A DNA stretch of 64,000 nt from a virus, in the IMG/VR virus record IMGVR_UViG_3300003937_000247. The stretch is one strand, 5' to 3'. Numbering within the stretch: position 1 is the first letter of the stretch; each line of letters starts with the position of its first letter. Position numbers and translations under genes: made by a program. Below, piece by piece: positions 1 to 64,000 of the stretch. The notes under the pieces were generated by a model, which was not told the origin of the DNA, ran no database searches, and was given only the letters and a program-made list of their open reading frames with translations.

Positions 1-1578
1 ACAATTTCAACTGATGGTACATTATATAGTGAAGATGATAATATAACTTTGAGTGGTGGTGGTACAGGTGGAACTTTAAAAGTAGGAACAATAGGTCCAG
101 GTTCAATAGACGAAGTAATTGTAAATAGTGGTGGTAGTGGTTATGCTGTAGGTGATGTTGTAAATTTTGGATCAGGTAATGCAGCTGCAAAAGTTTCAGT
201 TGTAAGTGGTGGTGTTACACTTGAAAGTGGTACAGGTACTGGTCAACTAGTTTTAGAAGATGAAACAGGTAAAGAAGATCAATATTTTGGCGATAAGGTT
301 GTACAAGAAAGTGGTACAGGTAATGCTGATATAACAGATATTAGAATGATAGATATTGGTAATGGTTATACCTCTTTACCAGCTTTAACAGTTACCTCAT
401 CAGGAGGAACAGGTGCAAAACTTTTAGCATATGGTTCAGAAATTGGTCGTGCATTAACAATAAATGTAATTGAGTCTGGATATAATTATCAACAAAGTCC
501 AGCACCAACAATTGTTTTACCAACGTATATTTTATATACAGCCCTTTCAGGAGGATTTACAGCTTTAGAAACAGTTACAGGTGGAACAAGTAGCAAAACT
601 GCAACAGTAGTATCAATAGACACAGATTTAAATATTTTAAAACTTAAAAACGCAAGTGGCGCCTTTACACAAGGAGAAACAATAACTGGTAGTGGTGGTG
701 GAACAATTTCTGCAACAAGATTAGAACAAGCAACTGGTACAGTATCCATATCACCAGTTGTAACTACAGATGGTAGTTTCATTAATGAAGATGGTTTTTT
801 ATCTGATAACGCAATGAAAGTACAGGATAGTTTAAAGTACCAAGATTATTCATATATTATAAAAGTAGGTAGATCAATTAATGAATGGAGAGATAGTTAT
901 ATTAAAACTTTACACTCTGCTGGTTTTTATTTTCAAGGTGAGATTACAATTGAAACACAATTGGATGCTCAGATTAAAAGAATAACAGGAATGAACTCTG
1001 GTATAACAGAAATAATAAAATCTGTTATTACAAGAATGTACTCAAAACTTATTGGTCGTAGATTAGGAACTGAAACAGACGGTACTAGTTTAAGATCAAA
1101 TGCTAATGCTGTTGTTTCTGCTGATTTTGATACAGATACAATTACACAATTTGATAGAACAACAAGAGATTTAACTTTAAAATCGCCAGCAATAGGAATA
1201 GATTATGTAAGTAGAGTTAGAAGAAACATACAACCTGCGTCTGGTAATGCAATAAATGTAAGACAAGGTTTTGCATATGCTGGGCCAAGATTTGGTGTAT
1301 TAAATAAATTTATTAATACTGCATTTGGTATTACTGCAAACAATACTTTTAGTAAAAGTGGTATAACGTTTGCTGTATTAAGTGGTATCAAAGTACAAGG
1401 CACAAGAACATCATTAGATGGTTCAAATGCTATATTTTTGATGACTTCTTCAGAGGATGGAAGAAAACTTAAAACCAATTTTACAATACCTGCACAAGTA
1501 GGTGAAATAAATCAAAATTCTATGGATGAAACTATTACGTCTATGGATAGCACAAATGTTTCAATGGATGCAGGATAA
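1..1578 (+). CDS. Baseplate wedge protein, gp7-like (5'-truncated by window edge)
   Basis: Frame is open from base 1; Gly/Thr-rich GxGY repeats; 'KVQDSLKYQDYSYIIK...WRDSYIKTLHSAGF' matches the QDS.YYQ..SY...HPAG segment of marine T4-like gp7; lies upstream of gp8. Confidence 0.75.
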   Translation, partial: TISTDGTLYSEDDNITLSGGGTGGTLKVGTIGPGSIDEVIVNSGGSGYAVGDVVNFGSGNAAAKVSVVSGGVTLESGTGTGQLVLEDETGKEDQYFGDKVVQESGTGNADITDIRMIDIGNGYTSLPALTVTSSGGTGAKLLAYGSEIGRALTINVIESGYNYQQSPAPTIVLPTYILYTALSGGFTALETVTGGTSSKTATVVSIDTDLNILKLKNASGAFTQGETITGSGGGTISATRLEQATGTVSISPVVTTDGSFINEDGFLSDNAMKVQDSLKYQDYSYIIKVGRSINEWRDSYIKTLHSAGFYFQGEITIETQLDAQIKRITGMNSGITEIIKSVITRMYSKLIGRRLGTETDGTSLRSNANAVVSADFDTDTITQFDRTTRDLTLKSPAIGIDYVSRVRRNIQPASGNAINVRQGFAYAGPRFGVLNKFINTAFGITANNTFSKSGITFAVLSGIKVQGTRTSLDGSNAIFLMTSSEDGRKLKTNFTIPAQVGEINQNSMDETITSMDSTNVSMDAG

Positions 1579-1580
1579 TA

Positions 1581-1588
1581 TATAAATA
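1581..1588 (+). promoter_or_regulatory. T4-type late promoter TATAAATA
   Basis: Exact consensus, intergenic, just upstream of ATG 1602. Confidence 0.8.
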
Positions 1589-1601
1589 GTAAGAGAGAGA
1601 T

Positions 1602-2708
1602 ATGACAAAACAAGTAATAGACATAGGATCAGTAGCAAACGACGGAACAGGTAGTACTTTACGTGCGGCTGGCGATTTAGTTAACGATAATTTTAATGAA
1701 ATCTACACAGCAATTGGTGATGGCACTACTTTAACGAGTGGTTATATTACTGCAACAAGTACAACTACATTAACAAATAAATCACTAGATTTAGGCACTA
1801 ATACTTTCACAGGTTCATTAGCTGAATTTAATACAGCTTTGCAAAGTGATAGCTTCGTTAGTTTAACAGGATCTGAAACACTTACAAATAAGACTTTAAC
1901 AACACCAACAATTGCAGAAATAGATTCAGGTGCTGATATTATGCTTGACGCAACTGGCGATATTTTTTTAGACGCAGGTGGTAAAGATATTATTTTTAGA
2001 TATGACGGAGCTCAATTTGCTCTATTTACATCTTCAGGTGGTAACTTATTACTTCAATCAGGAACAACAACTGCAATAACTTTTACTGGTGCAAATGCTG
2101 CTTTTGCAGGTGATATATCTGCTGCTGGTGATCTTACGATTACAGGTGATTTAACAGTTAATGGAACAACAACTACTGTCAACTCTACAAATACTACTTT
2201 AGATGATAACTTATTAGAATTAAATAGTGGTGCTGGTTCAAATGCAAATGATACTGGTATTATTATGGAAAGAGGTTCTACTGGAGATAATGCAATTGTA
2301 GCCTGGGACGAGTCAGCAGACAAGTTCATTATGGGAACTACAACTGCAACTGCTTCAGATACAGGAAATCTCTCAATTACTGCAGCTACATTAGTTGCAA
2401 ATTTAGAAGGTACAGTAACAGGTAATGTTACTGGAAACGTATCAGGTAGTTCAGGATCAACAACAGGAAATGCCGCAACAGCAACATTAGCTACAGACGC
2501 AACAGGATTAGCAACAGGTCGTACACTTGCAATGACAGGAGATGTTGTATGGAATTCAGGAAGTTTTGACGGAACAGCAAATGTAACTGCAGCTGCAACA
2601 ATACAAGCGGGAGTCATCAGCTCAACTGAATTGGCTAGTGCTGTACAATTGGATATCGTAGATTCAAGTGGATCAACGGTAAAGACAATATTTGGTGCAG
2701 GAAATTAA
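1602..2708 (+). CDS. Fibre / baseplate-attached protein with gp9/gp10-type N-terminus
   Basis: N-terminal 'KQVIDIGSVANDGTGSTLRAAG...NDNFNEIY' motif; TLTNKT fibre repeats. Confidence 0.7.
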   Translation: MTKQVIDIGSVANDGTGSTLRAAGDLVNDNFNEIYTAIGDGTTLTSGYITATSTTTLTNKSLDLGTNTFTGSLAEFNTALQSDSFVSLTGSETLTNKTLTTPTIAEIDSGADIMLDATGDIFLDAGGKDIIFRYDGAQFALFTSSGGNLLLQSGTTTAITFTGANAAFAGDISAAGDLTITGDLTVNGTTTTVNSTNTTLDDNLLELNSGAGSNANDTGIIMERGSTGDNAIVAWDESADKFIMGTTTATASDTGNLSITAATLVANLEGTVTGNVTGNVSGSSGSTTGNAATATLATDATGLATGRTLAMTGDVVWNSGSFDGTANVTAAATIQAGVISSTELASAVQLDIVDSSGSTVKTIFGAGN

Positions 2709-2719
2709 ACAAAAATGAT

Positions 2720-2727
2720 TATAAATA
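2720..2727 (+). promoter_or_regulatory. T4-type late promoter TATAAATA
   Basis: Exact consensus upstream of gp8. Confidence 0.8.
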
Positions 2728-2745
2728 TAATTAAGGAATAGAAAA

Positions 2746-4242
2746 ATGCCAGCAATAATAACAAACAAATTTAGAATGAACAACGCTGAACAATTTGAGG
2801 AATCATTTTCAGAGGCGACCCCAACAGTTTACTACTTAGGAATAGGTAGAGCACAACCATTTGGTACTTTAACAAGACCAGACGGTAGAACAGATTACGA
2901 AGGTACAGAAACAACACCTACTACACCAGGAGATAGTGTATTAAATGAATTTAAAAACTATGATGATTTATTAGCCGCTAAGAAAATTACAAGTTCAGGT
3001 GTTAGTTATGTAATACCAAGAAGAAATTGGACAACAGGAACTACATACGATATATACAGACACGATTATGAGGAGTATATAACAGGAAGTACTTCAACAA
3101 AACAAACAGGTAATAGTGGTGCAACAACTTTGTTTGACTCAACTTTTTATGTACTAACTTCAGACAGAAATGTTTATAAATGTTTAGACAACGCAGGTAA
3201 CGCTACTTCAACAGATGAGCCAACAGGTACTTCAACTTCAGTTATAACAACTTCAGATAGTTATAAATGGAAGTATATGTACACTTTATCAGCTGCACAA
3301 CAAGCAAACTTTTTATCAACTGACTTTATGGCAGTTGGAACAGATTCAACTGTTTCAGCAGCTGCTGTTGATGGTGCTTTAGATATAGTAAAAATTAAAG
3401 CTGCAGGTTCAAGTTATACAGTTTCAGGTGGTGCAACATCAGGAACAATTACTGCTGTCCCTATAAGAGGAGACGGTTCAAGTGGTGTATGTTCAGTTGT
3501 ACTCACTTCAGGTGCCATTTCAGCTGTTACAGTAACAACTGCTGGAACAGGTTATACATCTGGTTATATTAGAAACGCTGATATTATTGCAGCTACAAAT
3601 GCTGGCGGTGCAGGATCAGGTGCTGAATTAGATGTAATTATTTCACCAAAAGGTGGACACGGTTTTAATTCTGTAGAAGAATTAGGTGGATTTTTTGTAA
3701 TGTTAAATACTTCTTTAGAAGGAACAGAAAGTTCAAACACAGGTGACTTTACAGCCGCAAATGATTTTAGAAAGATTACTTTAATTAAAAATCCTAACAA
3801 CGCAGCTGGTTCAGCTGCTTCTGCAACTACATTAAGAGGAACTTACGCTGTTAAGATTAATACCTCTCCAACTCCAGGCACATTTACTGCTGATGAAGAA
3901 ATTAATCAGGCAACAACTGGTGCTGTTGGTAAAGTAGTTGAATGGGATGCTACTAACAAAATTTTATATTATGTTCAGACAAGGCATAATGACGCTGGTG
4001 CTGATACTAATGGAAACGTTACTGCCTTATCAGGTGCGAATGTAATTACAGGACAAAGTTCAACTGCGACAGGTACTCCTGACGCTTCAACTCAAACTGT
4101 AAACAATGTTGCCTTTACTTCAGGATATGCACAACCAGAATTAGCACACGACTCTGGTGAAATCTTATATGTTGAAAATAGAACAAAGATCGCAAGAGCA
4201 ACTGACCAGACAGAAAATATAAAATTAATAATTGAGTTTTAA
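2746..4242 (+). CDS. gp8: Baseplate wedge subunit gp8
   Basis: 'MPAIITNKFR', 'VIPRRNW...YDIYRHDY', 'VYKCLDN', 'YKWKYMYT', C-terminal 'SGEILYVENR..I.RA.DQTENIKLIIEF'. Confidence 0.9.
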   Translation: MPAIITNKFRMNNAEQFEESFSEATPTVYYLGIGRAQPFGTLTRPDGRTDYEGTETTPTTPGDSVLNEFKNYDDLLAAKKITSSGVSYVIPRRNWTTGTTYDIYRHDYEEYITGSTSTKQTGNSGATTLFDSTFYVLTSDRNVYKCLDNAGNATSTDEPTGTSTSVITTSDSYKWKYMYTLSAAQQANFLSTDFMAVGTDSTVSAAAVDGALDIVKIKAAGSSYTVSGGATSGTITAVPIRGDGSSGVCSVVLTSGAISAVTVTTAGTGYTSGYIRNADIIAATNAGGAGSGAELDVIISPKGGHGFNSVEELGGFFVMLNTSLEGTESSNTGDFTAANDFRKITLIKNPNNAAGSAASATTLRGTYAVKINTSPTPGTFTADEEINQATTGAVGKVVEWDATNKILYYVQTRHNDAGADTNGNVTALSGANVITGQSSTATGTPDASTQTVNNVAFTSGYAQPELAHDSGEILYVENRTKIARATDQTENIKLIIEF

Positions 4243-4258
4243 AGAATAGAGGAGAAAA

Positions 4259-7200
4259 ATGCCAAGTCCAACTGATTTTAATGTCAGTCCTTACTATGAC
4301 GATTTTACAGAGTCGAAAAAGTTTCATCGGATTCTTTTTAGACCTGCGTTTGCTGTACAGGCTAGAGAATTAACTCAATCACAAACTCAAATACAGAATC
4401 AAATAGAAAGTTTATCTGATCACCTTTTTGATAAAGGTGCAATGATTATTCCAGGTGAAATTGGATATGATTTAAATTATTATGCTGTTAAATTAACATC
4501 TAAATCTGCTTCAACTTTAACCGATTATGTTGACACTACACTAACAGGTGGTACTTCAGGTGTTACTGCAAAAGTTGTAAATGCTGTTGTAACTGATGGT
4601 ACTGATCCAGATACATTATTTGTAAAATATATGAACACCGCTTCAGACGGTTCTACAATATCTTTTACTAATGGTGAAACATTAACATCTGATGGTTCTG
4701 GCAATCCAACAGTAGTTGTTGCTTCAACTGCAACAGGTTCAGCTGCACAAATTAAACAAGGTATCTATTACATTAATGGTTATCACGTTCAAGTATCTGC
4801 ACAAACATTAATACTTGACAAATATTCATCAACACCAAGTTATAGAGTAGGTTTAACAGTAACAGAATCTTTTGTTACTCCAGGTGATGACACTACTCTT
4901 AACGATAATGCTCAAGGGGTTTCAAACACAAATGCTCCTGGTGCTCATAGATTTAAAATATTATTAACACTTGCTAAAAAAGCATTAAACAGTACTGAAG
5001 ATAGTAATTTTTATGAATTATTAAGACTATCTAGTGGTGTTTTACAAAATCAAGTTAGAACAACTGATTATGCTGTATTAGAAGACACATTGGCTCGTAG
5101 AACATTTGACGAGTCTGGTGATTATGTTGTTAGACCATTTGATATAGATGTTAGAGAACATTTAATATCTGGAACAAATAGAGGAATTTATACAGGTGGA
5201 CAAGGTGGTGACGCTACTAAACTTGCAGTAGGATTTTCTCCAGGAAAAGCATACGTAAAAGGTTATGAAATTAATACTATATCTACAACATATGTTGATG
5301 TAGATAAGGCTAGAGATTATGATACACAAGGTAATTTTAATACAAGATTTGATGTAGGTAACTTTGTAAATGTAACAAACGTTTATGGTTCTCCAGACAT
5401 TGTTACTGCTTCAGGTGTTGAGGCATTTAAAGGTTTAACATTACACAATACAGCAACAAGTTCTCGTGGTACTGCAAACGCAGGAGCAAATTCAAACATA
5501 ACAACAATTGGTAGAGCAAAAACTAGAGGCTTTGAATATTCTTCTGGTACTGCTACGGGTAATATTTTTTCAAATGCAAGTATAACAAGTGCTGTTTATA
5601 AACACCATCTTTTTGATGTTGTTTTATTTACACACTTAAATATTACAACTGCTCAAGCATATTCAGATGGTGTAACTATAACTGGTGGCACTTCAGGTGC
5701 TACAGGTATTGTACAAGAATCTTCTACTGTAGAAAGTGCTACAATTACTGGTGCAACGGCAGCTAATCCTGTAGTTGTAACAGCTACAAATAAATTTAAA
5801 GAAGGTCAACAAATTACTATTACTGGTGTTGCTGGTATGACAGAATTAAATGGTAACGTTTATACAGTCAGAAATCCAACCTCATCAAACTTCCAATTAT
5901 ACGATACAGATGGAACTTCATCAATTAATGGTGGAAGTTATTCAGCATGGTCTAGTTCTTCTGGTGTTGCTACACACGGTGTTGTTATATTATCAAATGT
6001 ACAAGGTATATTCCAAGCAAGTGAATCAATTACAGATGGTTCTAGTGCTTCAACTATTCAAGCAAACGCTGTTGGATTAAAAGGTGTTACTACACACGAT
6101 ATATCTTCAGTAAAACAAATTGCAATGGCAGGAAGTCCAACATTTACTGCTGATACATCATTAGACGCTACAAGTGGTGACAATGCTACTTTAACTGGTA
6201 CATTATCAATTGCAAATAGTGGTACAGCTGTCACAGGTTTCAATACAAGATTTACAGACGAATTAAGAGTTGGAGATTCAATTTCATTTACAACGGATGC
6301 TGGGAGTTCTCTTACAAAAATTGTAGAAGCTATTATTAGTAATAGTTCTATCTCATTATTAGCTGCTGTAGGTGGTTCAGACGTATCAACAAAAACAATT
6401 GCTACAAGACGAAGAGCAAAAATGCAATCGCCTGAAAAAAATGTTTCTATATTTAAATTGCCATATGAAAATATTAAAACATTAAAAACTACTGTAAACA
6501 GTAATGTTTCAGATACAACTTATTCATTTAGAAAACACTCAATTACAACACTTACTGGAGATGGTATTGCTACTTTCTCTGCTGGTGTCAATGAAACTTT
6601 TGCTGATTTATCTGAAGGAGATTATACAATATCAATAACAAGTACAGGTGGTGGTGGAACAGGTGCTGTTGGAGATGTATTAAGTTTAACAGGTAACAAC
6701 CACGAAAGTTCTGCTATATTTGCATTGAACGGTGCTAAAACAACTTTAACTTTAGACTTTGGTGCCAACTATGCTGGACACGATATTAAAGCATTAGTAA
6801 CATTGCACAAAACAGTAGGTACTTCAAAAACAAAAACATTAAATGCAGCTTCAACTGTTGCAATTTCAACTCAAGCTACAATTGTAAGTGGCACTATTGG
6901 ATTAGCTAAGGCTGATGTTAAACAAATAAACAATGTTTATATGGCTGCTGACTTTAGTACTGCTGCTGATACATCTGATACAGATATTTCAAGTAGATTT
7001 GAATTAGATACAGGACAAAGAGATAACTTCTATGATATTGGAAGAATTAAATTAAAAACTGGTGAATTAACACCAACAGGTAGATTACTAGTTAACTTTG
7101 ATTATTACTCTCATAGTTCAGGAGATTATTTTGATGTTGATTCATATTCAGCAATAAGTTATACAGATATTCCTGCTTATACTTCATCTAATACAGGTGT

Positions 7201-10200
7201 TAGATATGAGTTAAGAGATAGTTTAGATTTCAGACCAAGAGTTGATGACGCTTCAACAATAGACGCTGGTGTACAAGATAGATCATTTGACGGATCAGGT
7301 GCTTCTGTAGTACAACCTATTAAATTTAGTTCAGACGTAAGGTCAGATTTTGAATATTATTTAGGAAGAGTTGATAAAGTATTTTTAGATAAAGATGGTA
7401 ATATGAAAATATTAAAAGGCGCTAGTTCAGTTGCGCCAAGAATACCAGGTACATTAGATAATGCTATGCACCTATACACTTTATTTTTACCTGCATACAC
7501 ATTAGATACTTCTGAAGTTGGTATAGAACACGTAGATAATAAACGATATACAATGAGAGATATTGGTAGAATAGAAAATAGAATTGAAACTGCTGAATAT
7601 TATACACAACTTTCATTATTAGAAACAGCTGCACAAACTTTACAAATACAAGACTCAAATGGTTTAGATAGATTTAAAAATGGTTTTGTAGTAGATAACT
7701 TTACAGGCCATAATATTGGTGATGTAGGTAATGGAGATTACAAAGTTGCTATAGATTATGCAAATGGAGAAATGAGACCAACATTCCACGAAGACGCTGT
7801 ACAATTAATTGAAAGAGATGAAGATGGTACTGCTCTAGTAGCTGCTGATAGAACAGACGCTAATTATCAAAAAACTGGAGACTTAATTACTTTACCTTAT
7901 ACTGAATCAACTTTAATAGACCAACCTTATGCAAGTAAGGCTATCAATGTAAATCCATTTGGAGTATTTACATGGATAGGTTCAATAGACTTAACACCTC
8001 CAGGTGATGAATGGAAAGAAACAGAAAGAGCACCAGAATTAGTTATAAACAATCCTAATGGAAGTTGGGATAACTTAACAAAAAATACTGGTAACTCTAG
8101 TACACTATCAGAATTCCCTATGTCAACAGTTTGGAACTCTTGGCAAGATACTTGGACAGGTAAGGCTGTTGAAACAGAAAGAAAAAGTGTAGGCACATAT
8201 GAGAAAAGAGGAGGCCACGGTTGGAGAGTTATGGCCAAAGAAGAAATTACAACTGCTCAACAAGTTTCACAAACAAGAACAGGTATAAGAGCTGTTGCAA
8301 TTCCTCAAACAGTAAGAACATCTATTGGAGATAGAGTTGTTTCAGTTGCATTTGTTCCATTTATTAGAAGTAGAACAATAACATTTAACGCAACAAGATT
8401 AAAACCAAATACAAGAGTTTATCCTTTCTTTGATAATGTTGATATATCTGCATATGTAACACCAGATGGTGGTTCATTAGGAGGCAATTTAGTTTCAGAC
8501 ACAAATGGTAAAGTAGAAGGTACGTTTGCTATACCAGATCCAAAAGTAAATGCAAATCCTAGATGGAGAACAGGTCAAAGATTATTCAGATTAACAAGTT
8601 CATCTACAAACAGTTTAACAAACGCTAATGTTGAAACAGCTGCAAACGTTGAATATGTTGCAAGAGGTTTATTAGAAACTGTAAGAGAAACTATACTTTC
8701 AAGTAGAGAAGCACGTGTAGAGATGAGAAGTGTTACTGAAAGTCAAACTATTACTAGAACATCTACAAGAACGGAAGAAAGACAAGTTGGATACCACGAT
8801 CCTTTGGCACAAACTTTTTTAATTGATGACGCTGGTGGTGTATTCGTAACATCTATTGATTTATTCTTTAGTACAAAAGATAGTAACATTCCAGTTACAG
8901 TACAAATAAGAGATGTTGTAAATGGTTATCCTGGACAAAAAATATTACCATTTTCAGAAGTTACAAAGAATCCAGGTGATGTTAGCGTAAGTACAGATGG
9001 TACTACTGCAACTAAATTTACATTCCTAAGTCCTGTTTACATACAAGCAAACGTAGAGTATTGTTTTGTCATAATGGCAAACTCACAAGATTATAATGCT
9101 TACGTAGCAAGAATAGGTGAAACATCATTAGATACAAATAGAACAATATCAGCACAACCTTACGCTGGTGTTTTATTTAAATCTCAAAATGGTATGACTT
9201 GGAGTGCTGAACAAAATGAAGATATGAAATTTAAATTAAGAAGAGCAGAATTTAGTCAAGTTACAGGTACAGTTACTTTAACAAATGATACTTTATCTAC
9301 AAGAGCACTTAAAAACAATCCATTAAGAACAACAAGCGGTTCTAAAGTTATTAGAGTATTCCATCCTAACCATGGTATGCACGGTACAAGTAATAACGTA
9401 ACAATTGCTGGTGTGGAAAGTGGTACTCTTAATGGTATTGCTCATTCAGACATTAATGGAACATATACAAGTATTTCAAACGTAACTTTAGATAGTTATG
9501 ATATAACTTCAGGAAGTTCATCAAACGCAAGTGCTAGTGGAGATGTTGGTAGTACTACTGTAACAGCAACACAAAACAGATTGTTTGATGTATTAAATTT
9601 AGGCGGTGTTCAAACAGTAACTTTACCAGATACAAATATAGACTATTACATAAGAACAGCTACAGGTAAATCTGTACACGGTTCTGAAACAGAATTTGCG
9701 TTAACAGCAAATGAAAGTAAACTTGCTGTAGTCAATAATGACAATATTGCTTTCCCAGCGCCTCAAATGGTTGCAAGTGAAATCAATGAAACAAATGAAA
9801 GTATTACAGGCGGTAAATCTTTCTATACAATTTTAGAATTAACAACATCAAATACTAAATTATCTCCTGTTTTAGATACTCAAAGAATGAGTGCATTTAC
9901 AATTCAAAGTAGATTAAATAATCCTAGTTCAAGTAATACACCTGACTTTGTTGCTGATACAGTTAAATCAGGAACATCATCAGCTGCTGTTTATTTAACT
10001 AAACCAATTATATTGGAAAATAATTCAAAAGCATTAGACATAAGATTAACTGCTAACATAAGATCAACATCCGAAGTAGAAATGTATTATAGAGTTTCAG
10101 GTACAGACAACGATACTCAATTAGATGATTTAAGTTGGACAGCATTTAATACAGATGGAAGTTCAGACGCTACTGTAACACCTGCTGAAGATGATACAAC

Positions 10201-10336
10201 ATTTAAAGAATACAAATATAGTGATAATGATATAAATGAATTTACATCATTCCAGCTAAAAATTGTAATGAAAGGAAGTAATTCTTCATATCCACCAGTA
10301 TTGAGAGATATGAGAGGAATTGCTCTGGCAGTATAA
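4259..10336 (+). CDS. VrlC-like (DUF4815) large virion structural protein
   Basis: 'FNVSPYYDDF...FHRILFRP...QARELTQ.Q', 'APGAHRFKI', 'LARRTFDESGDY', 'RFKNGFVVDNF', 'DPLAQTF'; typical position after gp8. Confidence 0.85.
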   Translation: MPSPTDFNVSPYYDDFTESKKFHRILFRPAFAVQARELTQSQTQIQNQIESLSDHLFDKGAMIIPGEIGYDLNYYAVKLTSKSASTLTDYVDTTLTGGTSGVTAKVVNAVVTDGTDPDTLFVKYMNTASDGSTISFTNGETLTSDGSGNPTVVVASTATGSAAQIKQGIYYINGYHVQVSAQTLILDKYSSTPSYRVGLTVTESFVTPGDDTTLNDNAQGVSNTNAPGAHRFKILLTLAKKALNSTEDSNFYELLRLSSGVLQNQVRTTDYAVLEDTLARRTFDESGDYVVRPFDIDVREHLISGTNRGIYTGGQGGDATKLAVGFSPGKAYVKGYEINTISTTYVDVDKARDYDTQGNFNTRFDVGNFVNVTNVYGSPDIVTASGVEAFKGLTLHNTATSSRGTANAGANSNITTIGRAKTRGFEYSSGTATGNIFSNASITSAVYKHHLFDVVLFTHLNITTAQAYSDGVTITGGTSGATGIVQESSTVESATITGATAANPVVVTATNKFKEGQQITITGVAGMTELNGNVYTVRNPTSSNFQLYDTDGTSSINGGSYSAWSSSSGVATHGVVILSNVQGIFQASESITDGSSASTIQANAVGLKGVTTHDISSVKQIAMAGSPTFTADTSLDATSGDNATLTGTLSIANSGTAVTGFNTRFTDELRVGDSISFTTDAGSSLTKIVEAIISNSSISLLAAVGGSDVSTKTIATRRRAKMQSPEKNVSIFKLPYENIKTLKTTVNSNVSDTTYSFRKHSITTLTGDGIATFSAGVNETFADLSEGDYTISITSTGGGGTGAVGDVLSLTGNNHESSAIFALNGAKTTLTLDFGANYAGHDIKALVTLHKTVGTSKTKTLNAASTVAISTQATIVSGTIGLAKADVKQINNVYMAADFSTAADTSDTDISSRFELDTGQRDNFYDIGRIKLKTGELTPTGRLLVNFDYYSHSSGDYFDVDSYSAISYTDIPAYTSSNTGVRYELRDSLDFRPRVDDASTIDAGVQDRSFDGSGASVVQPIKFSSDVRSDFEYYLGRVDKVFLDKDGNMKILKGASSVAPRIPGTLDNAMHLYTLFLPAYTLDTSEVGIEHVDNKRYTMRDIGRIENRIETAEYYTQLSLLETAAQTLQIQDSNGLDRFKNGFVVDNFTGHNIGDVGNGDYKVAIDYANGEMRPTFHEDAVQLIERDEDGTALVAADRTDANYQKTGDLITLPYTESTLIDQPYASKAINVNPFGVFTWIGSIDLTPPGDEWKETERAPELVINNPNGSWDNLTKNTGNSSTLSEFPMSTVWNSWQDTWTGKAVETERKSVGTYEKRGGHGWRVMAKEEITTAQQVSQTRTGIRAVAIPQTVRTSIGDRVVSVAFVPFIRSRTITFNATRLKPNTRVYPFFDNVDISAYVTPDGGSLGGNLVSDTNGKVEGTFAIPDPKVNANPRWRTGQRLFRLTSSSTNSLTNANVETAANVEYVARGLLETVRETILSSREARVEMRSVTESQTITRTSTRTEERQVGYHDPLAQTFLIDDAGGVFVTSIDLFFSTKDSNIPVTVQIRDVVNGYPGQKILPFSEVTKNPGDVSVSTDGTTATKFTFLSPVYIQANVEYCFVIMANSQDYNAYVARIGETSLDTNRTISAQPYAGVLFKSQNGMTWSAEQNEDMKFKLRRAEFSQVTGTVTLTNDTLSTRALKNNPLRTTSGSKVIRVFHPNHGMHGTSNNVTIAGVESGTLNGIAHSDINGTYTSISNVTLDSYDITSGSSSNASASGDVGSTTVTATQNRLFDVLNLGGVQTVTLPDTNIDYYIRTATGKSVHGSETEFALTANESKLAVVNNDNIAFPAPQMVASEINETNESITGGKSFYTILELTTSNTKLSPVLDTQRMSAFTIQSRLNNPSSSNTPDFVADTVKSGTSSAAVYLTKPIILENNSKALDIRLTANIRSTSEVEMYYRVSGTDNDTQLDDLSWTAFNTDGSSDATVTPAEDDTTFKEYKYSDNDINEFTSFQLKIVMKGSNSSYPPVLRDMRGIALAV

Positions 10337-10560
10337 TGAGTATTAAAGTTAGAGTTGAAGGATTTACAGGACTTATAAGAGATACACATTCTAACGCAAT
10401 CGTAAATGTAAACAAATCTGATTATGAATTGTATATGTTAAGACATAAAAGTAGAGAAAGACAAAGTGACGTGTTAAGAGATACAGTAAAAGAAATAAAT
10501 ACTTTAAAACAAGAATTGAAAGAAATTAAAAAGTTATTACAAGGAGTAATTAAAAACTAA
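10336..10560 (+). CDS. Small conserved protein with C-terminal coiled coil
   Basis: Translationally coupled (TAATG); 'LIRD..SNAIVN' start; heptad-like C-terminus. Confidence 0.7.
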   Translation: MSIKVRVEGFTGLIRDTHSNAIVNVNKSDYELYMLRHKSRERQSDVLRDTVKEINTLKQELKEIKKLLQGVIKN

Positions 10561-11393
10561 TGGCTGCAAGACAGATAACACAAACGCAAACACTAGAAGA
10601 CTTTAGAACACAGTTTAATGCTCTATCGGCAACTGACTTTGGTGATATTGCTACACTTGACTCTGGTCTTTCTGCAACGTCTGTAATAGGCGCTGTAAAT
10701 GAATTATATGCAGCTATTGCTGGTGCATTATCATTTACACTTTCAGATGGTTCAAATACTCAAACTCTTGTAAATGGAAATACATTATTATTTAATGGTA
10801 CAGCAAATCAAATTACAACAACAGTAGCAGCAACAGATAAAGTAACTGTAGCATTAACTGAAGATGTAACAATTGCTGGGGAATTTATTGCTTCAGGTAC
10901 TGGTGCTCACAAATTAGGAACAATTCAAACGTATGGTAATACAATTTCATCAACAGACGCAACTACAGTTACAATAGATGACAATTTAACACTTTCTGCT
11001 GGTAAAACATTAGTAGCAGATATTATATCAAGTTCACAATCATATGTGTCTTTTGGTGCAAAAAATATATCAACTAGTGGGTACTTCTATACAGAAGCTG
11101 CAACAGGTGGTATCATATTTGAAGGTGCAACAGCAGACGCACACGAAACAAACGTTAGAGTAGTAGATCCTACAGCAGATAGAACAATTACTCTACCTGA
11201 TGAAACAGGTACTGTTATAACAACTGGCAGTTCTGCCGCTATAACAGGTGCAATGATAGCACTAAATACAGTTGCAGAAGCTAATATGGCAGATGACTCT
11301 ATTGGTCAGGATCAACTAAAAAGTGTAGTAACCTTACAGATTATAGACTCTGGAGGTACAGTAGTGAAGACAATGTACGCTGCTGGGGCATAG
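10560..11393 (+). CDS. Short fibre / collar-type virion protein
   Basis: 'TLEDFRTQFN' N-terminus; 'FEGATADAHET...DPTADRTITLPD' fibre module shared with the 34-48 kb fibres. Confidence 0.65.
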   Translation: MAARQITQTQTLEDFRTQFNALSATDFGDIATLDSGLSATSVIGAVNELYAAIAGALSFTLSDGSNTQTLVNGNTLLFNGTANQITTTVAATDKVTVALTEDVTIAGEFIASGTGAHKLGTIQTYGNTISSTDATTVTIDDNLTLSAGKTLVADIISSSQSYVSFGAKNISTSGYFYTEAATGGIIFEGATADAHETNVRVVDPTADRTITLPDETGTVITTGSSAAITGAMIALNTVAEANMADDSIGQDQLKSVVTLQIIDSGGTVVKTMYAAGA

Positions 11394-11405
11394 ACTTAAA
11401 AGATG

Positions 11406-11446
11406 TATAAATATATTATGGATATAGGTGAAAGAATTTATAAATA
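11406..11446 (+). promoter_or_regulatory. Two T4-type late promoters (11406-11413 and 11439-11446)
   Basis: Two exact TATAAATA boxes in the intergenic gap before 11513. Confidence 0.75.
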
Positions 11447-11512
11447 TGTAAATAGAGAGGTACTTACTAATAATTATAATATGAATGAGTACCAGAAATT
11501 AATGGAGACAAC

Positions 11513-12448
11513 ATGGCAGTAAGAAAACCTTTATATGTAGCAAGTAGCAACTTACGAGAGATGACAACCGCAATGGTTTTAGAAATCGTACAAGCTGCTG
11601 TCTATCAATATTCACTAAATCCTGGCGTTGCTTTAACTGTATCTGCAGGCGGTGGAAACATCGGAAGTATTTCAGATACAAGAAAACAAGCAGGTGCTCA
11701 ATCAACAAGTACAACTGCATTTCCAAGTGAGGGTACAACAGCTGAACCTAGTACGGTTACAGTAACTTACAATCACGTTGTATCAACGGATGCTAGTTTA
11801 ACACCAACAGCTGACTCAGGCAAAACATGGCCTGTATATTACAATTCAAGTGGACAGATTCAAGCAATGAATTTAGCAGACGTAAAAGATACTTTTTTAC
11901 ATCCTGCAATTGACTTATTAGCTTCAGGTTCAACAGGAACAGATCAAGCTGGAACTTATACAGTAAGTACTGGAACATCTTTAGCAGGTAGTACCAACAT
12001 AAGTACAACAGCAATATATGCAGATACAAGAGCTGACACAGGTGCATATGCAGCTGGCAGTATTCCAGAAACACAAGATCAACCTACAACAATTACAAGT
12101 TATTACCTACATAGAATAAATGGAAATGATAATTCATTTACTGAACCGTATTATTTGGATGGTTCAAACAATGTTAAAGAATATACAACCGCAGCTATTC
12201 AATCATTATTACAAGAATGGATGAGAAAAACAGCGGCTGATTCTGGTGATGGTTATGCTTTGAGTTATACTCTAGGAACTACAGCAACTGGTAACACAAG
12301 AGGTTCTGGTATGGCTGATACAATTTTAAATGGTTCTGGTAATTATCAGACAAGATATGTAAATACAGATGACTATAGGGCGCAAGAGTTTCCTAATGGA
12401 TCATCTACAACAGCAAACACTTATTATTTAAGAATTATTAAATCGTAA
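11513..12448 (+). CDS. Virion structural protein of unknown function (candidate fibre tip/cap)
   Basis: RBS GGAG; Thr/Ser/Gly-rich; internal 'P.Y..S.N..E' repeats; late promoters upstream. Confidence 0.6.
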   Translation: MAVRKPLYVASSNLREMTTAMVLEIVQAAVYQYSLNPGVALTVSAGGGNIGSISDTRKQAGAQSTSTTAFPSEGTTAEPSTVTVTYNHVVSTDASLTPTADSGKTWPVYYNSSGQIQAMNLADVKDTFLHPAIDLLASGSTGTDQAGTYTVSTGTSLAGSTNISTTAIYADTRADTGAYAAGSIPETQDQPTTITSYYLHRINGNDNSFTEPYYLDGSNNVKEYTTAAIQSLLQEWMRKTAADSGDGYALSYTLGTTATGNTRGSGMADTILNGSGNYQTRYVNTDDYRAQEFPNGSSTTANTYYLRIIKS

Positions 12449-12482
12449 TATCATTCCTCCCGATATTGCTTTGTTATGAATT

Positions 12483-13232
12483 ATGAATATATTATTAACA
12501 GGTAGTGAAGGCTTTGTTGGCCAACATTTATTTAAATATTTAAAACCCAATCATAAAATAATTTGTTTAGACAAGTTAGCAGGTAATGATTTATTATCCT
12601 GTGACTTAAAATATTCCGTAGATTTAGTTATACATCTTGCTGGTTTATCTGGCGTAAGAGATAGTTTAGAAAGATCAACAGAATATTGGATACAAAATGT
12701 AATCGCAGGTCAAAGACTTTTTGATTATTTCAAAGACACAAGAATCCTATACGCAAGTTCATCAACAGCACACGAGCCTTGGAAAAATCCATATGCAATG
12801 AGTAAATATAGTTTGGAGCGTATTGCTCCTGCTAATAGTCTTGGTATGAGATTTACAACCATATATGGTCCTAATGCTAGAGAAAGTATGTTAATACCTA
12901 GAATATTAAGAAATGATGTGCCTTATATTAATACAAATCATAGTAGAGATTTTATACACGTGGAAGATGTTTGTTCGGCAATTTATTCTTTAATAACACA
13001 CAATGCTATTACAGCTTATCCAAATCATACAGGTGTCATAGATGTAGGTTCTGGTACGACAAACAATCTTATAAAGTTAATTGATTACTTCAAAATTGAC
13101 TGTGAGCGTGTTATAGGAGATGAGTATGAAAGAATAGATAATCTTGCCGATACTGCTATACTAAATAGTACTGGCTGGTCACCAAAGATTAATTTATATG
13201 ACTATATTAAGGAGAATAAAAATGACAACTGA
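12483..13232 (+). CDS. NAD-dependent epimerase/dehydratase (extended SDR)
   Basis: TGSEGFVG Rossmann motif, VIHLAG, YASSS, catalytic YAMSK, RFTTIYGP, RDFIHVED. Confidence 0.9.
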   Translation: MNILLTGSEGFVGQHLFKYLKPNHKIICLDKLAGNDLLSCDLKYSVDLVIHLAGLSGVRDSLERSTEYWIQNVIAGQRLFDYFKDTRILYASSSTAHEPWKNPYAMSKYSLERIAPANSLGMRFTTIYGPNARESMLIPRILRNDVPYINTNHSRDFIHVEDVCSAIYSLITHNAITAYPNHTGVIDVGSGTTNNLIKLIDYFKIDCERVIGDEYERIDNLADTAILNSTGWSPKINLYDYIKENKNDN

Positions 13233-13767
13233 AATTAGTGAAGCAAGTGCAATAACTGAAGAATATTTAAAAGATAATTTTTTAACAGCGTACTTCATTG
13301 ACAATGAAAGACAAAACATAGAGATACAAACTACAACTAGAGATAAGAAACAAGTTATAACAAATATTATACCTTTTGATGAAGAAGATGTAAAATTTAA
13401 AGCACTACAAAGTGTTATGAATGTGGATCAATTACACGAGTCTACATACCAAAAAGTTAAAAACGAAAGAAAATTGTTTGAAGAAACAGTTTTAAGAATC
13501 GCAAAAAAAGATGGTATTGTTATGGACTCTGCTAAGATTGATACAAAATTTTATCCAAAAGTAATTGACGCTCTTTTTAATGATGAGGAGAATGCAGATC
13601 ATCTCTTTGCATTGAAATTAGCTGTATTTGAATTAGAAAAAATTAAAGATTCACAAGAAGAAGATTTAAAAAAACAAATAAGACAATCTAAATCTAAAAC
13701 AGAAATTATAGCAAAAGTTTGTGAGATTTTACTTCCTAAACGAGATATCCCTATTGGGGATATGTAA
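13222..13767 (+). CDS. Hypothetical protein
   Basis: ORF with AAGGAG RBS before ATG 13222 (track start 13198 less likely); helical, charged; no motif recognised. Confidence 0.6.
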   Translation: MTTEISEASAITEEYLKDNFLTAYFIDNERQNIEIQTTTRDKKQVITNIIPFDEEDVKFKALQSVMNVDQLHESTYQKVKNERKLFEETVLRIAKKDGIVMDSAKIDTKFYPKVIDALFNDEENADHLFALKLAVFELEKIKDSQEEDLKKQIRQSKSKTEIIAKVCEILLPKRDIPIGDM

Positions 13768-14365
13768 GATCCGACTTTAAAAAATATTTAGAATACCAAC
13801 CAGTCCATCCTACTTCCATTATGTGGTGCATTTGACCAAGCGTACACATACTAATTTGAGATGTAGTATCAAAGGTCGCCCTTTGAGATGGTTTATTATA
13901 GATGTAATCCTTTATTGAAGGACATACTCTACCATAAGTTTTGTATTTTATATTTTTGTAATACCATTCATCACTACCTCTTGTATAAGTGTCTATAAAA
14001 TGCTTGTCATTAGCTTTAAATGTATTCCAGATGTGTGATACATCACCTGTCCAAGATACAACAGACGAATTTAAAGGTGTATGATTAGGTTCTCTCCACC
14101 AAGTATCATCTAAAAGTGTAAAATCTTTTCTAATTAAGTTGGGTAATTTATCAAAGATAATAACATCCAAATCAAAGTATAAATTTTCACCATCTCTAAA
14201 TCTATCATACATTTGAAATTTATTAAACCAATTACCATATAAGTCATCTTCAACAACTTCAAAACTATCATATTTTAGACCAGAGTATTTGTCTATCATA
14301 TGTTTTAAGTTATCAACGTGCCATTGAGTAAACTTATTACCGAATCTACAACAAATAATCCGCAT
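13751..14365 (-). CDS. GT-A fold glycosyltransferase-like protein
   Basis: 'WFNKFQMY...NLYFDLDVII' DxD motif, 'NSSVVSW', 'GSDEW'. Confidence 0.7.
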   Translation of the reverse strand: MRIICCRFGNKFTQWHVDNLKHMIDKYSGLKYDSFEVVEDDLYGNWFNKFQMYDRFRDGENLYFDLDVIIFDKLPNLIRKDFTLLDDTWWREPNHTPLNSSVVSWTGDVSHIWNTFKANDKHFIDTYTRGSDEWYYKNIKYKTYGRVCPSIKDYIYNKPSQRATFDTTSQISMCTLGQMHHIMEVGWTGWYSKYFLKSDLTYPQ

Positions 14366-14983
14366 TTATTTTTCTTCCTACTCCTGTGTAGTGTATAACT
14401 TTAAGTTTTTCGTTTACTTCTTTATCTAATATCATATAATCAGTATTAAACTTTTTCATATTTTAACGTAATTTTGTTCGCCGTAGTATTTTTTATGTAC
14501 AGTACCGTTATTATAAAAATGTAGTTGCCAGTATTCTGGATTAAGTGCGAAGTCATCCCAAACAAACTTCAAAGAACCTGATTTAAATTTATAAAACCCA
14601 CCATTAATACCTAACTTGTTTTCCCACCATTGACCATATGTAACTAATTCATTTTCTTCAACAGGCCAATTCAATAAATCATCTACATTGCTTACAATGA
14701 CTTGATCTATATCCATAATGATAATATCATCACCTGGATTTTGATGTGCAAATTGTGGACTGAAAAATTTTAGTTTGTGCCAATGTTTAACTATATTACT
14801 ATGATGGTTGTAGGGGTAGATAAAGTCAGCCTTCATCCCTGGATGTTCAAAAGGATGTTTTCTATCTGCTAAACATATAAACTGAAAGGGAACTGTTGAA
14901 TGTTTTTTTAAACCTTCGTAAAGTTTAGAAACATAAACTGGTGGATAAAAACCTTCAAAGAAGACTGTACATATTTTAAGCAT
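14346..14983 (-). pseudogene. Glycosyltransferase-like gene split into 14456-14983 and a 37-aa C-terminal piece 14346-14459
   Basis: 'WHKLKFF...MDIDQV...NGGFYKF...GEQNYV' then a stop; 'MKKFNTDY...KVIHYTGVGRKINADYLL' continues in another frame. Confidence 0.55.
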
Positions 14984-15911
14984 TAAGTCTTCTCCACACA
15001 AGGTCAAAATCTTTATTAATCGTGTGGCAAAGGATTGTTTCTTCAGGTATAAAACCTTGATTATATAAAAAGTAGTGCCATTTGCTGTCTAACCACAGAA
15101 CAGGTACCTCATTTTCTTTTAACTTAACTGAAAATAATGTTTCATTATCCCAACCAAAGTATTGTCTTATTCTATCAGGAAATATGTTAGTTACATATTT
15201 GTCATTTACTGTTACGATTTGAGGATCTTCTCTACCTTTAGGAATATATAAAATATCTCTTGTTTGGATTTTTAAATGTGACATTAAAGCCATATTCTCC
15301 TCAAACTCACCAAAGTAATCTAATCTTGCAAGATTTAATTTATTAATACCTACAATGCCAGTATTAATAACATCATTTTTAATACTCATTTTTTTTTCAA
15401 ACAACATTGCTTGAGCATTATAATATTTTGATGATGGACTTCTTATTGTTTGAGAGGTGTCAGTAATAGCTTCAATTGTATTAATTCTATCATTGTTATT
15501 TAATATTGCTATACCTTCATTTAAATTCCAATGTTCAAAAAAGTTTTCATTCTTCATAGGTACAACATCAAAATCCAAATATAATATTTCATCATATTCT
15601 TCAGCCAATAGATACATTAAATGTATCTTATAAAAGTTTATTATATTATACATTGTTAAGAAAGGATACTTTGTTTTCATTTTGGAATGATAAATCATAA
15701 AATCAGTATCATATTCATACAATTTAAAATCAGCACCTATTTTGTTAGCATACATTTCTTTTACAGCACAAAGGTCGCCATAATGAAGTTTAAACTGATT
15801 TTTTGTTCTTACGTTGACAGGAGTATCACCTTCTTTAAGGAGGTTTTTATCAAAGATATCTATGTCATCTTTTGGTATCTCAATATATAAAGTATAAATT
15901 ATTCTTTTCAT
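14976..15911 (-). CDS. Glycosyltransferase-like protein (DxD)
   Basis: 'FYKIHL...YDEILYLDFDVV', 'INTGIV', 'DNETLF', 'LDSKWH', 'CHTINK'. Confidence 0.65.
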   Translation of the reverse strand: MKRIIYTLYIEIPKDDIDIFDKNLLKEGDTPVNVRTKNQFKLHYGDLCAVKEMYANKIGADFKLYEYDTDFMIYHSKMKTKYPFLTMYNIINFYKIHLMYLLAEEYDEILYLDFDVVPMKNENFFEHWNLNEGIAILNNNDRINTIEAITDTSQTIRSPSSKYYNAQAMLFEKKMSIKNDVINTGIVGINKLNLARLDYFGEFEENMALMSHLKIQTRDILYIPKGREDPQIVTVNDKYVTNIFPDRIRQYFGWDNETLFSVKLKENEVPVLWLDSKWHYFLYNQGFIPEETILCHTINKDFDLVWRRLNA

Positions 15912-16036
15912 AATATTGCTCCTATTAGTAAACCAATTAATATTCCTTCAACCCAAAATGCCCACCTATGCGAACCTTTGGCTGTATGTTTTTTTATAAA
16001 TTCTTTTAACCATATGTCAAATTCTTTATTTTCCAT
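15908..16036 (-). CDS. 42-aa membrane-anchored peptide, not in ORF track (MENKEFDIWLKEFIKKHTAKGSHRWAFWVEGILIGLLIGAIL)
   Basis: Manual translation; AGGA RBS; fills the operon gap; ATGA overlap with next gene; hydrophobic C-terminus. Confidence 0.65.
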   Translation of the reverse strand: MENKEFDIWLKEFIKKHTAKGSHRWAFWVEGILIGLLIGAIL

Positions 16037-16046
16037 AATATTATTC

Positions 16047-16925
16047 CTATGCTGGCAAAGGATTCTTTTCTAAATCCTCAACTCTTGGAAGCCTTCCAAT
16101 TAATGTAAATCTTGTTCCTCTTTCATCATTAATTTCATCTTCTATAAGTATTTCGCAATCTAAAGGTATTTGTGTTTTAAATTCTTTTACATTGTTTACA
16201 CAATTTATATGAGTATCAATATTGAACATATCATTTGATTGGAACGCAAAATGAGCAGTCTTTTTCATTCTTGTCCACCATGGAACTTTACGTGTAACTG
16301 GTACACCAAATTTAGAATCAAAGTATAGGGATTTAGGTCCTGGAGGTCCCCATTCAGACATTGGTCTCATATGTTCACAAGCGGTGTTAATGAAGATATC
16401 AGCATTTGTATATTCTTGTCTAAATTTTTCAAATACATCATCCGCAATAAAATTTACATTTGGGTAATCCATAAACAATCTATTTTTAGCTACATTTATT
16501 ACTCTCTCGTCCATATCTATTGCTGTTATTTTTTTAACTCTAGGTGCTAATGCAGGGACTAGAATGCTTCCAAACCAACAACCAAATATAACTATTTCTG
16601 TTTGCTCGTTAATTAATCCAAATTCGTCAAGGTGATTTATGATATTAAATTTTGCGTTAACTTGTGGTGTACTGAAAGAATCTAAAAGACTATATTCTAT
16701 ATCTGGTTCTTTTTTTATAGTTTGTAATACGTTGTCAAGCAATCTATAATCAATGCCGTCATTTGTTGCCTTTAATATATTGTGTAAGAAACCAAATTGG
16801 TCATCCTCTTTTATTGCATATAATATATCATCAAGTGTTCTATAGTTTATATTTTTATTTTGCAAATCTATAATATTTTTAAAAAATTTCAAATTTTCTC
16901 GTTCTATCATTTTCTTATAATCCAA
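16047..16925 (-). CDS. Class I SAM-dependent methyltransferase-like protein
   Basis: 'VIFGCWFG' motif I, 'ITAIDMD', 'FIADDV', 'INTACEHM'. Confidence 0.75.
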   Translation of the reverse strand: MDYKKMIERENLKFFKNIIDLQNKNINYRTLDDILYAIKEDDQFGFLHNILKATNDGIDYRLLDNVLQTIKKEPDIEYSLLDSFSTPQVNAKFNIINHLDEFGLINEQTEIVIFGCWFGSILVPALAPRVKKITAIDMDERVINVAKNRLFMDYPNVNFIADDVFEKFRQEYTNADIFINTACEHMRPMSEWGPPGPKSLYFDSKFGVPVTRKVPWWTRMKKTAHFAFQSNDMFNIDTHINCVNNVKEFKTQIPLDCEILIEDEINDERGTRFTLIGRLPRVEDLEKNPLPA

Positions 16926-18421
16926 TCATTTATTATTAATATATCCAAATCAGTTCTTCTAAAGGTTCTTAAAGCGTGTTGTGGTGTTTCTACAATTGGT
17001 TCCTGACAATTGAAACTTGTATTTAACAACATCGGTATGCCTGTTATCTTATAAAACTCATTCACTATATTATAAAACTTTTTGTTATCTTTTATATTTA
17101 TAGTCTGTATTCTAGCCGTATTATCAACGTGAGTAATCCCTGGCACTTTATCAGTTTTAACTTGACATATACGTGACATATAAGGACTAGGTCCTCCTCT
17201 TGTATCAAAATATTCTTGGTAATGTTCTTCTAATACAACAGGTGCAAACGGTCTAAAATCTTCTCTCTTTTTTACTGTATGATTAATAATATCTTTAATA
17301 TCAGGATTGCGTGGGTCTGCTAATATGCTTCTATTACCTAATGCTCTATTACCACTTTCTGATTTACCTTGAAACCAACCTACAATTTTTCCATCAGCAA
17401 TTGCTTGTGCCACTTCTTTGTAATCTGCTTTTTCTTCACCTAGGTAATTATATTCTCTACCAGCATATGTGTTTGTTTTGTGTATATTATTATTTAAAGT
17501 AAAGTCAGCGTGTTGATATGTTCCTATTGCTTGTCCTTCATCACCTACAGCAGGTGGTATGAAAACACTTTTATAATGTTTAGTAAATTCTTCGTTCATA
17601 TATCCATTGTAAGCAACGCCACCTGCAATACATAAGTTATCACAAGTCTTTAATGGGTACACATATTTTTTAATTTTATCAATTGTAAATTTTTGAAGTG
17701 TGTATGCTAGGTCATCCATGCCGTGTGTTTCAACATCAATTTTTTTAAACTCTTTATATTTTCTTTCTAATACAGGTCCGTCCATTATGATTTCAAACGC
17801 ATTATAATAATAACTACTATACTTACCATATCCAACTTTACCCATAAGTTTACTTGCACCAAGTGTACCAAAACCTGTAAGATTAGACATATGGTTCCAT
17901 AACCAACCAAGAGGTAGTACATCTGATAAGTCTATTAAATTTTGATCTTTGTCAAAGAATACACATCTAAATTTTGATCCTATACCATCAATTGCTAGTA
18001 TATCTGATTGTTTAAAACCAGAGTTTATAAATGCGTAAGCAGCGTGTGATTGATGATGGTCTATAAAGTAGATATTATCTTTGTAATAATAATCCCATAA
18101 TTTTTTAGGGTCGTAATTAAATATTTCATCATGGCCTTTTAAAACTGTTTTTAGTAATTCATCTTTTGATTTTCTTACACCACCATAAGTATATGTCCAA
18201 GCTAGAATACCATCATCAGGTTTTTTAAAATATCTTTCAGTAAACTCATCATTTAATCTATAGTCGCCAGGATCCAATATGTCTGATTGATGAGCATATG
18301 CCTCGGCTCTATATGGTAAGTTGTGTTTAAATCTTGTTTGTCTTTCTGCTTGATAATGATATGCACCATCATAGGTATTGTGGTCGTGTAAATTTAATGC
18401 TACGGAATATATTTTACTCAT
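16907..18421 (-). CDS. Carbamoyltransferase (NodU/CmcH/TobZ family)
   Basis: HD, ER..R.KH, DHHQSHA, IDGIG, KLMG, AGGVAYN, GDEG.AIG, GWFQG..E.G.RALGNRSILADPR, REDFRPFAP, HVDNTARIQT, LLNTSFN. Confidence 0.95.
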   Translation of the reverse strand: MSKIYSVALNLHDHNTYDGAYHYQAERQTRFKHNLPYRAEAYAHQSDILDPGDYRLNDEFTERYFKKPDDGILAWTYTYGGVRKSKDELLKTVLKGHDEIFNYDPKKLWDYYYKDNIYFIDHHQSHAAYAFINSGFKQSDILAIDGIGSKFRCVFFDKDQNLIDLSDVLPLGWLWNHMSNLTGFGTLGASKLMGKVGYGKYSSYYYNAFEIIMDGPVLERKYKEFKKIDVETHGMDDLAYTLQKFTIDKIKKYVYPLKTCDNLCIAGGVAYNGYMNEEFTKHYKSVFIPPAVGDEGQAIGTYQHADFTLNNNIHKTNTYAGREYNYLGEEKADYKEVAQAIADGKIVGWFQGKSESGNRALGNRSILADPRNPDIKDIINHTVKKREDFRPFAPVVLEEHYQEYFDTRGGPSPYMSRICQVKTDKVPGITHVDNTARIQTINIKDNKKFYNIVNEFYKITGIPMLLNTSFNCQEPIVETPQHALRTFRRTDLDILIINDWIIRK

Positions 18422-19253
18422 TTAATACACTCCCATATTTTGATATAGGAAAATGACCTTTAGGGTTAACATATTCCATACAACTTTTACAATAACTCTC
18501 ATATTTAAATAATCTATAATTCATCATTTTGTCAACGTTCTCCTGTGTAATTTCAAAATTTTTAGATACTATTAAATTATTAGCAAACTTTTTGCTACAA
18601 TGTACTATGTGTCTTTTCTCAAAATCTATAACTGGCACCATAGGGAAAGCTGCACACATTTTTCTATCTATCTCGGCTGATTGTTCATCAATAACTTCTT
18701 TCATATTATCTTTGTTAGGCGTTCTACCATTAAAGGTTTTAAACATTGTGTTGTTATGACTTATTGCTTTTATATCTTCGGGAAAGTTATCTTTGTATTT
18801 AAAATAGTTAGGTGTTTTAACAACTAGATTGTAATTGTTAAAATTATTCTCTGGTAACCAAGGAAAATTACCTAACTTCTCAATTCTGTCTTCATAAAAA
18901 TCTTCTGTTGAGTGTTCTACATAAAGTATATCTTTATCTTCTAGTATTTCAGGATATCTTTTTCTAACAAAAGAGTTTGATAATACTGAACAAACAAAAT
19001 TAGGATACTTTTTAATTTCATTAATAACATCTCTTAAATTTTTAATTAGACCTGGCTCACCACCTAATAGACAAACACGAATTTTATATTTCCTTAACTT
19101 CTCTAAAGTACTCTTTAGAAAATCCATATCAACAGTTAAGTTTCTCATCTCTAAAGTATAACTTGTACAATAATGGCAAGATTTATTACACGACATAGAT
19201 AGGAAGAAGTCTATGGCTAAATAATCTTGTTGTATTTCTTTTAAATTTTTCAT
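18414..19253 (-). CDS. Radical SAM protein with C-terminal Cys-rich (twitch/SPASM-like) domain
   Basis: CNKSCHYC, GGEP; C-terminal 'CAAFP...HC...CKSC'. Confidence 0.85.
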   Translation of the reverse strand: MKNLKEIQQDYLAIDFFLSMSCNKSCHYCTSYTLEMRNLTVDMDFLKSTLEKLRKYKIRVCLLGGEPGLIKNLRDVINEIKKYPNFVCSVLSNSFVRKRYPEILEDKDILYVEHSTEDFYEDRIEKLGNFPWLPENNFNNYNLVVKTPNYFKYKDNFPEDIKAISHNNTMFKTFNGRTPNKDNMKEVIDEQSAEIDRKMCAAFPMVPVIDFEKRHIVHCSKKFANNLIVSKNFEITQENVDKMMNYRLFKYESYCKSCMEYVNPKGHFPISKYGSVLNE

Positions 19254-19570
19254 CTATTATCAAATTTGTTAAAGAACAGTTTATTAAATGCTATTAACAA
19301 CTTCTCTTTAGGTCTACTTTTAAAATTGGTTTTTTTGAAAAGATAATCAGACCTTTCGTAACATTTTTCTATAATATATTCATAAATGTCCTCATTTTCT
19401 TTTTCAGTAAGTGACCTGTCTATAACTAATTTATCTCCAAATATAAATTGCATTCTTTTAACAAACTGGATTAATCTGTATGGAATATCATCTGTTATAT
19501 CAACCATATTATTAGTATCATCAACATAACAAAAATTAGTTCCTTTTGGACTTACAATTATCTCATTCAT
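19250..19570 (-). CDS. Hypothetical protein
   Basis: ATGA-coupled to both neighbours. Confidence 0.6.
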   Translation of the reverse strand: MNEIIVSPKGTNFCYVDDTNNMVDITDDIPYRLIQFVKRMQFIFGDKLVIDRSLTEKENEDIYEYIIEKCYERSDYLFKKTNFKSRPKEKLLIAFNKLFFNKFDNR

Positions 19571-20661
19571 ATTGTCATTATAATTATATCACATATCTTA
19601 TCAACTTCATCATCTGTTACGTATGGATGAATTGGTAAAGATAAAATAGTTTCGGTTACTTTTTTACAATTTATACAATCGTCTTTTCTATGTATAATGG
19701 ATTTATACATTTCATTTTCAGATATAGGTTTGTTGTAATGTACATCTGCTTTCAATCTTTCTTTTAATAAATCTCTTGTTTTTTTGTCTTTTAATCTTAT
19801 AACATATTTGTGATAGTTATGATTAAGACCGTTCGTTCTTGGTTGTATAATTACAGGCAATTGTTTTAAATTGTTATCATATCTTATTGCAACATTTAAA
19901 CGACTATCTTGCCATTCATCCATCTTCTTTAATCTAAAGTTTATAAACTCAGCATTGAATAATAACATTTTAGAATTATATCCTAACACTTCATTGTTTC
20001 CGTGTCTTCTTAATTTTCTTACTAAATTTGCTTGTTCTTTATTGTCTGTTAAAAAAGCACCACCGCCTGCAATACCAGCTACAGGTTTATTTGCATTGAA
20101 ACTTATAGCGCTTACGTCTCCAATTGTACCTGCCTTAATACCATTAAAACTAGAACCTAATGATTGACAAGCGTCCTCTATAAATGCAATATTCTTTTCT
20201 CTACAAAATTCTAATATCTCAAATGTCTCCGACATACTTCCAAACAAGTGTGGATATATAATTGCTTTTACTTTTGGAGACCACATTTTTTTAATACTCT
20301 CTAAAGACATATGGTAAGTATCTGGATCAATATCACAAAATACAGGTGTTGCACCTACCATAGTGATACAAGAAGCAGTTGATATCCAGGAGAAGTTAGT
20401 TGTTAATACTTCATCACCAGGTTTAATTCCTATACCATCTTTAATACCTAAACTAATTAAAGCAAAATGTAATGCGTCTGTTCCACTACCTACAGCAACA
20501 GCATATTTTCTATCGGTTACTCCATATAATGAATGTAAAATACTCTTTTCTAAAAACTCTATATTTCTTTCTTGTTCTTTTTGCATAACTCTATCAAAAA
20601 GTTTTAAGTATTCTTCTTTGTTTTCTAAATATTCTCTACCCCAACCTGTGTAGTCTGTCAT
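19567..20661 (-). CDS. DegT/DnrJ/EryC1/StrS family PLP-dependent sugar aminotransferase
   Basis: SGTDAL, GDEV, GATPVFCDI, EDACQSLG, SFNANK (Schiff-base Lys), GYNS, LSLPIHP. Confidence 0.95.
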   Translation of the reverse strand: MTDYTGWGREYLENKEEYLKLFDRVMQKEQERNIEFLEKSILHSLYGVTDRKYAVAVGSGTDALHFALISLGIKDGIGIKPGDEVLTTNFSWISTASCITMVGATPVFCDIDPDTYHMSLESIKKMWSPKVKAIIYPHLFGSMSETFEILEFCREKNIAFIEDACQSLGSSFNGIKAGTIGDVSAISFNANKPVAGIAGGGAFLTDNKEQANLVRKLRRHGNNEVLGYNSKMLLFNAEFINFRLKKMDEWQDSRLNVAIRYDNNLKQLPVIIQPRTNGLNHNYHKYVIRLKDKKTRDLLKERLKADVHYNKPISENEMYKSIIHRKDDCINCKKVTETILSLPIHPYVTDDEVDKICDIIIMTI

Positions 20662-21521
20662 ATATAAACTCCTATTTTGTTCATACCTTTACTATATCCT
20701 AATTTGTCAAATATAAATTGTGCTATTTGTTCTTGCCCTTTTGCGTTTGGATGTAAATCTAATTTAGATATTCTTTCAACACCGATCCAATCATCTGATA
20801 AAGCAAAAGCATTTACTTCTAAATCTTTTTCTGTAGGCCAACCTAGGAAGTTACTATTAATTTTATTGTAATAAGGATTCTCTACCATTTGCTTTCTTAA
20901 CTTTTTTGCGGATTCGTGTTTGTAAGCCATCTCTACTGTTGTTAGTTGATCGTTTGTATTTGGGATTCCCAAATCCCAACCAACGTGCTCTTGTTCTTTT
21001 TGCCAATTTTTGTGCTTAAAATGGTATTGTTTTTGATGGAGATGTCCTGCCCTTTCAATCGCTATCTGTTCCCATATATAACCTCTATATAAATTTAATA
21101 TTTGGACTTGTCTATATGGCACTTTAAGATTTTCACAAACATTTTGAAAACTATAATAATATCTTATACTTCTATCTACCCAATATTCAATACAACCTTT
21201 AACATCTGTACTATCATTAGTCCAATATCTATTGTTAGTGATTCTGGTTGAGAGTTGGTAGTCACGTCTAGGTGCTGTTGTCCAAGCAGGAAGAACTAGC
21301 CCTATCCTATTTGTATTAAGTGTTTGTATTTTATCTATTAGTGAACTGTAAATATATTCTTGTCCTGCACCAGACTTACATAGATTGATACATTCCATAT
21401 TTACTTTTTCAGCCAATATTTCAGGCCACTTTGGCCAGTCACAATCCATATCAGGATGTGAAGCAGACGTCCAATTAACATCACCCCAACTACAACCACT
21501 TACTAATAATATATCTTTCAT
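20658..21521 (-). CDS. SGNH/GDSL-like protein
   Basis: N-terminal 'SGCSW', 'WPEILA...NLCKSGAG', C-terminal 'DLHPNAKGQ'. Confidence 0.6.
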   Translation of the reverse strand: MKDILLVSGCSWGDVNWTSASHPDMDCDWPKWPEILAEKVNMECINLCKSGAGQEYIYSSLIDKIQTLNTNRIGLVLPAWTTAPRRDYQLSTRITNNRYWTNDSTDVKGCIEYWVDRSIRYYYSFQNVCENLKVPYRQVQILNLYRGYIWEQIAIERAGHLHQKQYHFKHKNWQKEQEHVGWDLGIPNTNDQLTTVEMAYKHESAKKLRKQMVENPYYNKINSNFLGWPTEKDLEVNAFALSDDWIGVERISKLDLHPNAKGQEQIAQFIFDKLGYSKGMNKIGVYI

Positions 21522-21522
21522 A

Positions 21523-21882
21523 CTAAACTTCTTCCTTGATTATAGACTTACCTTCCTCATCAAAGTGATGGTTTATTTTTACTTTATCTTTGCCTCTATT
21601 TAAACAATGATACAAACAGTTATGAGGAATTTTTGAGTGGTCACCCTTCTCACCTTCTCTCATTAGTTTTTCAAAACCTCTCCATTCATCTGACAATAAT
21701 ATTTCATCTATAGATTCAACTTCACTTACTTTACTAACTTTTAACATCTTTTGAAATAAAGGTGTACTTAAAGTATATTCTTGGTCACAATAACAACAAG
21801 GTAATAAATGGCCTCTATTATTCATGGCCACTTGCATTTTACCATTTAAACATTTTGCAACAAACTTACCTTTCTTTGTCAT
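21523..21882 (-). CDS. Stand-alone SPASM/twitch-like Fe-S protein
   Basis: 'KC...NNRGHLLPCCYC...CLYHC' cysteine pattern; directly downstream of a short radical SAM gene. Confidence 0.6.
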   Translation of the reverse strand: MTKKGKFVAKCLNGKMQVAMNNRGHLLPCCYCDQEYTLSTPLFQKMLKVSKVSEVESIDEILLSDEWRGFEKLMREGEKGDHSKIPHNCLYHCLNRGKDKVKINHHFDEEGKSIIKEEV

Positions 21883-22549
21883 CTCTTACGTATCCTTGGT
21901 ATGCTAAATTATATTCTTTCTTTGTAGGTCTCAATGGATCACTTTCATTCTTCCACCTTGATGAGTGTAACACTATAAACATTAGACCAAAATCTTTTGC
22001 CATCTGTTTAGCAATGTCTAAATGATTTTCATTATAACTAAACACTATGTACTGCCACGATGGTGTTTTTTCTAAATGTTTTTTTGCCTCTAACATAACT
22101 CTAAAGAGTTTGTTACCATCTTGGTTTATTCTATACAAATTACTTTCTTCAGGTAGTCCATCAATTCCAAATATCCATTTTGCTTTAGGGTGTGCTTTAA
22201 ATGCTTTTACGTACCACCTTTCAGGCTTTTGAGATGAGGCATTATGTATTGCAACATCTATATTTTTTTTATAAAGATAGTCTAATATTTCTACAAATTT
22301 AGGATGGTGTACAGGATCAGATAATTGACCACAGAAATTAAATGAAGTAAAATGATCTGATAACTTTCTTATTTCGTCCATAGTAGCATCTCTTCCGTAC
22401 ACTTTTCTTCCTTTAAGTGTAAAGTTGGTTTGTCTTTGACATCTCATACATTGTAAAGGACATCTATTGCTTATATCAATATTTATTCCTCTAGTTGGAC
22501 GCCTAAAAAACGAAATAGGACTTGTATCTGTTATAATTTCTCTATCCAT
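21866..22549 (-). CDS. Radical SAM protein (core domain only)
   Basis: CPLQCMRC, 'FCGQLSDP', 'FGIDGL...YRIN', 'WQYIVFSYNE'. Confidence 0.85.
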   Translation of the reverse strand: MDREIITDTSPISFFRRPTRGINIDISNRCPLQCMRCQRQTNFTLKGRKVYGRDATMDEIRKLSDHFTSFNFCGQLSDPVHHPKFVEILDYLYKKNIDVAIHNASSQKPERWYVKAFKAHPKAKWIFGIDGLPEESNLYRINQDGNKLFRVMLEAKKHLEKTPSWQYIVFSYNENHLDIAKQMAKDFGLMFIVLHSSRWKNESDPLRPTKKEYNLAYQGYVRDDKER

Positions 22550-23406
22550 GCTAATAAATTTTTTACTTTGTCTTTGTTACGATTATCTGTTAAGCACCAC
22601 GCAGGTCTTTTCCAATAGATAGGACCACCATCTTTAAAGGATTTATCTCTTAAATAAATGACTTCTTTTCCTAACCATTTGCATTCTTGTATAATTCTAG
22701 GTGCAGGATCAAAATTAGGTTTAGTATAAACATATGTATCAAACAGACCTAATAAGTTTTTCACAGGAACAAAAACGTGATTACGTTTTTCATTTATATA
22801 TTTGTCTTTGTATGCTAGAATACCGTGTGAAGGATAGTCTTTGATATGTTTTTCAACCTCTCTATAATATGTTCTATTTGTTCCTAGAAATAGATATTTA
22901 AATTTTATATCATCTACTACAGGTTTGTATATACTAAAGTTAATTATTTTTTCAAATTGTTCACCAACACCATTTACATATACTTCGTGGTCACATAAAT
23001 TGACAACTTGCTTTGGTTTAAAATGTTCAAGTGCTAAAGGATATTCCTTTGGATGATTTTCTGAATATACAGAAATAAGTTTACCACCAAACACCTGATG
23101 TAGTGTTAATTTTTGTTCTTCACTATAAGTATTATAATCCAAGTATGCTAAAGTAATTTGACTTCTACCCATAATCAATGTTATGTCATTTGAGTGAGAA
23201 ATAAAATTATTAAATATAACATTTTCGTACTTGGAATACGACTCATAAATGGCGTCTATATAGTCCTGCTCTGTATGTTTTTTATTGGGTATGATTATAA
23301 GTTTTGCATTTATGCCTTGGTCGTTGAGATAACAACAATGTTCGTAACTATAATGAAACAGTCCGTCACCAGGCTTACTTGTACATACTAAATTAACATT
23401 TTTCAT
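22531..23406 (-). CDS. Hypothetical protein, possibly GT-B glycosyltransferase-like
   Basis: First gene of the minus-strand operon; 'YVYT...FDPAPRIIQECKWLGKEV' resembles GT-B C-terminal motif. Confidence 0.5.
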   Translation of the reverse strand: MKNVNLVCTSKPGDGLFHYSYEHCCYLNDQGINAKLIIIPNKKHTEQDYIDAIYESYSKYENVIFNNFISHSNDITLIMGRSQITLAYLDYNTYSEEQKLTLHQVFGGKLISVYSENHPKEYPLALEHFKPKQVVNLCDHEVYVNGVGEQFEKIINFSIYKPVVDDIKFKYLFLGTNRTYYREVEKHIKDYPSHGILAYKDKYINEKRNHVFVPVKNLLGLFDTYVYTKPNFDPAPRIIQECKWLGKEVIYLRDKSFKDGGPIYWKRPAWCLTDNRNKDKVKNLLAWIEKL

Positions 23407-23420
23407 AACTCATTATAACA

Positions 23421-23436
23421 TATTTATGTATAAATA
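23421..23436. promoter_or_regulatory. Back-to-back late promoter boxes: CATAAATA (minus, 23421-23428) and TATAAATA (plus, 23429-23436)
   Basis: TATTTATG-TATAAATA at the divergence point of two operons. Confidence 0.65.
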
Positions 23437-23486
23437 TCAATAGAGCACTTATAAGTTATGCCAGATAATTTGACAAAGGAGTTGAA

Positions 23487-23831
23487 ATGAGTTGTTTAGA
23501 AATACTAGTAGCAATCACATTACATTTAGGCCTAGAAGGCGATTATAATAACATCCATCCACACGGTAGATGTACGATAGATAATTGGATTTCTGGTGCA
23601 TATTATAATAGTGAGGAAAATGTTAGTTTATATGTTGGTAAAAAAATACCTAATGTAGATTATAATTGGGATTTAGAAATAGGTTTAGTTACAGGTTATA
23701 GTGGTGCTAAAGTTGCACCAATGATACGATACATTAATGATGGATGGTTTGTTGCACCTTCTTATGAAACGACACACGGTGGTAATATAGGAGTAACATT
23801 AGGTTATGAATTTAAGTTGGGTGGTCATTAA
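23487..23831 (+). CDS. Hypothetical protein, possible small beta-rich membrane/exported protein
   Basis: AAGGAG RBS; hydrophobic N-terminus; 'GAYYNSE', 'GLVTGY', C-terminal 'GYEFK'. Confidence 0.6.
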   Translation: MSCLEILVAITLHLGLEGDYNNIHPHGRCTIDNWISGAYYNSEENVSLYVGKKIPNVDYNWDLEIGLVTGYSGAKVAPMIRYINDGWFVAPSYETTHGGNIGVTLGYEFKLGGH

Positions 23832-24073
23832 TGAAAGTGAGAGATGAGATATTAACAATATTAATGGAAGAGTGTGCTGAAACTAGTATTGAGTGTAGTA
23901 AGGTGATCCGTTTTAATATTGATAATACAGAAAGACTTGAAAAAGAATTAGGTGATGTGTTAATGATGGTAGAAATATTATCTGAAAATAAAATAGTATC
24001 AATGCAACGCATAAGAGAAGCATCCCAACAGAAAAGAGAAAAACTTAAAACTTGGAGTAAGATACCTTTATGA
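23831..24073 (+). CDS. MazG-like / all-alpha NTP pyrophosphatase-like small protein
   Basis: 'EECAE' and 'KELGDV' acidic motifs. Confidence 0.6.
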   Translation: MKVRDEILTILMEECAETSIECSKVIRFNIDNTERLEKELGDVLMMVEILSENKIVSMQRIREASQQKREKLKTWSKIPL

Positions 24074-24723
24074 GTACTGAAACAAGAAGTAACAAAGCAC
24101 TTCAAAGACTTTCGTTTATGGGTGATTGGTTACAAATGAAACAACGTATTGATACAAGACAAATAATGAAAGACCTTGAGCCTTATAAAGAGGATTGGAA
24201 ACCTTACAATTTAAGAAACTCAAACAATAGGTGGGGATTAAGTATTACTAGTTTAGATGGTGGTTTAAGTGGCGTACCTGATTTAGATAGTTTACTACAA
24301 TATAATAAATTAAATAAAACTAATATTACAAATCATCATATAAAAAAATACACCGAAGTATATAAGAACTCGGAAGAACTACAGAAACTTATCGCACCTT
24401 GGAAAGATTGGTTAGGTAGATGTCATTTTCTAAAACTAAACACAGGTGGATATTTTCCTGAACATTATGATATAAACAAAATAGAATATGGTTTTGATGA
24501 AATAAGATTAATTGCTTTTATTAATAACTGTAATAAAAAAGATTTAAAATTTATCTATGAGGATACAGTTAGAGATGTAGAAGATGGCACGTTATATTAT
24601 TTTAACGCAAATAAAAGACATTCAGTCTTTAGTACTTCAGACGATATAATAATGGTAGTTTTTTGTATGAAGTTTGATGACACATTGTTTGAAAAATTAA
24701 TAGAAGAATATAGGTTTGCATAA
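24070..24723 (+). CDS. 2OG-Fe(II) oxygenase-like (Asp/Asn beta-hydroxylase type)
   Basis: 'GGYFPEHYD' (HxD) and 'YFNANKRHSV' (distal His). Confidence 0.75.
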   Translation: MSTETRSNKALQRLSFMGDWLQMKQRIDTRQIMKDLEPYKEDWKPYNLRNSNNRWGLSITSLDGGLSGVPDLDSLLQYNKLNKTNITNHHIKKYTEVYKNSEELQKLIAPWKDWLGRCHFLKLNTGGYFPEHYDINKIEYGFDEIRLIAFINNCNKKDLKFIYEDTVRDVEDGTLYYFNANKRHSVFSTSDDIIMVVFCMKFDDTLFEKLIEEYRFA

Positions 24724-25253
24724 TGTGGTATCATAGAAAATTTAAATTACGATATGACGCTAACGTGTTCAATGATATAATTGAATATGCTAAAACAGCA
24801 GAATGGAAACAAGGTTACGATCAAAATGGTTTAATATGGAACATTGAAGAACTGCCTTTAAAACCTGAACAGTTTCCTATACTAAATGAATTATACGAAG
24901 GTCTAAATGCAGAATTTAAAAGACCTTCTTTTTTCCTCAGCAATGTAAAACCAGGTGGGTTAGTAAATCATATAGACCATAACAAATGGGGTAATCTTGG
25001 TATACCAATACTAGGAGATTTTAAAAATACACCTCAATATTTTTACGACCAATTCAATCATCCTGTAGAGTCATTTATAAATGATAGTCCTGTTATATTC
25101 AACACACGTATGCTACACGCTGTGCCTAGAGAATTAGACGACACAGGACCGAGATGGATTTTAATGATGGATTTATTTGATTGGGTTGATAAGTTATTTG
25201 CTAAAGTTGATAATAAAACAATATGGACAGACACAAAGAATTTTAATGCGTAA
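24723..25253 (+). CDS. 2OG-Fe(II) oxygenase-like (paralog 1)
   Basis: 'PGGLVNHID...FNTRMLHAV...RWIL'. Confidence 0.7.
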   Translation: MWYHRKFKLRYDANVFNDIIEYAKTAEWKQGYDQNGLIWNIEELPLKPEQFPILNELYEGLNAEFKRPSFFLSNVKPGGLVNHIDHNKWGNLGIPILGDFKNTPQYFYDQFNHPVESFINDSPVIFNTRMLHAVPRELDDTGPRWILMMDLFDWVDKLFAKVDNKTIWTDTKNFNA

Positions 25254-26937
25254 CTTTTATTTTTTACAATTACCTTTGACAAGTGACGCTGCTTGTTTAC
25301 CTCAAGCAATAGGTACTATATGGAGTTATTGTGAACAATTTAAAGAAGTAAATACAAAATATAGACTTTCAGGTGTATGGTGGATAGAAAAGATAGACAT
25401 AATTGAGCCAGACGTTGTGGCTGCAAGTTGTTATATGTGGAACTGGAAAGAAACATATGAAGTATTAAAAGATGTAAGACGTAGGTATCCTAAATGTAAA
25501 ATAATTGTAGGTGGTCCTGATCCACAATATACATCTGAATGGTGTAAAAAGCATCCTGAAATAGACGCTGTGATGGCATACTATGGTGAAGAAACTATGA
25601 GAAGATTTTTAGTTGAGGACAATTTAGATATACCTGGTATAGTTACTAAAGATTTTAACAATGCAGCTCAGGCAGAATATGCTGATCCTAAAATGATTCC
25701 TAGTCCATATCTAAATGGATTCTTTGATAGGTTATTAAAAGGTGATTGGAGTACTAAAAAATTCCGCTATAATAAGAAACCAATTAGAGTAATATTTGAA
25801 GGTAATAGAGGTTGTCCTTATACTTGTTCCTTCTGTGATATTGGTCACAAGAAATATACTAAAATACAAATGTTTGATACAGAAAAATGTTTACAAGAAT
25901 TGCAATGGATGTGTGAAAAAAATGTAAGTTCCATAGATGTTGCTGATAGTAACTTTGGTATATTTCCTAGAGATGAAAAATTTGTAGATTATATAGTATC
26001 ACAAAAAAAACTTGGTGTCTTTAATGGTAGATTTATGCCTACTTGGGCAAAAACACACGGTGACAAAATAATCAGATTAGCAAAAAAATTGCAAGACGGT
26101 GATGTAGATGAGATATTTGGATTTAGTTTACAAAGTACAAATCCTGAAACTTTAACTAAAATAAAAAGAAGAAATGCGTTTGATATAAAAGACTTTAGAC
26201 CTATTATAAAAGATTTAAAAAAGGATGGTGTTTCATCATATACTGAATTAATATTCCCTTTACCAGGAGATACACTTGAAACATTTAAAAATGGTTTACA
26301 CGAAATAGTTAATATGCCTGCACCGTTTGATATGATACAAATTAATACATTAAGTAGATTAAGTAATACAGAATTTAATACTGGATTTCCTGAAATGAAA
26401 TGGAAGAATATAAAAGGTACTGCAAAACCATATAACAATGATGTTATAGATGAGATTGCTGTTGCAACAGACACAATGACAGAAGAGGAAGTGTTTGAAG
26501 GATTTTTCTATAGTAGAAGTTTTATTATACCAATGTATTGGTATGGTCTATCAAAATATTTAGCAGATTGTTATTATGATATTAATAACAATAGAAGTGA
26601 ATTATATAAAAACATTTATAATAATTTATTTCAACAAAAGGTATTTTCTGATCATAAGTTGGAAGTAAAAGAACATTACTTTAAAGCAATAAACGATTAT
26701 AAAGATATTGGATATAAGATACTTATTGATGATATAAATTACTATACAGATACAGCTTATTCTCATTTGTTTTATGTTGAGAATAATATATTTGGTACGC
26801 TAAAAGAAATGTATCCTGAATATGATGAAATTATTGACCAAAATAGAAATGATTTCAGACCTATTTTTGATAAAAAGGAATGGCTACGGGATATTCACGT
26901 AAGAGGAAGATTTGGCGAATCTTGGAAAGATGTATAA
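25246..26937 (+). CDS. Cobalamin-binding (class B-type) radical SAM enzyme
   Basis: N-terminal B12-binding signatures 'PDVVAASCYMWN', 'IVGGP', 'GEE'; RGCPYTCSFC; 'DSNFG'; 'LIFPLPGDT'. Start placed at ATG 25246. Confidence 0.9.
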   Translation: MRNFYFLQLPLTSDAACLPQAIGTIWSYCEQFKEVNTKYRLSGVWWIEKIDIIEPDVVAASCYMWNWKETYEVLKDVRRRYPKCKIIVGGPDPQYTSEWCKKHPEIDAVMAYYGEETMRRFLVEDNLDIPGIVTKDFNNAAQAEYADPKMIPSPYLNGFFDRLLKGDWSTKKFRYNKKPIRVIFEGNRGCPYTCSFCDIGHKKYTKIQMFDTEKCLQELQWMCEKNVSSIDVADSNFGIFPRDEKFVDYIVSQKKLGVFNGRFMPTWAKTHGDKIIRLAKKLQDGDVDEIFGFSLQSTNPETLTKIKRRNAFDIKDFRPIIKDLKKDGVSSYTELIFPLPGDTLETFKNGLHEIVNMPAPFDMIQINTLSRLSNTEFNTGFPEMKWKNIKGTAKPYNNDVIDEIAVATDTMTEEEVFEGFFYSRSFIIPMYWYGLSKYLADCYYDINNNRSELYKNIYNNLFQQKVFSDHKLEVKEHYFKAINDYKDIGYKILIDDINYYTDTAYSHLFYVENNIFGTLKEMYPEYDEIIDQNRNDFRPIFDKKEWLRDIHVRGRFGESWKDV

Positions 26938-27548
26938 TGTTAATTGAACAAGGTAAATTTTATGTTAAATGTCATAACATATATTACAACCAACAATGGT
27001 TAGTTGATGTGTTAGATAGTTTATCTCCTAAAGATTGGGTAGATGGTGTTAGCACAACAGGTGTGGCATGGACAGTTAGTGAATGTAGAACTATTCCATA
27101 CGAAGGAATGTGGAAAGATATTGTAGAAAATATTAATTTAGATACTGTAGGAAGCTCAGAAAGAGGACTAGAAGATAAAAAACCTTGGTGTTTCTTTTCT
27201 AAATTACCACCAGGTGGTATCAATCTTCATTATGACCATAGACGTTGGGGTGCTATACTATTTCCTGTAAGAGGTAAGTTTGAACTTACGCCTCAAATAT
27301 TTGCAACTGAAAATTATACAGAAATAGAAAGATTTAATTTTGAGAAAAGTAAAATACATAACAATGGTACACCAGTATTTTTTGACAGCAGAGTTTTACA
27401 CGCTGTACCTACACCTATAGATGATGAGGAAGAAAGAGTTGTATTTTCTGTCAACATACACTCACACCCTACAGAAATGTATAAGAAGGCAATAGATGGA
27501 ACTTGGTTAAATAAAAATACAGAAAATATAGGAGTATCAAATGACTAA
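26937..27548 (+). CDS. 2OG-Fe(II) oxygenase-like (paralog 2)
   Basis: 'PGGINLHYD...FDSRVLHAV...RVVFS'; TAATG coupling sets start at 26937. Confidence 0.7.
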   Translation: MLIEQGKFYVKCHNIYYNQQWLVDVLDSLSPKDWVDGVSTTGVAWTVSECRTIPYEGMWKDIVENINLDTVGSSERGLEDKKPWCFFSKLPPGGINLHYDHRRWGAILFPVRGKFELTPQIFATENYTEIERFNFEKSKIHNNGTPVFFDSRVLHAVPTPIDDEEERVVFSVNIHSHPTEMYKKAIDGTWLNKNTENIGVSND

Positions 27549-28143
27549 TTTCTATTCTATACAAGCAGATAAATTAAAGTTTGATAGAGATATGCTGGTT
27601 GACTTTTATAAAACTGTGGATCAAACTAAATGGATACATAGACAGGACAAGTTACCTCAATATTGGCCTATAGATGAAAATAATAGTTTTGATCGTAACC
27701 ATGAATTTTATAAACTACTCGTAGAGAATATCAATGTTGATGTAGATGAAAATAGAATATATTTTAGTAGAGTACATCCTGGTGGTATACCAAATCATTG
27801 GGACTTTGAAAATTTTACTAAATTACAATTTCCAGTTATTTGTGATGAGAAGAATGATGACTGGTCTAAAACACCAGTAATTTTTATAGACCAATTTGAT
27901 CAAACTGTAGAGCGTGTAGAACATACAAATAATACACCTCTACTTTATAGTGCTAATTATATGCACGGTACAATTAAATCTTTAGATAACCATAATGATA
28001 GAATAACATTTGTTGTTGATTTAAAATTTTGGTTTGAAAGAGTTAGGATAAAGTATAACGAGGGTACTTTATTTACGAATAACAAAGCGTTTTCTTGGAG
28101 TGACACCACGTTTGTTATGGACGAGGACCCACTCGTTAATTAA
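27541..28143 (+). CDS. 2OG-Fe(II) oxygenase-like (paralog 3)
   Basis: 'PGGIPNHWD...YMHG...RITF'. Confidence 0.65.
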   Translation: MTNFYSIQADKLKFDRDMLVDFYKTVDQTKWIHRQDKLPQYWPIDENNSFDRNHEFYKLLVENINVDVDENRIYFSRVHPGGIPNHWDFENFTKLQFPVICDEKNDDWSKTPVIFIDQFDQTVERVEHTNNTPLLYSANYMHGTIKSLDNHNDRITFVVDLKFWFERVRIKYNEGTLFTNNKAFSWSDTTFVMDEDPLVN

Positions 28144-28172
28144 GAGATAAGTATAATATAGAAAAGGAAACA

Positions 28173-28373
28173 ATGAAAAAAATAGTAATGATAATAGGAA
28201 CACTTTTAATAACAGCTGCAATAGCAGGTTGTTCTATACCTAAAAATCCAAAACTAACTTTTGGTAAGAAGTGTGTAGATAAAGGTGAAAATATTGTATA
28301 TTCATATGTATGGTTATATGATAAAGAAGGTGGCTTAGAAGCCAACGAAGATACTTGTAAAAAGATTGACTAA
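28173..28373 (+). CDS. Small lipoprotein
   Basis: MKK + hydrophobic stretch + lipobox IAGC; AAGGA RBS. Confidence 0.65.
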   Translation: MKKIVMIIGTLLITAAIAGCSIPKNPKLTFGKKCVDKGENIVYSYVWLYDKEGGLEANEDTCKKID

Positions 28374-28404
28374 ATAACAACACTAGTTTATTGTGAGGTA
28401 TATT

Positions 28405-28911
28405 ATGATGAGATTGATTATGACATTTTTATGTATTTCAGGCGTTCTTGCCTTGGGAAGGATAATTCCACATCCCCCAAATTTCACACCAATATTAGCT
28501 ACAGCAATCTATACTCCATATTTGATTAATGATAGATGGATTGCAATGGCTATTCCTTTGTTAGCAATGTTTATTGCTGATATAGTTATAGGTTTTCATC
28601 CATATATGTTATGGGTATATGGTGCGATAGGTTTATCAACTTTAATTAGTGATTGGTCAATGCAGTTTAATAAAAAGTATATTCAATTAGGTGCAATGGC
28701 AATTGTATCTTCTGTATTATTTTTTATCATAACAAATTTTGCAGTATGGACTATGTGGGATTATTATCCAAAAACAATTGATGGTTTAATAATGTGCTAT
28801 ACAATGGCAATACCTTTTTTTAAAAATACATTATTAGGAACTATAGTATATACATCACTTATAGTATTAACAGTTCAGAAAGGAATGAAATATGCGAAAA
28901 ATTATATTTAA
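28405..28911 (+). CDS. DUF6580-like / ECF S-component-like membrane protein (putative vitamin transporter)
   Basis: 'RIIPHPPNFTP', 'MFIAD..IGFH', 'SSVLFFIITNFAVW', 'YPKT..GL..CY.MAIPFF.NTL.G'; about six TM helices. Confidence 0.75.
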   Translation: MMRLIMTFLCISGVLALGRIIPHPPNFTPILATAIYTPYLINDRWIAMAIPLLAMFIADIVIGFHPYMLWVYGAIGLSTLISDWSMQFNKKYIQLGAMAIVSSVLFFIITNFAVWTMWDYYPKTIDGLIMCYTMAIPFFKNTLLGTIVYTSLIVLTVQKGMKYAKNYI

Positions 28912-29077
28912 AATAATTTTGTTAATGGGATTAGTAGGCTGTTCAAGTCATACATTCGCACCAGATACAACGACATTAAAATATGGTCAAACTGGCCAAG
29001 ATGGTGATGGTGTTAATGGTGATTACGATTCAAATAATTTTGCCATTACACAAACGTTTAAATGGTCAAAACAGTAA
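28892..29077 (+). CDS. Small lipoprotein
   Basis: MRK + hydrophobic stretch + lipobox LVGC. Confidence 0.55.
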   Translation: MRKIIFKIILLMGLVGCSSHTFAPDTTTLKYGQTGQDGDGVNGDYDSNNFAITQTFKWSKQ

Positions 29078-29091
29078 GGTAGTTTTTAATA

Positions 29092-30381
29092 ATGCCACCC
29101 GATCTTATACTTTGGGCAATAATTGGTACCTTTAGTGGTGTATTATTTGGTCTTATACCTGGTGCAGGAGCTTTTATTGCAACAGCAATTTTATATCCTT
29201 GGTTAACTGATATATCTTCCATCAATGTTATGATGTATTATGTAACAGTTTTGATAGCGACACAATATACAAATAGTGTTACAGCAATTCTATATGGTAT
29301 ACCTGGTGACGCAGCTGCTATGGTTACAGCCCGAAATGGACATAGACTATTCTTAAAAGGTTTTGGTCACTTAGCCGTGACTAGTAATGCAGTCAGCAGT
29401 ACAGTTGGAGTTATATTTGCAACAACTGTTTTTATTTTAATATTACCCACAGTTATAGAAGTGTTTAGATTTTATAATAGTGTACTACAAACTTTTATTA
29501 TTGCAGCTGTAATATTAATGATTACTTTTTTAACTAAACAAAACAAATTGATAACAATATCATTTTTTGCATTGGGAGGTATACTTGCAAAAATAGGTGT
29601 TGATGGTGTTACATTTGATAAATTTCTAGTGTTTAATAATTCATATTTGGCAATAGGTGTACCTTTTGCAAGTGTGATGATTGGGTTGTATATTGTACCT
29701 GAATTATTAAGATTGAAAAGTTTTAAAATTGAAACACCTAAACGTATAAATACTTTTACAGTTGGTAAAGATACAACTACGCCTACACTCATAGGATGCT
29801 TCGTAGGTTTTTGGTGTGGTCTTGTACCAGGTGTTACAAATATTCTTGGCAGTTATGCTAGTGCAAATATTGTTAAACGGTTTTTCAAAAAACCAGTACT
29901 AAAAAGCATAGCAGCCGCAGAGGCAGCAAATAATAGTGGCGCTCTAAGCTCACTCTTGCCTTTGCTTATACTAGCGATACCTATCACAGGTAGTGAAGTG
30001 TTGATATTTTATATTATGTTAGAAAATGGTTTTACTTTCAACGCTACAAATACAGTTAATAAATTAGGAGATATAATTTATATTATTCCTTTTGTTACTG
30101 TTTTTTGCCTTTGGTTAAGTTGGTATGGCTTCAATCTGTTAGGAAAGATTGCATATTACTATAAGAGATATAGAAATATTGCCAATCTCATTCTCCTCTC
30201 TACAATCGGTACAGTAAGTATTTTAATATTTCCAAAGCACGAATGGATGTTAATTTGCATACTTACTCTTTCTGCTATCGGTTTTTTACTCAAACGCTGG
30301 GATACAAGTCCTGTTATATATGGATATTTCTTAAGCGATTTATTTTACGAAAATTTAATTAGAACACTAATTATCTTATAA
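29092..30381 (+). CDS. tctA: Tripartite tricarboxylate transporter large permease (TctA family)
   Basis: 'GLIPGAG', 'AILYGIPGDAAA...NGH', 'GLVPG', 'AAAEAANNSG...LLPLLILAIP'; polytopic membrane protein. Confidence 0.85.
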   Translation: MPPDLILWAIIGTFSGVLFGLIPGAGAFIATAILYPWLTDISSINVMMYYVTVLIATQYTNSVTAILYGIPGDAAAMVTARNGHRLFLKGFGHLAVTSNAVSSTVGVIFATTVFILILPTVIEVFRFYNSVLQTFIIAAVILMITFLTKQNKLITISFFALGGILAKIGVDGVTFDKFLVFNNSYLAIGVPFASVMIGLYIVPELLRLKSFKIETPKRINTFTVGKDTTTPTLIGCFVGFWCGLVPGVTNILGSYASANIVKRFFKKPVLKSIAAAEAANNSGALSSLLPLLILAIPITGSEVLIFYIMLENGFTFNATNTVNKLGDIIYIIPFVTVFCLWLSWYGFNLLGKIAYYYKRYRNIANLILLSTIGTVSILIFPKHEWMLICILTLSAIGFLLKRWDTSPVIYGYFLSDLFYENLIRTLIIL

Positions 30382-30397
30382 TAAAAAAGGAAAAAAA

Positions 30398-31183
30398 ATG
30401 AAAAAAATAATGATGATACTATTGAGTATGTTTATAACAACCTCTTTGTACGCTCAAGTAACAATAGTGAACCCAGGTTCAAGCGAAGGTGCGTTTAGAC
30501 AAGTACTCACAACAATAGGTTCAACATTTGACCACGACTTTGTTCAGGCTCATAATCCAGTTACTGCTTATTCTTACATAGATGGAGCAGTTGACGGTAC
30601 TGAACCAATGTTAACTGTTTGGTCTAGTGAATGGCCAGGTGATGATAGTTTACAAAGTCCAAAAATATCTAAAGATAATATAATTGCTTTGATGACATAT
30701 GAAACGCTTATATGTAGCAGACAATTCAATTCATTAGAAGATATGGGTGGTAAAACTGTTAAGATTGCAACGTGGGGAAGTGAACCTGTTGCAAAATTTT
30801 TAAATAATTTAGGTGCAAAGTATGATGTTAATTTTGTAGTTGTGCCTTATGGTGGAAGCGGAAGTACAACAAAAGGTTATATTGGCAAAGACGCTAATAC
30901 AGTCTTTACAATTACTTCACGCCAATCCGCATTGGAAGAAGATACGTCAACAAAATGTATTGCCTTTTCTGAACACGGTGATTTCGGTTTTAGATTTTTA
31001 GACGCTATTATTACTGTCAATGCTAATGACGCCTTGGTTAATGAATTACGTTCTACTGTAACAAACCTCTCTAATACTGACGAGTGGAAAAGTAAATTCA
31101 AAGGCTCTGTAATTTACATAGGTAACGGCACAGATAAAACAATTAATATGTTTGAAGAAGCTGTTTTAAACTTTAGTAAGTAA
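30398..31183 (+). CDS. TctC/Bug-like periplasmic substrate-binding protein (divergent)
   Basis: Signal peptide; 'IVNPGS.EG' and 'VVPYGGSG' resemble TctC motifs; adjacent to tctA. Confidence 0.6.
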   Translation: MKKIMMILLSMFITTSLYAQVTIVNPGSSEGAFRQVLTTIGSTFDHDFVQAHNPVTAYSYIDGAVDGTEPMLTVWSSEWPGDDSLQSPKISKDNIIALMTYETLICSRQFNSLEDMGGKTVKIATWGSEPVAKFLNNLGAKYDVNFVVVPYGGSGSTTKGYIGKDANTVFTITSRQSALEEDTSTKCIAFSEHGDFGFRFLDAIITVNANDALVNELRSTVTNLSNTDEWKSKFKGSVIYIGNGTDKTINMFEEAVLNFSK

Positions 31184-32501
31184 TACAATTATGTAAGAGC
31201 TGATTGGCATCCTTATAGTTGTCAAACAGCTCTTGCTGATCCCTGCCAGTTATGTTTAGATTTACATTAAATTTTCTGTTTTGTAGATTTTGAAATTCAG
31301 GTATTTCCATATCAACTTCTAATTTTCTATTCAGATAGTTCCAATATTTTTCAATAACTTCTAAATTTTTTATATCTTTTATTACACCAGGTTTTAATTG
31401 AGTACAACCCCACAATAGGTGATTAGTTATTTCTGGTTCTTTATTATTACCTATGTTAGCAAATATATTATTGCCAGGTAGTTTATCTAAAATATTAATA
31501 AACTGTCCTATTCTAGGATTAAAATCTATTGCAATTAACTTATAGCCTGATATATGAAAGTCAGGACCTGCAAAATTCATCTCTTGTATATTTAATTTAT
31601 CAACAATAGTTTGTAAAAACTTTAATATCTCTCTATGTTTTGTTGGCATAATTTCAACAACAGGAACAGACCAACAACACATATCTCTAGCAATATCACT
31701 TTTTGTACTGTTAGAATGTTGTTGAATAGGATTGTAATTAAAATCTAAAATATCACCATACTTTACTTTAGATTGTCTGGTATAAAATAGTATATCTACT
31801 TTACCGTTCTTTACATAACCCATTGGAGATATTGAAGGCTCTTCACTCCAATAATACCCTTGTGCCATTATTCTACAAGGTGTGTTATTAAAGTTTTCGT
31901 TTTGAATACCTTTTTTGTTTATATCAAAGAAGTCATTATGATAATCTATCTTACTTAAATGATCCAAAAAGTGGTGTTTATTATTCCATCTTCTATACTC
32001 TATTATAGGTGTATTTTGATCTGATTTAGGATAGAAAGAATTACTACCTGTGCCGATATCAGGTTTTGTAAAAAATTCTTTATTGTTGAATATGTTTAGT
32101 TGACTATGAAATGTTGGTGTAACACTTTCAGGTACGTTATGTCCTAAACCAATTGTTCTGCAATAGTCATCTAGTTTTTGTTTGTTACTAAAGATTTCAG
32201 CTGCAAATGGAGTTATGTTATTAATACCATAATAGCTTTCTAGTTGACTTTGTATAGGAAAAAGATTTTCGCTTACAGTTATTACTTTACTGCAAGATGG
32301 AACTTTTTGTGTTATTTCTAAAATATCAAATTTTTTTGATACGATAAGTTTGTCTATGTGTTTTATGAAAGGTTTATAGCGGTCACCTGCCTTATTAGGT
32401 ACCACATCACAAACCAATGTGATGTGGTTATTTAAATTCGCTGTGATATGTCCTTCAGACTTGTTAAGGCTTCTTTTGTGTGATAATATAATTACATTCA
32501 T
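31173..32501 (-). CDS. ATP-grasp family ligase-like protein
   Basis: 'NKQKL...IGL..NVP', 'FTKPDIGTGS', 'IDFNPRIG'. Confidence 0.75.
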   Translation of the reverse strand: MNVIILSHKRSLNKSEGHITANLNNHITLVCDVVPNKAGDRYKPFIKHIDKLIVSKKFDILEITQKVPSCSKVITVSENLFPIQSQLESYYGINNITPFAAEIFSNKQKLDDYCRTIGLGHNVPESVTPTFHSQLNIFNNKEFFTKPDIGTGSNSFYPKSDQNTPIIEYRRWNNKHHFLDHLSKIDYHNDFFDINKKGIQNENFNNTPCRIMAQGYYWSEEPSISPMGYVKNGKVDILFYTRQSKVKYGDILDFNYNPIQQHSNSTKSDIARDMCCWSVPVVEIMPTKHREILKFLQTIVDKLNIQEMNFAGPDFHISGYKLIAIDFNPRIGQFINILDKLPGNNIFANIGNNKEPEITNHLLWGCTQLKPGVIKDIKNLEVIEKYWNYLNRKLEVDMEIPEFQNLQNRKFNVNLNITGRDQQELFDNYKDANQLLHNCITY

Positions 32502-32538
32502 TTTTCATAATATATAGATGTAAAATAACTATAAGATA

Positions 32539-32886
32539 TTATCTCTTAAAGTCACCATTGTCAAATTTATAAGCCCAATTAGGTTCTACTTTCATTGACT
32601 GCTCTTGTACACCTTCGTCTATTGATGGTAATTTTGATCTCTCTCCATCCCATTCTTTAAAGGTTTCTTCATCTGCAAACTCTCTTATGATTATAACACT
32701 TTTGTTATCAACATTTAATTCAGCTTGTTTGACTACTTTATAATTTTCGTCATTAGCAATATGTTGTTTAATAATATCTGTATCAATTTTAGCTGAAGAT
32801 GTTTTGTTAAAAAAATCTTCAACTGAACCGAAAGTTAAGCTCGAGTCAACGTTTGTTAGCTTCCATTTTTTAGTTACTACTGGCAT
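32539..32886 (-). CDS. Hypothetical protein, paralog of 32888-33295
   Basis: GAGGAG RBS before ATG 32886 (MPVVTKKWKL); shares 'F....DFF','DxKxVI..R.F.D....W...R..LP' with neighbour. Confidence 0.65.
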   Translation of the reverse strand: MPVVTKKWKLTNVDSSLTFGSVEDFFNKTSSAKIDTDIIKQHIANDENYKVVKQAELNVDNKSVIIIREFADEETFKEWDGERSKLPSIDEGVQEQSMKVEPNWAYKFDNGDFKR

Positions 32887-32887
32887 T

Positions 32888-33295
32888 TTATTTGTACTCC
32901 TCTTCTTTGTGTCTTTTTTTGCTTTCCCATTGCTCATAGTCCATAATTGGGTATGTGACACCTACATCCCACGAGTCTATGTCTATAAAACTATTGGCAC
33001 CGCCTTCTTCTTCAGAAATATTAAAGTCAACGTTTGGGAGGAACGCTCTATTTTTTTTCCATATTTCATAGCTATTAAAATCTTCAAATCTTCTTAATGT
33101 GATAACTGTTTTTTTATCTGCTAGCAAGAACGAATCTTGTGCCGCTATATTTTTCTCATTATTTTGTTTGTGCGCTTTTATGTCTTCAGGATCTGTCGCT
33201 CCTGTATATGTATTGTCAAAGAAATCTTGTGGGTCCTCAAACGTAGTTTCAGGACTAACAGTATTTAGATATCTCCATTGTGTGTCTATGCTCAT
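32888..33295 (-). CDS. Hypothetical protein, paralog of 32539-32886
   Basis: AAGG RBS; shared motif with neighbour. Confidence 0.65.
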   Translation of the reverse strand: MSIDTQWRYLNTVSPETTFEDPQDFFDNTYTGATDPEDIKAHKQNNEKNIAAQDSFLLADKKTVITLRRFEDFNSYEIWKKNRAFLPNVDFNISEEEGGANSFIDIDSWDVGVTYPIMDYEQWESKKRHKEEEYK

Positions 33296-33318
33296 AATTT
33301 TACCTTGTTTTTACTCTA

Positions 33319-33350
33319 ATAGTATTATTTATGCGTATAAATACTACTAT
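33319..33350. promoter_or_regulatory. Imperfect 32-bp palindrome containing divergent late promoter boxes
   Basis: ATAGTATTATTTATGC|GTATAAATACTACTAT; CATAAATA on minus (33326-33333), TATAAATA on plus (33336-33343). Confidence 0.7.
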
Positions 33351-33684
33351 GGCAGCTGTAGCAAATTATACAATAGAACAAGGCACAACATTCAGTTCAG
33401 CAGTAACAGTTAAAGATAATCAAGGAAACGCATTAGATTTAACTGGTTATACTGCTAGTGCAAAAATGGCCTTGGGGTATAGTTCTACGAGAACGAGGAC
33501 AAGTTTTACCTCGGAATTTGATACTGACAGATCAACAGGTATTATAACTATATCTTTGACTGCAACTCAAACTGCCGCTTTGGACGCACCAGCACGTTAT
33601 GTCTTTGATTTAGATATAACAGCGGGTGATGGAACAGTAACAAGAATAATTGAGGGTCTAATAACGGTTAGACCTAACGTATAA
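33349..33684 (+). CDS. Fibre-attachment / adaptor-type virion protein
   Basis: 'ANYTIEQGTTF...DLTGYTA.AKM...G.ITISLTA.QTA.L..RYVFD...TRIIEG..TV.P', a common phage Ig-like adaptor pattern; start at ATG 33349. Confidence 0.7.
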   Translation: MAAVANYTIEQGTTFSSAVTVKDNQGNALDLTGYTASAKMALGYSSTRTRTSFTSEFDTDRSTGIITISLTATQTAALDAPARYVFDLDITAGDGTVTRIIEGLITVRPNV

Positions 33685-33706
33685 TAATAATAAGGAGAAA
33701 TACAAT

Positions 33707-34009
33707 ATGAGTAGTGAAACAATCAACTCAACAGAAACGACAGCAGCACCAACTGCGCCAGTAGAAGCGTCTTTTACAATTGATGGAAAAGACTATAAAA
33801 GAAGTGATTTGTCACCACAATGCTTTAATAGTATTGTTGTAAGACAGGACTTACAAGCAACTAAAGTAAAATTAACATTAGAATTAGAAAAAGTTGCAAT
33901 TTTACAGGCACATTATGATACTGTCATCGCTAAAGATTTAGGTATTGACTTAGCAAAAAAAGTCAAAGAAGACAAATCTAAAACAAACAGCGACGCTAAT
34001 AAAAAATAG
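33707..34009 (+). CDS. Small coiled-coil protein (possible fibre chaperone)
   Basis: AAGGAG RBS; 'FTIDGKDY..SDLS' followed by heptads. Confidence 0.6.
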   Translation: MSSETINSTETTAAPTAPVEASFTIDGKDYKRSDLSPQCFNSIVVRQDLQATKVKLTLELEKVAILQAHYDTVIAKDLGIDLAKKVKEDKSKTNSDANKK

Positions 34010-34050
34010 TTGACATATTAATTATTGATTGATTTAGATTATCTTATTAT

Positions 34051-34058
34051 TATAAATA
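34051..34058 (+). promoter_or_regulatory. T4-type late promoter TATAAATA
   Basis: Exact consensus before the fibre array. Confidence 0.8.
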
Positions 34059-34087
34059 TTGGTAACACAGTATAATAATAGGTAAAA

Positions 34088-34354
34088 ATGTCAAATAATA
34101 TAACTGCGACTTACAGTACAGGCACGAATACAACTGCTACAATTAATAATACTACAACAGGACCAAGGAATGTTTCTGTAACGGCGCCGTCAGTAGCGAA
34201 ATTAACAAAACTTACAGCTTTAAGTGATGTTAACTCTACAACTTTAGACGATGGTGCTATGCTACAATATGATGATTCATCAAAAAAATTTATAACAAGA
34301 ACTGAAATAAAAACTGAAAGTGGAAATTTAGTACTTAACGGTGGCACATTTTAA
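34088..34354 (+). CDS. Small fibre adaptor protein
   Basis: 'LTALSDV......GAMLQYD..SKKF' fibre repeat; ends LNGGTF. Confidence 0.65.
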   Translation: MSNNITATYSTGTNTTATINNTTTGPRNVSVTAPSVAKLTKLTALSDVNSTTLDDGAMLQYDDSSKKFITRTEIKTESGNLVLNGGTF

Positions 34355-34367
34355 CTAGGGAGATAAA

Positions 34368-36719
34368 ATGGCAACTATAATAAAGATTAGAAGAACCACA
34401 GGTGCTAATGCACCCAGCGGTCTTAACCAAGGGGAATTAGCATACGTTTATGATACATCAAATGCTGACAGCGGTGCTGGCGGTAATGGTGTACGATTAT
34501 TCATTGGTGACCCCACATCAACATCCAATTCTGCAATAGAAATTGGTGGTAGATATTACACACAACTTTTAGACCACGCACACGGAACGCTAACAGCGTC
34601 TTCGGGTATAGTAGTAGATTCAAATAAAGCAATTGATGAATTGTTTATTGGAAATAGTGCTACAGTCGGTGGTACAATTAAATTTAACGAAGGCACAAAT
34701 AATGGTGCCCATTTCATAGCACTTAAATCTCCCAATAGTGTTGCGGCTAGCGTTACATTTACATTACCAGCAACTGATGGATCAGATGGTCACGTATTAC
34801 AAACTGATGGATCAGGTGCATTATCATTTGCAGCTCCAGCGTCAAGTTCATTTACACTTGCTGCTGATAGTGGTTCAAGTGATACATTTACGACAGGTCA
34901 AACATTAACAATTGCTGGTGGTACTGGTATTGGTACAACTGTATCAGACAACAATATTTCAGTTGCTATAGACGCAACAGTTGCTACATTAACTGGTTCT
35001 CAAACACTAACAAACAAAACATTAACAAGTCCAACAATCAATACTGGTACTATTAGTTTAGGTGCAAACCTAACTATGGGTGCATATAGTTTAGTTTTTG
35101 AAGGTTCAACAGCGGATGATTTTGAAACAACATTAACAGTTACAGATCCAACTGCTGATAGAACAATTACTTTACCAAATGCAACAGACACATTAGTAGG
35201 TCTTGCAACAACAGATACACTAACAAACAAAACATTAACAAGTGCTGTATTAAACACAGGCGTTAGTGGTTCAGCAATCAAAGATGAAGACGATTTAACT
35301 TCCAATTCTGCTACACATTTAGCAACACAACAAAGTATTAAAGCATATGTTGACTCACAAGTCACAGCACAAGATTTAGATTTTCAAGGTGACTCTGGTG
35401 GTGCTCTTGCAATTGATTTAGATAGTGAAACATTAACAATCGCTGGTGGTACTGGATTAGATTCAGTTGGTTCTGGAAATTCAATAACATTAAACATAGA
35501 CGCAACAGTTGCTACTCTTACAGGTTCACAAACACTAACAAACAAAACAATTGATAGTGCTAGTAATACATTAACATTAGATTTAGGTGAAGGTACTTTA
35601 ACTGGTACAACTGCTGAATTTAATAGTGCATTACAAGATGGTTCTTTTACTACATTAGCAGGAACTGAAACACTAACAAACAAAACTCTTACTGCACCTA
35701 AAATTGCTGACGATGGATTTATCGCTGACGCAAGTGGTAATGAGCAAATTCTTTTCCAAACAACAGCAAGTGCTGTTAATTATTTAGAAGTTACTAACTC
35801 AGCTGCAGGCAATGGCTTTAAAGTCGGAACTGCAGGCGGTGATACAAACATTGATTTAATACTTGATCCTAAAGGTTCTGGTGTTGTTGATGTTAATTCA
35901 AGTAGAATTACAAACGTTACTGATCCAACAGGTGCCCAAGACGCAGCTACAAAAGCTTATGTTGACGCAACTGCAAACGGATTAGATGTAAAAGATTCTG
36001 CAAAACTTGCTACAACAGCTGCATTATCTGCTTGTACATACAATAACGGTAATGGTACTTTAACTGCTGACGCCAATGGCGCTTTATCAGTTGATGGTGT
36101 TGCCGTAGCAGTAAATGATAGAATATTAGTTAAAAATCAAGCCTCAGCGGTACAAAATGGTCTTTACAAAGTAACAGCAACAGGTAGTGGAGGTGCGGCT
36201 TTCGTACTTACAAGAACTCCTGACGCTGACGCAGCTTCAGAAATTACAGGCGGCGCTTTCGTATTCGTTGAATCAGGTACTGCAAATGCTGACAATGGTT
36301 ATGTATTCACACACGATGGTACTCCAACATTAGGTTCAACTAATATTACAGTTTCACAATTCTCTGGTGCTGGTCAAATTAGTGCTGGTAACGCATTAAC
36401 AAAAACTGGTAACACTTTAGATGTTGCTGTTGATGATAGTACGTTAGAGATATCAAGTGACGCTGTACAGATTAAAACAACCTATCCTGGTCAAACATCA
36501 ATTACAACTTTAGGAACTATTGCAACTGGTACTTGGAATGGTACAGCAATTGGTAATATATATGGTGGTACAGGACAAACAACATACACTACTGGTGATA
36601 TGTTATATGCAAGTGGTTCAAACACTCTTGGTAAACTGGCATTAGGTGCAAGTGGTAAAATTTTACAATCAAACGGTAGTAATATAGCATATGGCGATAT
36701 AGACGGCGGTACTTACTAA
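34368..36719 (+). CDS. Tail/fibre protein (783 aa)
   Basis: 'IKIRR..GA.AP..L.QGELAY' N-terminus; TLTNKT repeats; 'DAATKAYVD', 'DRILVKNQ....QNGLY'; ends IDGGTY. Confidence 0.85.
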   Translation: MATIIKIRRTTGANAPSGLNQGELAYVYDTSNADSGAGGNGVRLFIGDPTSTSNSAIEIGGRYYTQLLDHAHGTLTASSGIVVDSNKAIDELFIGNSATVGGTIKFNEGTNNGAHFIALKSPNSVAASVTFTLPATDGSDGHVLQTDGSGALSFAAPASSSFTLAADSGSSDTFTTGQTLTIAGGTGIGTTVSDNNISVAIDATVATLTGSQTLTNKTLTSPTINTGTISLGANLTMGAYSLVFEGSTADDFETTLTVTDPTADRTITLPNATDTLVGLATTDTLTNKTLTSAVLNTGVSGSAIKDEDDLTSNSATHLATQQSIKAYVDSQVTAQDLDFQGDSGGALAIDLDSETLTIAGGTGLDSVGSGNSITLNIDATVATLTGSQTLTNKTIDSASNTLTLDLGEGTLTGTTAEFNSALQDGSFTTLAGTETLTNKTLTAPKIADDGFIADASGNEQILFQTTASAVNYLEVTNSAAGNGFKVGTAGGDTNIDLILDPKGSGVVDVNSSRITNVTDPTGAQDAATKAYVDATANGLDVKDSAKLATTAALSACTYNNGNGTLTADANGALSVDGVAVAVNDRILVKNQASAVQNGLYKVTATGSGGAAFVLTRTPDADAASEITGGAFVFVESGTANADNGYVFTHDGTPTLGSTNITVSQFSGAGQISAGNALTKTGNTLDVAVDDSTLEISSDAVQIKTTYPGQTSITTLGTIATGTWNGTAIGNIYGGTGQTTYTTGDMLYASGSNTLGKLALGASGKILQSNGSNIAYGDIDGGTY

Positions 36720-36756
36720 TCGTCAAATTAATTAATAAGTTAATGGATTTATAGAG

Positions 36757-37206
36757 ATGGCGACAGTTATTAAATTAAAAACAGGAACATCAGCTCCTAC
36801 AACAAGTGATATAACATCACGTGAGGTAGCAATTGATACTTCCGCACAAAAATTTTATATTAATGATAGTGGGACTATTAAAGAAATAGGTGGTGCAACT
36901 ACCTCTACTTTAACTACTTTATCAGACGTATCTGTTACAGGTATTCAAGCAACACAACATTTACATTATGATGGTTCTGAATGGGTAAATGATTACGATT
37001 TTAATATCGGTAAAAGAATTCCATTTACCAAAGCAGACACTACAGCAACAACAATCGCTCTTGTAAATAACAAAGATATGACAACAATAAATGGATTTTT
37101 AGACCATACGGTTTCTCAATCATATTATCTTCCATTTACATTAGCAGCTGGTTCAGCAGTAACAACAATAAGACCAGGGCATATGCCTACATTGGAAGGA
37201 ATTTAA
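36757..37206 (+). CDS. Small fibre adaptor protein
   Basis: 'MATVIKLK.GT.AP...REVAID' N-terminus; 'LTTLSDV...YDGSEWVN' repeat; two '(I/L)PFT' motifs. Confidence 0.65.
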   Translation: MATVIKLKTGTSAPTTSDITSREVAIDTSAQKFYINDSGTIKEIGGATTSTLTTLSDVSVTGIQATQHLHYDGSEWVNDYDFNIGKRIPFTKADTTATTIALVNNKDMTTINGFLDHTVSQSYYLPFTLAAGSAVTTIRPGHMPTLEGI

Positions 37207-37211
37207 TTTAA

Positions 37212-40200
37212 ATGGCAAGTAAAACACCCATAAGAGCCACACTCTCTGGATCAACTGTAACAGGATTAGCTGAATTTCAATCAGGAGATTTTATACCTTT
37301 ATCTGCTGGTGGTATTGGCGCTTCTTTATCAATTGGTTCTGCAGGACAAGTATTAAAAGTAAACACTGGTGCTAGTGCTTTAGAATTTGGTAGTGTAGAA
37401 GCCATCGTAAATATAGACGGTGCAACAGATTTAGAAAGTGCTACATTAGCAGTAGGCGATAAGATATTATTATCTGATGGTGGTACTGAAGGTAGAGTAT
37501 TACTATCTCAACTAGATACTTTATTTTCTGGTACATCAAAAACTCTTACAAACAAAACTATCAATAGTAATGCAAATACTTTACATATTGATTTAGATGA
37601 TTTAGGTACATTTACAGGTACACTTGCAGAATTTAACGCAGGATTACAAGGAGATAGTTTTGTTTCTTTAACAGGAAGTGAAACACTTACAAATAAAACT
37701 TTAACAACACCAACTTTAACAAGTCCTGTTTTAAACACAGGCGTTAGTGGTTCGGCAGTTAAAGATGAAGATAATATGGCAAGTGACTCTGCTACTCACT
37801 TGGCAACACAACAAAGTATTAAAAAATATGTTGATGATTCAATATTAACAAAAGATAATACAGACGAAATTACTGAAGGTTCTACAAACCTTTATTATAC
37901 AAACGCAAGAGCAGACGCTAGAATTACAAATGCTCTTAAAGATGAAGACAATATGGCGTCTGATAGTGCTACTCACGTACCATCGCAACAATCAGTTAAG
38001 GCATATGTTGACGCTACTGTTACAGCAGAAGATTTAGATATTACAACTGATAGTGGTACAATTGCAATTGATTTAGATTCAGAAACATTAACAGTTACAG
38101 GCGGTACTGGATTAGATTCAAGTGCAACTGGTAATGCTGTCACACTTGCTATTGATAGTACGGTTACAACATTAACAGGTTCACAAACATTAACAAACAA
38201 AACTTTAACAAGTGCTGTATTAAATACAGGAGTTTCAGGAAGTGCTATATTAGATGAAGATAATATGGCGACTAATTCTGCTACTCAATTAGCAACACAA
38301 CAAAGTATTAAAGCATATGTTGACGCATTATCACAAGCGTTTACTATTGCTGCTGATAGTGGTTCAAACGATACAGTAACCGTTGGTACAGATACTTTAA
38401 CATTCGCTGGTGGTACAGGTATTGATACAACTGTTTCTAACAATCAGATTTCAAGTGCTATAGACGCAACAGTTGCTACATTAGCAGGTTCACAAACATT
38501 AACGAATAAAACTTTAACAACTCCTGTAATCGCTGAAATAGACGCAACTGGCAACTTTGATATTGACGCTGTTGCTAATGTTAATATAGACTCTGGTAGT
38601 AATATTATATCATTTAGTACAGGTGGTACAGGATTCTTACAACTTCAGAACGATTCAGGAAGTACATGGATTAGAAATACTGGACAAGACAATGATATAA
38701 AATTTGTAGGTAATGATGGTGGAGGAACCATTACAGCTTTAACTATAGATATGTCAGACGGTGGTCACGCAATATTTAATAATGACATTACCGTACCACT
38801 TAATATCTATACTGACGGAAATCTTAATGTAAGAGTAGATAATAAGAAAATAAGAATTGGTGCAGGTGAAGATTTACAACTTTACCACGATGGAACAAAT
38901 TCATATATTACAAATGACCAAGGTGCTTTAAAAATTGCAACAGAAACTTCTGGTATTGCAATTACATTAGGACATGGAACTTCAGAAGTTACAGTTGCTG
39001 ATAATTTAACAGTTGGTGGCAATACTACCATTACAGGAAATTTAAATGTAAATGGTACAACTACAACACTTGCTACAACTAACTCAATAATAGCAGATAC
39101 ACTTATAGAATTAGGTAATGGAGTATCAGGTACTCCTGGTAATGATTCTGGTATCGTAATTGAGAGAGGTGATTTAAATAACGCATTTATAGGATTTGAT
39201 GAGAGTGCTGACAAATTTATCGTTGGTACTGGAACATTTACTGGTGCAAGTACAGGAAATTTAACAATTACAACTGGCACATTGGTTGCAAACGTTGAAG
39301 GTAATGTAACTGGTAACGTAACAGGAAATGCTGACACAGCAACTGCATTAGCAAATGCTAGAACAATTGGTGGAGTATCATTTGATGGTAGTGCCAATAT
39401 TAGTTTACCTGGTGTTAATAGTGCAGGTAATCAGAATACAACAGGATCAGCTGCAACTCTAACAACTGCTAGAACAATTGGTGGAGTATCATTTGATGGT
39501 AGTGCAGCTATTAATTTACCTGGTGTTAATGCCTCAGGTTCACAAGACACATCTGGTAACGCTGCTACGGCAACTAAACTAGCAACTGCTAGAGCAATTG
39601 CTGGTCAAAATTTTGATGGTACTGCAGCTATAACAATTGCGTCAACTGATTTATCTAATACAGCTGCAATCACATTATTAACTGCAAGTCAAACTTTAAC
39701 TAATAAAACATTAACAAGTCCTGTTTTAAATACAGGTGTTTCTGGTAGTGCTATATTAGATGAAGACGCTATGGGTTCAAATAGTGCAACCCAATTAGCA
39801 ACACAACAATCCATTAAAGCATATGTTGACGCTAAAGTTACAGCTGAAGATTTAGACATAACTACAGATTCTGGAACAATCGCAATAGATTTAGATAGTG
39901 AAACTTTAACAGTTACAGGCGGTACTGGATTAGATTCAAGTGCTACAGGCAATGCTGTTACACTTGCTATTGATAGTACAGTTGCAACTTTAACAGGTTC
40001 TCAAACCCTTACGAATAAAACTTTAACTGCTCCAGTTATTGCTACAATTTCAAATACTGGAACATTAACTTTACCTACTTCTACAGATACACTAGTTGGT
40101 AGAGCTACAACAGATACTTTAACAAATAAAACTTTAACAGCACCAAATCTTTCAGGTGTACAAATAACAGACGGCTCACTTGTATTTGAAGGTGCAACCG

Positions 40201-43200
40201 ATGACGCTTACGAAACTACTTTTGCAATTACAGACCCAACAGCAGATAGAACAATTACATTCCAAAATGGTACAGGTACCGTTGCTTTCTTAACAGATGT
40301 AACTGGTGGTTCTACTCCTGGTGCTTTCACAACTATTACACTTAATAACAATATTACTTTTGAAGGCGATACGGCTAACGATTTTGAAACAACTTTAGCA
40401 GTTGTTGATCCTACAGCAGATAGAACAGTTAGTATTCCAGACGCTACAGGTACAGTATCATTAATTGCACATACAGAAACGTTAACAAATAAAACAATTG
40501 ATTTAGGAAACAATACTTTAACTGGTTCTTTAGCAGAATTTAATACTGCTTTACAAGGGGATAGTTTTGTTTCTTTAACTGGTTCTGAAACACTTACGAA
40601 TAAAACAATAACAAGTGCTACTCTAACAAACCCTACTATTGCTCAAATACTCGCAACAACATTTACGTTAAATGCAAGTGCCGACATTACATTAGACGCT
40701 GGTGGCCAAGATATTATTTTATCAGATGATGATACTATTGTTGGTACTATTAGTATGGGTAATTCTGATCTAGCAATTAGATCCAGGGTTTCAGATAAAG
40801 ATTTAATATTTAAAGGTAGTGATGGTGGTTCCGAAATCACAGCATTAACTTTAGATATGTCAGACGCTGGTGCAGCTATATTTAATCACAATGTAACTGT
40901 AGGAAATAATTTAGTAGTTTCAGGTAACTTAACTGTTTCTGGTGATACAACAACTGTTAATACTTCAACATTATCCGTAGAAGATCCATTAATTATAATG
41001 GCGTCTGGTAATAATGCGGCTGACGCTGTTGATATTGGTTTATATGGATTATATGACACAAGTGGTTCACAAGATTTATATTCAGGACTGTTTAGGGATG
41101 CTTCAGATACTAAATGGAAATTATTTAAAGACCTTCAGGCAGCGCCAACTACTACTGTTAATACAAGTGGTACTGGTTATGCAACTGGAACATTAGTTGC
41201 TAATTTAGAAGGAAATGTAACTGGTAATGTTACAGGTAATACATCTGGAACAGCTGCTACGGTTACGACCGCAGCTCAACCTGCAATTACTTCAGTAGGA
41301 ACTTTAACTACTTTACAAGTTGATAATCTTAACATTAATGGCAATACAATATCATCTACAGCAGGTACTGATTTAAATATTACACCATTAACAGGACAAC
41401 AAATTGTATTAGACGGAACAATAATAGTTGACGCTGGTGTAGTTACTGGAGCAACAAGTATTACATCAACTGCATTGGTTGGTGCTTTAACAGGAAACGC
41501 TTCTACAGCAACTGCATTAGAAACTGCTAGAACAATCGCTGGAGTATCTTTTGATGGTACTGCTAATATTGCGATTGCGTCAACAAATTTATCTGATACT
41601 GCTTCAATTGCATTATTAACAGCTTCACAAACTTTAACTAATAAGACATTAACAGCACCAACAATTAACGCAGCTACCGTAACAGGCGCTGTAACATTTG
41701 CTGGCGATGTAAACTTTGACTCTGGTACTTTATTTGTAGATGAAAGCGCAGATAAAGTTGGGATTGGAACGACTACGCCTGCGAGATCATTAGAAATTTC
41801 ACAATCAATTCCAGTAATCAGAATAACAGATACGGACGCTGCCGCTGGATATATGGAAATGGCAGGTGCAGGTGCTGAATTTAAATTTGATTTAGATAAA
41901 GATAACGCTTTAGATAATTCAATATTAACTTTTAGAGTTGATGGTAATTATGTAATGAAATTTAGAGATGGTGCGTCTGAATTTGCTGATGGTAGTGCTG
42001 CTTTTCCAAGTATTACTAACATCGGAGATGTAAACACAGGATTATACTTTAGTGCTGCTGATACAATGGCTTTTTCAGCTGGTGGTACTTCACAATTTAC
42101 AATGGCAGATGGAGTTATAGCTCCTGTTACAGATAGTGATGTTGATCTAGGTACAAACTCTTTACGTTTCAAAAATGCTTATATAGATAGTATCACAGGT
42201 GCTCTTACAGGTAACGCTTCTACAGCAACTACACTTGCAACTGCTAGAACAATTGCAGGTCAAAGTTTTGATGGTTCAGCAAACATAACTATTGCTTCAA
42301 CAGATTTATCAGACACAGCAAGTATTGCTTTATTAACATCAACACAGACTTTAACTAATAAAACTTTAACAACACCTACTATTGCTCAAATTAATGCAAC
42401 TAACTTTTTACTAGACGCTTCAAATAATATTGATATAGACGCTGGTGGTGGAGATGTAACATTTAAAAAAGGTGGTACTGCTTGGGGACTATTCAAAGAA
42501 TCAAGTGGTGACGCTGTATTTGAAGTTAAGACTAACAACAAAGATATGGTCTTCAAAGGTGAAGATGATGGTTCATCTATCACAATGCTTACACTTGATG
42601 GTTCAGACGGTGGTACTGCTATATTCAATAAAGATATAAAACTTGGTGATAGTAAAAACATTGAGTTTGGTGCAAGTGGCGATTTAAGATTATACCACGA
42701 TGGTTCAAATTCGTATATAGATGACGTAGGAACAGGTGCTATTGTCGTTAGAGGTTCAGCAATTAATATACAATCAGATAGTTTAAATCTTAAAAACTAT
42801 GCAGGCGATGAATCATATCTAGTAGGTACAGCAGATGGTGCTGTAGAAATCAGATACGATAATAGTAAGAAATTTGAAACAACATCTTCAGGTGTAACAA
42901 TAACAGGTGCGGCTGTCGCTACTGGATTTACTGGTGCTCTTACAGGAAACGCTTCCACAGCAACTGCATTAGAAACTGCTAGAACAATTGCAGGTGTATC
43001 ATTTGATGGTAGTGCAAATATTGCTATTGCGTCAACTGATTTATCTAACACATCAAATATTACTTTAAATGACGCTTCGCAAACTTTAACGAATAAAACA
43101 TTAACTACTCCTACTATTACAGAAATAGATAGTGGTTCTACAATTACATTAGACGCTACAACAGATATTAATTTAGACGCTGATAGTGGGTATGTTTATC

Positions 43201-44561
43201 TTAAAGACGCAGCTACAGCTGTTGGACTTTTTAAGTTAACTGGATCAGATTTCTATGCCAAATCTGTTGTACAAGATAAAGATATAATATTCCAAGGAAA
43301 TGATGGTGGTTCAACTATCACAGCATTAACTTTAGATATGTCAGACGCTGGTTCTGCTATATTTAATCACAATGCAACTATAGGAAATAATTTAGTAGTT
43401 ACAGGTGACTTAACAGTAAATGGTACAACTACAACTGTTGCAACTACAAATACAACTGTAGCAGACTCACTATTAGAATTAGGAAATGGTACTTCAGGTA
43501 CTCCTTCCAATGACGCTGGTTTAGTAATAGAAAGAGGCGATTCAAATAACGCATTTATAGGATTTGACGAGTCGGCAGATAAGTTCATTGTTGGTACAGG
43601 AACATTTACTGGTGCTTCAACAGGCAATCTAACAATTACAACTGGAACATTAGTTGCTAATTTAGAAGGAAATGTAACTGGTAACGTAACAGGTAATACA
43701 TCTGGTACTGCTGCTACAGTTACAACTGCAGCTCAACCTGCAATTACTTCAGTAGGAACTTTAACAGCTCTTTCAGTTGACAATATAACTATAAACGGCA
43801 ATGATATTTCCTCTACAGCAGGAACAGATTTAACAATAACTCCATTAACAGGACAACAAATTGTACTTGATGGTACAATCGTAATTGACGCAGGTGTAGT
43901 TACAGGTGCAACAAGTATTACAAGTACTGCATTTGTTGGCGCCTTAACAGGAAATGCTAGTACAGCAACATTAGCTTCTTCAGCAACTGCATTAGCAAAT
44001 GCTAGAACAATCGCTGGTCAAAGTTTTGATGGTACTGGTAACATAACAATTGCTTCAACAGATTTATCTGATACTTCTGCTGTTTCATTATTGACTGCAA
44101 GTCAAACATTAACAAATAAAACATTAACAAGTCCTGTAATCAACACAGGTGTTTCTGGTTCTGCTATTGCTGATGAAGACAATATGTCTTCTGATTCGGC
44201 AACGAAATTAGCAACACAACAAAGTATTAAAGCATATGTAGATGGACTAGCTTTATCATTAATTGATGAAGACAATATGTCAAGTGATAGTGCTACACGT
44301 CCACCTTCTCAACAATCAGTTAAGGCTTATGTGGATGATAATGTTTCAAGTGTTTCAGCTTCAAGTACAACTACATTTACTAATAAAACAATATCAGGTT
44401 CATCAAACACAATCACAGGATTAAACGCTGCCAGTATGGGTGGCGGAAGTGTTTCAAACACAGAATTTGACTTTTTAAATGGGGTCACAAGTGCAATTCA
44501 AACACAATTAGATAATAAATCAACGAAAGGTTTTGCTATTGCGATGGCAATTGCATTATAA
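37212..44561 (+). CDS. Giant repeat-rich fibre protein (2449 aa)
   Basis: Many TLTNKTLT, 'DED.M..DSAT.LATQQSIKAYVD', 'ARTI.G.SFDG.ANI' and 'ANLEGNVTGNVTGN' modules; ends GFAIAMAIAL. Confidence 0.85.
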   Translation: MASKTPIRATLSGSTVTGLAEFQSGDFIPLSAGGIGASLSIGSAGQVLKVNTGASALEFGSVEAIVNIDGATDLESATLAVGDKILLSDGGTEGRVLLSQLDTLFSGTSKTLTNKTINSNANTLHIDLDDLGTFTGTLAEFNAGLQGDSFVSLTGSETLTNKTLTTPTLTSPVLNTGVSGSAVKDEDNMASDSATHLATQQSIKKYVDDSILTKDNTDEITEGSTNLYYTNARADARITNALKDEDNMASDSATHVPSQQSVKAYVDATVTAEDLDITTDSGTIAIDLDSETLTVTGGTGLDSSATGNAVTLAIDSTVTTLTGSQTLTNKTLTSAVLNTGVSGSAILDEDNMATNSATQLATQQSIKAYVDALSQAFTIAADSGSNDTVTVGTDTLTFAGGTGIDTTVSNNQISSAIDATVATLAGSQTLTNKTLTTPVIAEIDATGNFDIDAVANVNIDSGSNIISFSTGGTGFLQLQNDSGSTWIRNTGQDNDIKFVGNDGGGTITALTIDMSDGGHAIFNNDITVPLNIYTDGNLNVRVDNKKIRIGAGEDLQLYHDGTNSYITNDQGALKIATETSGIAITLGHGTSEVTVADNLTVGGNTTITGNLNVNGTTTTLATTNSIIADTLIELGNGVSGTPGNDSGIVIERGDLNNAFIGFDESADKFIVGTGTFTGASTGNLTITTGTLVANVEGNVTGNVTGNADTATALANARTIGGVSFDGSANISLPGVNSAGNQNTTGSAATLTTARTIGGVSFDGSAAINLPGVNASGSQDTSGNAATATKLATARAIAGQNFDGTAAITIASTDLSNTAAITLLTASQTLTNKTLTSPVLNTGVSGSAILDEDAMGSNSATQLATQQSIKAYVDAKVTAEDLDITTDSGTIAIDLDSETLTVTGGTGLDSSATGNAVTLAIDSTVATLTGSQTLTNKTLTAPVIATISNTGTLTLPTSTDTLVGRATTDTLTNKTLTAPNLSGVQITDGSLVFEGATDDAYETTFAITDPTADRTITFQNGTGTVAFLTDVTGGSTPGAFTTITLNNNITFEGDTANDFETTLAVVDPTADRTVSIPDATGTVSLIAHTETLTNKTIDLGNNTLTGSLAEFNTALQGDSFVSLTGSETLTNKTITSATLTNPTIAQILATTFTLNASADITLDAGGQDIILSDDDTIVGTISMGNSDLAIRSRVSDKDLIFKGSDGGSEITALTLDMSDAGAAIFNHNVTVGNNLVVSGNLTVSGDTTTVNTSTLSVEDPLIIMASGNNAADAVDIGLYGLYDTSGSQDLYSGLFRDASDTKWKLFKDLQAAPTTTVNTSGTGYATGTLVANLEGNVTGNVTGNTSGTAATVTTAAQPAITSVGTLTTLQVDNLNINGNTISSTAGTDLNITPLTGQQIVLDGTIIVDAGVVTGATSITSTALVGALTGNASTATALETARTIAGVSFDGTANIAIASTNLSDTASIALLTASQTLTNKTLTAPTINAATVTGAVTFAGDVNFDSGTLFVDESADKVGIGTTTPARSLEISQSIPVIRITDTDAAAGYMEMAGAGAEFKFDLDKDNALDNSILTFRVDGNYVMKFRDGASEFADGSAAFPSITNIGDVNTGLYFSAADTMAFSAGGTSQFTMADGVIAPVTDSDVDLGTNSLRFKNAYIDSITGALTGNASTATTLATARTIAGQSFDGSANITIASTDLSDTASIALLTSTQTLTNKTLTTPTIAQINATNFLLDASNNIDIDAGGGDVTFKKGGTAWGLFKESSGDAVFEVKTNNKDMVFKGEDDGSSITMLTLDGSDGGTAIFNKDIKLGDSKNIEFGASGDLRLYHDGSNSYIDDVGTGAIVVRGSAINIQSDSLNLKNYAGDESYLVGTADGAVEIRYDNSKKFETTSSGVTITGAAVATGFTGALTGNASTATALETARTIAGVSFDGSANIAIASTDLSNTSNITLNDASQTLTNKTLTTPTITEIDSGSTITLDATTDINLDADSGYVYLKDAATAVGLFKLTGSDFYAKSVVQDKDIIFQGNDGGSTITALTLDMSDAGSAIFNHNATIGNNLVVTGDLTVNGTTTTVATTNTTVADSLLELGNGTSGTPSNDAGLVIERGDSNNAFIGFDESADKFIVGTGTFTGASTGNLTITTGTLVANLEGNVTGNVTGNTSGTAATVTTAAQPAITSVGTLTALSVDNITINGNDISSTAGTDLTITPLTGQQIVLDGTIVIDAGVVTGATSITSTAFVGALTGNASTATLASSATALANARTIAGQSFDGTGNITIASTDLSDTSAVSLLTASQTLTNKTLTSPVINTGVSGSAIADEDNMSSDSATKLATQQSIKAYVDGLALSLIDEDNMSSDSATRPPSQQSVKAYVDDNVSSVSASSTTTFTNKTISGSSNTITGLNAASMGGGSVSNTEFDFLNGVTSAIQTQLDNKSTKGFAIAMAIAL
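41184..43969 (+). repeat. Internal ~330-bp duplication in giant fibre gene (41184-41512 vs 43641-43969)
   Basis: Near-identical 'TGTLVANLEGNVTGNVTGNTSGTAATVTTAAQPAITSVGTLT...ITPLTGQQIVLDGTI..DAGVVTGATSITST' at DNA and protein level. Confidence 0.8.
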
Positions 44562-44572
44562 ATATATAAATA
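44557..44572 (+). promoter_or_regulatory. Tandem late promoter TATAAATA-TATAAATA
   Basis: Two abutting exact boxes overlapping the giant fibre stop codon. Confidence 0.75.
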
Positions 44573-44585
44573 AGAGAGATATAAT

Positions 44586-44912
44586 ATGGCACAAAATTTT
44601 AGAAGATATATAGCAAGAAACGTTGGGACGTCTGCTTCAACACTTTTTACTGCTAACAGTTACGATACTGTTATAGGTATCGCTTTGGCGAATACAACGT
44701 CAAGTGAAATTAAAGTAGATGTTTATATTAATGATGGATCAAATGACTATTATCTTATAAAAAATGCACCTATTCAAACTGGTGGGGCTTTACAAATTAT
44801 AGACGGAGGAGCAAAATACGTAGTACATTCTGCTGACGTATTAAAAGTAGTATCTGATACTGCTAGTTCTTGTGATGTAGTTGTAAGTACAGTAGATGAT
44901 ATATCAAGTTAG
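44586..44912 (+). CDS. Small beta-rich virion/adaptor protein
   Basis: 'MAQNFRRY...YYLIKNAPI..GGALQIIDGGAK.V....D.LKV.SDTASS.DV.VS.VD'. Confidence 0.7.
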   Translation: MAQNFRRYIARNVGTSASTLFTANSYDTVIGIALANTTSSEIKVDVYINDGSNDYYLIKNAPIQTGGALQIIDGGAKYVVHSADVLKVVSDTASSCDVVVSTVDDISS

Positions 44913-44919
44913 GAAATAA

Positions 44920-45198
44920 ATGGCTTACATAGGAAATAACGTTACACAAACTGCTGTTGATACAACAGATCAAAGATTTGACGAATTTAAGGCAACATCA
45001 ATTGACGCTTCTGCTGTACAGACGATATTTTTAGGCGGAGATGAAACGGCAGTAAGTGGTTCTCCAGAAGACGCTTTCGGCGTTTCTTTGAATAATGTAA
45101 GTGCTGATTGTAATCACAAAACATATAGAAGAATTGATATGGGTAATGTAGTTGCCGTAGTAGGCGTAGTTGACTTTGGTTATGTAGCAAGTTCATAA
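44920..45198 (+). CDS. Small adaptor protein (MAYIGN start)
   Basis: AGGA RBS; MAYIGN N-terminus common in phage fibre genes; ends 'IDMG...VDFGYV'. Confidence 0.65.
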   Translation: MAYIGNNVTQTAVDTTDQRFDEFKATSIDASAVQTIFLGGDETAVSGSPEDAFGVSLNNVSADCNHKTYRRIDMGNVVAVVGVVDFGYVASS

Positions 45199-45260
45199 TA
45201 TTATGAATTTTAGGAAAATAAAGTAACGTAAAAAAAAAGGGAGTTCAAATAACTAAATAT

Positions 45261-45268
45261 TATAAATA
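45261..45268 (+). promoter_or_regulatory. T4-type late promoter TATAAATA
   Basis: Exact consensus upstream of 45306. Confidence 0.8.
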
Positions 45269-45305
45269 ATAGAAGTTAGTTTGTTACAAAAGGGAGAGAA
45301 CAACA

Positions 45306-47957
45306 ATGCCAACAATTTTACAATTAAGAAGAGGTACTACTGCTGAAAACGCTGCCTATACAGGCTCAGTTGGTGAAATAACGGTAGATACTACATTAGA
45401 TAAAGTTATCTTACACGATGGTTCTACTGCAGGTGGTACAACGGTTGGTAACTTACAAGGAGTAATTCAATTAGGTAAGACAGCAACAGGAGAAATAGAC
45501 ACTTCTTCTGGAAATCTTACAATAGATTCAGCAGGTGGCACAGTCGCCATTGACGATAACGCAACAGTTTCAGGAACATTAGGTGTTACAGGAGTAGCAA
45601 CATTTTCTACTCACGTTGCAATGGGCGATAGTGATATTTTAAAAATAGGTGCTGGACCAGATTTAACATTATACCACGACGGAACAAACTCATACATTAC
45701 AAATTCAACAGGTGCTTTAAAAGTTGCAACAGAAACTTCTGGTGTAGCGATTACATTAGGGCACTCAACTTCGGAAGTTACAGTTGCAGATAACCTTACG
45801 GTTACTGGAAACCTTACAGTTTCTGGAACAACAACAACTGTAGATTCTACAACAGTTAATATACAAAATGCTTTTGTTTTTGAAGGTGCAACAGATGACG
45901 CTTACGAAACAACTTTAACAACAGTTGACCCAACAGCAGATAGATCAGTAAGTTTACCAAATGCTACTGATACACTAGTTGGTAAAGCAACAACAGATAC
46001 ACTTACAAATAAATCAATTGATTTAGCAGATAATACACTTACAGGTTCTTTAGCAGAATGGAATAGTGCATTACAAAGTGAAAGTTTTGTTTCATTAACA
46101 GGTTCAGAAACATTAACAAATAAAACTTTAACAACACCAACATTAACTACACCTGTTATTAATACAGGTGCAAGTTTAAAAAATGGTTCATCTAGTGCTG
46201 GTTACGCTGATTTTTATGAAGATAGTGATAACGGTACAAATAGAGTTAGATTAATTGGACCTGCTTCTACAGCAGATGTCACTTTAACTTTACCTGCTTC
46301 TACTGATACATTAGTTGGTAAAGCAACAACAGACACATTTACAAATAAAACATTAACAAGTCCTGTTATTAATACAGCAGTTTCAGGAAGTGCTATACTT
46401 GATGAAGACGCAATGGGATCAAATAGTGCAACTCAACTTGCTACTCAACAATCAATCAAAGCTTATGTTGACGCAAAAGCGACAGCAGCAGATTTAGATT
46501 TAACTTCAGACTCTGGAACAATTGATATTGATTTAGATTCTGAAACATTAACAGTTGCTGGTGGTACTGGAATTGATTCAAGTGCTACAGGTACTACAGT
46601 TACAGTTGCTGTTGACTCAAATGTTGTTCTTTTAACAGATAGTCAAACTTTAACAAACAAAACTTTAACAGCACCAACAATTACAAGTCCTGCAATAAAT
46701 ACAGGAGTTTCAGGTTCTGCCATAAAAGACGAAGACAATATGGCGTCAGATTCTGCTACTCACTTATCAACTCAACAATCAATTAAAGCATACGTTGACT
46801 CAAAAGTAACAGCAGAAGATTTAGATTTAACTACAGACTCTGGAACAATTGATATTGATTTAGACTCTGAAACGTTAACAATCGCTGGTGGTACTGGATT
46901 AACTTCAAGTGCGACAGGAACTACAGCAACACTTGCTATTGACAGTACAGTAACAACATTAACAGGAACACAAACATTAACTAATAAAACATTAACAAGT
47001 GCTGTGTTAACAACACCACAGATTAATGATACTTCAGCGAATCATCAATATGTATTTGCTGTAAGTGAATTAGCAGCAGATAGAACAGTAACTTTACCTT
47101 TACTAACTGGTAATGACCAAGTTACTATGGATGCTCACGCAACTACATTAACTAACAAAACAATTGATTTAGCAGATAATACTGTAACAGGTTCACTTGC
47201 TGAGTTTAATACTGCATTACAAAGTGAAAGTTTTGCTGGTCTTGCGGCTGCACAAACATTAACGAACAAAACTATATCAGGTTCTTCAAACACATTATCT
47301 AATATTGCTAATGGTTCATTAACCAATTCTGCAATAACAGTTTCAGATGGTTCCAATACTACAGCAGTTGCTCTAGGCGGAACAATGACATTTGCTGGAA
47401 CTAATAATGAAGTAGAAGTTGCTGAAAGTTCAGGAACAGTAACTATCGGATTACCTGCTAACGTAACAATCTCTGGAAACTTAACTGTTTCTGGCGATAC
47501 TACTACAGTTAATACTGCAACATTGGCAGTAGAAGACCCATTAATTTCTCTGGCAACAGGAAACAATGCGGCTGACGCTGTTGATATCGGGTTATATGGA
47601 TTGTATGATACATCTGGTTCACAAGACCTTTACGGTGGTATCTTTAGGGATGCTGGCGATGGTAAGTGGAAAGTATTTAAAGACAATCAAGCAGCTCCAA
47701 CAACAACTGTAAACACAAGTGGTACAGGATATGCTGTTGGAACAATTGTTGCAAACCTAGAAGCAACAACTGCTACATTGGGTGGCGTAGATATTTTATC
47801 TACAACTAATAGTAAAACAGTTACGAACAAAACTATTAACTGTTCTAATAATACAATTTCTAATATTGTTTCATCTATGTTTGCTAGTGCTGTAACATTA
47901 CAGATACTAGATTCTGGTGGTTCAACTGTTAAGACAATTGTTGGTTCTGCTACGTAA
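45306..47957 (+). CDS. Fibre protein with Mtd/hyaluronidase-type N-terminus (883 aa)
   Basis: 'LQLRRGTTAEN..YTG..GEITVDT......HDG.TAGG' N-terminus; same fibre modules as the 2449-aa protein. Confidence 0.85.
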   Translation: MPTILQLRRGTTAENAAYTGSVGEITVDTTLDKVILHDGSTAGGTTVGNLQGVIQLGKTATGEIDTSSGNLTIDSAGGTVAIDDNATVSGTLGVTGVATFSTHVAMGDSDILKIGAGPDLTLYHDGTNSYITNSTGALKVATETSGVAITLGHSTSEVTVADNLTVTGNLTVSGTTTTVDSTTVNIQNAFVFEGATDDAYETTLTTVDPTADRSVSLPNATDTLVGKATTDTLTNKSIDLADNTLTGSLAEWNSALQSESFVSLTGSETLTNKTLTTPTLTTPVINTGASLKNGSSSAGYADFYEDSDNGTNRVRLIGPASTADVTLTLPASTDTLVGKATTDTFTNKTLTSPVINTAVSGSAILDEDAMGSNSATQLATQQSIKAYVDAKATAADLDLTSDSGTIDIDLDSETLTVAGGTGIDSSATGTTVTVAVDSNVVLLTDSQTLTNKTLTAPTITSPAINTGVSGSAIKDEDNMASDSATHLSTQQSIKAYVDSKVTAEDLDLTTDSGTIDIDLDSETLTIAGGTGLTSSATGTTATLAIDSTVTTLTGTQTLTNKTLTSAVLTTPQINDTSANHQYVFAVSELAADRTVTLPLLTGNDQVTMDAHATTLTNKTIDLADNTVTGSLAEFNTALQSESFAGLAAAQTLTNKTISGSSNTLSNIANGSLTNSAITVSDGSNTTAVALGGTMTFAGTNNEVEVAESSGTVTIGLPANVTISGNLTVSGDTTTVNTATLAVEDPLISLATGNNAADAVDIGLYGLYDTSGSQDLYGGIFRDAGDGKWKVFKDNQAAPTTTVNTSGTGYAVGTIVANLEATTATLGGVDILSTTNSKTVTNKTINCSNNTISNIVSSMFASAVTLQILDSGGSTVKTIVGSAT

Positions 47958-48044
47958 TATTTAATTAATCCCTTAATTATCTATTTTTACCTAACGCATT
48001 TATGCGTAAACTAGGATTGAGCCTTATTAACAGTTAAAAAATCT

Positions 48045-48052
48045 TATAAATA
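48045..48052 (+). promoter_or_regulatory. T4-type late promoter TATAAATA
   Basis: Exact consensus upstream of gp13. Confidence 0.85.
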
Positions 48053-48071
48053 GTAATAAAGGAACTATTAA

Positions 48072-48887
48072 ATGGCTAATCCAAATACCAGAGAAACATT
48101 AAAACAGTATGCTTTAAGAACATTAGGCAAGCCTGTTATTGAGATTAACGTTGATGACGATCAATTAGAAGATAGATTAGATGAAGCGTTACAATATTTT
48201 TCACAATATCATTATGATGGTGTTGAGAGAACATACCTTAAATATAAAGTTACACAAGCAGACGTAGATAGAATAATATCTCCTGATGGAGATACTGCTT
48301 CATCAATCACTAAAAATTCAGTTACTACTGCATGGACTGAACAGAATAATTTTATATTAGTTCCAGAAGCCGTATTAGCAGTAACTAGAATATTCCCATT
48401 ATCAAATAGAGGCAATCAAAATATGTTTGATATGAGATATCAATTAAGATTAAACGACCTTTACGATTTTTCATCAACATCAATTATACATTATGATATG
48501 GTGTTAAGACATTTAGATTTTTTAGATCATTTATTAGTAGGTGAAAAACCAGTAAGATTTAATCAATATAATAATAAACTGTTTGTAGATATGGATTGGA
48601 AAACAGACATATCTGTAGGTGAGTTTCTTGTTATTGAATGTTTTAGAAAATTAGATCCAACAGTTATGACAGATGTTTATAATGACATTTATTTAAAACG
48701 ATATGTTACAGCATTAATCAAAAGACAATGGGGTGCTAACTTATCAAAATTCAATGGCGTTGCTATGTTAGGTGGTGTTACTCTTAATGGTCAACAAATA
48801 TTCCAAGAGTCACAAGACGACATAAAAAGATTAGAAGAAGAAATAAGAGGCACATACGAAACGCCTGTAACGTATATGATAGGATAA
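48072..48887 (+). CDS. gp13: Neck protein gp13
   Basis: 'LKQYALR.LGKPVIEINVDDDQ.EDR.DEALQ.F..YHYDG', 'KRQWGANL.KF.G....GGVTLNG'. Confidence 0.95.
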   Translation: MANPNTRETLKQYALRTLGKPVIEINVDDDQLEDRLDEALQYFSQYHYDGVERTYLKYKVTQADVDRIISPDGDTASSITKNSVTTAWTEQNNFILVPEAVLAVTRIFPLSNRGNQNMFDMRYQLRLNDLYDFSSTSIIHYDMVLRHLDFLDHLLVGEKPVRFNQYNNKLFVDMDWKTDISVGEFLVIECFRKLDPTVMTDVYNDIYLKRYVTALIKRQWGANLSKFNGVAMLGGVTLNGQQIFQESQDDIKRLEEEIRGTYETPVTYMIG

Positions 48888-48891
48888 TGCC

Positions 48892-49686
48892 ATGCCAGTT
48901 AATCACTACTTCCAAGGTGGCAACGGAATTGGAAACACAGCAGAAAAAAGATTACACGAAGATTTAATCATAGAAGGTCTAAAGATATACGGCCTTGACT
49001 GCTTTTATTTACCAAGAACACTAGTTAATAAAGATTTAATTTTAGGAGAGGATACTCTTTCTAAATTTGACGCTTCATATATGTTAGAAATGTATGTTGA
49101 AACGCAAGAAGGATTTGCTGGTGAACAAGAATTAGTATCTAAATTTGGTTTAGAAATTAGAGAAGATACAACGTTTATGATTTCTAAAAGACGTTGGCAA
49201 AATCAAGTTGATAATAAAGCAACTTTAATAATAACAGGTAGACCAAATGAAGGTGATTTAGTTTATGTACCTTTGATGAATAGTTTTTTTGAGATACAGT
49301 TTGTTGAAGACCAAGAGCCATTCTTCCAATTAGGAAACCTCCCAGTTTATAAATTAAGAACAACTAGATTCGAATACAGTTCAGAAAAATTTGATGTTGG
49401 TAGACAAGAAATTGACCAACTTGAAGATAGATTATCAACAGATATATTAAAAGAACAATTAGTATTAGAAGATGGTGGTGGTATGTTATTAGAAAATTCT
49501 GATACAGTAACAGGTGTATATGAATATGTAATATTAGAATCAGATGATTACAATTTAGCAACACAAACTAGAGATTATGCTGATAACACTACATACGAAT
49601 CAGACGCTGGTTTTGGTACTGAAAGTACAGCAGATGATATACTAGACTTTACTGAAAGAAATCCATTTGGAGAGGTTGACGAGTAA
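48892..49686 (+). CDS. gp14: Neck protein gp14
   Basis: 'LIIE.LKIYG....YLPR', 'SKFGLEIR', 'RPNEGDLVY.P', 'FYQLG'-like FFQLG, 'DFTERNPFG'. Confidence 0.95.
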   Translation: MPVNHYFQGGNGIGNTAEKRLHEDLIIEGLKIYGLDCFYLPRTLVNKDLILGEDTLSKFDASYMLEMYVETQEGFAGEQELVSKFGLEIREDTTFMISKRRWQNQVDNKATLIITGRPNEGDLVYVPLMNSFFEIQFVEDQEPFFQLGNLPVYKLRTTRFEYSSEKFDVGRQEIDQLEDRLSTDILKEQLVLEDGGGMLLENSDTVTGVYEYVILESDDYNLATQTRDYADNTTYESDAGFGTESTADDILDFTERNPFGEVDE

Positions 49687-50486
49687 TGTTTGGACAAAGA
49701 TTTTACCACGAGTCATTAAGAAAAGTTGTTGTAGCATTTGGTACAATATTTAATAATGTCATTATTCATAGAACAAATAGTGATGGTGATGTTGTGCAAA
49801 AAATAAAAGTACCTTTAGCATATTCGCCTAAAGAAAAGTTTTTAGTAAGATTAGAACAACAACCTAATTTAGAACAAAGAGAAACTGCTATATCATTACC
49901 TCGTATGGGGTTTGAAATATCAGGTATATCTTATGATTCATCTCGTAAGTTACAAAGAGTAGGTAAGTTTAAAAATGTTAATACTTCAGACGCAAGTAAA
50001 CAATACTATCAATATAATCCTGTTCCATATAATATATCTTTTAATTTATATTCGTTTACAGCAACTGCTGAAGATGGATTAATAATTATAGAACAAATAT
50101 TGCCTTATTTTCAACCAGATTATACTGTTACAATAAATGCAATTCCAGATATGGGAATTAAAAGAGATGTACCTATTACTTTAAATTCTGTAGATTATGC
50201 TGACAGTTATGATGGCTCATTTACAACTAGAAGAGCAGTTAATTATAGTTTAAACTTTACTGCTAAAACATATTTGTATGGTCCTATATACTCTAAATCT
50301 ATTATTAAAGAAACAATAACGGATTTATATACAGACACAACTGGAAGTCCTACAAGAGAAGAAAGAATTGTGGTTGTTCCTAATCCGACAAGTGCTGACG
50401 CTGATGATGATTTCGGATTTACAACAACTATAACTGTTCACAAGGATTCTAAAAATTATAACCCAAGTACTGGAAGTGATGGATAA
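49686..50486 (+). CDS. gp15: Tail sheath stabiliser / terminator gp15
   Basis: 'AFGTIFN', 'KVPLAY.PKEKF', 'LPRM.FE', 'PVPYN', 'EQILPYFQP'. Confidence 0.95.
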   Translation: MFGQRFYHESLRKVVVAFGTIFNNVIIHRTNSDGDVVQKIKVPLAYSPKEKFLVRLEQQPNLEQRETAISLPRMGFEISGISYDSSRKLQRVGKFKNVNTSDASKQYYQYNPVPYNISFNLYSFTATAEDGLIIIEQILPYFQPDYTVTINAIPDMGIKRDVPITLNSVDYADSYDGSFTTRRAVNYSLNFTAKTYLYGPIYSKSIIKETITDLYTDTTGSPTREERIVVVPNPTSADADDDFGFTTTITVHKDSKNYNPSTGSDG

Positions 50487-50491
50487 TTATT

Positions 50492-50980
50492 ATGACTATA
50501 GACGACAAAATAAATGAAGCTCTAGGTATCACACCAGAGAAACCTGCTACAAAAGCAGTAGTTAAAAAAGAATTTACTCCACCTGTTCCTAGATTAGAAG
50601 ATAAGGACAAAGAAGATGTGGATAATGATTACAAATACAGCAGAGAAAATTATTATAATCTTATAGAGCGTGGCCAAGACGCAATACAAGGTATATTAGA
50701 TATTGCAGGTGAGAGTCAACACCCACGTGCTTATGAAGTTGCAGGTAATCTAATTAAACAAGTTGCTGATACAGTTGATAAATTACAAGATTTACAAGCT
50801 AAACTTAAAACATTAAAAGATGTACCTAACAAAACAACAGCAACTATTAAAAATGCTTTATTTGTAGGTTCTTCAGCAGAGTTACATAAAATGCTTAAAA
50901 ACAAAAATAAAAATATAACTCCTGAGGAAGATAAAAACTTTAAAAAAGGTTTTAATCCTGCGGAGCACGTATATGACTGA
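50492..50980 (+). CDS. gp16: Terminase small subunit gp16
   Basis: 'DYKYSRENYY.LIE.GQ.A', 'HPRAYEVAG.LIK', 'NALFVGS..EL.KML'. Confidence 0.95.
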   Translation: MTIDDKINEALGITPEKPATKAVVKKEFTPPVPRLEDKDKEDVDNDYKYSRENYYNLIERGQDAIQGILDIAGESQHPRAYEVAGNLIKQVADTVDKLQDLQAKLKTLKDVPNKTTATIKNALFVGSSAELHKMLKNKNKNITPEEDKNFKKGFNPAEHVYD

Positions 50981-52604
50981 AGCATATCTAGGAAATCCTA
51001 ATTTATTTAAAGCAAATACAAAGATAGAATACACCGAAAAGCAAGTACGTGAGATTGCAAAGTGTATGGAAGATCCTACATATTTTATTACAACATATAT
51101 TAAGATTGTAAATATTGACCATGGTTTAATACCATTTGATATGTACAAGTTTCAGGCAAAGATGGTTGATACTTTTCATAACAATAGATTTTCAATTGCA
51201 AAATTGCCTAGACAGTCAGGTAAATCAACAACAATCATTGCTTATCTATTACATCAAGTTATATTCAATGATAATATAAACGTTGCAATATTGGCCAACA
51301 AAAGTTCAACTGCTAGAGATTTATTAGGCAGACTTCAACTCGCATACGAAAATTTACCTGCTTGGTTACAACAAGGCGTTCTCAATTGGAACAAAGGTTC
51401 ACTTGAATTAGAAAATGGTTCAAAAATACTTGCAGCTGCAACATCTTCAAGTGCGATCCGAGGTGGTTCTTATAATATAATATTCCTTGATGAGTTTGCG
51501 TTTATCCCTAATAATATAGCTGAACAGTTTTTTAGTTCAGTTTATCCTACAATTTCATCTGGTCAAACATCTAAAGTTATGATAGTTTCTACTCCACATG
51601 GAATGAATATGTTTTATAAACTTTGGAATGATTCAGTACATGGAAGAAATGATTATAAACCTATAGAAGTACATTGGTCTGAAGTTCCAGGTAGAGATGA
51701 TAAATGGAAAGAACAAACAATAAGAAATACTTCCGAAGCACAATTTACTACCGAGTTTGAATGTGAGTTTGTAGGTTCAGTTGATACACTTATTAATCCA
51801 GCAAAGCTAAGAATGTTATCACACCATACACCTCTTATTTCAAATGCTGGAATAGATGTGTATGAACAACCAGTAAAAGGAAAAGATTATGTAATGACAG
51901 TTGACGTTGCTAGAGGTACTGTAAGAGATTATTCAGCCTTTACTGTATTTGATGTTTCAAAAATGCCTTATCGTATGGTCGCAAAATTTAGAGATAATGA
52001 AATCAAACCTATTTTATTTCCTCACACAATAGAAAGAGTAGCAAAAAATTATAATATGGCTTATGTTTGTGTTGAAGTAAATGATATAGGACATCAAGTA
52101 GCAGACGCTTTACAATTTGAATTAGAATATACAAACTTATTAATGTGTATGATGAAAGGTAGAGCTGGACAAATATTGGGTGGTGGATTTTCTAAAAGGG
52201 GAACACAATTAGGTGTTCGTATGACAAAACAAGTAAAAAGAATAGGCGCCTCTAACTTAAAAAGTTTAGTTGAAGGCGACAAAATGTACATACCAGATTT
52301 TCATACAATACAAGAATTATCAACATTTGTAAGACGTGGTAGTGGTTGGCAGGCTGAAGAAGGTTCTAATGATGATTTGGTTATGTGTTGTCTTATATTT
52401 GCATGGATAACAAATCAAAGATATTTTAAAGAAATGACAGACCAGGATGTTCGTGCTAAAATGTATGAAGAACAACAACACGCAATAGAACAAGATATGG
52501 CACCATTTGGGTTTATGGATGATGGTTTAAATGATGATAGTTTTCAGGATGACAAAGGCGAAACATGGACACCTGTTACAGTAAGAAAAGGAGAGATGCT
52601 GTAG
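50973..52604 (+). CDS. gp17: Terminase large subunit gp17
   Basis: 'YLGNPNL', Walker A 'PRQSGKS', Walker B 'IFLDEFAF', 'STPHG', nuclease 'DVARG', 'DDLVM'; no intein seen. Confidence 0.97.
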   Translation: MTEAYLGNPNLFKANTKIEYTEKQVREIAKCMEDPTYFITTYIKIVNIDHGLIPFDMYKFQAKMVDTFHNNRFSIAKLPRQSGKSTTIIAYLLHQVIFNDNINVAILANKSSTARDLLGRLQLAYENLPAWLQQGVLNWNKGSLELENGSKILAAATSSSAIRGGSYNIIFLDEFAFIPNNIAEQFFSSVYPTISSGQTSKVMIVSTPHGMNMFYKLWNDSVHGRNDYKPIEVHWSEVPGRDDKWKEQTIRNTSEAQFTTEFECEFVGSVDTLINPAKLRMLSHHTPLISNAGIDVYEQPVKGKDYVMTVDVARGTVRDYSAFTVFDVSKMPYRMVAKFRDNEIKPILFPHTIERVAKNYNMAYVCVEVNDIGHQVADALQFELEYTNLLMCMMKGRAGQILGGGFSKRGTQLGVRMTKQVKRIGASNLKSLVEGDKMYIPDFHTIQELSTFVRRGSGWQAEEGSNDDLVMCCLIFAWITNQRYFKEMTDQDVRAKMYEEQQHAIEQDMAPFGFMDDGLNDDSFQDDKGETWTPVTVRKGEML

Positions 52605-52620
52605 TAAAGGTGACAAAATT

Positions 52621-52628
52621 TATAAATA
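52621..52628 (+). promoter_or_regulatory. T4-type late promoter TATAAATA
   Basis: Exact consensus upstream of gp18. Confidence 0.85.
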
Positions 52629-52677
52629 TAAACGAGATTAAATGATACTTATTAGCTAATAAGAGGAGAACAAACAT

Positions 52678-54603
52678 ATGGCATTTCAAGTTTCACCAGG
52701 TGTTCTCGTACAAGAGAAAGACTTAACAAACGTAATCCCAGCAGTAGCAACTACGATCGGTGCTGTTGCAGGTCAATTTAATCAAGGTCCAATGGATGAA
52801 GTAATATCTATTGCGTCTGAAAAAGAATTGGTAGAAACGTTTGGAAAACCTGACTCTACAAACTTTGAATACTTTTTTAGTGCTGCTAGTTTTCTACAGT
52901 ACTCATCAAGTTTAAGGGTTGTGCGAGCTGCAAACACTTCAAGTGTAAACGCTGTCGTTTCTGGGACAGCTTTAAGAATAAAGAATACAGAGCATTACTC
53001 TAACGGTGACGGAAGTACAGGACCTTATAACGATGGTTCTGCTAACGTTGGCGAGTGGGCTGCAAGAACAGCAGGCGCTTGGGGTAATAACTTAAAGATT
53101 TCAACGTGTCCGAGTGCAACGGCATACGAAGAAACAAATAAAACAACAACTAATGACTCTTCAACAGCAGTAGGAGATACCACTATCGTATTAACATCAG
53201 GAACTGATTTTAATGTAGGTGATATCGTTAACTTCGGCGAATCTGGTGGGCACGAATACAGAATTACAGTAGTTTCAACAAACACTATAACTTTTGTAAG
53301 ACACCCTTCAGGCACAGGCGGACTACACACAGCTGTTGCAAATGGTACACAAGTAAGACGAAGATGGCAATACTATGACCTAGTAGATAAAGCACCAGCT
53401 ACATCAACTTATGCTTCTACAAGAAGTGGAGTAAATGACGAGCTACACATTGTAGTTATAGATGAAGACGGCGCTATATCAGGTACTGCTGGTGAAGTTT
53501 TAGAAGTTTATGATTCACTATCAAAAGCTTCTGACGCTAAAACACCACAAGGTGACACTAACTATTATCCAGATGTAATCTACAATAGATCAGAATATAT
53601 CTATTGGATGGATCACATTGCAACTGGTTCAAATTGGGGTAGTACAGCTTCTGGAGTAACTTCCACAGCTCTTACAGCACCATATAGTAGATCACTAGTT
53701 GACGGTGCAGATGGTTCCGCGGTTACAACTGCTGAATTAAAAACTGCTTACGAACATTACAATGACGCTGATACAGTAGATGTTAACTTAATCATCGCTG
53801 GTAAAGGTGACGCTACTCACGTAGATAACTTAATTACAATCGCTGAAAACAGAAAAGACGCAATCGTATTTGCTTCTCCTGAAAGAAGTGATGTAGTTAA
53901 CGTAACAAACTCTACTACTCAAACAACTAACGTTAAAGGTTTCTTTGACGCTGTTAGAAGTTCAAGTTATGTAGTTTTTGATAGTGGGTACAAATATACT
54001 TACGACAAATATAATGACTTATTTAGATACATTCCTTTAAACGGAGACGTTGCTGGATTGGCTGCAAGAACAGACTTAATCGCAGACTCTTGGTTCTCAC
54101 CTGCTGGATTTAACAGAGGCGGAATTAGAGGTGCAGTTAAACTTGCTTACAACCCAGTCAAAACTCAAAGGGATGAATTGTACAGAGCTAGAGTAAATCC
54201 AATTGTAACTTTACCAGGACAAGGTACACTCTTGTTTGGTGATAAAACTGGACTATCTACGCCGAGTGCATTTGATAGAATAAACGTAAGAAGATTGTTT
54301 ATCACTTTGGAGAAAGCGATATCAACTGCTTCTAAATTCCAACTATTTGAATTTAATGACGAGTTCACAAGAGCTCAATTTAGAAATATGGTTGAACCAT
54401 TTTTAAGAGATGTACAAGGCAGACGAGGTGTTACAGACTTTTTAGTTACTTGTGATACTTCTAACAATACTGCTGATGTTATTGATAGAAATGAGTTTAG
54501 AGCAGATATATTTGTTAAACCAAATAGATCAATCAACTTTATACAACTACAATTCGTTGCGACAAGATCAGGCGTTGCATTTGAAGAAGTGGTAGGAGGA
54601 TAA
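52678..54603 (+). CDS. gp18: Tail sheath protein gp18
   Basis: 'SPGVLVQEKDLT', 'WFSPAGFNRG', 'FDRINVRRLF', 'FEFNDEFTR', 'KPNRSINFI'. Confidence 0.97.
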   Translation: MAFQVSPGVLVQEKDLTNVIPAVATTIGAVAGQFNQGPMDEVISIASEKELVETFGKPDSTNFEYFFSAASFLQYSSSLRVVRAANTSSVNAVVSGTALRIKNTEHYSNGDGSTGPYNDGSANVGEWAARTAGAWGNNLKISTCPSATAYEETNKTTTNDSSTAVGDTTIVLTSGTDFNVGDIVNFGESGGHEYRITVVSTNTITFVRHPSGTGGLHTAVANGTQVRRRWQYYDLVDKAPATSTYASTRSGVNDELHIVVIDEDGAISGTAGEVLEVYDSLSKASDAKTPQGDTNYYPDVIYNRSEYIYWMDHIATGSNWGSTASGVTSTALTAPYSRSLVDGADGSAVTTAELKTAYEHYNDADTVDVNLIIAGKGDATHVDNLITIAENRKDAIVFASPERSDVVNVTNSTTQTTNVKGFFDAVRSSSYVVFDSGYKYTYDKYNDLFRYIPLNGDVAGLAARTDLIADSWFSPAGFNRGGIRGAVKLAYNPVKTQRDELYRARVNPIVTLPGQGTLLFGDKTGLSTPSAFDRINVRRLFITLEKAISTASKFQLFEFNDEFTRAQFRNMVEPFLRDVQGRRGVTDFLVTCDTSNNTADVIDRNEFRADIFVKPNRSINFIQLQFVATRSGVAFEEVVGG

Positions 54604-54607
54604 ACCA

Positions 54608-55135
54608 ATGCCAAATATTAATGACTTTAAAGCTAAGTTAAGAGGCGGAGGCGCTCGTGCCAATCAATTTAGAGTAACAATGCCTTTTCCAGGGTTTGCT
54701 GCTGTAGGTGGGGAGACTGAAACAATGTCTTTTCTATGTACATCAACTAACTTACCAGGAATGACAGTTGCAGAAGTAGCTGTTCCATTTAGAGGTAGGG
54801 AATTATATGTTGCAGGTGATAGAACATTTGCTACATGGACAACTACTGTCTTAAATGATACAGACTTCTTAATACGTAACGCATACGAAAGATGGTTAAA
54901 CGGTATCAACAATATGTCAGATAACGAAGGATTAGTTAATCCAGTAGATTATCAAGTTGACTCATTTGTTGACCAATTAGACCGTAACGGTAATGTGATT
55001 AAATCATATACATTCAGAGGAATGTTTCCAACAACGTTGGATGACATTGCGCTATCTTATGGCGATAACAACTCGTTAGAGTCGTTTACTGCTACACATA
55101 GGTATCAATATTTTGAAACAAACACTACTACTTAA
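54608..55135 (+). CDS. gp19: Tail tube protein gp19
   Basis: 'GGARANQF', 'FRGR....AGDRTF..W..T..ND.DF.IR...E.W', 'QLDRNG'. Confidence 0.95.
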   Translation: MPNINDFKAKLRGGGARANQFRVTMPFPGFAAVGGETETMSFLCTSTNLPGMTVAEVAVPFRGRELYVAGDRTFATWTTTVLNDTDFLIRNAYERWLNGINNMSDNEGLVNPVDYQVDSFVDQLDRNGNVIKSYTFRGMFPTTLDDIALSYGDNNSLESFTATHRYQYFETNTTT

Positions 55136-55172
55136 TACCGTTATAAGTATTAGTAATAGGAGAAACTAAATT

Positions 55173-56819
55173 ATGGCTGAACTGTTTGGGTTTAAAATAG
55201 AGCGTTCAAAAACGCCAACATCAGATCCGAGACAAAACATAGTACCACCACAAGCGGAAGACGGAACACAAACCGTCCCCGCTGGTGGTTTCTTTGCGTC
55301 TTATGGAGGATTTGACGTTACCGCTCGTAACGAGTTAGATTTAATTAGAAGATATAGAGAAGTAGCACTCCATCCAGAGTGTGACCTTGCAATTGAGGAT
55401 ATAATATCTGAAGCAATTGTATCAAACGAAAATCAACAATCTGTACAATTAGATTTAACTAAAATTGAATATAGCGAATCAATCAAAAAGAAAATAAGAG
55501 AATCATTTGTTGAGGTATTAAAATTATTAAATTTTGATATCAAAGGACACGATATTTTTAGAAGATGGTATGTTGATGGAAGAATGTTCTATCATAAAAT
55601 CATTGACAAAGATAGTCCTAGATTAGGAATAACAGAATTAAGATACATTGATCCAAGAAAAATTAAAAAGATAAGAGAAGTTAGAAAGCAAAGAACTGAT
55701 GGAATGCCTAGTTCATTTGCTTTTGAAAATAAATTCCAAGAGTATTATATTTTCAACGAAAGAGGAATACATCCGACTGCAACATCAAACGCAGGTGGAT
55801 TAAGAATAGCGACAGACGCTATTGCTTATTGTCCATCAGGATTAATAGACCAAACTCACAATCAAGTCTTATCTTATTTACATAAAGCAATTAAACCAGT
55901 TAATCAATTAAGAATGATTGAAGACGCTGTTGTTATTTACAGAATTGCTAGAGCACCTGAAAGAAGAATATTCTATATTGATGTAGGTAACTTACCTAAA
56001 ATCAAAGCTGAACAATATTTAAGAGATGTTATGGCTAGATATAGAAACAAACTTGTTTATGACGCAAGTACAGGTGAGATTAGAGATGACAGAAATTATA
56101 TGAGTATGTTAGAAGACTTTTGGTTACCTCGTAGAGAAGGTGGGAGAGGAACTGAAATTACTACTTTACCAGGTGGTCAAAACTTGGGTGAGATTGCCGA
56201 TATAGAATATTTCCAAAAGAAATTATATCGTTCATTAAACATACCAATTAGTAGATTAGAAGGTGGTCAAGGATTTAATCTTGGTCGTGCAGCTGAAATT
56301 AGTAGAGATGAAGTTAAGTTTACTAAATTCATAGGCAGATTGAGAAAGAAATTCTGTATGTTATTCCACGACCTTTTAAAAACACAATTAATTTTAAAAG
56401 GTGTTATTGCTCCTGAAGAATGGCCTGTAATACAAGGTGATATAACATTTAGTTTCTTACAAGATGGATATTTTGCTGAATTAAAACATAGTGAAATGTT
56501 GAGAGAAAGAGTACAACTGGCACAACAATTAGAAATGTATGTTGGTAAGTATTTCTCTAATGAGTATATAAGAACAAAAATATTCAAACAAAATGAAACC
56601 GAGATTGAAGAAATTGATCAACAAATAGAAGATGAAGGTGGGTCAGAACAGGCTGCAATGAACACAGGAATAGGTGGACTTGAACAACAACCCAAAACTG
56701 GGAAAACAAATGGTAAAGAAGCTCCACTAGCAGTAAGTGCTAAACAAAAGGCTGACAAAAAACAATTTAAGGATGCAGAAACAAAAGCTAGAGATTCTTA
56801 TAAAACAGGAGATAAATAG
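55173..56819 (+). CDS. gp20: Portal protein gp20
   Basis: 'FRRWYVDGR', 'YLHKAIKP.NQLRMIEDA.VIYR..RAPERRIFYIDVGNLPK', 'EDFWLPRREGGRGTEI.TLPGG'; variant late box TATAAGTA at 55142. Confidence 0.97.
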   Translation: MAELFGFKIERSKTPTSDPRQNIVPPQAEDGTQTVPAGGFFASYGGFDVTARNELDLIRRYREVALHPECDLAIEDIISEAIVSNENQQSVQLDLTKIEYSESIKKKIRESFVEVLKLLNFDIKGHDIFRRWYVDGRMFYHKIIDKDSPRLGITELRYIDPRKIKKIREVRKQRTDGMPSSFAFENKFQEYYIFNERGIHPTATSNAGGLRIATDAIAYCPSGLIDQTHNQVLSYLHKAIKPVNQLRMIEDAVVIYRIARAPERRIFYIDVGNLPKIKAEQYLRDVMARYRNKLVYDASTGEIRDDRNYMSMLEDFWLPRREGGRGTEITTLPGGQNLGEIADIEYFQKKLYRSLNIPISRLEGGQGFNLGRAAEISRDEVKFTKFIGRLRKKFCMLFHDLLKTQLILKGVIAPEEWPVIQGDITFSFLQDGYFAELKHSEMLRERVQLAQQLEMYVGKYFSNEYIRTKIFKQNETEIEEIDQQIEDEGGSEQAAMNTGIGGLEQQPKTGKTNGKEAPLAVSAKQKADKKQFKDAETKARDSYKTGDK

Positions 56820-56824
56820 ATAAT

Positions 56825-57079
56825 ATGACTAAAGATGATACAAAAAAATTCGTAAATTCACTTGAAAAGGGCGACAACAAACAAGCAGGAACAGACATTA
56901 AAAATGCTCTTGCTGATAAAGTTTCTGGCGCCTTGGACGATGCTAAAGTTGATGTGGCTAAATCTGTATTTACAGGACAGCAAGGTGTAGAAACACCTGA
57001 AGCTAATCCTTTTACAGGTAATGATACAGCTGCAGAAGCTCCTGCACCAGAGGTTCCAAGTGATGAAGTGGCTAAGTAA
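56825..57079 (+). CDS. Small prohead core protein (gp67-like position)
   Basis: Position after gp20; 'ALADKV..ALD..K.DVAKS.F' helix; acidic tail. Confidence 0.6.
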   Translation: MTKDDTKKFVNSLEKGDNKQAGTDIKNALADKVSGALDDAKVDVAKSVFTGQQGVETPEANPFTGNDTAAEAPAPEVPSDEVAK

Positions 57080-57317
57080 TTTTATAAAAGAACAAATTAC
57101 TGAAGCAAACGACTACAAACGTACTAGGCAATATAATAAATTATCTCCTAGAATGAAACGTGCTGTAGATATGGTTTTTAAAGCCGCTGATAAAGACGCA
57201 GATGTGATTGCTAATTTTGAAAAAAATGTTAGTGCAGCTGCAAACAAATTTGGAGTAAAGAAACAAGATTTAATGAAATATTTTGATAAGGAAACATTAA
57301 CAATTTTAAGGAGATAG
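57063..57317 (+). CDS. Small head-module protein (gp68-like position)
   Basis: Start moved to ATG 57063 (AGAGG RBS); 'QITEA' resembles a gp21 cleavage site. Confidence 0.55.
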   Translation: MKWLSNFIKEQITEANDYKRTRQYNKLSPRMKRAVDMVFKAADKDADVIANFEKNVSAAANKFGVKKQDLMKYFDKETLTILRR

Positions 57318-57319
57318 AA

Positions 57320-57697
57320 ATGGCAGTAACACAAAGAGTTCTAACAGACAATGCTTATGGCGCTAAAGTTTTAATAAACTTTGATGGTCATGGCTCAGCT
57401 GTAACTATTGACGCTTCAGCATTAGCAAATAAAGAAGCTTCAGGTGATAGACTAGATATTAAAAAAATATCTTGGTCTTTAGACACAGAAGTGGCAATAA
57501 CTTTTACTGGTTCAAATGTTGTAGAGGCGATTGATCTTGCAGGCGGTACAACAGGTAGTTTTGATTCACACGTTATCACTAACGGTGCAACACAACCTGG
57601 AGACGCTACAGACGCTGATATAATATTAACACCAGGAACTGGTACAGACGGTTTTGTTTATTTGGAACTAATTAAGTCAGTCGGCTTTGGTAACTAA
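57320..57697 (+). CDS. Hypothetical head-module protein (paralog A)
   Basis: AGGAG RBS; similar to 57700-58092. Confidence 0.65.
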   Translation: MAVTQRVLTDNAYGAKVLINFDGHGSAVTIDASALANKEASGDRLDIKKISWSLDTEVAITFTGSNVVEAIDLAGGTTGSFDSHVITNGATQPGDATDADIILTPGTGTDGFVYLELIKSVGFGN

Positions 57698-57699
57698 TA

Positions 57700-58092
57700 A
57701 TGGCTGATACAGTATCTACACAGGTATTAACAGATACTACAGGTGTCAAATATGCGGTTAAACTAACCAATTATTCAGATGGCACAGGTGAAACTTTAGT
57801 ACAAAAGGTTGACGCTTCGGCAACAACTTTTATGACTGAAGACGGCAATCGTAAAATATCAAAAATATTTTGGTCAGTAAATACATCCAATTCAAAGTCT
57901 GCCGTTGAATTAATATGGGATGGTGCAACAAACGCTACAGGTGTTTCGTTGTCTGGTCAAGGTTTTTGGGACTTACGTGCTGATGGTAATGAGATAGCTA
58001 ACAACGCAACAACACCAACAGGTGATGTTTTACTCTCAACAAAAAATTTTGCAATTGGAGATAATTATACGGTTTTAGTGGTATTCAGATAA
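57700..58092 (+). CDS. Hypothetical head-module protein (paralog B)
   Basis: 'VLTD','DASA','I.KI.WS' shared with 57320-57697. Confidence 0.65.
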   Translation: MADTVSTQVLTDTTGVKYAVKLTNYSDGTGETLVQKVDASATTFMTEDGNRKISKIFWSVNTSNSKSAVELIWDGATNATGVSLSGQGFWDLRADGNEIANNATTPTGDVLLSTKNFAIGDNYTVLVVFR

Positions 58093-58099
58093 CAATTTG

Positions 58100-58107
58100 T
58101 ATAAATA
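58100..58107 (+). promoter_or_regulatory. T4-type late promoter TATAAATA
   Basis: Exact consensus upstream of gp21. Confidence 0.85.
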
Positions 58108-58134
58108 ATAAAGAGAAGTTAGAGATAGATACAA

Positions 58135-58782
58135 ATGAGATTAATTACCGAAGAAGTAACACAAGCAAAATACATTGTAGAAGAAGACAAAAATGGCAAA
58201 AAAAATTATGCCATTAAAGGTATTTTTTTACAATCGGACGTGAAGAACAGAAATGGAAGAATCTATCCTAAAGAGATACTTCAAAAAGAAGTTCACAGAT
58301 ATAATAGAGAGTTCATAGAAAAGAATAGAGCATTTGGCGAACTAGGACATCCAGACGGACCTACCGTTAACCTAGAAAGAGTTTCGCATATGATAAAAGC
58401 TCTACATCCCGAAGGCAATAATTTTATAGGCGAAGCCCGAGTTTTGGATACCCCATATGGAAAAATAGTGAAAAGTTTAATAGATGAGGGTGCAACACTA
58501 GGAGTTTCAAGTAGAGGAATGGGCACACTTGTTCAAGCAGGTGGTGCTAACATAGTCAAAGACGATTTTTACCTTGCAACAGCGGCTGATATAGTCGCAG
58601 ACCCATCGGCTCCCGATGCTTTTGTAGAAGGCATTATGGAAGGAAAAGAATGGATTTGGAATAATGGCGTTTTGAAAGAGCAAGAAGTAAACGAATTAAA
58701 GTTACAGGCAGATAAGAAAGCACTATCAGACAGAGCGGAAGTTAACGCAAAAGTCTTTGAAAACTTCCTTAAAAAGCTGTAA
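58135..58782 (+). CDS. gp21: Prohead protease gp21
   Basis: 'GIFLQ...KNRNGRIYP', 'GELGHP', 'GVSSRGMG', 'DIVADPSAPDAFV'. Confidence 0.97.
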   Translation: MRLITEEVTQAKYIVEEDKNGKKNYAIKGIFLQSDVKNRNGRIYPKEILQKEVHRYNREFIEKNRAFGELGHPDGPTVNLERVSHMIKALHPEGNNFIGEARVLDTPYGKIVKSLIDEGATLGVSSRGMGTLVQAGGANIVKDDFYLATAADIVADPSAPDAFVEGIMEGKEWIWNNGVLKEQEVNELKLQADKKALSDRAEVNAKVFENFLKKL

Positions 58783-58785
58783 TTT

Positions 58786-58793
58786 TATAAATA
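58786..58793 (+). promoter_or_regulatory. T4-type late promoter TATAAATA
   Basis: Exact consensus upstream of gp22. Confidence 0.85.
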
Positions 58794-58868
58794 GTAATTG
58801 ACACTTTCCGTAAGGAGAGGTGGATTATTTGCAAAACAACAACTAATAACTAATGAGGAGATAGATCA

Positions 58869-60251
58869 ATGACGGACAAAACTGTGGCAGATTTGCCAAA
58901 GAAAAACGCCGTTCCAGCTGAAGCGCCAAAATCATTGGCTGCAACTGTACAACAAGTATTAACAAAAGCAGTTACGCATCCAAGTGATCCAAAATCGGAT
59001 TTCGCACAAGGGGTAAGTCATATTACTGGCGACCCACACCAGAAAAGTGCAGGCACAGCGGACACATCAAACATTACATCTCTTAAGCGAGAAGATACAG
59101 ACAAAGAAGACGATAAAGAAAAAGAAACTTTAAAAGCAAATGCTGATAAAGAAAAAGAGTCTGTAAAAGAAGACGCTAAAGAGGATGAAAAGGACGAAAA
59201 AGAAACTTTAAAAGCAAATGCTGATAAAGAAAAAGAAAAAGATAAAGAAGAAGTAAAAGAAGGCGAACTTCCAGCTGCTTTGCAAAAAGCAATTGATAAG
59301 AAGAAGGAAGGCGCTAAAGAGTCTGACGAAAAAGAAGACAAAAAAGACGTTAAAGAATCTGAAGAAAAATCTAAAGAAGAAAAAGAAAAAGAAATTTCTA
59401 AAGTGACTGAAGACGAAGACAAGAAAGACAAGAAAGAAGACGAGAAGAAAGACGAAGTTAAGGAAGAAGACGAAAAATCTAAAGAAGTTAAGAAAGAAAC
59501 TGCTAAAGATAAAGTTAAAGACCTTGATGTAAAAGAAGACGTTAAAGCTCTAACTGATGGTGAAGACCTTTCAGAAGAATTTAAAGCTAAAGCGGCTACA
59601 ATCTTCGAATCTGCTATCAAAGCAAAACTTGTTGAAGAAATTGAAAAATTGGAAGGCGAATACGAAACTAAAGTTGCTGAGAAAGTTGAAGAAACTAAAT
59701 CAGAAATCGTAGAAAAAGTTGACGCTTATCTAAATTATGTCGTTGAGGAGTGGATGAAAGAAAACGAATTAGCGATAGAAAAAGGTTTAAGAGCTGAGAT
59801 TACTGAAGATTTTATTGGTGGTCTTAAATCTTTATTTGAATCTCATTACATCAATGTTCCACAAGAGAAGTATGATGTTATTGAGACTCAGGCTGCAGAA
59901 ATAGAGAAGTTAAAAGAAGAAGTTAACCAATCTATTGAAAAAACAGTTGAGTTAAATCAGAAGGTGGGAGAGTTTACTAGAGATGGAATTATAAAAGAAG
60001 TATCTAGTGATCTTGCTGAAACTGAAACTGAAAAACTTAAAGGTTTAGCAGAAGGAATTGAATATAAGGACGCAGAAAGTTTTAGAAAAAGTGTAGAAAC
60101 GTTAAAAAATTCTTACTTCCCTAAAACAGAAGCGAGTGATAAACAATCTAATGAAGTAGCTGACAATAATGCTGGTTCTGATATGACGGAATCAATGGCT
60201 GCATATACGGCTGCAATTAGTAAATCAAAGAAAAATCCTTATCTTAAATAG
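58869..60251 (+). CDS. gp22: Prohead core scaffold gp22 with long K/E/D-rich insertion
   Basis: 'LSEEFK.KAATIFE.A', 'VD.YLNYVVEEWM.ENELAIE.GL', 'F..GLK.LF..HYI.VP'. Confidence 0.95.
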   Translation: MTDKTVADLPKKNAVPAEAPKSLAATVQQVLTKAVTHPSDPKSDFAQGVSHITGDPHQKSAGTADTSNITSLKREDTDKEDDKEKETLKANADKEKESVKEDAKEDEKDEKETLKANADKEKEKDKEEVKEGELPAALQKAIDKKKEGAKESDEKEDKKDVKESEEKSKEEKEKEISKVTEDEDKKDKKEDEKKDEVKEEDEKSKEVKKETAKDKVKDLDVKEDVKALTDGEDLSEEFKAKAATIFESAIKAKLVEEIEKLEGEYETKVAEKVEETKSEIVEKVDAYLNYVVEEWMKENELAIEKGLRAEITEDFIGGLKSLFESHYINVPQEKYDVIETQAAEIEKLKEEVNQSIEKTVELNQKVGEFTRDGIIKEVSSDLAETETEKLKGLAEGIEYKDAESFRKSVETLKNSYFPKTEASDKQSNEVADNNAGSDMTESMAAYTAAISKSKKNPYLK

Positions 60252-60294
60252 ATTTGGATTTTAGTTAATTAACTAAAAAAAGGAGAGATAGAAA

Positions 60295-61671
60295 ATGTTT
60301 TTATCTGAATCAATACAACAAAAGTGGCAGCCTGTTTTGGATCATCCTGACCTTCCAGAGGTTAAGGATAGTTACAAACGAGCCGTTACTTCAATGGTGT
60401 TGGAGAACCAAGAAAAAGCGCTTAAAGAAGACGCAGCTTTCTTAACAGAAGCAGCTCCTACAAACGCAACAGGTTCATCAATACAAAATTGGAACCCTAT
60501 TTTAATTAGCTTAGTTAGAAGAAGTATGCCTAACCTTATCGCTTACGATATCGCTGGTGTACAACCAATGTCAGGCCCTACAGGCTTGATTTTCGCTATG
60601 AGAAGCAGATATACTTCTCAAAGTGGTGGTGAAGCTCTTTTTGACGAAGCTGATACAGATTTTTCTGGCCGTAATGCGGCTGGTTCATCTGTTGCAGGTG
60701 CTTCCGCAGTCGCACACGCTGGCGAAAACCCAGCCGTGCTTAACGACTCAATAGGTACTTCTACTGGATACACATCTGGTACAGGTATGACTACAGCTTA
60801 CGCAGAAGCTCTTGGAGATGCTGCTGCTAACGCTTTCGCTGAAATGGCATTCTCAATTGAGAAATCAACTGTGACTGCAAAAAGCAGAGCGCTAAAAGCC
60901 GAGTACACTATGGAGTTAGCACAAGACCTTAAAGCAATTCACGGCTTAGACGCTGAAACTGAATTATCAAACATCTTATCTGCTGAAATCTTAGCTGAAA
61001 TCAATAGAGAAGTAGTTAGAACAGTTTATAGAACTGCTGAAGTTGGTGCTGCTGATAACGATAACTCACACGCTGCTATTAACACGACAACAGCTGGAAT
61101 TTTTGACCTTGATACTGACTCAAATGGTAGATGGTCGGTTGAGAGATTCAAAGGACTTATGTTCCAACTGGAAAGAGATGCTAATACTATCGCACAAAGA
61201 ACAAGACGTGGAAAAGGTAATATGATTATCTGTTCTTCTGACGTTGCTAGTGCTTTACAAATGGCTGGTGTTTTAGATTACACTCCTGCGTTAAACAACA
61301 ACTTAAACATTGACGATACTGGTAATACTTTTGCTGGTGTTTTAAATGGCAAATTTAAAGTTTACATTGACCCATATGCTGCTAATTTAGCTTCAAATGC
61401 AAGTCCTGCTAAACAATACTATGTTGTTGGTTACAAAGGAACATCGCCATATGACGCAGGATTATTTTACTGCCCATATGTACCTCTACAAATGGTTAGA
61501 GCGGTAGGCCAAGACAACTTCCAACCAAAAATTGGATTTAAAACTAGATACGGCATGGTGGCAAACCCATTTGCTGGCGCTAGTGCGTCTTCAGCTATTA
61601 CTGCTGACGGTGTTGGTGCAATCAACGCTAACAGATACTACAGACGTGTTCAAGTTACGAACATTATGTAA
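60295..61671 (+). CDS. gp23: Major capsid protein gp23
   Basis: 'KW.PVL', 'LVRRSMPNLIAYDIAGVQPMSGPTGLIFAMR', 'KSRALKAEYT.ELAQDLKAIHGLDAE.EL', 'FYCPYVPL', 'FQPKIGFKTRYG'. Confidence 0.98.
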   Translation: MFLSESIQQKWQPVLDHPDLPEVKDSYKRAVTSMVLENQEKALKEDAAFLTEAAPTNATGSSIQNWNPILISLVRRSMPNLIAYDIAGVQPMSGPTGLIFAMRSRYTSQSGGEALFDEADTDFSGRNAAGSSVAGASAVAHAGENPAVLNDSIGTSTGYTSGTGMTTAYAEALGDAAANAFAEMAFSIEKSTVTAKSRALKAEYTMELAQDLKAIHGLDAETELSNILSAEILAEINREVVRTVYRTAEVGAADNDNSHAAINTTTAGIFDLDTDSNGRWSVERFKGLMFQLERDANTIAQRTRRGKGNMIICSSDVASALQMAGVLDYTPALNNNLNIDDTGNTFAGVLNGKFKVYIDPYAANLASNASPAKQYYVVGYKGTSPYDAGLFYCPYVPLQMVRAVGQDNFQPKIGFKTRYGMVANPFAGASASSAITADGVGAINANRYYRRVQVTNIM

Positions 61672-61693
61672 TATTTGTTGAGAAACAAATCAG

Positions 61694-61721
61694 AAAAGGG
61701 CGCTTCGGCGCCCTTTTTTTT
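61694..61721 (+). terminator. Rho-independent terminator after gp23
   Basis: AAAAGGGCGC-TTCG-GCGCCCTTTTTTTT: perfect stem, UUCG loop, U-tract. Confidence 0.92.
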
Positions 61722-61735
61722 GGCCTAATAAGTCT

Positions 61736-61743
61736 TATAAATA
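61736..61743 (+). promoter_or_regulatory. T4-type late promoter TATAAATA, 5 nt before gp3 ATG
   Basis: Exact consensus. Confidence 0.85.
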
Positions 61744-61748
61744 GTAGT

Positions 61749-62375
61749 ATGACAATTATAAACTCTAATACAAGACAGCCAACTAAACTAGACTATGCAA
61801 GTCCTACACAATTTAAGTTTTCTATAATTAAATTACCTAAAGTAGAATACTTTTGTACGGCTGCAAACATACCTGGTATCACACTAGGTACTGCAAATCA
61901 GGATACACCTTTTAAAGATATACCTATCCCAGGTGATAAAGCAGATTATGATACTTTGAATATATCTTTTTTAGTAGATGAAAATTTAGAAAACTATAGA
62001 GAGATCCATGGATGGATGACTGGTCTTGGTTTTCCTAAAGACCATTCACAATTTAGAAATTTACAACAAGCTGGTTCAGATAGATATCCTACTACTACAA
62101 GTGAAACTTATAATAAAGAATTAGGACAAGTAGTAAAACAAACTTCGGATGATGGTGGTTTATATTCAGACGCTACATTATTTGTATTAACAAGTAAAAA
62201 CAATCCAAATATAGAAGTTAGATTTAGAGATATATATCCTATATCATTGTCTGGTTTAGATTACAATCAACAAGCAACAGATATTAATTATCTAACTTGC
62301 GCTGTTACATTTCAATACAAGATATATGAGTTTGCAAATATTAGTGGGAGCACAACTATAGAAACTACTAGTTAA
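61749..62375 (+). CDS. gp3: Tail tube terminator gp3-like
   Basis: 'SPTQFKF.I.KLPKVEYF...ANIPGI.LG', 'FLVDENL.NY.EIH.W', 'SDATL..LTS', 'F.D.YP.SLS.L.Y'. Confidence 0.85.
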   Translation: MTIINSNTRQPTKLDYASPTQFKFSIIKLPKVEYFCTAANIPGITLGTANQDTPFKDIPIPGDKADYDTLNISFLVDENLENYREIHGWMTGLGFPKDHSQFRNLQQAGSDRYPTTTSETYNKELGQVVKQTSDDGGLYSDATLFVLTSKNNPNIEVRFRDIYPISLSGLDYNQQATDINYLTCAVTFQYKIYEFANISGSTTIETTS

Positions 62376-62399
62376 TTATAAAATAAATAATATTATATT

Positions 62400-63794
62400 A
62401 TGACCGTTCGCAAAAGACCATCACAGCAAAATTTACGTAAATTTATTACACGAGGAGGACCAGGAGACAAGTACCTTGGGGAAGGGAAAGTCAATATGGA
62501 CTCGTGGTTCAAAAAAGAGAATGTAGATATTTTAGAAGACCAAATTAGAAGTGGAGAGTTACCATTCTTTTGTGGTGCACCATTTCAAATGGTTTATACT
62601 ACAACTAGAGGAGAATATGCTCCATGTTCCTGGGTACAAGAAGGTTTTAATCCTAACATAAAAAATGTAAGTATTAAAAAATACTTTAAAGATAATGCAA
62701 ATTTAAATGCTCTCCGTAAAGAGATGACCACTCCTGGGGACCCTTTAAAGTTAGCAAAAAAATGGTGTGTAAACTGTATGAGTCAGGAAAAGATTTATGG
62801 TAGATCAAGGAGACAAGCTTCATTAAAAATACAAACAAACGATAGAGGTTTATGGCCTGGTATAAGAAGAGCTGTTGAAGAATGGAAGAAGACAGGACAA
62901 GGTCATTTAGAAGATAGAATATTAGAGATACAAATTAAAGCATTTGGAAACAAATGTAACCTAGATTGTTATATGTGTGTTCCTTATGATTCTACTACCA
63001 GATTAAAGACTATACATTCTGAACAACTAAAAGATGAAAAGGTATTTTCAGAATATGCTAAAACACATATTGCAGCTATGCCAAAACAAACTCTTACTTC
63101 TATAGTAGACCAGGTAGCTGAACTTGCCCCATACATTTATAACTTAAAGTTTATTGGTGGTGAACCTTTAGTTATGAAAAACTTTTATGAGATGTTAGAC
63201 GCAATAATAAAGACAGGACACGCTGATAAAATGTTTGTAAAATATCAGACTAATATGTCCGTAGTAGAATTTGAAAGAGTTAAAATAACAAATTATATTC
63301 CTCATTTTTTAAACTTTGAATTTACAGTATCTTTGGATGGAGTTGATAAGTGGGATGAATATATTAGACGTAGGTCTGATTTTGAAGGAATTGTTAACAA
63401 CATAAGAGAGGTAAAAAAATATCCTAATGTAACTGTAAACGTAAATGGAACAATATCCTTTTTAAGTGTATTGAGATTCTATAAATTGATAGAATGGTTT
63501 AATGATAATAATGATTTATTCTTTCAGATAAACTGGTCAAATATCAGAGGACCAAAGAAATTATGTGCCAATGTATTGCCTGATAAGATCAAAGAAGACC
63601 TTATTCCATTGTATAAAGACTGGCCAGACATACAAAATGTTCTTAAAGAAGACAATCACGGACTAGACTATCAGGATACGCTTGACTACCTTTTAATGAA
63701 TGATAAATACTATAAAGGCACTAAATGGGATATGAATTTATTTGAGGTATTTCCTGAACTAGAACCATATCATAATAAAAAGGAGACAAAGTAA
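62400..63794 (+). CDS. Radical SAM protein with N-terminal twitch/SPASM-like domain
   Basis: 'FCGAPF...APCS...CVNC' precedes CNLDCYMC; GGEP; 'SLDG..KWDEYIR'. Confidence 0.88.
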   Translation: MTVRKRPSQQNLRKFITRGGPGDKYLGEGKVNMDSWFKKENVDILEDQIRSGELPFFCGAPFQMVYTTTRGEYAPCSWVQEGFNPNIKNVSIKKYFKDNANLNALRKEMTTPGDPLKLAKKWCVNCMSQEKIYGRSRRQASLKIQTNDRGLWPGIRRAVEEWKKTGQGHLEDRILEIQIKAFGNKCNLDCYMCVPYDSTTRLKTIHSEQLKDEKVFSEYAKTHIAAMPKQTLTSIVDQVAELAPYIYNLKFIGGEPLVMKNFYEMLDAIIKTGHADKMFVKYQTNMSVVEFERVKITNYIPHFLNFEFTVSLDGVDKWDEYIRRRSDFEGIVNNIREVKKYPNVTVNVNGTISFLSVLRFYKLIEWFNDNNDLFFQINWSNIRGPKKLCANVLPDKIKEDLIPLYKDWPDIQNVLKEDNHGLDYQDTLDYLLMNDKYYKGTKWDMNLFEVFPELEPYHNKKETK

Positions 63795-64000
63795 TGACAC
63801 AATTAGACCTATTAGATGAAAGGCGACACGTAAAGGTATATGATGGTGAATCTATACCTGATAAGGAGTTGATTGAAAAGATCCTTTGGAGAGCATGGAA
63901 AGTTACGCCTTCAAAAAATAATTTTATGCCATATCACGTTAACGTTTTAGGACCTGAAAGGGCTTCTGAAAAAGAATCAATATGGATGAAATCAGTTAAG
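63794..64000 (+). CDS. Nitroreductase-family protein (3'-truncated; not in ORF track)
   Basis: Manual translation MTQLDLLDERRHVKVYDGESIPDKELIEKILWRAWKVTPSKNNFMPYHVNVLGP...: 'RR.V..Y' and 'TPS..N..P' FMN-binding motifs; AGGAG RBS. Confidence 0.75.
   Translation, partial: MTQLDLLDERRHVKVYDGESIPDKELIEKILWRAWKVTPSKNNFMPYHVNVLGPERASEKESIWMKSVK

Follow-up and report, generated by a model that had tools for sequence, protein, structure and literature searches.

Loss of restriction sites governed by the base just outside the site in a T4-like phage, probably reflecting a phage-made modification at GG/CC steps

Why should the survival of a restriction-type motif in a phage genome depend on the base just outside it? 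The question is raised by CATG in the whole stretch of viral DNA analysed here (64,000 nucleotides; the window), in which all 27 copies lie in CATGG or CCATG (Table 1), as the original prediction, made by eye, had claimed. Its coordinates were correct overall, save that the CATG placed at 16278 starts at 16279, and that 2551 is the flanking G of a GAATTC at 2552. Expected counts were taken from 200 replicates of a synonymous-codon shuffle inside genes. Against this null, CATG is observed 27 times versus 92.7±6.1 expected, and unflanked copies (DCATGH) are missing altogether (0 versus 42.8±4.6; shuffle minimum 28). Under the shuffle proportions, P is ~3e-8 for all 27 survivors being flanked. 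The survivors comprise 18 DCATGG, 5 CCATGH and 4 CCATGG, and survival is graded, with observed/expected counts of 0/about 43 without a flank, 23/44.8 with one and 4/3.6 with both. Rescue by a 5' G was not seen in the window (GCATGH 0 observed versus ~12 expected). Codon choice follows the same rule, as also foreseen: before a G that does not begin GG, histidine is written CAC 52 times and CAT twice, compared with 63 and 136 times before A, C or T.

Avoidance against this protein- and codon-preserving null extends well beyond CATG. Further purged sites in the window (observed/expected) are CGCG (1/11), TCGA (4/69.3) and CTNAG (31/111), and AGATCT, ATGCAT, TCTAGA and ATCGAT are each absent versus 11-18 expected. 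The list of sites first thought not to be avoided stands for TGCA and GTAC, which are not depleted, but not for AGCT (160 versus 301), GATC (95 versus 148) and AAGCTT (5 versus 16.4). CCGG is wholly missing from the window (0/18-18.9) and from two related genomes, G001 (0/12.8) and G004 (0/45.6), and this loss takes in the ACCGGT, ACCGGA and TCCGGA contexts.

Rescue through a doubled end base, as for CATG, is also observed for GATGC, GAATTC, GTATAC, GAGAC, GTGCAC and CGCG. GATGC occurs 20 times versus 111 expected and indeed behaves like CATG: HGATGC is reduced to 6 copies (100.9±7.1 expected), whereas GGATGC is kept (14 versus 10.1-10.7). GAGAC is similar (HGAGAC 5/32, GGAGAC 12/12). For these asymmetric sites rescue is by a 5' G only, GATGCC and GAGACC showing no clear rescue. 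That GAATTC occurs three times, always flanked, was borne out (3 versus 13.3 expected; HGAATTCD 0 versus 9.3), and pooled over the window, G001 and G004 10/10 copies are flanked. A 5' G is present at 4/4 GTATAC of the window, CGCG is kept solely as CCGCGG (1/0.3; remaining contexts 0/11), and 6/6 GTGCAC pooled over the window and G004 are flanked.

Table 1. Surviving sites and the tailoring island in the window
Feature	Position	Strand	Remark
CATG sites	5946, 7971, 9371, 11512, 11826, 16279, 17717, 18130, 21823, 22547, 27067, 27700, 38665, 38973		all CCATG or CATGG
Further CATG sites	48331, 48891, 51120, 51597, 51639, 52402, 52564, 54834, 57389, 61554, 62007, 62623, 63894		all CCATG or CATGG
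GGAATTC survivor	2551..2557	.	flanking G at 2551
GAATTCC survivor	8111..8117	.	
GAATTCC survivor	37016..37022	.	
GTATAC survivor	24999..25006	.	GGTATACC
Other GTATAC survivors	27785, 29297		each GGTATACC
Other GTATAC survivor	29579		GGTATACT
CCGCGG	53717..53722	.	sole CGCG in the window
CACTGG (= CCAGTG)	37364..37369	.	sole CASTG in the window; CASTG 1 versus 49.0±6.5 expected
GGTGCACC	62574..62581	.	sole GTGCAC in the window
GAGATGC	52593..52599	+	GATGC rescued by upstream GA; G-A-G = Mom S-A-S context
Further GAGATGC	60815-60821	+	
Further GAGATGC	61175-61181	+	
Further GAGATGC	22386-22392	-	
Tailoring island	13751..23406	-	Pfam: GT8 glycosyltransferase, methyltransferase-like, carbamoyltransferase, radical SAM, DegT aminotransferase

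The flank rule holds for at least seven motifs and in at least five related genomes. In G001, unflanked CATG is nearly absent (1/48.9) and copies with one flank are kept (45/46.7). G004 keeps CGCG as CCGCGG (5/2.1; remaining contexts 0/22.4), has a G at the 5' or a C at the 3' side of 23/23 GTATAC, and retains GGATGC (29/25) but not HGATGC (21/198). Pooled over 19 polymerase loci, summed from per-locus rows, HGATGC stands at 1/195 and GGATGC at 23/23. The rule also varies among phages with differing modification genes. In Mosig, 19/19 GATC are GGATCC (6.5 expected; other contexts 0), and in HTVC008M GATC is absent when unflanked (0/195), reduced with one flank (55/113) and retained as GGATCC (28/11.7); every rescued site in these two phages begins with GGA. 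L053, L083 and L084 contain no CATG whatever (flanked copies 0/19), and Melnitz has purged GATC without a GGATCC-type rule. DCATGH is 0 both in L021, whose slot behind the DNA polymerase contains Mom only, and in L064, which has MT-A70 only; on such short contigs, slot genes thus do not follow the CATG rule cleanly. That a single rule fits many unrelated motifs is better explained by one feature of the DNA itself than by a series of enzyme quirks.

Whether this property is borne by the phage or by its host was assessed with GATC and GANTC in phages of strain HTCC1062. The podoviruses HTVC019P and HTVC011P have no GATC at all (0/83 and 0/76, respectively), although ~30-35 single-flank copies are expected in each, and podoviruses from HTCC1062 show no exception for GANTC preceded by G, whereas myoviruses from the same strain retain such copies. 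Because the podoviruses purge even flanked GATC, the shield belongs to the myophages and not to host enzymes; for these two motifs the determinant is phage-borne. Melnitz provides a positive control. It encodes a C5-methylase and a Tet_JBP protein behind its polymerase (gp43), and its rescue contexts, derived blind, are G-CCTGA, G-CCTGCA, G-CCTCC, G-CCGG and G-CTGCAG (the hyphen marks the edge of the site). The resulting rule, GpC[C/T], equals the measured specificity of this enzyme class (PMC8256090), which validates the method.

In the window, GATGC appears to carry a separate footprint of Mom. When A precedes the site, copies with a G before that A are retained (GAGATGC 4/4.5) and those with A, C or T are not (0/42), albeit in small numbers. 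This fits the S-A-S context in which Mom of phage Mu modifies adenine to 6-NcmdA (PMC13219725), and GAGATGC rescue is absent from the Mom-less G004, Mosig and HTVC008M. Like Mu, the window lineage has a PF25680 gene, here behind gp43. The CGCG, GTATAC and CATG rules are nevertheless beyond Mom, and relatives without it still keep the GG/CC rule, for which Mom is not needed.

Contigs with an identical AhpC protein encode gp43, Mom, a GNAT-like ORF, MT-A70 (118 bits) and a 434-amino-acid protein with an SPPY motif. Mom (PF25680) scores 161.1 bits against a cut-off of 27.1 on the syntenic contig, at only ~28% identity to Mu Mom. The SPPY protein has the SAM motif I LDTSCGWGD and the catalytic motif IV FTSPPYF, both invariant in the alignment. 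Its homolog in G001 matches PF01555 with 27.9 bits (cut-off 26.7), the L016 copy scores 24.6 and paralogs 15.6-19.8; the AF2 model has a mean pLDDT of only 56, and its Foldseek match is a generic class-I methyltransferase fold. Two SPPY-type methylases (predicted to act on N4 of cytosine), MT-A70 and Mom, all behind the DNA polymerase, are the candidates. HTVC008M and Mosig show the rule for GGA without an SPPY enzyme, so that this assignment is not transferable across the group; HTVC008M has no recognisable DNA methylase, MT-A70, Mom, TET or TGT, and only DruA-like (DruA/DUF4338-like) genes in the slot. Neither pathway named in the original prediction was recovered from close relatives: PF01702 (TGT), expected for DpdA, has no match in G004 (complete), G001, Mosig or Melnitz, QueC giving nothing better than a sub-threshold match in G004, and only Melnitz has a C5-methylase with Tet_JBP, both of which G004 and G001 lack. 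The tailoring island of the window, a homolog of which is present in Mosig, is a possible contributor to DNA modification, although glycan chemistry is more likely.

From the counts, their generality and lineage dependence, and the gene content, we infer a phage-made modification of the GG:CC step that shields flanked sites, with Mom as a second layer; taken as a whole, this explanation is probably correct, with its chemistry and enzymes put forward conditionally. The phage would be a pelagimyophage-type T4-like virus facing hosts with many Type II-like restriction enzymes, and phage-encoded enzymes that recognise very short sequences would modify its DNA once it has been replicated. The first layer would act on G:C pairs inside the GG:CC step and block cutting where the terminal G or C of a site shares that step (C-CATG, G-GATGC, G-GAATTC, G-GTATAC, G-GAGAC, C-CGCG-G). 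Unshielded copies would be removed by selection via synonymous changes; shielded copies would be neutral, so that their counts stay near expectation. Protection would be graded, a shield on one strand being partly and one on both strands fully tolerated. The likeliest agents would be the two SPPY-motif amino-methyltransferases and/or MT-A70, in the island behind gp43. The second layer would be Mom acting on adenine in S-A-S, rescuing GA-GATGC and probably S-AGCT-S. A single modified base per CC step cannot fall within the site both in C-CATG and in GCATC-C; the modification would have to affect both bases or be made by two enzymes, unless an adjacent modified base is enough to prevent cutting. 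The GG/CC-step modification originally proposed has strong, if indirect, support in the generality of the rule, its lineage dependence, the podovirus contrast and the Melnitz control; the pathways named with it are missing from close relatives, and the list of non-avoided sites was wrong in part. A simple GG/CC shield does not account for the missing CCGG, which itself contains CC and GG; an added assumption is needed, e.g. cleavage by an enzyme indifferent to the modified position or by a modification-dependent one.

The pattern could also arise without any phage modification if host restriction enzymes themselves spared G/C-flanked sites, and true extended specificity does exist: HTVC008M avoids YACGTA but not RACGTA, as expected for a BsaAI-like enzyme. 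That L021 and L064 share the CATG rule despite different slot enzymes, and that HTVC008M follows the rule with no recognisable methylase, would be explained as well. Yet the same exception for a doubled end base would have to be shared by seven or more unrelated recognition sequences, the myoviruses of HTCC1062 keep both G-flanked GATC and GANTC where its podoviruses do not, close relatives disagree on one motif (CATG being 0 even when flanked in L053, L083 and L084), and the Melnitz rule is the published specificity of its own enzyme. We consider this explanation unlikely. An orphan methylase of the host with a CC/GG-type specificity, marking phage DNA during infection, is the least probable source of the shield, even though host methylation is a known route of protection and the rule is so far tied to no phage enzyme. 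Podoviruses replicating in the same strain show no exception, the rule shifts with phage lineage, and SMRT surveys of Pelagibacterales gave GANTC/GAWTC-type methylation only, viral motifs seldom being common to prokaryotes (PMC8919816).

If, on the other hand, Mom and/or MT-A70 modified the adenine beside CC or GG (CCA, GGA), CCGG and CGCG would be unprotectable. This would account for the absent CCGG, the 5'-only rescue of GATGC and the near-loss of TCGA; CCATG, GGATGC, GGAATTC and GGATCC could be covered by the Mom and MT-A70 that are encoded, and the rescued sites of Mosig and HTVC008M all start with GGA. CGCG, however, has neither A nor T and is kept just as CCGCGG in both G004 and the window, which places the GG/CC shield on G:C pairs. 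In addition, T and not A follows GG in GGTATAC (27/27 pooled) and in GGTGCAC, and Mom is missing from G004, Mosig and HTVC008M, the last of which also lacks MT-A70. A shield on adenine only is therefore improbable, and a modification of the GG:CC step remains the preferred reading.

Many 4-6-bp palindromes are strongly under-represented here against the codon-preserving null, as in classical palindrome avoidance by phages, but whether a copy is lost hinges on the nucleotide next to the motif, a form of avoidance of which we found no description in the searchable literature. Eukaryotic algal viruses have orphan C5-methylases with companion nucleases, the chlorovirus enzymes M.CviPI (GpC) and M.CviPII (CCD). 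They resemble our case in that very short motifs are methylated and only overlapping restriction sites are protected; here, in contrast, SPPY-type amino-methylases or MT-A70 with clamp-type tails would act in a T4-like phage, with a specificity that we infer. M.CviPI is also cited in the study of the phage C5-methylase/TET (5mYOX) hypermodification system (Burke et al. 2021, PMC8256090), likewise orphan, phage-encoded, post-replicative, of very short specificity and thought to evade restriction. Melnitz, a relative, has this system, and its footprint is a 5' G rescuing sites that start with CC or CT; the step rescued in the window phage is CC/GG rather than GpC. Closest in ecological and taxonomic terms are marine Myoviridae-like viral MAGs, in which SMRT sequencing found mainly m4C in CC/GG-containing motifs (CCNGG, CCWGG, GGWCC, GGHCC) and several methylase genes per genome (Hiraoka et al. 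2022, PMC8919816). These 4-5-mer motifs alone do not cover CCATG, GGATGC and the like; that study drew no link to site avoidance, and its enzymes were not matched to motifs.

The flank rule offers a sequence-only readout of restriction pressure and of the phage's own modification context, validated on a TET-bearing phage. Because cultured relatives share the pattern, the proposed modification is open to bench tests. If it exists, abundant ocean phages, three cultured ones included, should carry unreported DNA marks at GG/CC steps, and it singles out uncharacterised enzymes, namely the SPPY methylases (~2,900 unnamed marine homologs) and the DruA-like proteins. Dinucleotide-specific enzymes would serve DNA footprinting and DNA protection. 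A wider and more tentative possibility is that pelagimyophages carry an undescribed post-replicative modification of the GG:CC step (GGA in HTVC008M and Mosig), made by enzymes from the slot behind the DNA polymerase that are probably tethered to the sliding clamp. On that view, HTVC008M, which obeys the rule yet lacks any recognisable DNA methylase, Mom, TET or TGT, would call for one or more installing enzymes of a new class, with the DruA/DUF4338-like protein in its slot as the lead candidate, and SAR11/OM43-type hosts would have a rich restriction repertoire at the population level. No restriction-modification systems have been reported for SAR11 (PMC9516812); the pattern implies that restriction is considerable in streamlined marine bacteria said to be without them.

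CATG occurs 27 times in the window against 92.7±6.1 expected when synonymous codons are shuffled gene by gene (200 replicates), a null that preserves the proteins, and all 27 copies read CCATG or CATGG, as the original prediction had stated. DCATGH (D, not C; H, not G) is absent, with 42.8±4.6 expected and a minimum of 28 among the 200 replicates, and flanked forms, in which the terminal G or C abuts another G or C, are just mildly below expectation. Observed/expected counts (given in this form hereafter) are 0/43.6 without a flank, 23/44.8 with a single flank and 4/3.6 with both, and protection is therefore graded. Histidine before a G that lacks a second G is encoded by CAC 52 times and by CAT twice, a habit also noted originally, against 63 CAC and 136 CAT before A, C or T; this codon bias shows selection against unflanked CATG directly. 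The likeness of GATGC to CATG (HGATGC 6 vs 100.9 expected; GGATGC 14 vs 10.1) and the flanking of the three GAATTC copies (all GGAATTC or GAATTCC) were confirmed as well. Coding constraint as the source of the surviving copies is ruled out: all CATG and GATGC copies are synonymously removable, survivors are found in all reading frames, and the null model itself keeps the proteins.

The purge is broader than originally seen and includes CCGG (0/18), CGCG (1/11), TCGA (4/69), CASTG (1/49), CTNAG (31/111) and several hexamers (AGATCT, ATGCAT, TCTAGA and ATCGAT each 0). Among the motifs listed as not avoided, TGCA and GTAC indeed occur at normal level, but AGCT, GATC and AAGCTT are depleted about 2-3-fold.

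The 64-kb window (33.3% G+C) comes from a marine myovirus of T4-like type and covers its structural half, with genes for baseplate wedge, sheath, portal, scaffold and major capsid. Among isolates, Pelagibacter phage Mosig and cyanomyoviruses are closest to it; 11.6 kb of the window are 100% identical to a 90.9-kb JGI marine contig. A 40-mer of the capsid gene had no exact match in IMG/VR. Adjoining sequence, obtained via exact-protein look-ups, encodes ribosomal protein S21, HSP20, peptide deformylase, TctA and CsgF, which are also present in the cultured myophages HTVC008M, Mosig and Melnitz. The virion gene block contains a tailoring island of ~20 kb, with a homologous island in Mosig, that could act on either glycans or DNA, and a radical SAM/nitroreductase cluster is inserted between a tail-tube-like gene and uvsY. 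Part of a variant contig, L006, is only ~73% identical by position to window 1-12700 and contains DCATGH (3), CASTG (6), ATGCAT (3) and CCGG (1), not found in that part of the window, which is consistent with recent DNA import and still incomplete purging.

The flank rule is general across motifs. In the window, all four GTATAC are GGTATAC, the sole CGCG is CCGCGG, the sole CASTG is CACTGG, the sole GTGCAC is GGTGCACC, and GGAGAC stands at 12/12 versus 5/32 for HGAGAC. Two IMG/VR relatives, G001 (49 kb) and G004 (a complete genome of 165.7 kb), extend these findings. CATG in G001 amounts to 1/48.9 with no flank, 45/46.7 with one and 4/5.8 with both. G004 does not avoid CATG; its counts are 5/2.1 for CCGCGG and 0/22.4 for CGCG in the remaining contexts, 29/25 for GGATGC versus 21/198 for HGATGC, and 16/26 for GGAGAC versus 2/87 for HGAGAC, and all 23 of its GTATAC and all 5 of its GAATTC are flanked. 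Summed over the per-locus rows of 19 GATGC-avoiding polymerase-region loci, HGATGC is at 1/195 and GGATGC at 23/23. As CGCG contains neither A nor T, the shield must lie on G:C pairs or their backbone.

Some observations do not fit a simple rule. CCGG is missing in any context from the window, G001 and G004 despite containing CC and GG; one modified base per CC step cannot fall inside both C-CATG and GCATC-C (hyphens separate flank and site); and some C-initial motifs of G004 are rescued by a C flank as well as by a G flank (CAGTG: C 8/19, G 10/22, A/T 0/64). A 5' G also rescues CTNAG in the window (G 26/39, C 12/42, A/T 24/142), G001 and G004, a possible sign of an additional layer of GpC type in a lineage where no C5-methylase is recognisable.

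Melnitz served as a positive control. In an unbiased screen, a 5' G rescued CCTGA (26/27 vs 7/178) and CCTGCA (22/12 vs 2/93), and likewise CCTCC, CCGG and CTGCAG. Only after these contexts had been derived were a C5-cytosine methylase and a following Tet_JBP oxygenase found directly behind the DNA polymerase. The rescued context exactly matches GpC[C/T], the experimentally shown specificity of phage TET-associated C5-methylases (PMC8256090), and the footprint method thus recovers a known specificity. In Melnitz-3 (MZ577098.1; L018-L020) the pair is annotated just as 'HhaI methylase' and 'hypothetical'. Melnitz also shows G-GTCTTC at 14/12 versus 0/61, and has entirely lost GGWCC (0/60) and likewise GGTACC.

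Candidate enzymes of the window lineage were read from contigs sharing its identical AhpC protein and gene order. Directly behind gp43 (DNA polymerase) lies a hot spot where the DNA-modification cassette differs from phage to phage.

Tailoring and candidate DNA-modification genes in the window phage and cultured relatives
Feature	Location	Remarks
Epimerase, GT8, carbamoyltransferase, DegT aminotransferase, several radical SAM (one B12-binding), TctA	window 12483-33295	tailoring island
Radical SAM (464 aa), nitroreductase, 193-aa ORF, radical SAM (500 aa)	window 62400-63794 and downstream L001:10001-14188	cluster
Mom-family gene	after gp43	L016:13983-14762; profile match, 161 bits
GNAT-like ORF	after gp43	
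MT-A70 methylase	after gp43	L016:15342-15893; profile match, 118 bits
434-aa protein	after gp43	SPPY-1, L016:15957-17261; motif I LDTSCGWGD, motif IV FTSPPYF, C-terminal RRATLF
ThyX and radical SAM protein	after gp43	same island
Mom, GNAT-like, MT-A70, SPPY methylase	L016:13983-17261	window lineage, behind gp43
C5-methylase and Tet_JBP	L019:4010-6194	Melnitz, behind gp43
DruA/DUF4338-like protein	L131:9536-10660	HTVC008M, behind gp43
MT-A70	genome ends	Mosig, behind gp43

The 434-aa protein has a motif IV of the SPPY type, which characterises N4-cytosine methylases; a further SPPY candidate, SPPY-2, lies at L110:9023-10099. In G001 the homolog of the 434-aa protein passes PF01555, a paralog (28% identical) is present in G001 and G004, and the family comprises ~2,900 unnamed homologs; sequence searches of the PDB gave no match, NCBIfam and PHROGs nothing informative, and the AF2 model is poor, of low confidence and with generic fold matches. 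Marine Myoviridae-like genomes encode ~2.2 methylase genes each, and published SMRT data give m4C at motifs with CC/GG as the main form of their methylation (PMC8919816).

The chemistries proposed originally found no support. 7-Deazaguanine insertion was dropped, as TGT/DpdA was not found in G004, G001, Mosig or Melnitz and QueC gave a sub-threshold match only; a C5-methylase/TET pathway is ruled out for the close relatives G004 and G001, in which neither gene was found. Mom is ruled out as a necessary agent by the Mom-less G004 (complete), Mosig and HTVC008M, but it appears to account for a second layer: each of the four AGATGC survivors of the window reads GAGATGC (4/4.5 with G at -2 against 0/42 with any other base), a rescue not found in these three Mom-less genomes, and G-A-G corresponds to the S-A-S target context of Mu Mom (PMC13219725). 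AGCT retention rises with the number of S flanks (observed/expected 0.36, 0.49, 0.85), which is weaker evidence for such a layer because Mom-less genomes show the same gradient. Modification of adenine only (CCA/GGA), raised after Mom and MT-A70 had been found, is not the sole cause, since CCGCGG, GGTATAC and GGTGCAC argue against it. Dam-type D12 methylases are absent from all genomes searched, and a small DUF6433 protein, which all four complete myophages encode, was rejected because its (D/N)PPY string is not conserved. Comparison of the enzymes behind the polymerase with the CATG rule across 80 polymerase loci was limited by the shortness of most contigs. Mosig has MT-A70 and lacks the SPPY enzyme and Mom; searches of HTVC008M for MT-A70, SPPY, Mom, D12, C5 and TET found none. 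Of the DruA/DUF4338-like proteins that HTVC008M encodes, one occupies the slot behind the polymerase, and Mosig also encodes a protein of this type. Thus the lineages probably differ in the enzymes that make the GG/CC (or GGA) shield, with at least one such enzyme still unrecognised.

Three lines of evidence point to a shield that belongs to the phage. One is that a single core motif meets differing outcomes across related phages: Mosig retains GATC as GGATCC only (19/6.5; no copy in any other context, with GGATCA at 0/42 and AGATCC at 0/39), and Melnitz is depleted (24/370) without the GGATCC exception. Three polymerase loci (L053, L083, L084) have zero CATG, with flanked copies at 0/19. Among phages isolated on the same host, strain HTCC1062 (four compared), the podoviruses HTVC019P and HTVC011P have GATC at 0/83 and 0/76, including ~30-35 expected single-flank copies each, and show no G-flank exception for GANTC; the myovirus HTVC008M has GATC at 0/195 unflanked, 55/113 with a single flank and 28/11.7 as GGATCC, together with G-GATTC 22/25 versus 6/154, G-GACTC 15/12 versus 0/68 and G-GATGC 14/15 versus 9/178. 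The Melnitz positive control provides the third line.

The 3-fold excess of GGATCC over shuffle expectation in Mosig (MT647606.1; L010-L012) suggests that flanks are under positive selection; ACGT is wholly missing there (0 vs ~235 expected). In a sub-lineage of IMG/VR relatives (L053, L082, L083, L084, L094) CATG is wholly absent, flanked copies included, and the SPPY-1 homolog is strongly divergent (63% vs 81-92% elsewhere). HTVC008M (NC_020484.1) avoids YACGTA (C 0/26, T 2/49) and retains RACGTA; in contrast to the GG/CC rule, this exemplifies a truly extended (BsaAI-like) specificity.

The findings are best explained by a shield that the phage itself brings and that is specific to a dinucleotide step, for which the enzymes named are candidates only; sites left without the shield would be purged. 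In substance this agrees with the shielding and purging first proposed. The flank rule occurs in three cultured phages and is therefore directly testable. Among pelagipodoviruses (L126-L130, L114), zero counts were found for GATC, CCGG, CGCG, GCGC and GGCC in HTVC019P, for GATC, TCGA, GCGC and GGCC in HTVC011P, and for ACGG, CTAAG, CTCAG and CAGCTG in HTVC010P. Such purging implies that SAR11 hosts, in which the literature reports no R-M systems, exert strong restriction pressure on their phages.

Follow-up and report, generated by a model that had tools for sequence, protein, structure and literature searches.

The 64,000-nt IMG/VR window analysed here, that is, the whole stretch of DNA, comes from a T4-like pelagimyophage and contains a host-recognition cluster, with the neck gene gp13 located directly downstream. 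Zaragoza-Solas et al. 2020 (PMC7029224) describe a pelagimyophage host recognition cluster that has VrlC on one side and the neck genes on the other, and they mention both fibre genes and Mtd domains; the genomic place is the same here, whereas junction motifs and segment connectivity, both treated here, are not part of that description. The array and its downstream border comprise the following features:

33336-33343, + strand: T4-type late promoter box, TATAAATA, preceding the LtfC-like gene
33349-33684, + strand: LtfC-like small beta-sandwich protein (phrog_1084, E 6e-26; phrog_3304, E 3e-16)
33707-34009, + strand: 100-aa protein, role unassigned, kept in the close clade
34051-34058, + strand: late promoter box preceding the 88-783-149-2449 unit
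34088-34354, + strand: 88-aa piece, A-type N-terminal module and type-1 tail NGGTF (34337-34351)
34368-36719, + strand: 783-aa fibre, Mtd_N-like start (first ~30 residues), shaft and type-1 tail DGGTY (36702-36716)
36757-37206, + strand: 149-aa putative adaptor, Mtd_N-like start (36757-36894) and type-2 'c' module (about 37009-37203)
37212-44561, + strand: 2449-aa fibre, C-type N-terminal module (37212-37397), repeat shaft and end GFAIAMAIAL (44529-44558)
44557-44572, + strand: pair of late promoter boxes that overlap and follow the stop codon of the 2449-aa gene
44586-44912, + strand: 108-aa jelly-roll protein (AF2 pLDDT 86, pTM 0.79)
44920-45198, + strand: 92-aa piece, double type-1 tail at its end (45133-45195)
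45261-45268, + strand: late promoter box preceding the 883-aa gene
45306-47957, + strand: 883-aa fibre, canonical Mtd_N domain at residues 6-41 (45321-45428)
48072-48887, + strand: neck protein gp13, 71% identical to the Mosig neck protein (phrog_211, E 1e-43)

The open reading frames and most termini are as an earlier, sequence-only reading had given them: the 88-aa protein ends in LNGGTF, the 783-aa fibre runs from MATIIKIRR to IDGGTY, the 149-aa protein starts with MATVIKLK, the 2449-aa fibre runs from MASKTPIR to GFAIAMAIAL, the 108-aa protein from MAQNFRRY to VDDISS, and the 92-aa protein starts with MAYIGN; the N-terminus of the 883-aa protein is MPTILQLRRGTT. Two termini are placed differently. 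The (I/L)PFT motifs reported before MASKTPIR are present, as IPFT and LPFT, but lie within the last ~65 residues of the 149-aa protein, whose real end is HMPTLEGI, and VDFGYV is found in the 92-aa protein three residues short of its end (VDFGYVASS), which is followed by a 107-nt spacer with a TATAAATA box.

The LtfC-like gene is the first of the array in all relatives; its reading frame is open from position 33331, the relatives' start corresponding to the Met of MAAVAN, and against Pfam PF23926 the protein scores 18.3 bits, under the curated cut-off of 27. For the 100-aa protein, Pfam and PHROG searches gave no family match. The A-family HMM, which covers the 88-aa piece, also matches residues 3-67 of the HTVC008M 1020-aa fibre (E 3e-14). 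The 783-aa fibre matches tail-fibre PHROGs, its residues 509-668 being similar to orf22 of PDB 9efk (E 4e-18). The AF2 model of the 149-aa protein is confident at residues ~10-50 only, the c module alone folds poorly in monomer prediction, and Foldseek with this model returned nothing significant, Mtd ranking 2nd and 12th (E 1.8 and 5). The N-terminal module of the 2449-aa fibre has 519 relatives in IMG/VR, and the proteins with this C-type start are 71-2449 aa long among relatives. The predicted fold of the 108-aa protein matches BFVD entries of ~108 aa, some of them named virion structural protein, with weak PDB matches, and on this model it is probably a virion component. Finally, the 883-aa protein matches Pfam PF18454 (Mtd_N; E 5e-11, 42.8 bits, above the cut-off of 26.3) and PDB Mtd 1yu4 (E 6e-8).

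The gene chain is conserved in 40 close IMG/VR relatives and also in Mosig, HTVC008M and Melnitz. Across diverged phages the N-terminal types keep their order, and among relatives the fibre shafts are mosaic. Melnitz has another host and still keeps the chain, and Mosig carries an extra 69-aa gene within one junction. The late-promoter boxes partition the array into separate units, gp13, its downstream border, having a TATAAATA box of its own (48045-48052). The one concatenated or branched appendage of >4,000 residues that had been proposed for the locus finds no support here.

A recurrent C-terminal peptide before Mtd_N-like starts

At three junctions, 88->783, 783->149 and 92->883, an upstream end of the form D/N-x-G-x-hydrophobic meets a downstream Mtd_N-like start (type-1 joint); the motif lies in the last 5-9 residues of the 88-, 783- and 92-aa proteins, and likewise in T4 gp36. 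NGGTF/DGGTY and DFGYV, which had been regarded as distinct tails, belong to one class and not two. The window itself contains a single recurring motif pair (n=2), and recent duplication was rejected as the source of both GGT(F/Y)-MAT junctions, the DNA alignment being similar at the start codons only. It is other genomes that provide the evidence that the pairing exceeds chance, in line with the adjacency statistics that had been suggested as a check. Of the 66 unique junctions with a type-1 tail, counted over all loci of relatives, 65 have an Mtd_N-like start in the next gene. The tail is borne by genes of three architectures (76-92 aa, 243-316 aa or 569-811 aa), often as two copies spaced about 14 residues from each other. 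In an IMG/VR sample of unrelated viral contigs, 41/52 unique tails that precede canonical Mtd_N genes have the motif, against 1/115 control tails from the same loci. Mtd_N genes of unrelated phages carry the same tail before them on unrelated upstream proteins of 74 to >500 aa, the motif being present in the named phages BPP-1, S-TIP37, AH02, Minorna, Vibrio D181 and 1.021.A. Two type-1 joints occur in series in Minorna. There are exceptions, some canonical Mtd_N genes being preceded by ..RTY..II (cyanomyophages) or ..FMMMGA, and one by ..AIAVALG. Literature searches found no description of the tail motif, and a sequence search of the PDB with the Mtd_N profile found no solved structure of such a joint, Mtd itself being the sole match.

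The starts of the 783- and 149-aa proteins are termed Mtd_N-like and not Pfam members, because they gave no Pfam match at E 0.01 and the relationship comes from profile comparison only. The 149-aa-type start (B') aligns with canonical Mtd_N with an hhalign probability of 93.8% (E 1.8e-7), and the 783-aa-type start (B) with B' at 96.5% (E 7.5e-10, 26 columns); the 783-aa start is linked to canonical Mtd_N solely through the B' profile. The possibility that the 92-aa protein arose when the C-terminal domain of the HTVC008M 629-aa fibre was split off was rejected: the family HMM gave no match, so the likeness is confined to the terminal peptide.

Alternatively, the C-terminal motif might merely reflect translation signals: the next gene is tightly coupled, and its ribosome-binding site, located in the last codons, would impose G-rich residues. 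GGAG, GAGG or AGGA does occur at -16 to -4 of the next start in 34/39 unique positive junctions, the G codons are mostly GGG/GGA and the gaps mostly -4 to +2 nt. The motif is, however, found in 0/45 other tightly coupled junctions of the same loci, a ribosome-binding site gives no reason for its D, aromatic and hydrophobic positions, and it is retained where spacers of 9-107 nt separate the genes, those of the window (13, 37 and 107 nt) holding the ribosome site within the spacer. The control junctions rule out such an artefact as the whole explanation, and we regard this reading as very improbable. A Shine-Dalgarno-like GGAG in the last codons can account for part of the G-(S/G) preference.

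A second junction type, and fused and split forms

The junction 149->2449 is of a second kind, unrelated to type 1, in which a C-type start comes after the c module in 55/55 unique junctions; every C-type start has, where visible, a c-module gene immediately upstream. The C-type start was also considered as an Mtd_N variant, and this was rejected (hhalign probability about 1%). The c module is borne by three architectures (B' of 148-517 aa, X of 383-454 aa and A of 1020 aa), and its HMM detects it in proteins of three N-terminal types. Across the 149/2449-type boundary, the two modules that face one another co-vary with a Mantel r of 0.67, compared with 0.41 and 0.14 for the opposite termini of a single protein. 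Neighbouring modules are, however, the DNA under the tightest linkage, so that co-inheritance by itself does not prove contact.

Forms with fewer polypeptides bear on the same boundaries. In the relative L075, residues 4-245 of a fused 390-aa protein match the upstream piece of the split relative L059 (E 2e-16) and residues 249-390 match residues 49-190 of the downstream piece (77% identity, E 8e-75), so that what the fused form is missing is precisely the tail plus the 48-residue start domain. The HTVC008M 1020-aa protein combines an A module and a c module and lacks the joints between them, and a Mosig 126-aa protein lacks both the c module and the C-type start.

These data can be set against a reading in which the genes encode parallel, independent fibres or whiskers, each anchored on the virion through a conserved N-terminal domain of its own. 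On that view the matching ends would be no more than linked DNA, because recombination breaks in the repetitive shafts and spares the gene borders. The conserved order of N-terminal types and the mosaic shafts agree with this proposal, linkage alone predicts the Mantel result, and the TATAAATA boxes cut the array into several units. It leaves unexplained, however, the joint loss of tail peptide and start domain in single-polypeptide forms and the occurrence of the same tail before Mtd_N genes behind unrelated upstream proteins in unrelated phages, and it does not fit T4, where gp36 and gp37 join; it is considered improbable.

The junctions 2449->108 and 108->92 differ in that their backing is confined to synteny. 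In most relatives the C-terminal end seen in the 2449-aa fibre (..AIA.A.ALG) simply belongs to the last fibre gene, followed by the neck gene, and this end type lies directly before the neck gene in 16/34 unique junctions of that type. The latter count suits a proposal that the small proteins (100 aa, 108 aa, 92 aa and LtfC-like) serve in assembly as chaperones, or as adhesins at the tip, in the manner of T4 gp38 or T5, instead of being chain links, as do the name of phrog_3304, 'L-shaped tail fiber protein assembly', and the separate promoter boxes of the 108- and 92-aa genes. Against it, the fold of the 108-aa protein has matches that bear the name virion structural protein, and the 92-aa protein has a double type-1 tail before an Mtd_N gene; the 88- and 149-aa putative adaptors are untouched by this proposal, which seems rather unlikely to us.

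Proposed assembly of the fibre

The reading we prefer, to which we give a probability of roughly 0.7, is that the array encodes segmented host-recognition fibres of a marine T4-like pelagimyophage, with pieces made separately and then linked end to end by non-covalent joints of two kinds. Taken together, the enriched pairing, the second conserved joint and the fused forms appear to support well a segmented fibre with docking joints, as far as sequence comparison can indicate. The tails and start domains would be contact surfaces, we infer, and gene order would be the order in the fibre. In the first type of joint, the last residues of the upstream trimer (D/N-x-G-x-hydrophobic) would dock on the Mtd_N-like beta-prism at the N-terminus of the following protein; this docking would be used at 88->783, 783->149 and 92->883, as in T4 gp36->gp37 and, by gene order, in BPP-1 bbp9->mtd. 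In the second, the ~65-residue C-terminal c module of the 149-aa protein may pair with the N-terminal ~60 residues of the 2449-aa fibre. It had been suggested for this locus that each C-terminal peptide docks in the next N-terminal domain and that small proteins act as converters. Comparison backs the former at 4 of the 6 junctions, the exceptions being the two syntenic ones. The latter suggestion holds up for the 88-aa protein, which resembles an anchor plus tail and would be an anchor module with a tail, and for the 149-aa protein, a socket plus connector that would convert a type-1 into a type-2 joint.

It may further be that the D-x-G-x-hydrophobic hairpin on the Mtd_N beta-prism and the c module with its C-type start belong to a small set of portable, orthogonal connectors, through which segments of any length (71-2449 residues here) can be chained, exchanged or fused by recombination, the architecture being readable from gene order in uncultured phages; for this broader proposal the odds appear to us about even. 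At present, host-recognition clusters of uncultured phages read as lists of 'hypothetical' and 'tail fiber' genes. Should the joints prove to be real contacts, sequence alone could suffice to predict how multi-protein fibres are connected in thousands of uncultured phages, small ORFs between large fibre genes would be accounted for as adaptors, and there would be a reason why, in the mosaic shafts, the recombination breakpoints lie where they do, within the shaft.

Comparison with known fibre systems

Several phages interlink their receptor-binding proteins via small N-terminal docking domains, including LtfA/LtfB of the T5-like DT57C, the tailspikes of CBA120 and G7C and the Klebsiella anchor-branch model. 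In such branched systems, T4 gp10-like or other docking domains lie along the side of an anchor protein. An LtfC-like protein also opens the array described here; unlike in the branched or adaptor-built complexes, the evidence favours end-to-end joints, and a Pfam search detected no gp10-like domain in the array proteins.

In phage BPP-1, Mtd occupies the distal end of the fibre, where it is presumed to attach by its N-terminal beta-prism (PMC10743442). The 883-aa protein shares the canonical Mtd_N with BPP-1 Mtd (PF18454, PDB 1yu0-1yu4), and bbp9 of this Bordetella phage, directly upstream of mtd, ends in ADLGGIA. The array differs from BPP-1 in having no C-type lectin tip, diversity-generating retroelement or podovirus context. 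A PDB sequence search did not find a solved structure of the Mtd-fibre contact of BPP-1 either.

The closest parallel is the T4 long tail fibre, encoded in the order gp34-gp35-gp36-gp37, in which consecutive genes are consecutive segments. We know of no description of the gp36-gp37 contact at residue-level resolution. The gp36 trimer is known to bind gp37 in its N-terminal region (PMC3004832); gp36 ends in QDFGYY and gp37 residues 6-51 match the B' profile (E 5.5e-11), that is, the same tail and the same Mtd_N-like start as in the type-1 joint, so a defined peptide and domain pair is now available for gp36-gp37. Beyond this joint, the A, c, C and 92-aa family profiles gave no significant match on gp34-gp38, and the c and C modules were rejected as gp35/gp36 equivalents for lack of significant matches. 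Judging from these likenesses, the fibre proteins of the array probably attach to one another end to end in the manner of gp36 and gp37, so that gene order could in part reveal fibre architecture. Unlike in T4, the type-1 joint is used three times per array and is accompanied by a second, unrelated joint, and the array adjoins the neck gene in the host-recognition cluster; in sequence terms, it appears to work like the T4 fibre, yet outside the T4 gene set.

Setting and proteins of the fibre array

The fibre array includes, in gene order, proteins of 88, 783, 149, 2449, 108, 92 and 883 aa, in a region with a G+C content of 33-36%. In pelagimyophages the host recognition cluster lies between the VrlC and neck genes (Zaragoza-Solas et al., PMC7029224), and the array is placed in this cluster because the adjoining gene encodes a gp13-type neck protein.

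Features adjoining and within the fibre array
48072-48887, + strand: neck protein, T4 gp13-type, 271 aa (71% identity to Pelagibacter phage Mosig, 59% to HTVC008M)
33336, 34051, 44557/44565, 45261 and 48045, + strand: T4-type late promoter boxes (TATAAATA)

The positions of the boxes suggest the putative transcription units LtfC-like and 100; 88, 783, 149 and 2449; 108 and 92; 883; and gp13 onward. The total in the whole window, 17 against 13.5 expected, is not above chance, so that only the location of the boxes ahead of genes is suggestive.

All ORFs and termini quoted for the array in the sequence-only reading were found at their coordinates, with two corrections: the IPFT/LPFT motifs, taken there as the C-terminus of the 149-aa protein, sit within its last ~65 residues, and VDFGYV, taken as the very end of the 92-aa protein, is followed by three further residues and a 107-nt spacer. 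Recent DNA duplication as the origin of the two GGT(F/Y)/MAT junctions was ruled out.

The large proteins have matches among the tail-fibre PHROGs, and they have shaft repeats in common, in a mosaic distribution. The 883-aa protein carries a canonical Mtd_N domain (PF18454, 42.8 bits; Mtd in the PDB, E 6e-8). Profile comparison relates the start of the 149-aa type (B') to canonical Mtd_N (probability 93.8%, E 1.8e-7) and that of the 783-aa type (B) to B' (96.5%, E 7.5e-10, 26 columns); the start of the 2449-aa giant fibre (C-type) has no relationship to Mtd_N. Residues 509-668 of the 783-aa protein (window 35892-36371) match chain AE, 'orf22', of PDB 9efk (E 4e-18), an entry containing 18 copies of orf22, as well as PHROGs named head decoration and tail fiber. 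The AF2 model of the 108-aa protein is an eight-strand jelly roll (pLDDT 86) whose fold resembles ~108-aa database proteins named virion structural proteins and, weakly, trimeric cement and knob domains. For the 149-aa protein, AF2 gives a confident model of the Mtd_N-like part only, and a fold search with this model gave no significant match.

A short C-terminal tail ahead of Mtd_N-like starts

The pairing of termini between successive genes is real and far beyond chance. In the first type of joint (88 to 783, 783 to 149 and 92 to 883), a D/N-x-G-x-hydrophobic tail precedes an Mtd_N-like start, and over all loci 65 of 66 unique junctions with this tail follow the rule. The same short motif ends the gene directly upstream of the canonical Mtd_N gene in named, unrelated phages: BPP-1 (bbp9), cyanopodophage S-TIP37, Pseudomonas phage AH02, E. 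coli phage Minorna, a Syntrophomonadaceae phage, and Vibrio phages D181 and 1.021.A. Across 80 sampled IMG/VR loci that contain a canonical Mtd_N gene, the pattern [DN][LFYWCIVM]G.[LIVF], with up to three further residues, was scored in 41/52 unique upstream tails, against 1/115 other ORF tails and 0/45 tightly coupled ones from the same loci; among 535 unique tails of pelagimyophage loci there were four matches, all upstream of canonical Mtd_N genes. The ORFs carrying upstream tails range from 74 to more than 500 codons, and many tails are double, with copies ~14 residues apart, as in the 92-aa protein.

The exceptions upstream of canonical Mtd_N are ..RTY..II in cyanomyophages, a ..FMMMGA group and one ..AIAVALG. 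In S-CAM1, S-CAM3, S-SSM7 and S-SCSM2R (loci L140, L144, L146, L148, L230), a gene ending in the conserved peptide ..RTY/F..II lies 36-49 nt upstream of that for a ~152-aa Mtd_N protein, and this ending may represent another tail type for the domain. In locus L184 (~1500), a gene with the giant-fibre-type end ..AIAVALG is separated by 4 nt from the canonical Mtd_N gene that follows it.

The ribosome-binding site of Mtd_N genes is often found within the last codons of the upstream gene (GGG AGC, GGA GGT; loci L151-L230), so that one stretch of DNA would serve as putative docking peptide and as translation signal. Translation can thus be the source of some of the tail's G-(S/G) preference, but it leaves unexplained the other motif positions, the control tails and the junctions with long spacers, three of which are in the window. 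Under docking, the segments would join end to end, the C-terminal tail of one binding the start domain of the next. No statement of the tail/Mtd_N rule was found in the literature searched, whose coverage was incomplete, nor did sequence search find a solved structure of such a joint. Minorna, a podophage of E. coli, has two of these junctions in series across three short consecutive genes, gp11, gp10 and gp09 (L139 1749-3301), and would be a convenient laboratory model.

The probable second joint and the array in relatives

The second type of joint pairs the ~65-residue C-terminal c module of the 149-aa protein with the C-type start of the giant fibre. A scan for C-type starts gave 519 relatives, and wherever the upstream gene is visible it ends in a c module, behind three different kinds of N-terminal start; over all loci, c module then C-type start holds at 55/55 unique junctions. 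Distances of c and C co-vary more strongly across the gene border (Mantel r 0.67) than do those of the two ends within either protein (0.41 and 0.14), which fits co-adaptation as well as plain linkage.

The order LtfC-like, ~95, 88-92, 682-811, 148-152 aa, giant fibre and 108-110 aa is conserved in forty close IMG/VR relatives, and 21 further relatives keep giant, 108, 92, Mtd_N fibre and neck. Of the phages that are more distant, Melnitz, a Methylophilales phage, has the same chain with a 149-type protein of 517 aa and a C-type protein of just 71 aa. A 126-aa protein of Mosig passes from a B' start directly to a giant-fibre-type end, without c module or C-type start, and in the 1020-aa protein of HTVC008M an 88-type N-terminal module (HMM E 3e-14) is combined with a c module (E 6e-11), the intervening joints being absent. 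Giant-type ends are followed at unique junctions over all loci by the 108-aa family (16), the neck gene (16) or another gene (2).

The C-type fibre gene varies from those 71 aa through 137-800 to 2449 aa, while the first ~60 residues, and often the last ~10, are retained (window 37212-44561; L045 15471-15686; L083 6001-6414); in most relatives the next gene downstream of it is neck gp13, a position held in T4 by wac (fibritin). A gene for a ~69-aa basic protein splits the 569|126 junction in Mosig and lies upstream of the LtfC-like gene in two other contigs; given these differing positions, its behaviour is that of a small, movable gene.

Gene for the ~69-aa basic protein, by contig
L001 5492-5701
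L081 1602-1811
L102 1525-1737

Contigs L062, L069, L096 and L113 carry a cassette of three genes, for the coiled-coil piece, the B'-c adaptor and the C-type fibre, or the fused version with two genes, among neighbours unlike those of T4-like loci and without a downstream neck gene, which suggests cassette transfer between phage types.

Split and fused forms also occur among the relatives. In many, a coiled-coil protein of 243-316 aa with a type-1 tail precedes a 177-194-aa protein with B' start and c module; in others, a single protein of 383-454 aa covers both pieces. In the cleanest fused case (L075), the stretch 4-245 aligns with the upstream piece in L059 (E 2e-16) and the stretch 249-390 with residues 49-190 of the piece downstream (77% identity, E 8e-75); four linking residues occupy the place of the tail and 48-residue start domain. 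Tail and socket are thus present together or absent together, as would be expected if they substitute a non-covalent joint for a peptide bond.

Docking between successive proteins, proposed in the sequence-only reading for one appendage exceeding 4,000 residues, is well supported by sequence comparison at four of the six array junctions and may extend to the other two, 2449 to 108 and 108 to 92, where synteny is conserved; a single appendage of that size would be a hypothetical extension of it.

Comparison with T4 and BPP-1 fibres

In BPP-1, Mtd is at the distal fibre end and is presumed to attach via its N-terminal beta-prism (PMC10743442). In T4, the gp36 trimer binds the N-terminal region of gp37, starting the distal half-fibre (PMC3004832). 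The C-terminus of gp36 is QDFGYY and residues 6-51 of gp37 match the B' profile (E 5.5e-11); since tail and start both match and gp36 binds gp37, the type-1 joint of the window would be of the same kind. No counterpart of the c and C modules could be detected in T4. By this analogy the mechanism is a variant of that of the T4 long tail fibre, to which the array would add a sequence rule that holds generally, along with another type of joint.
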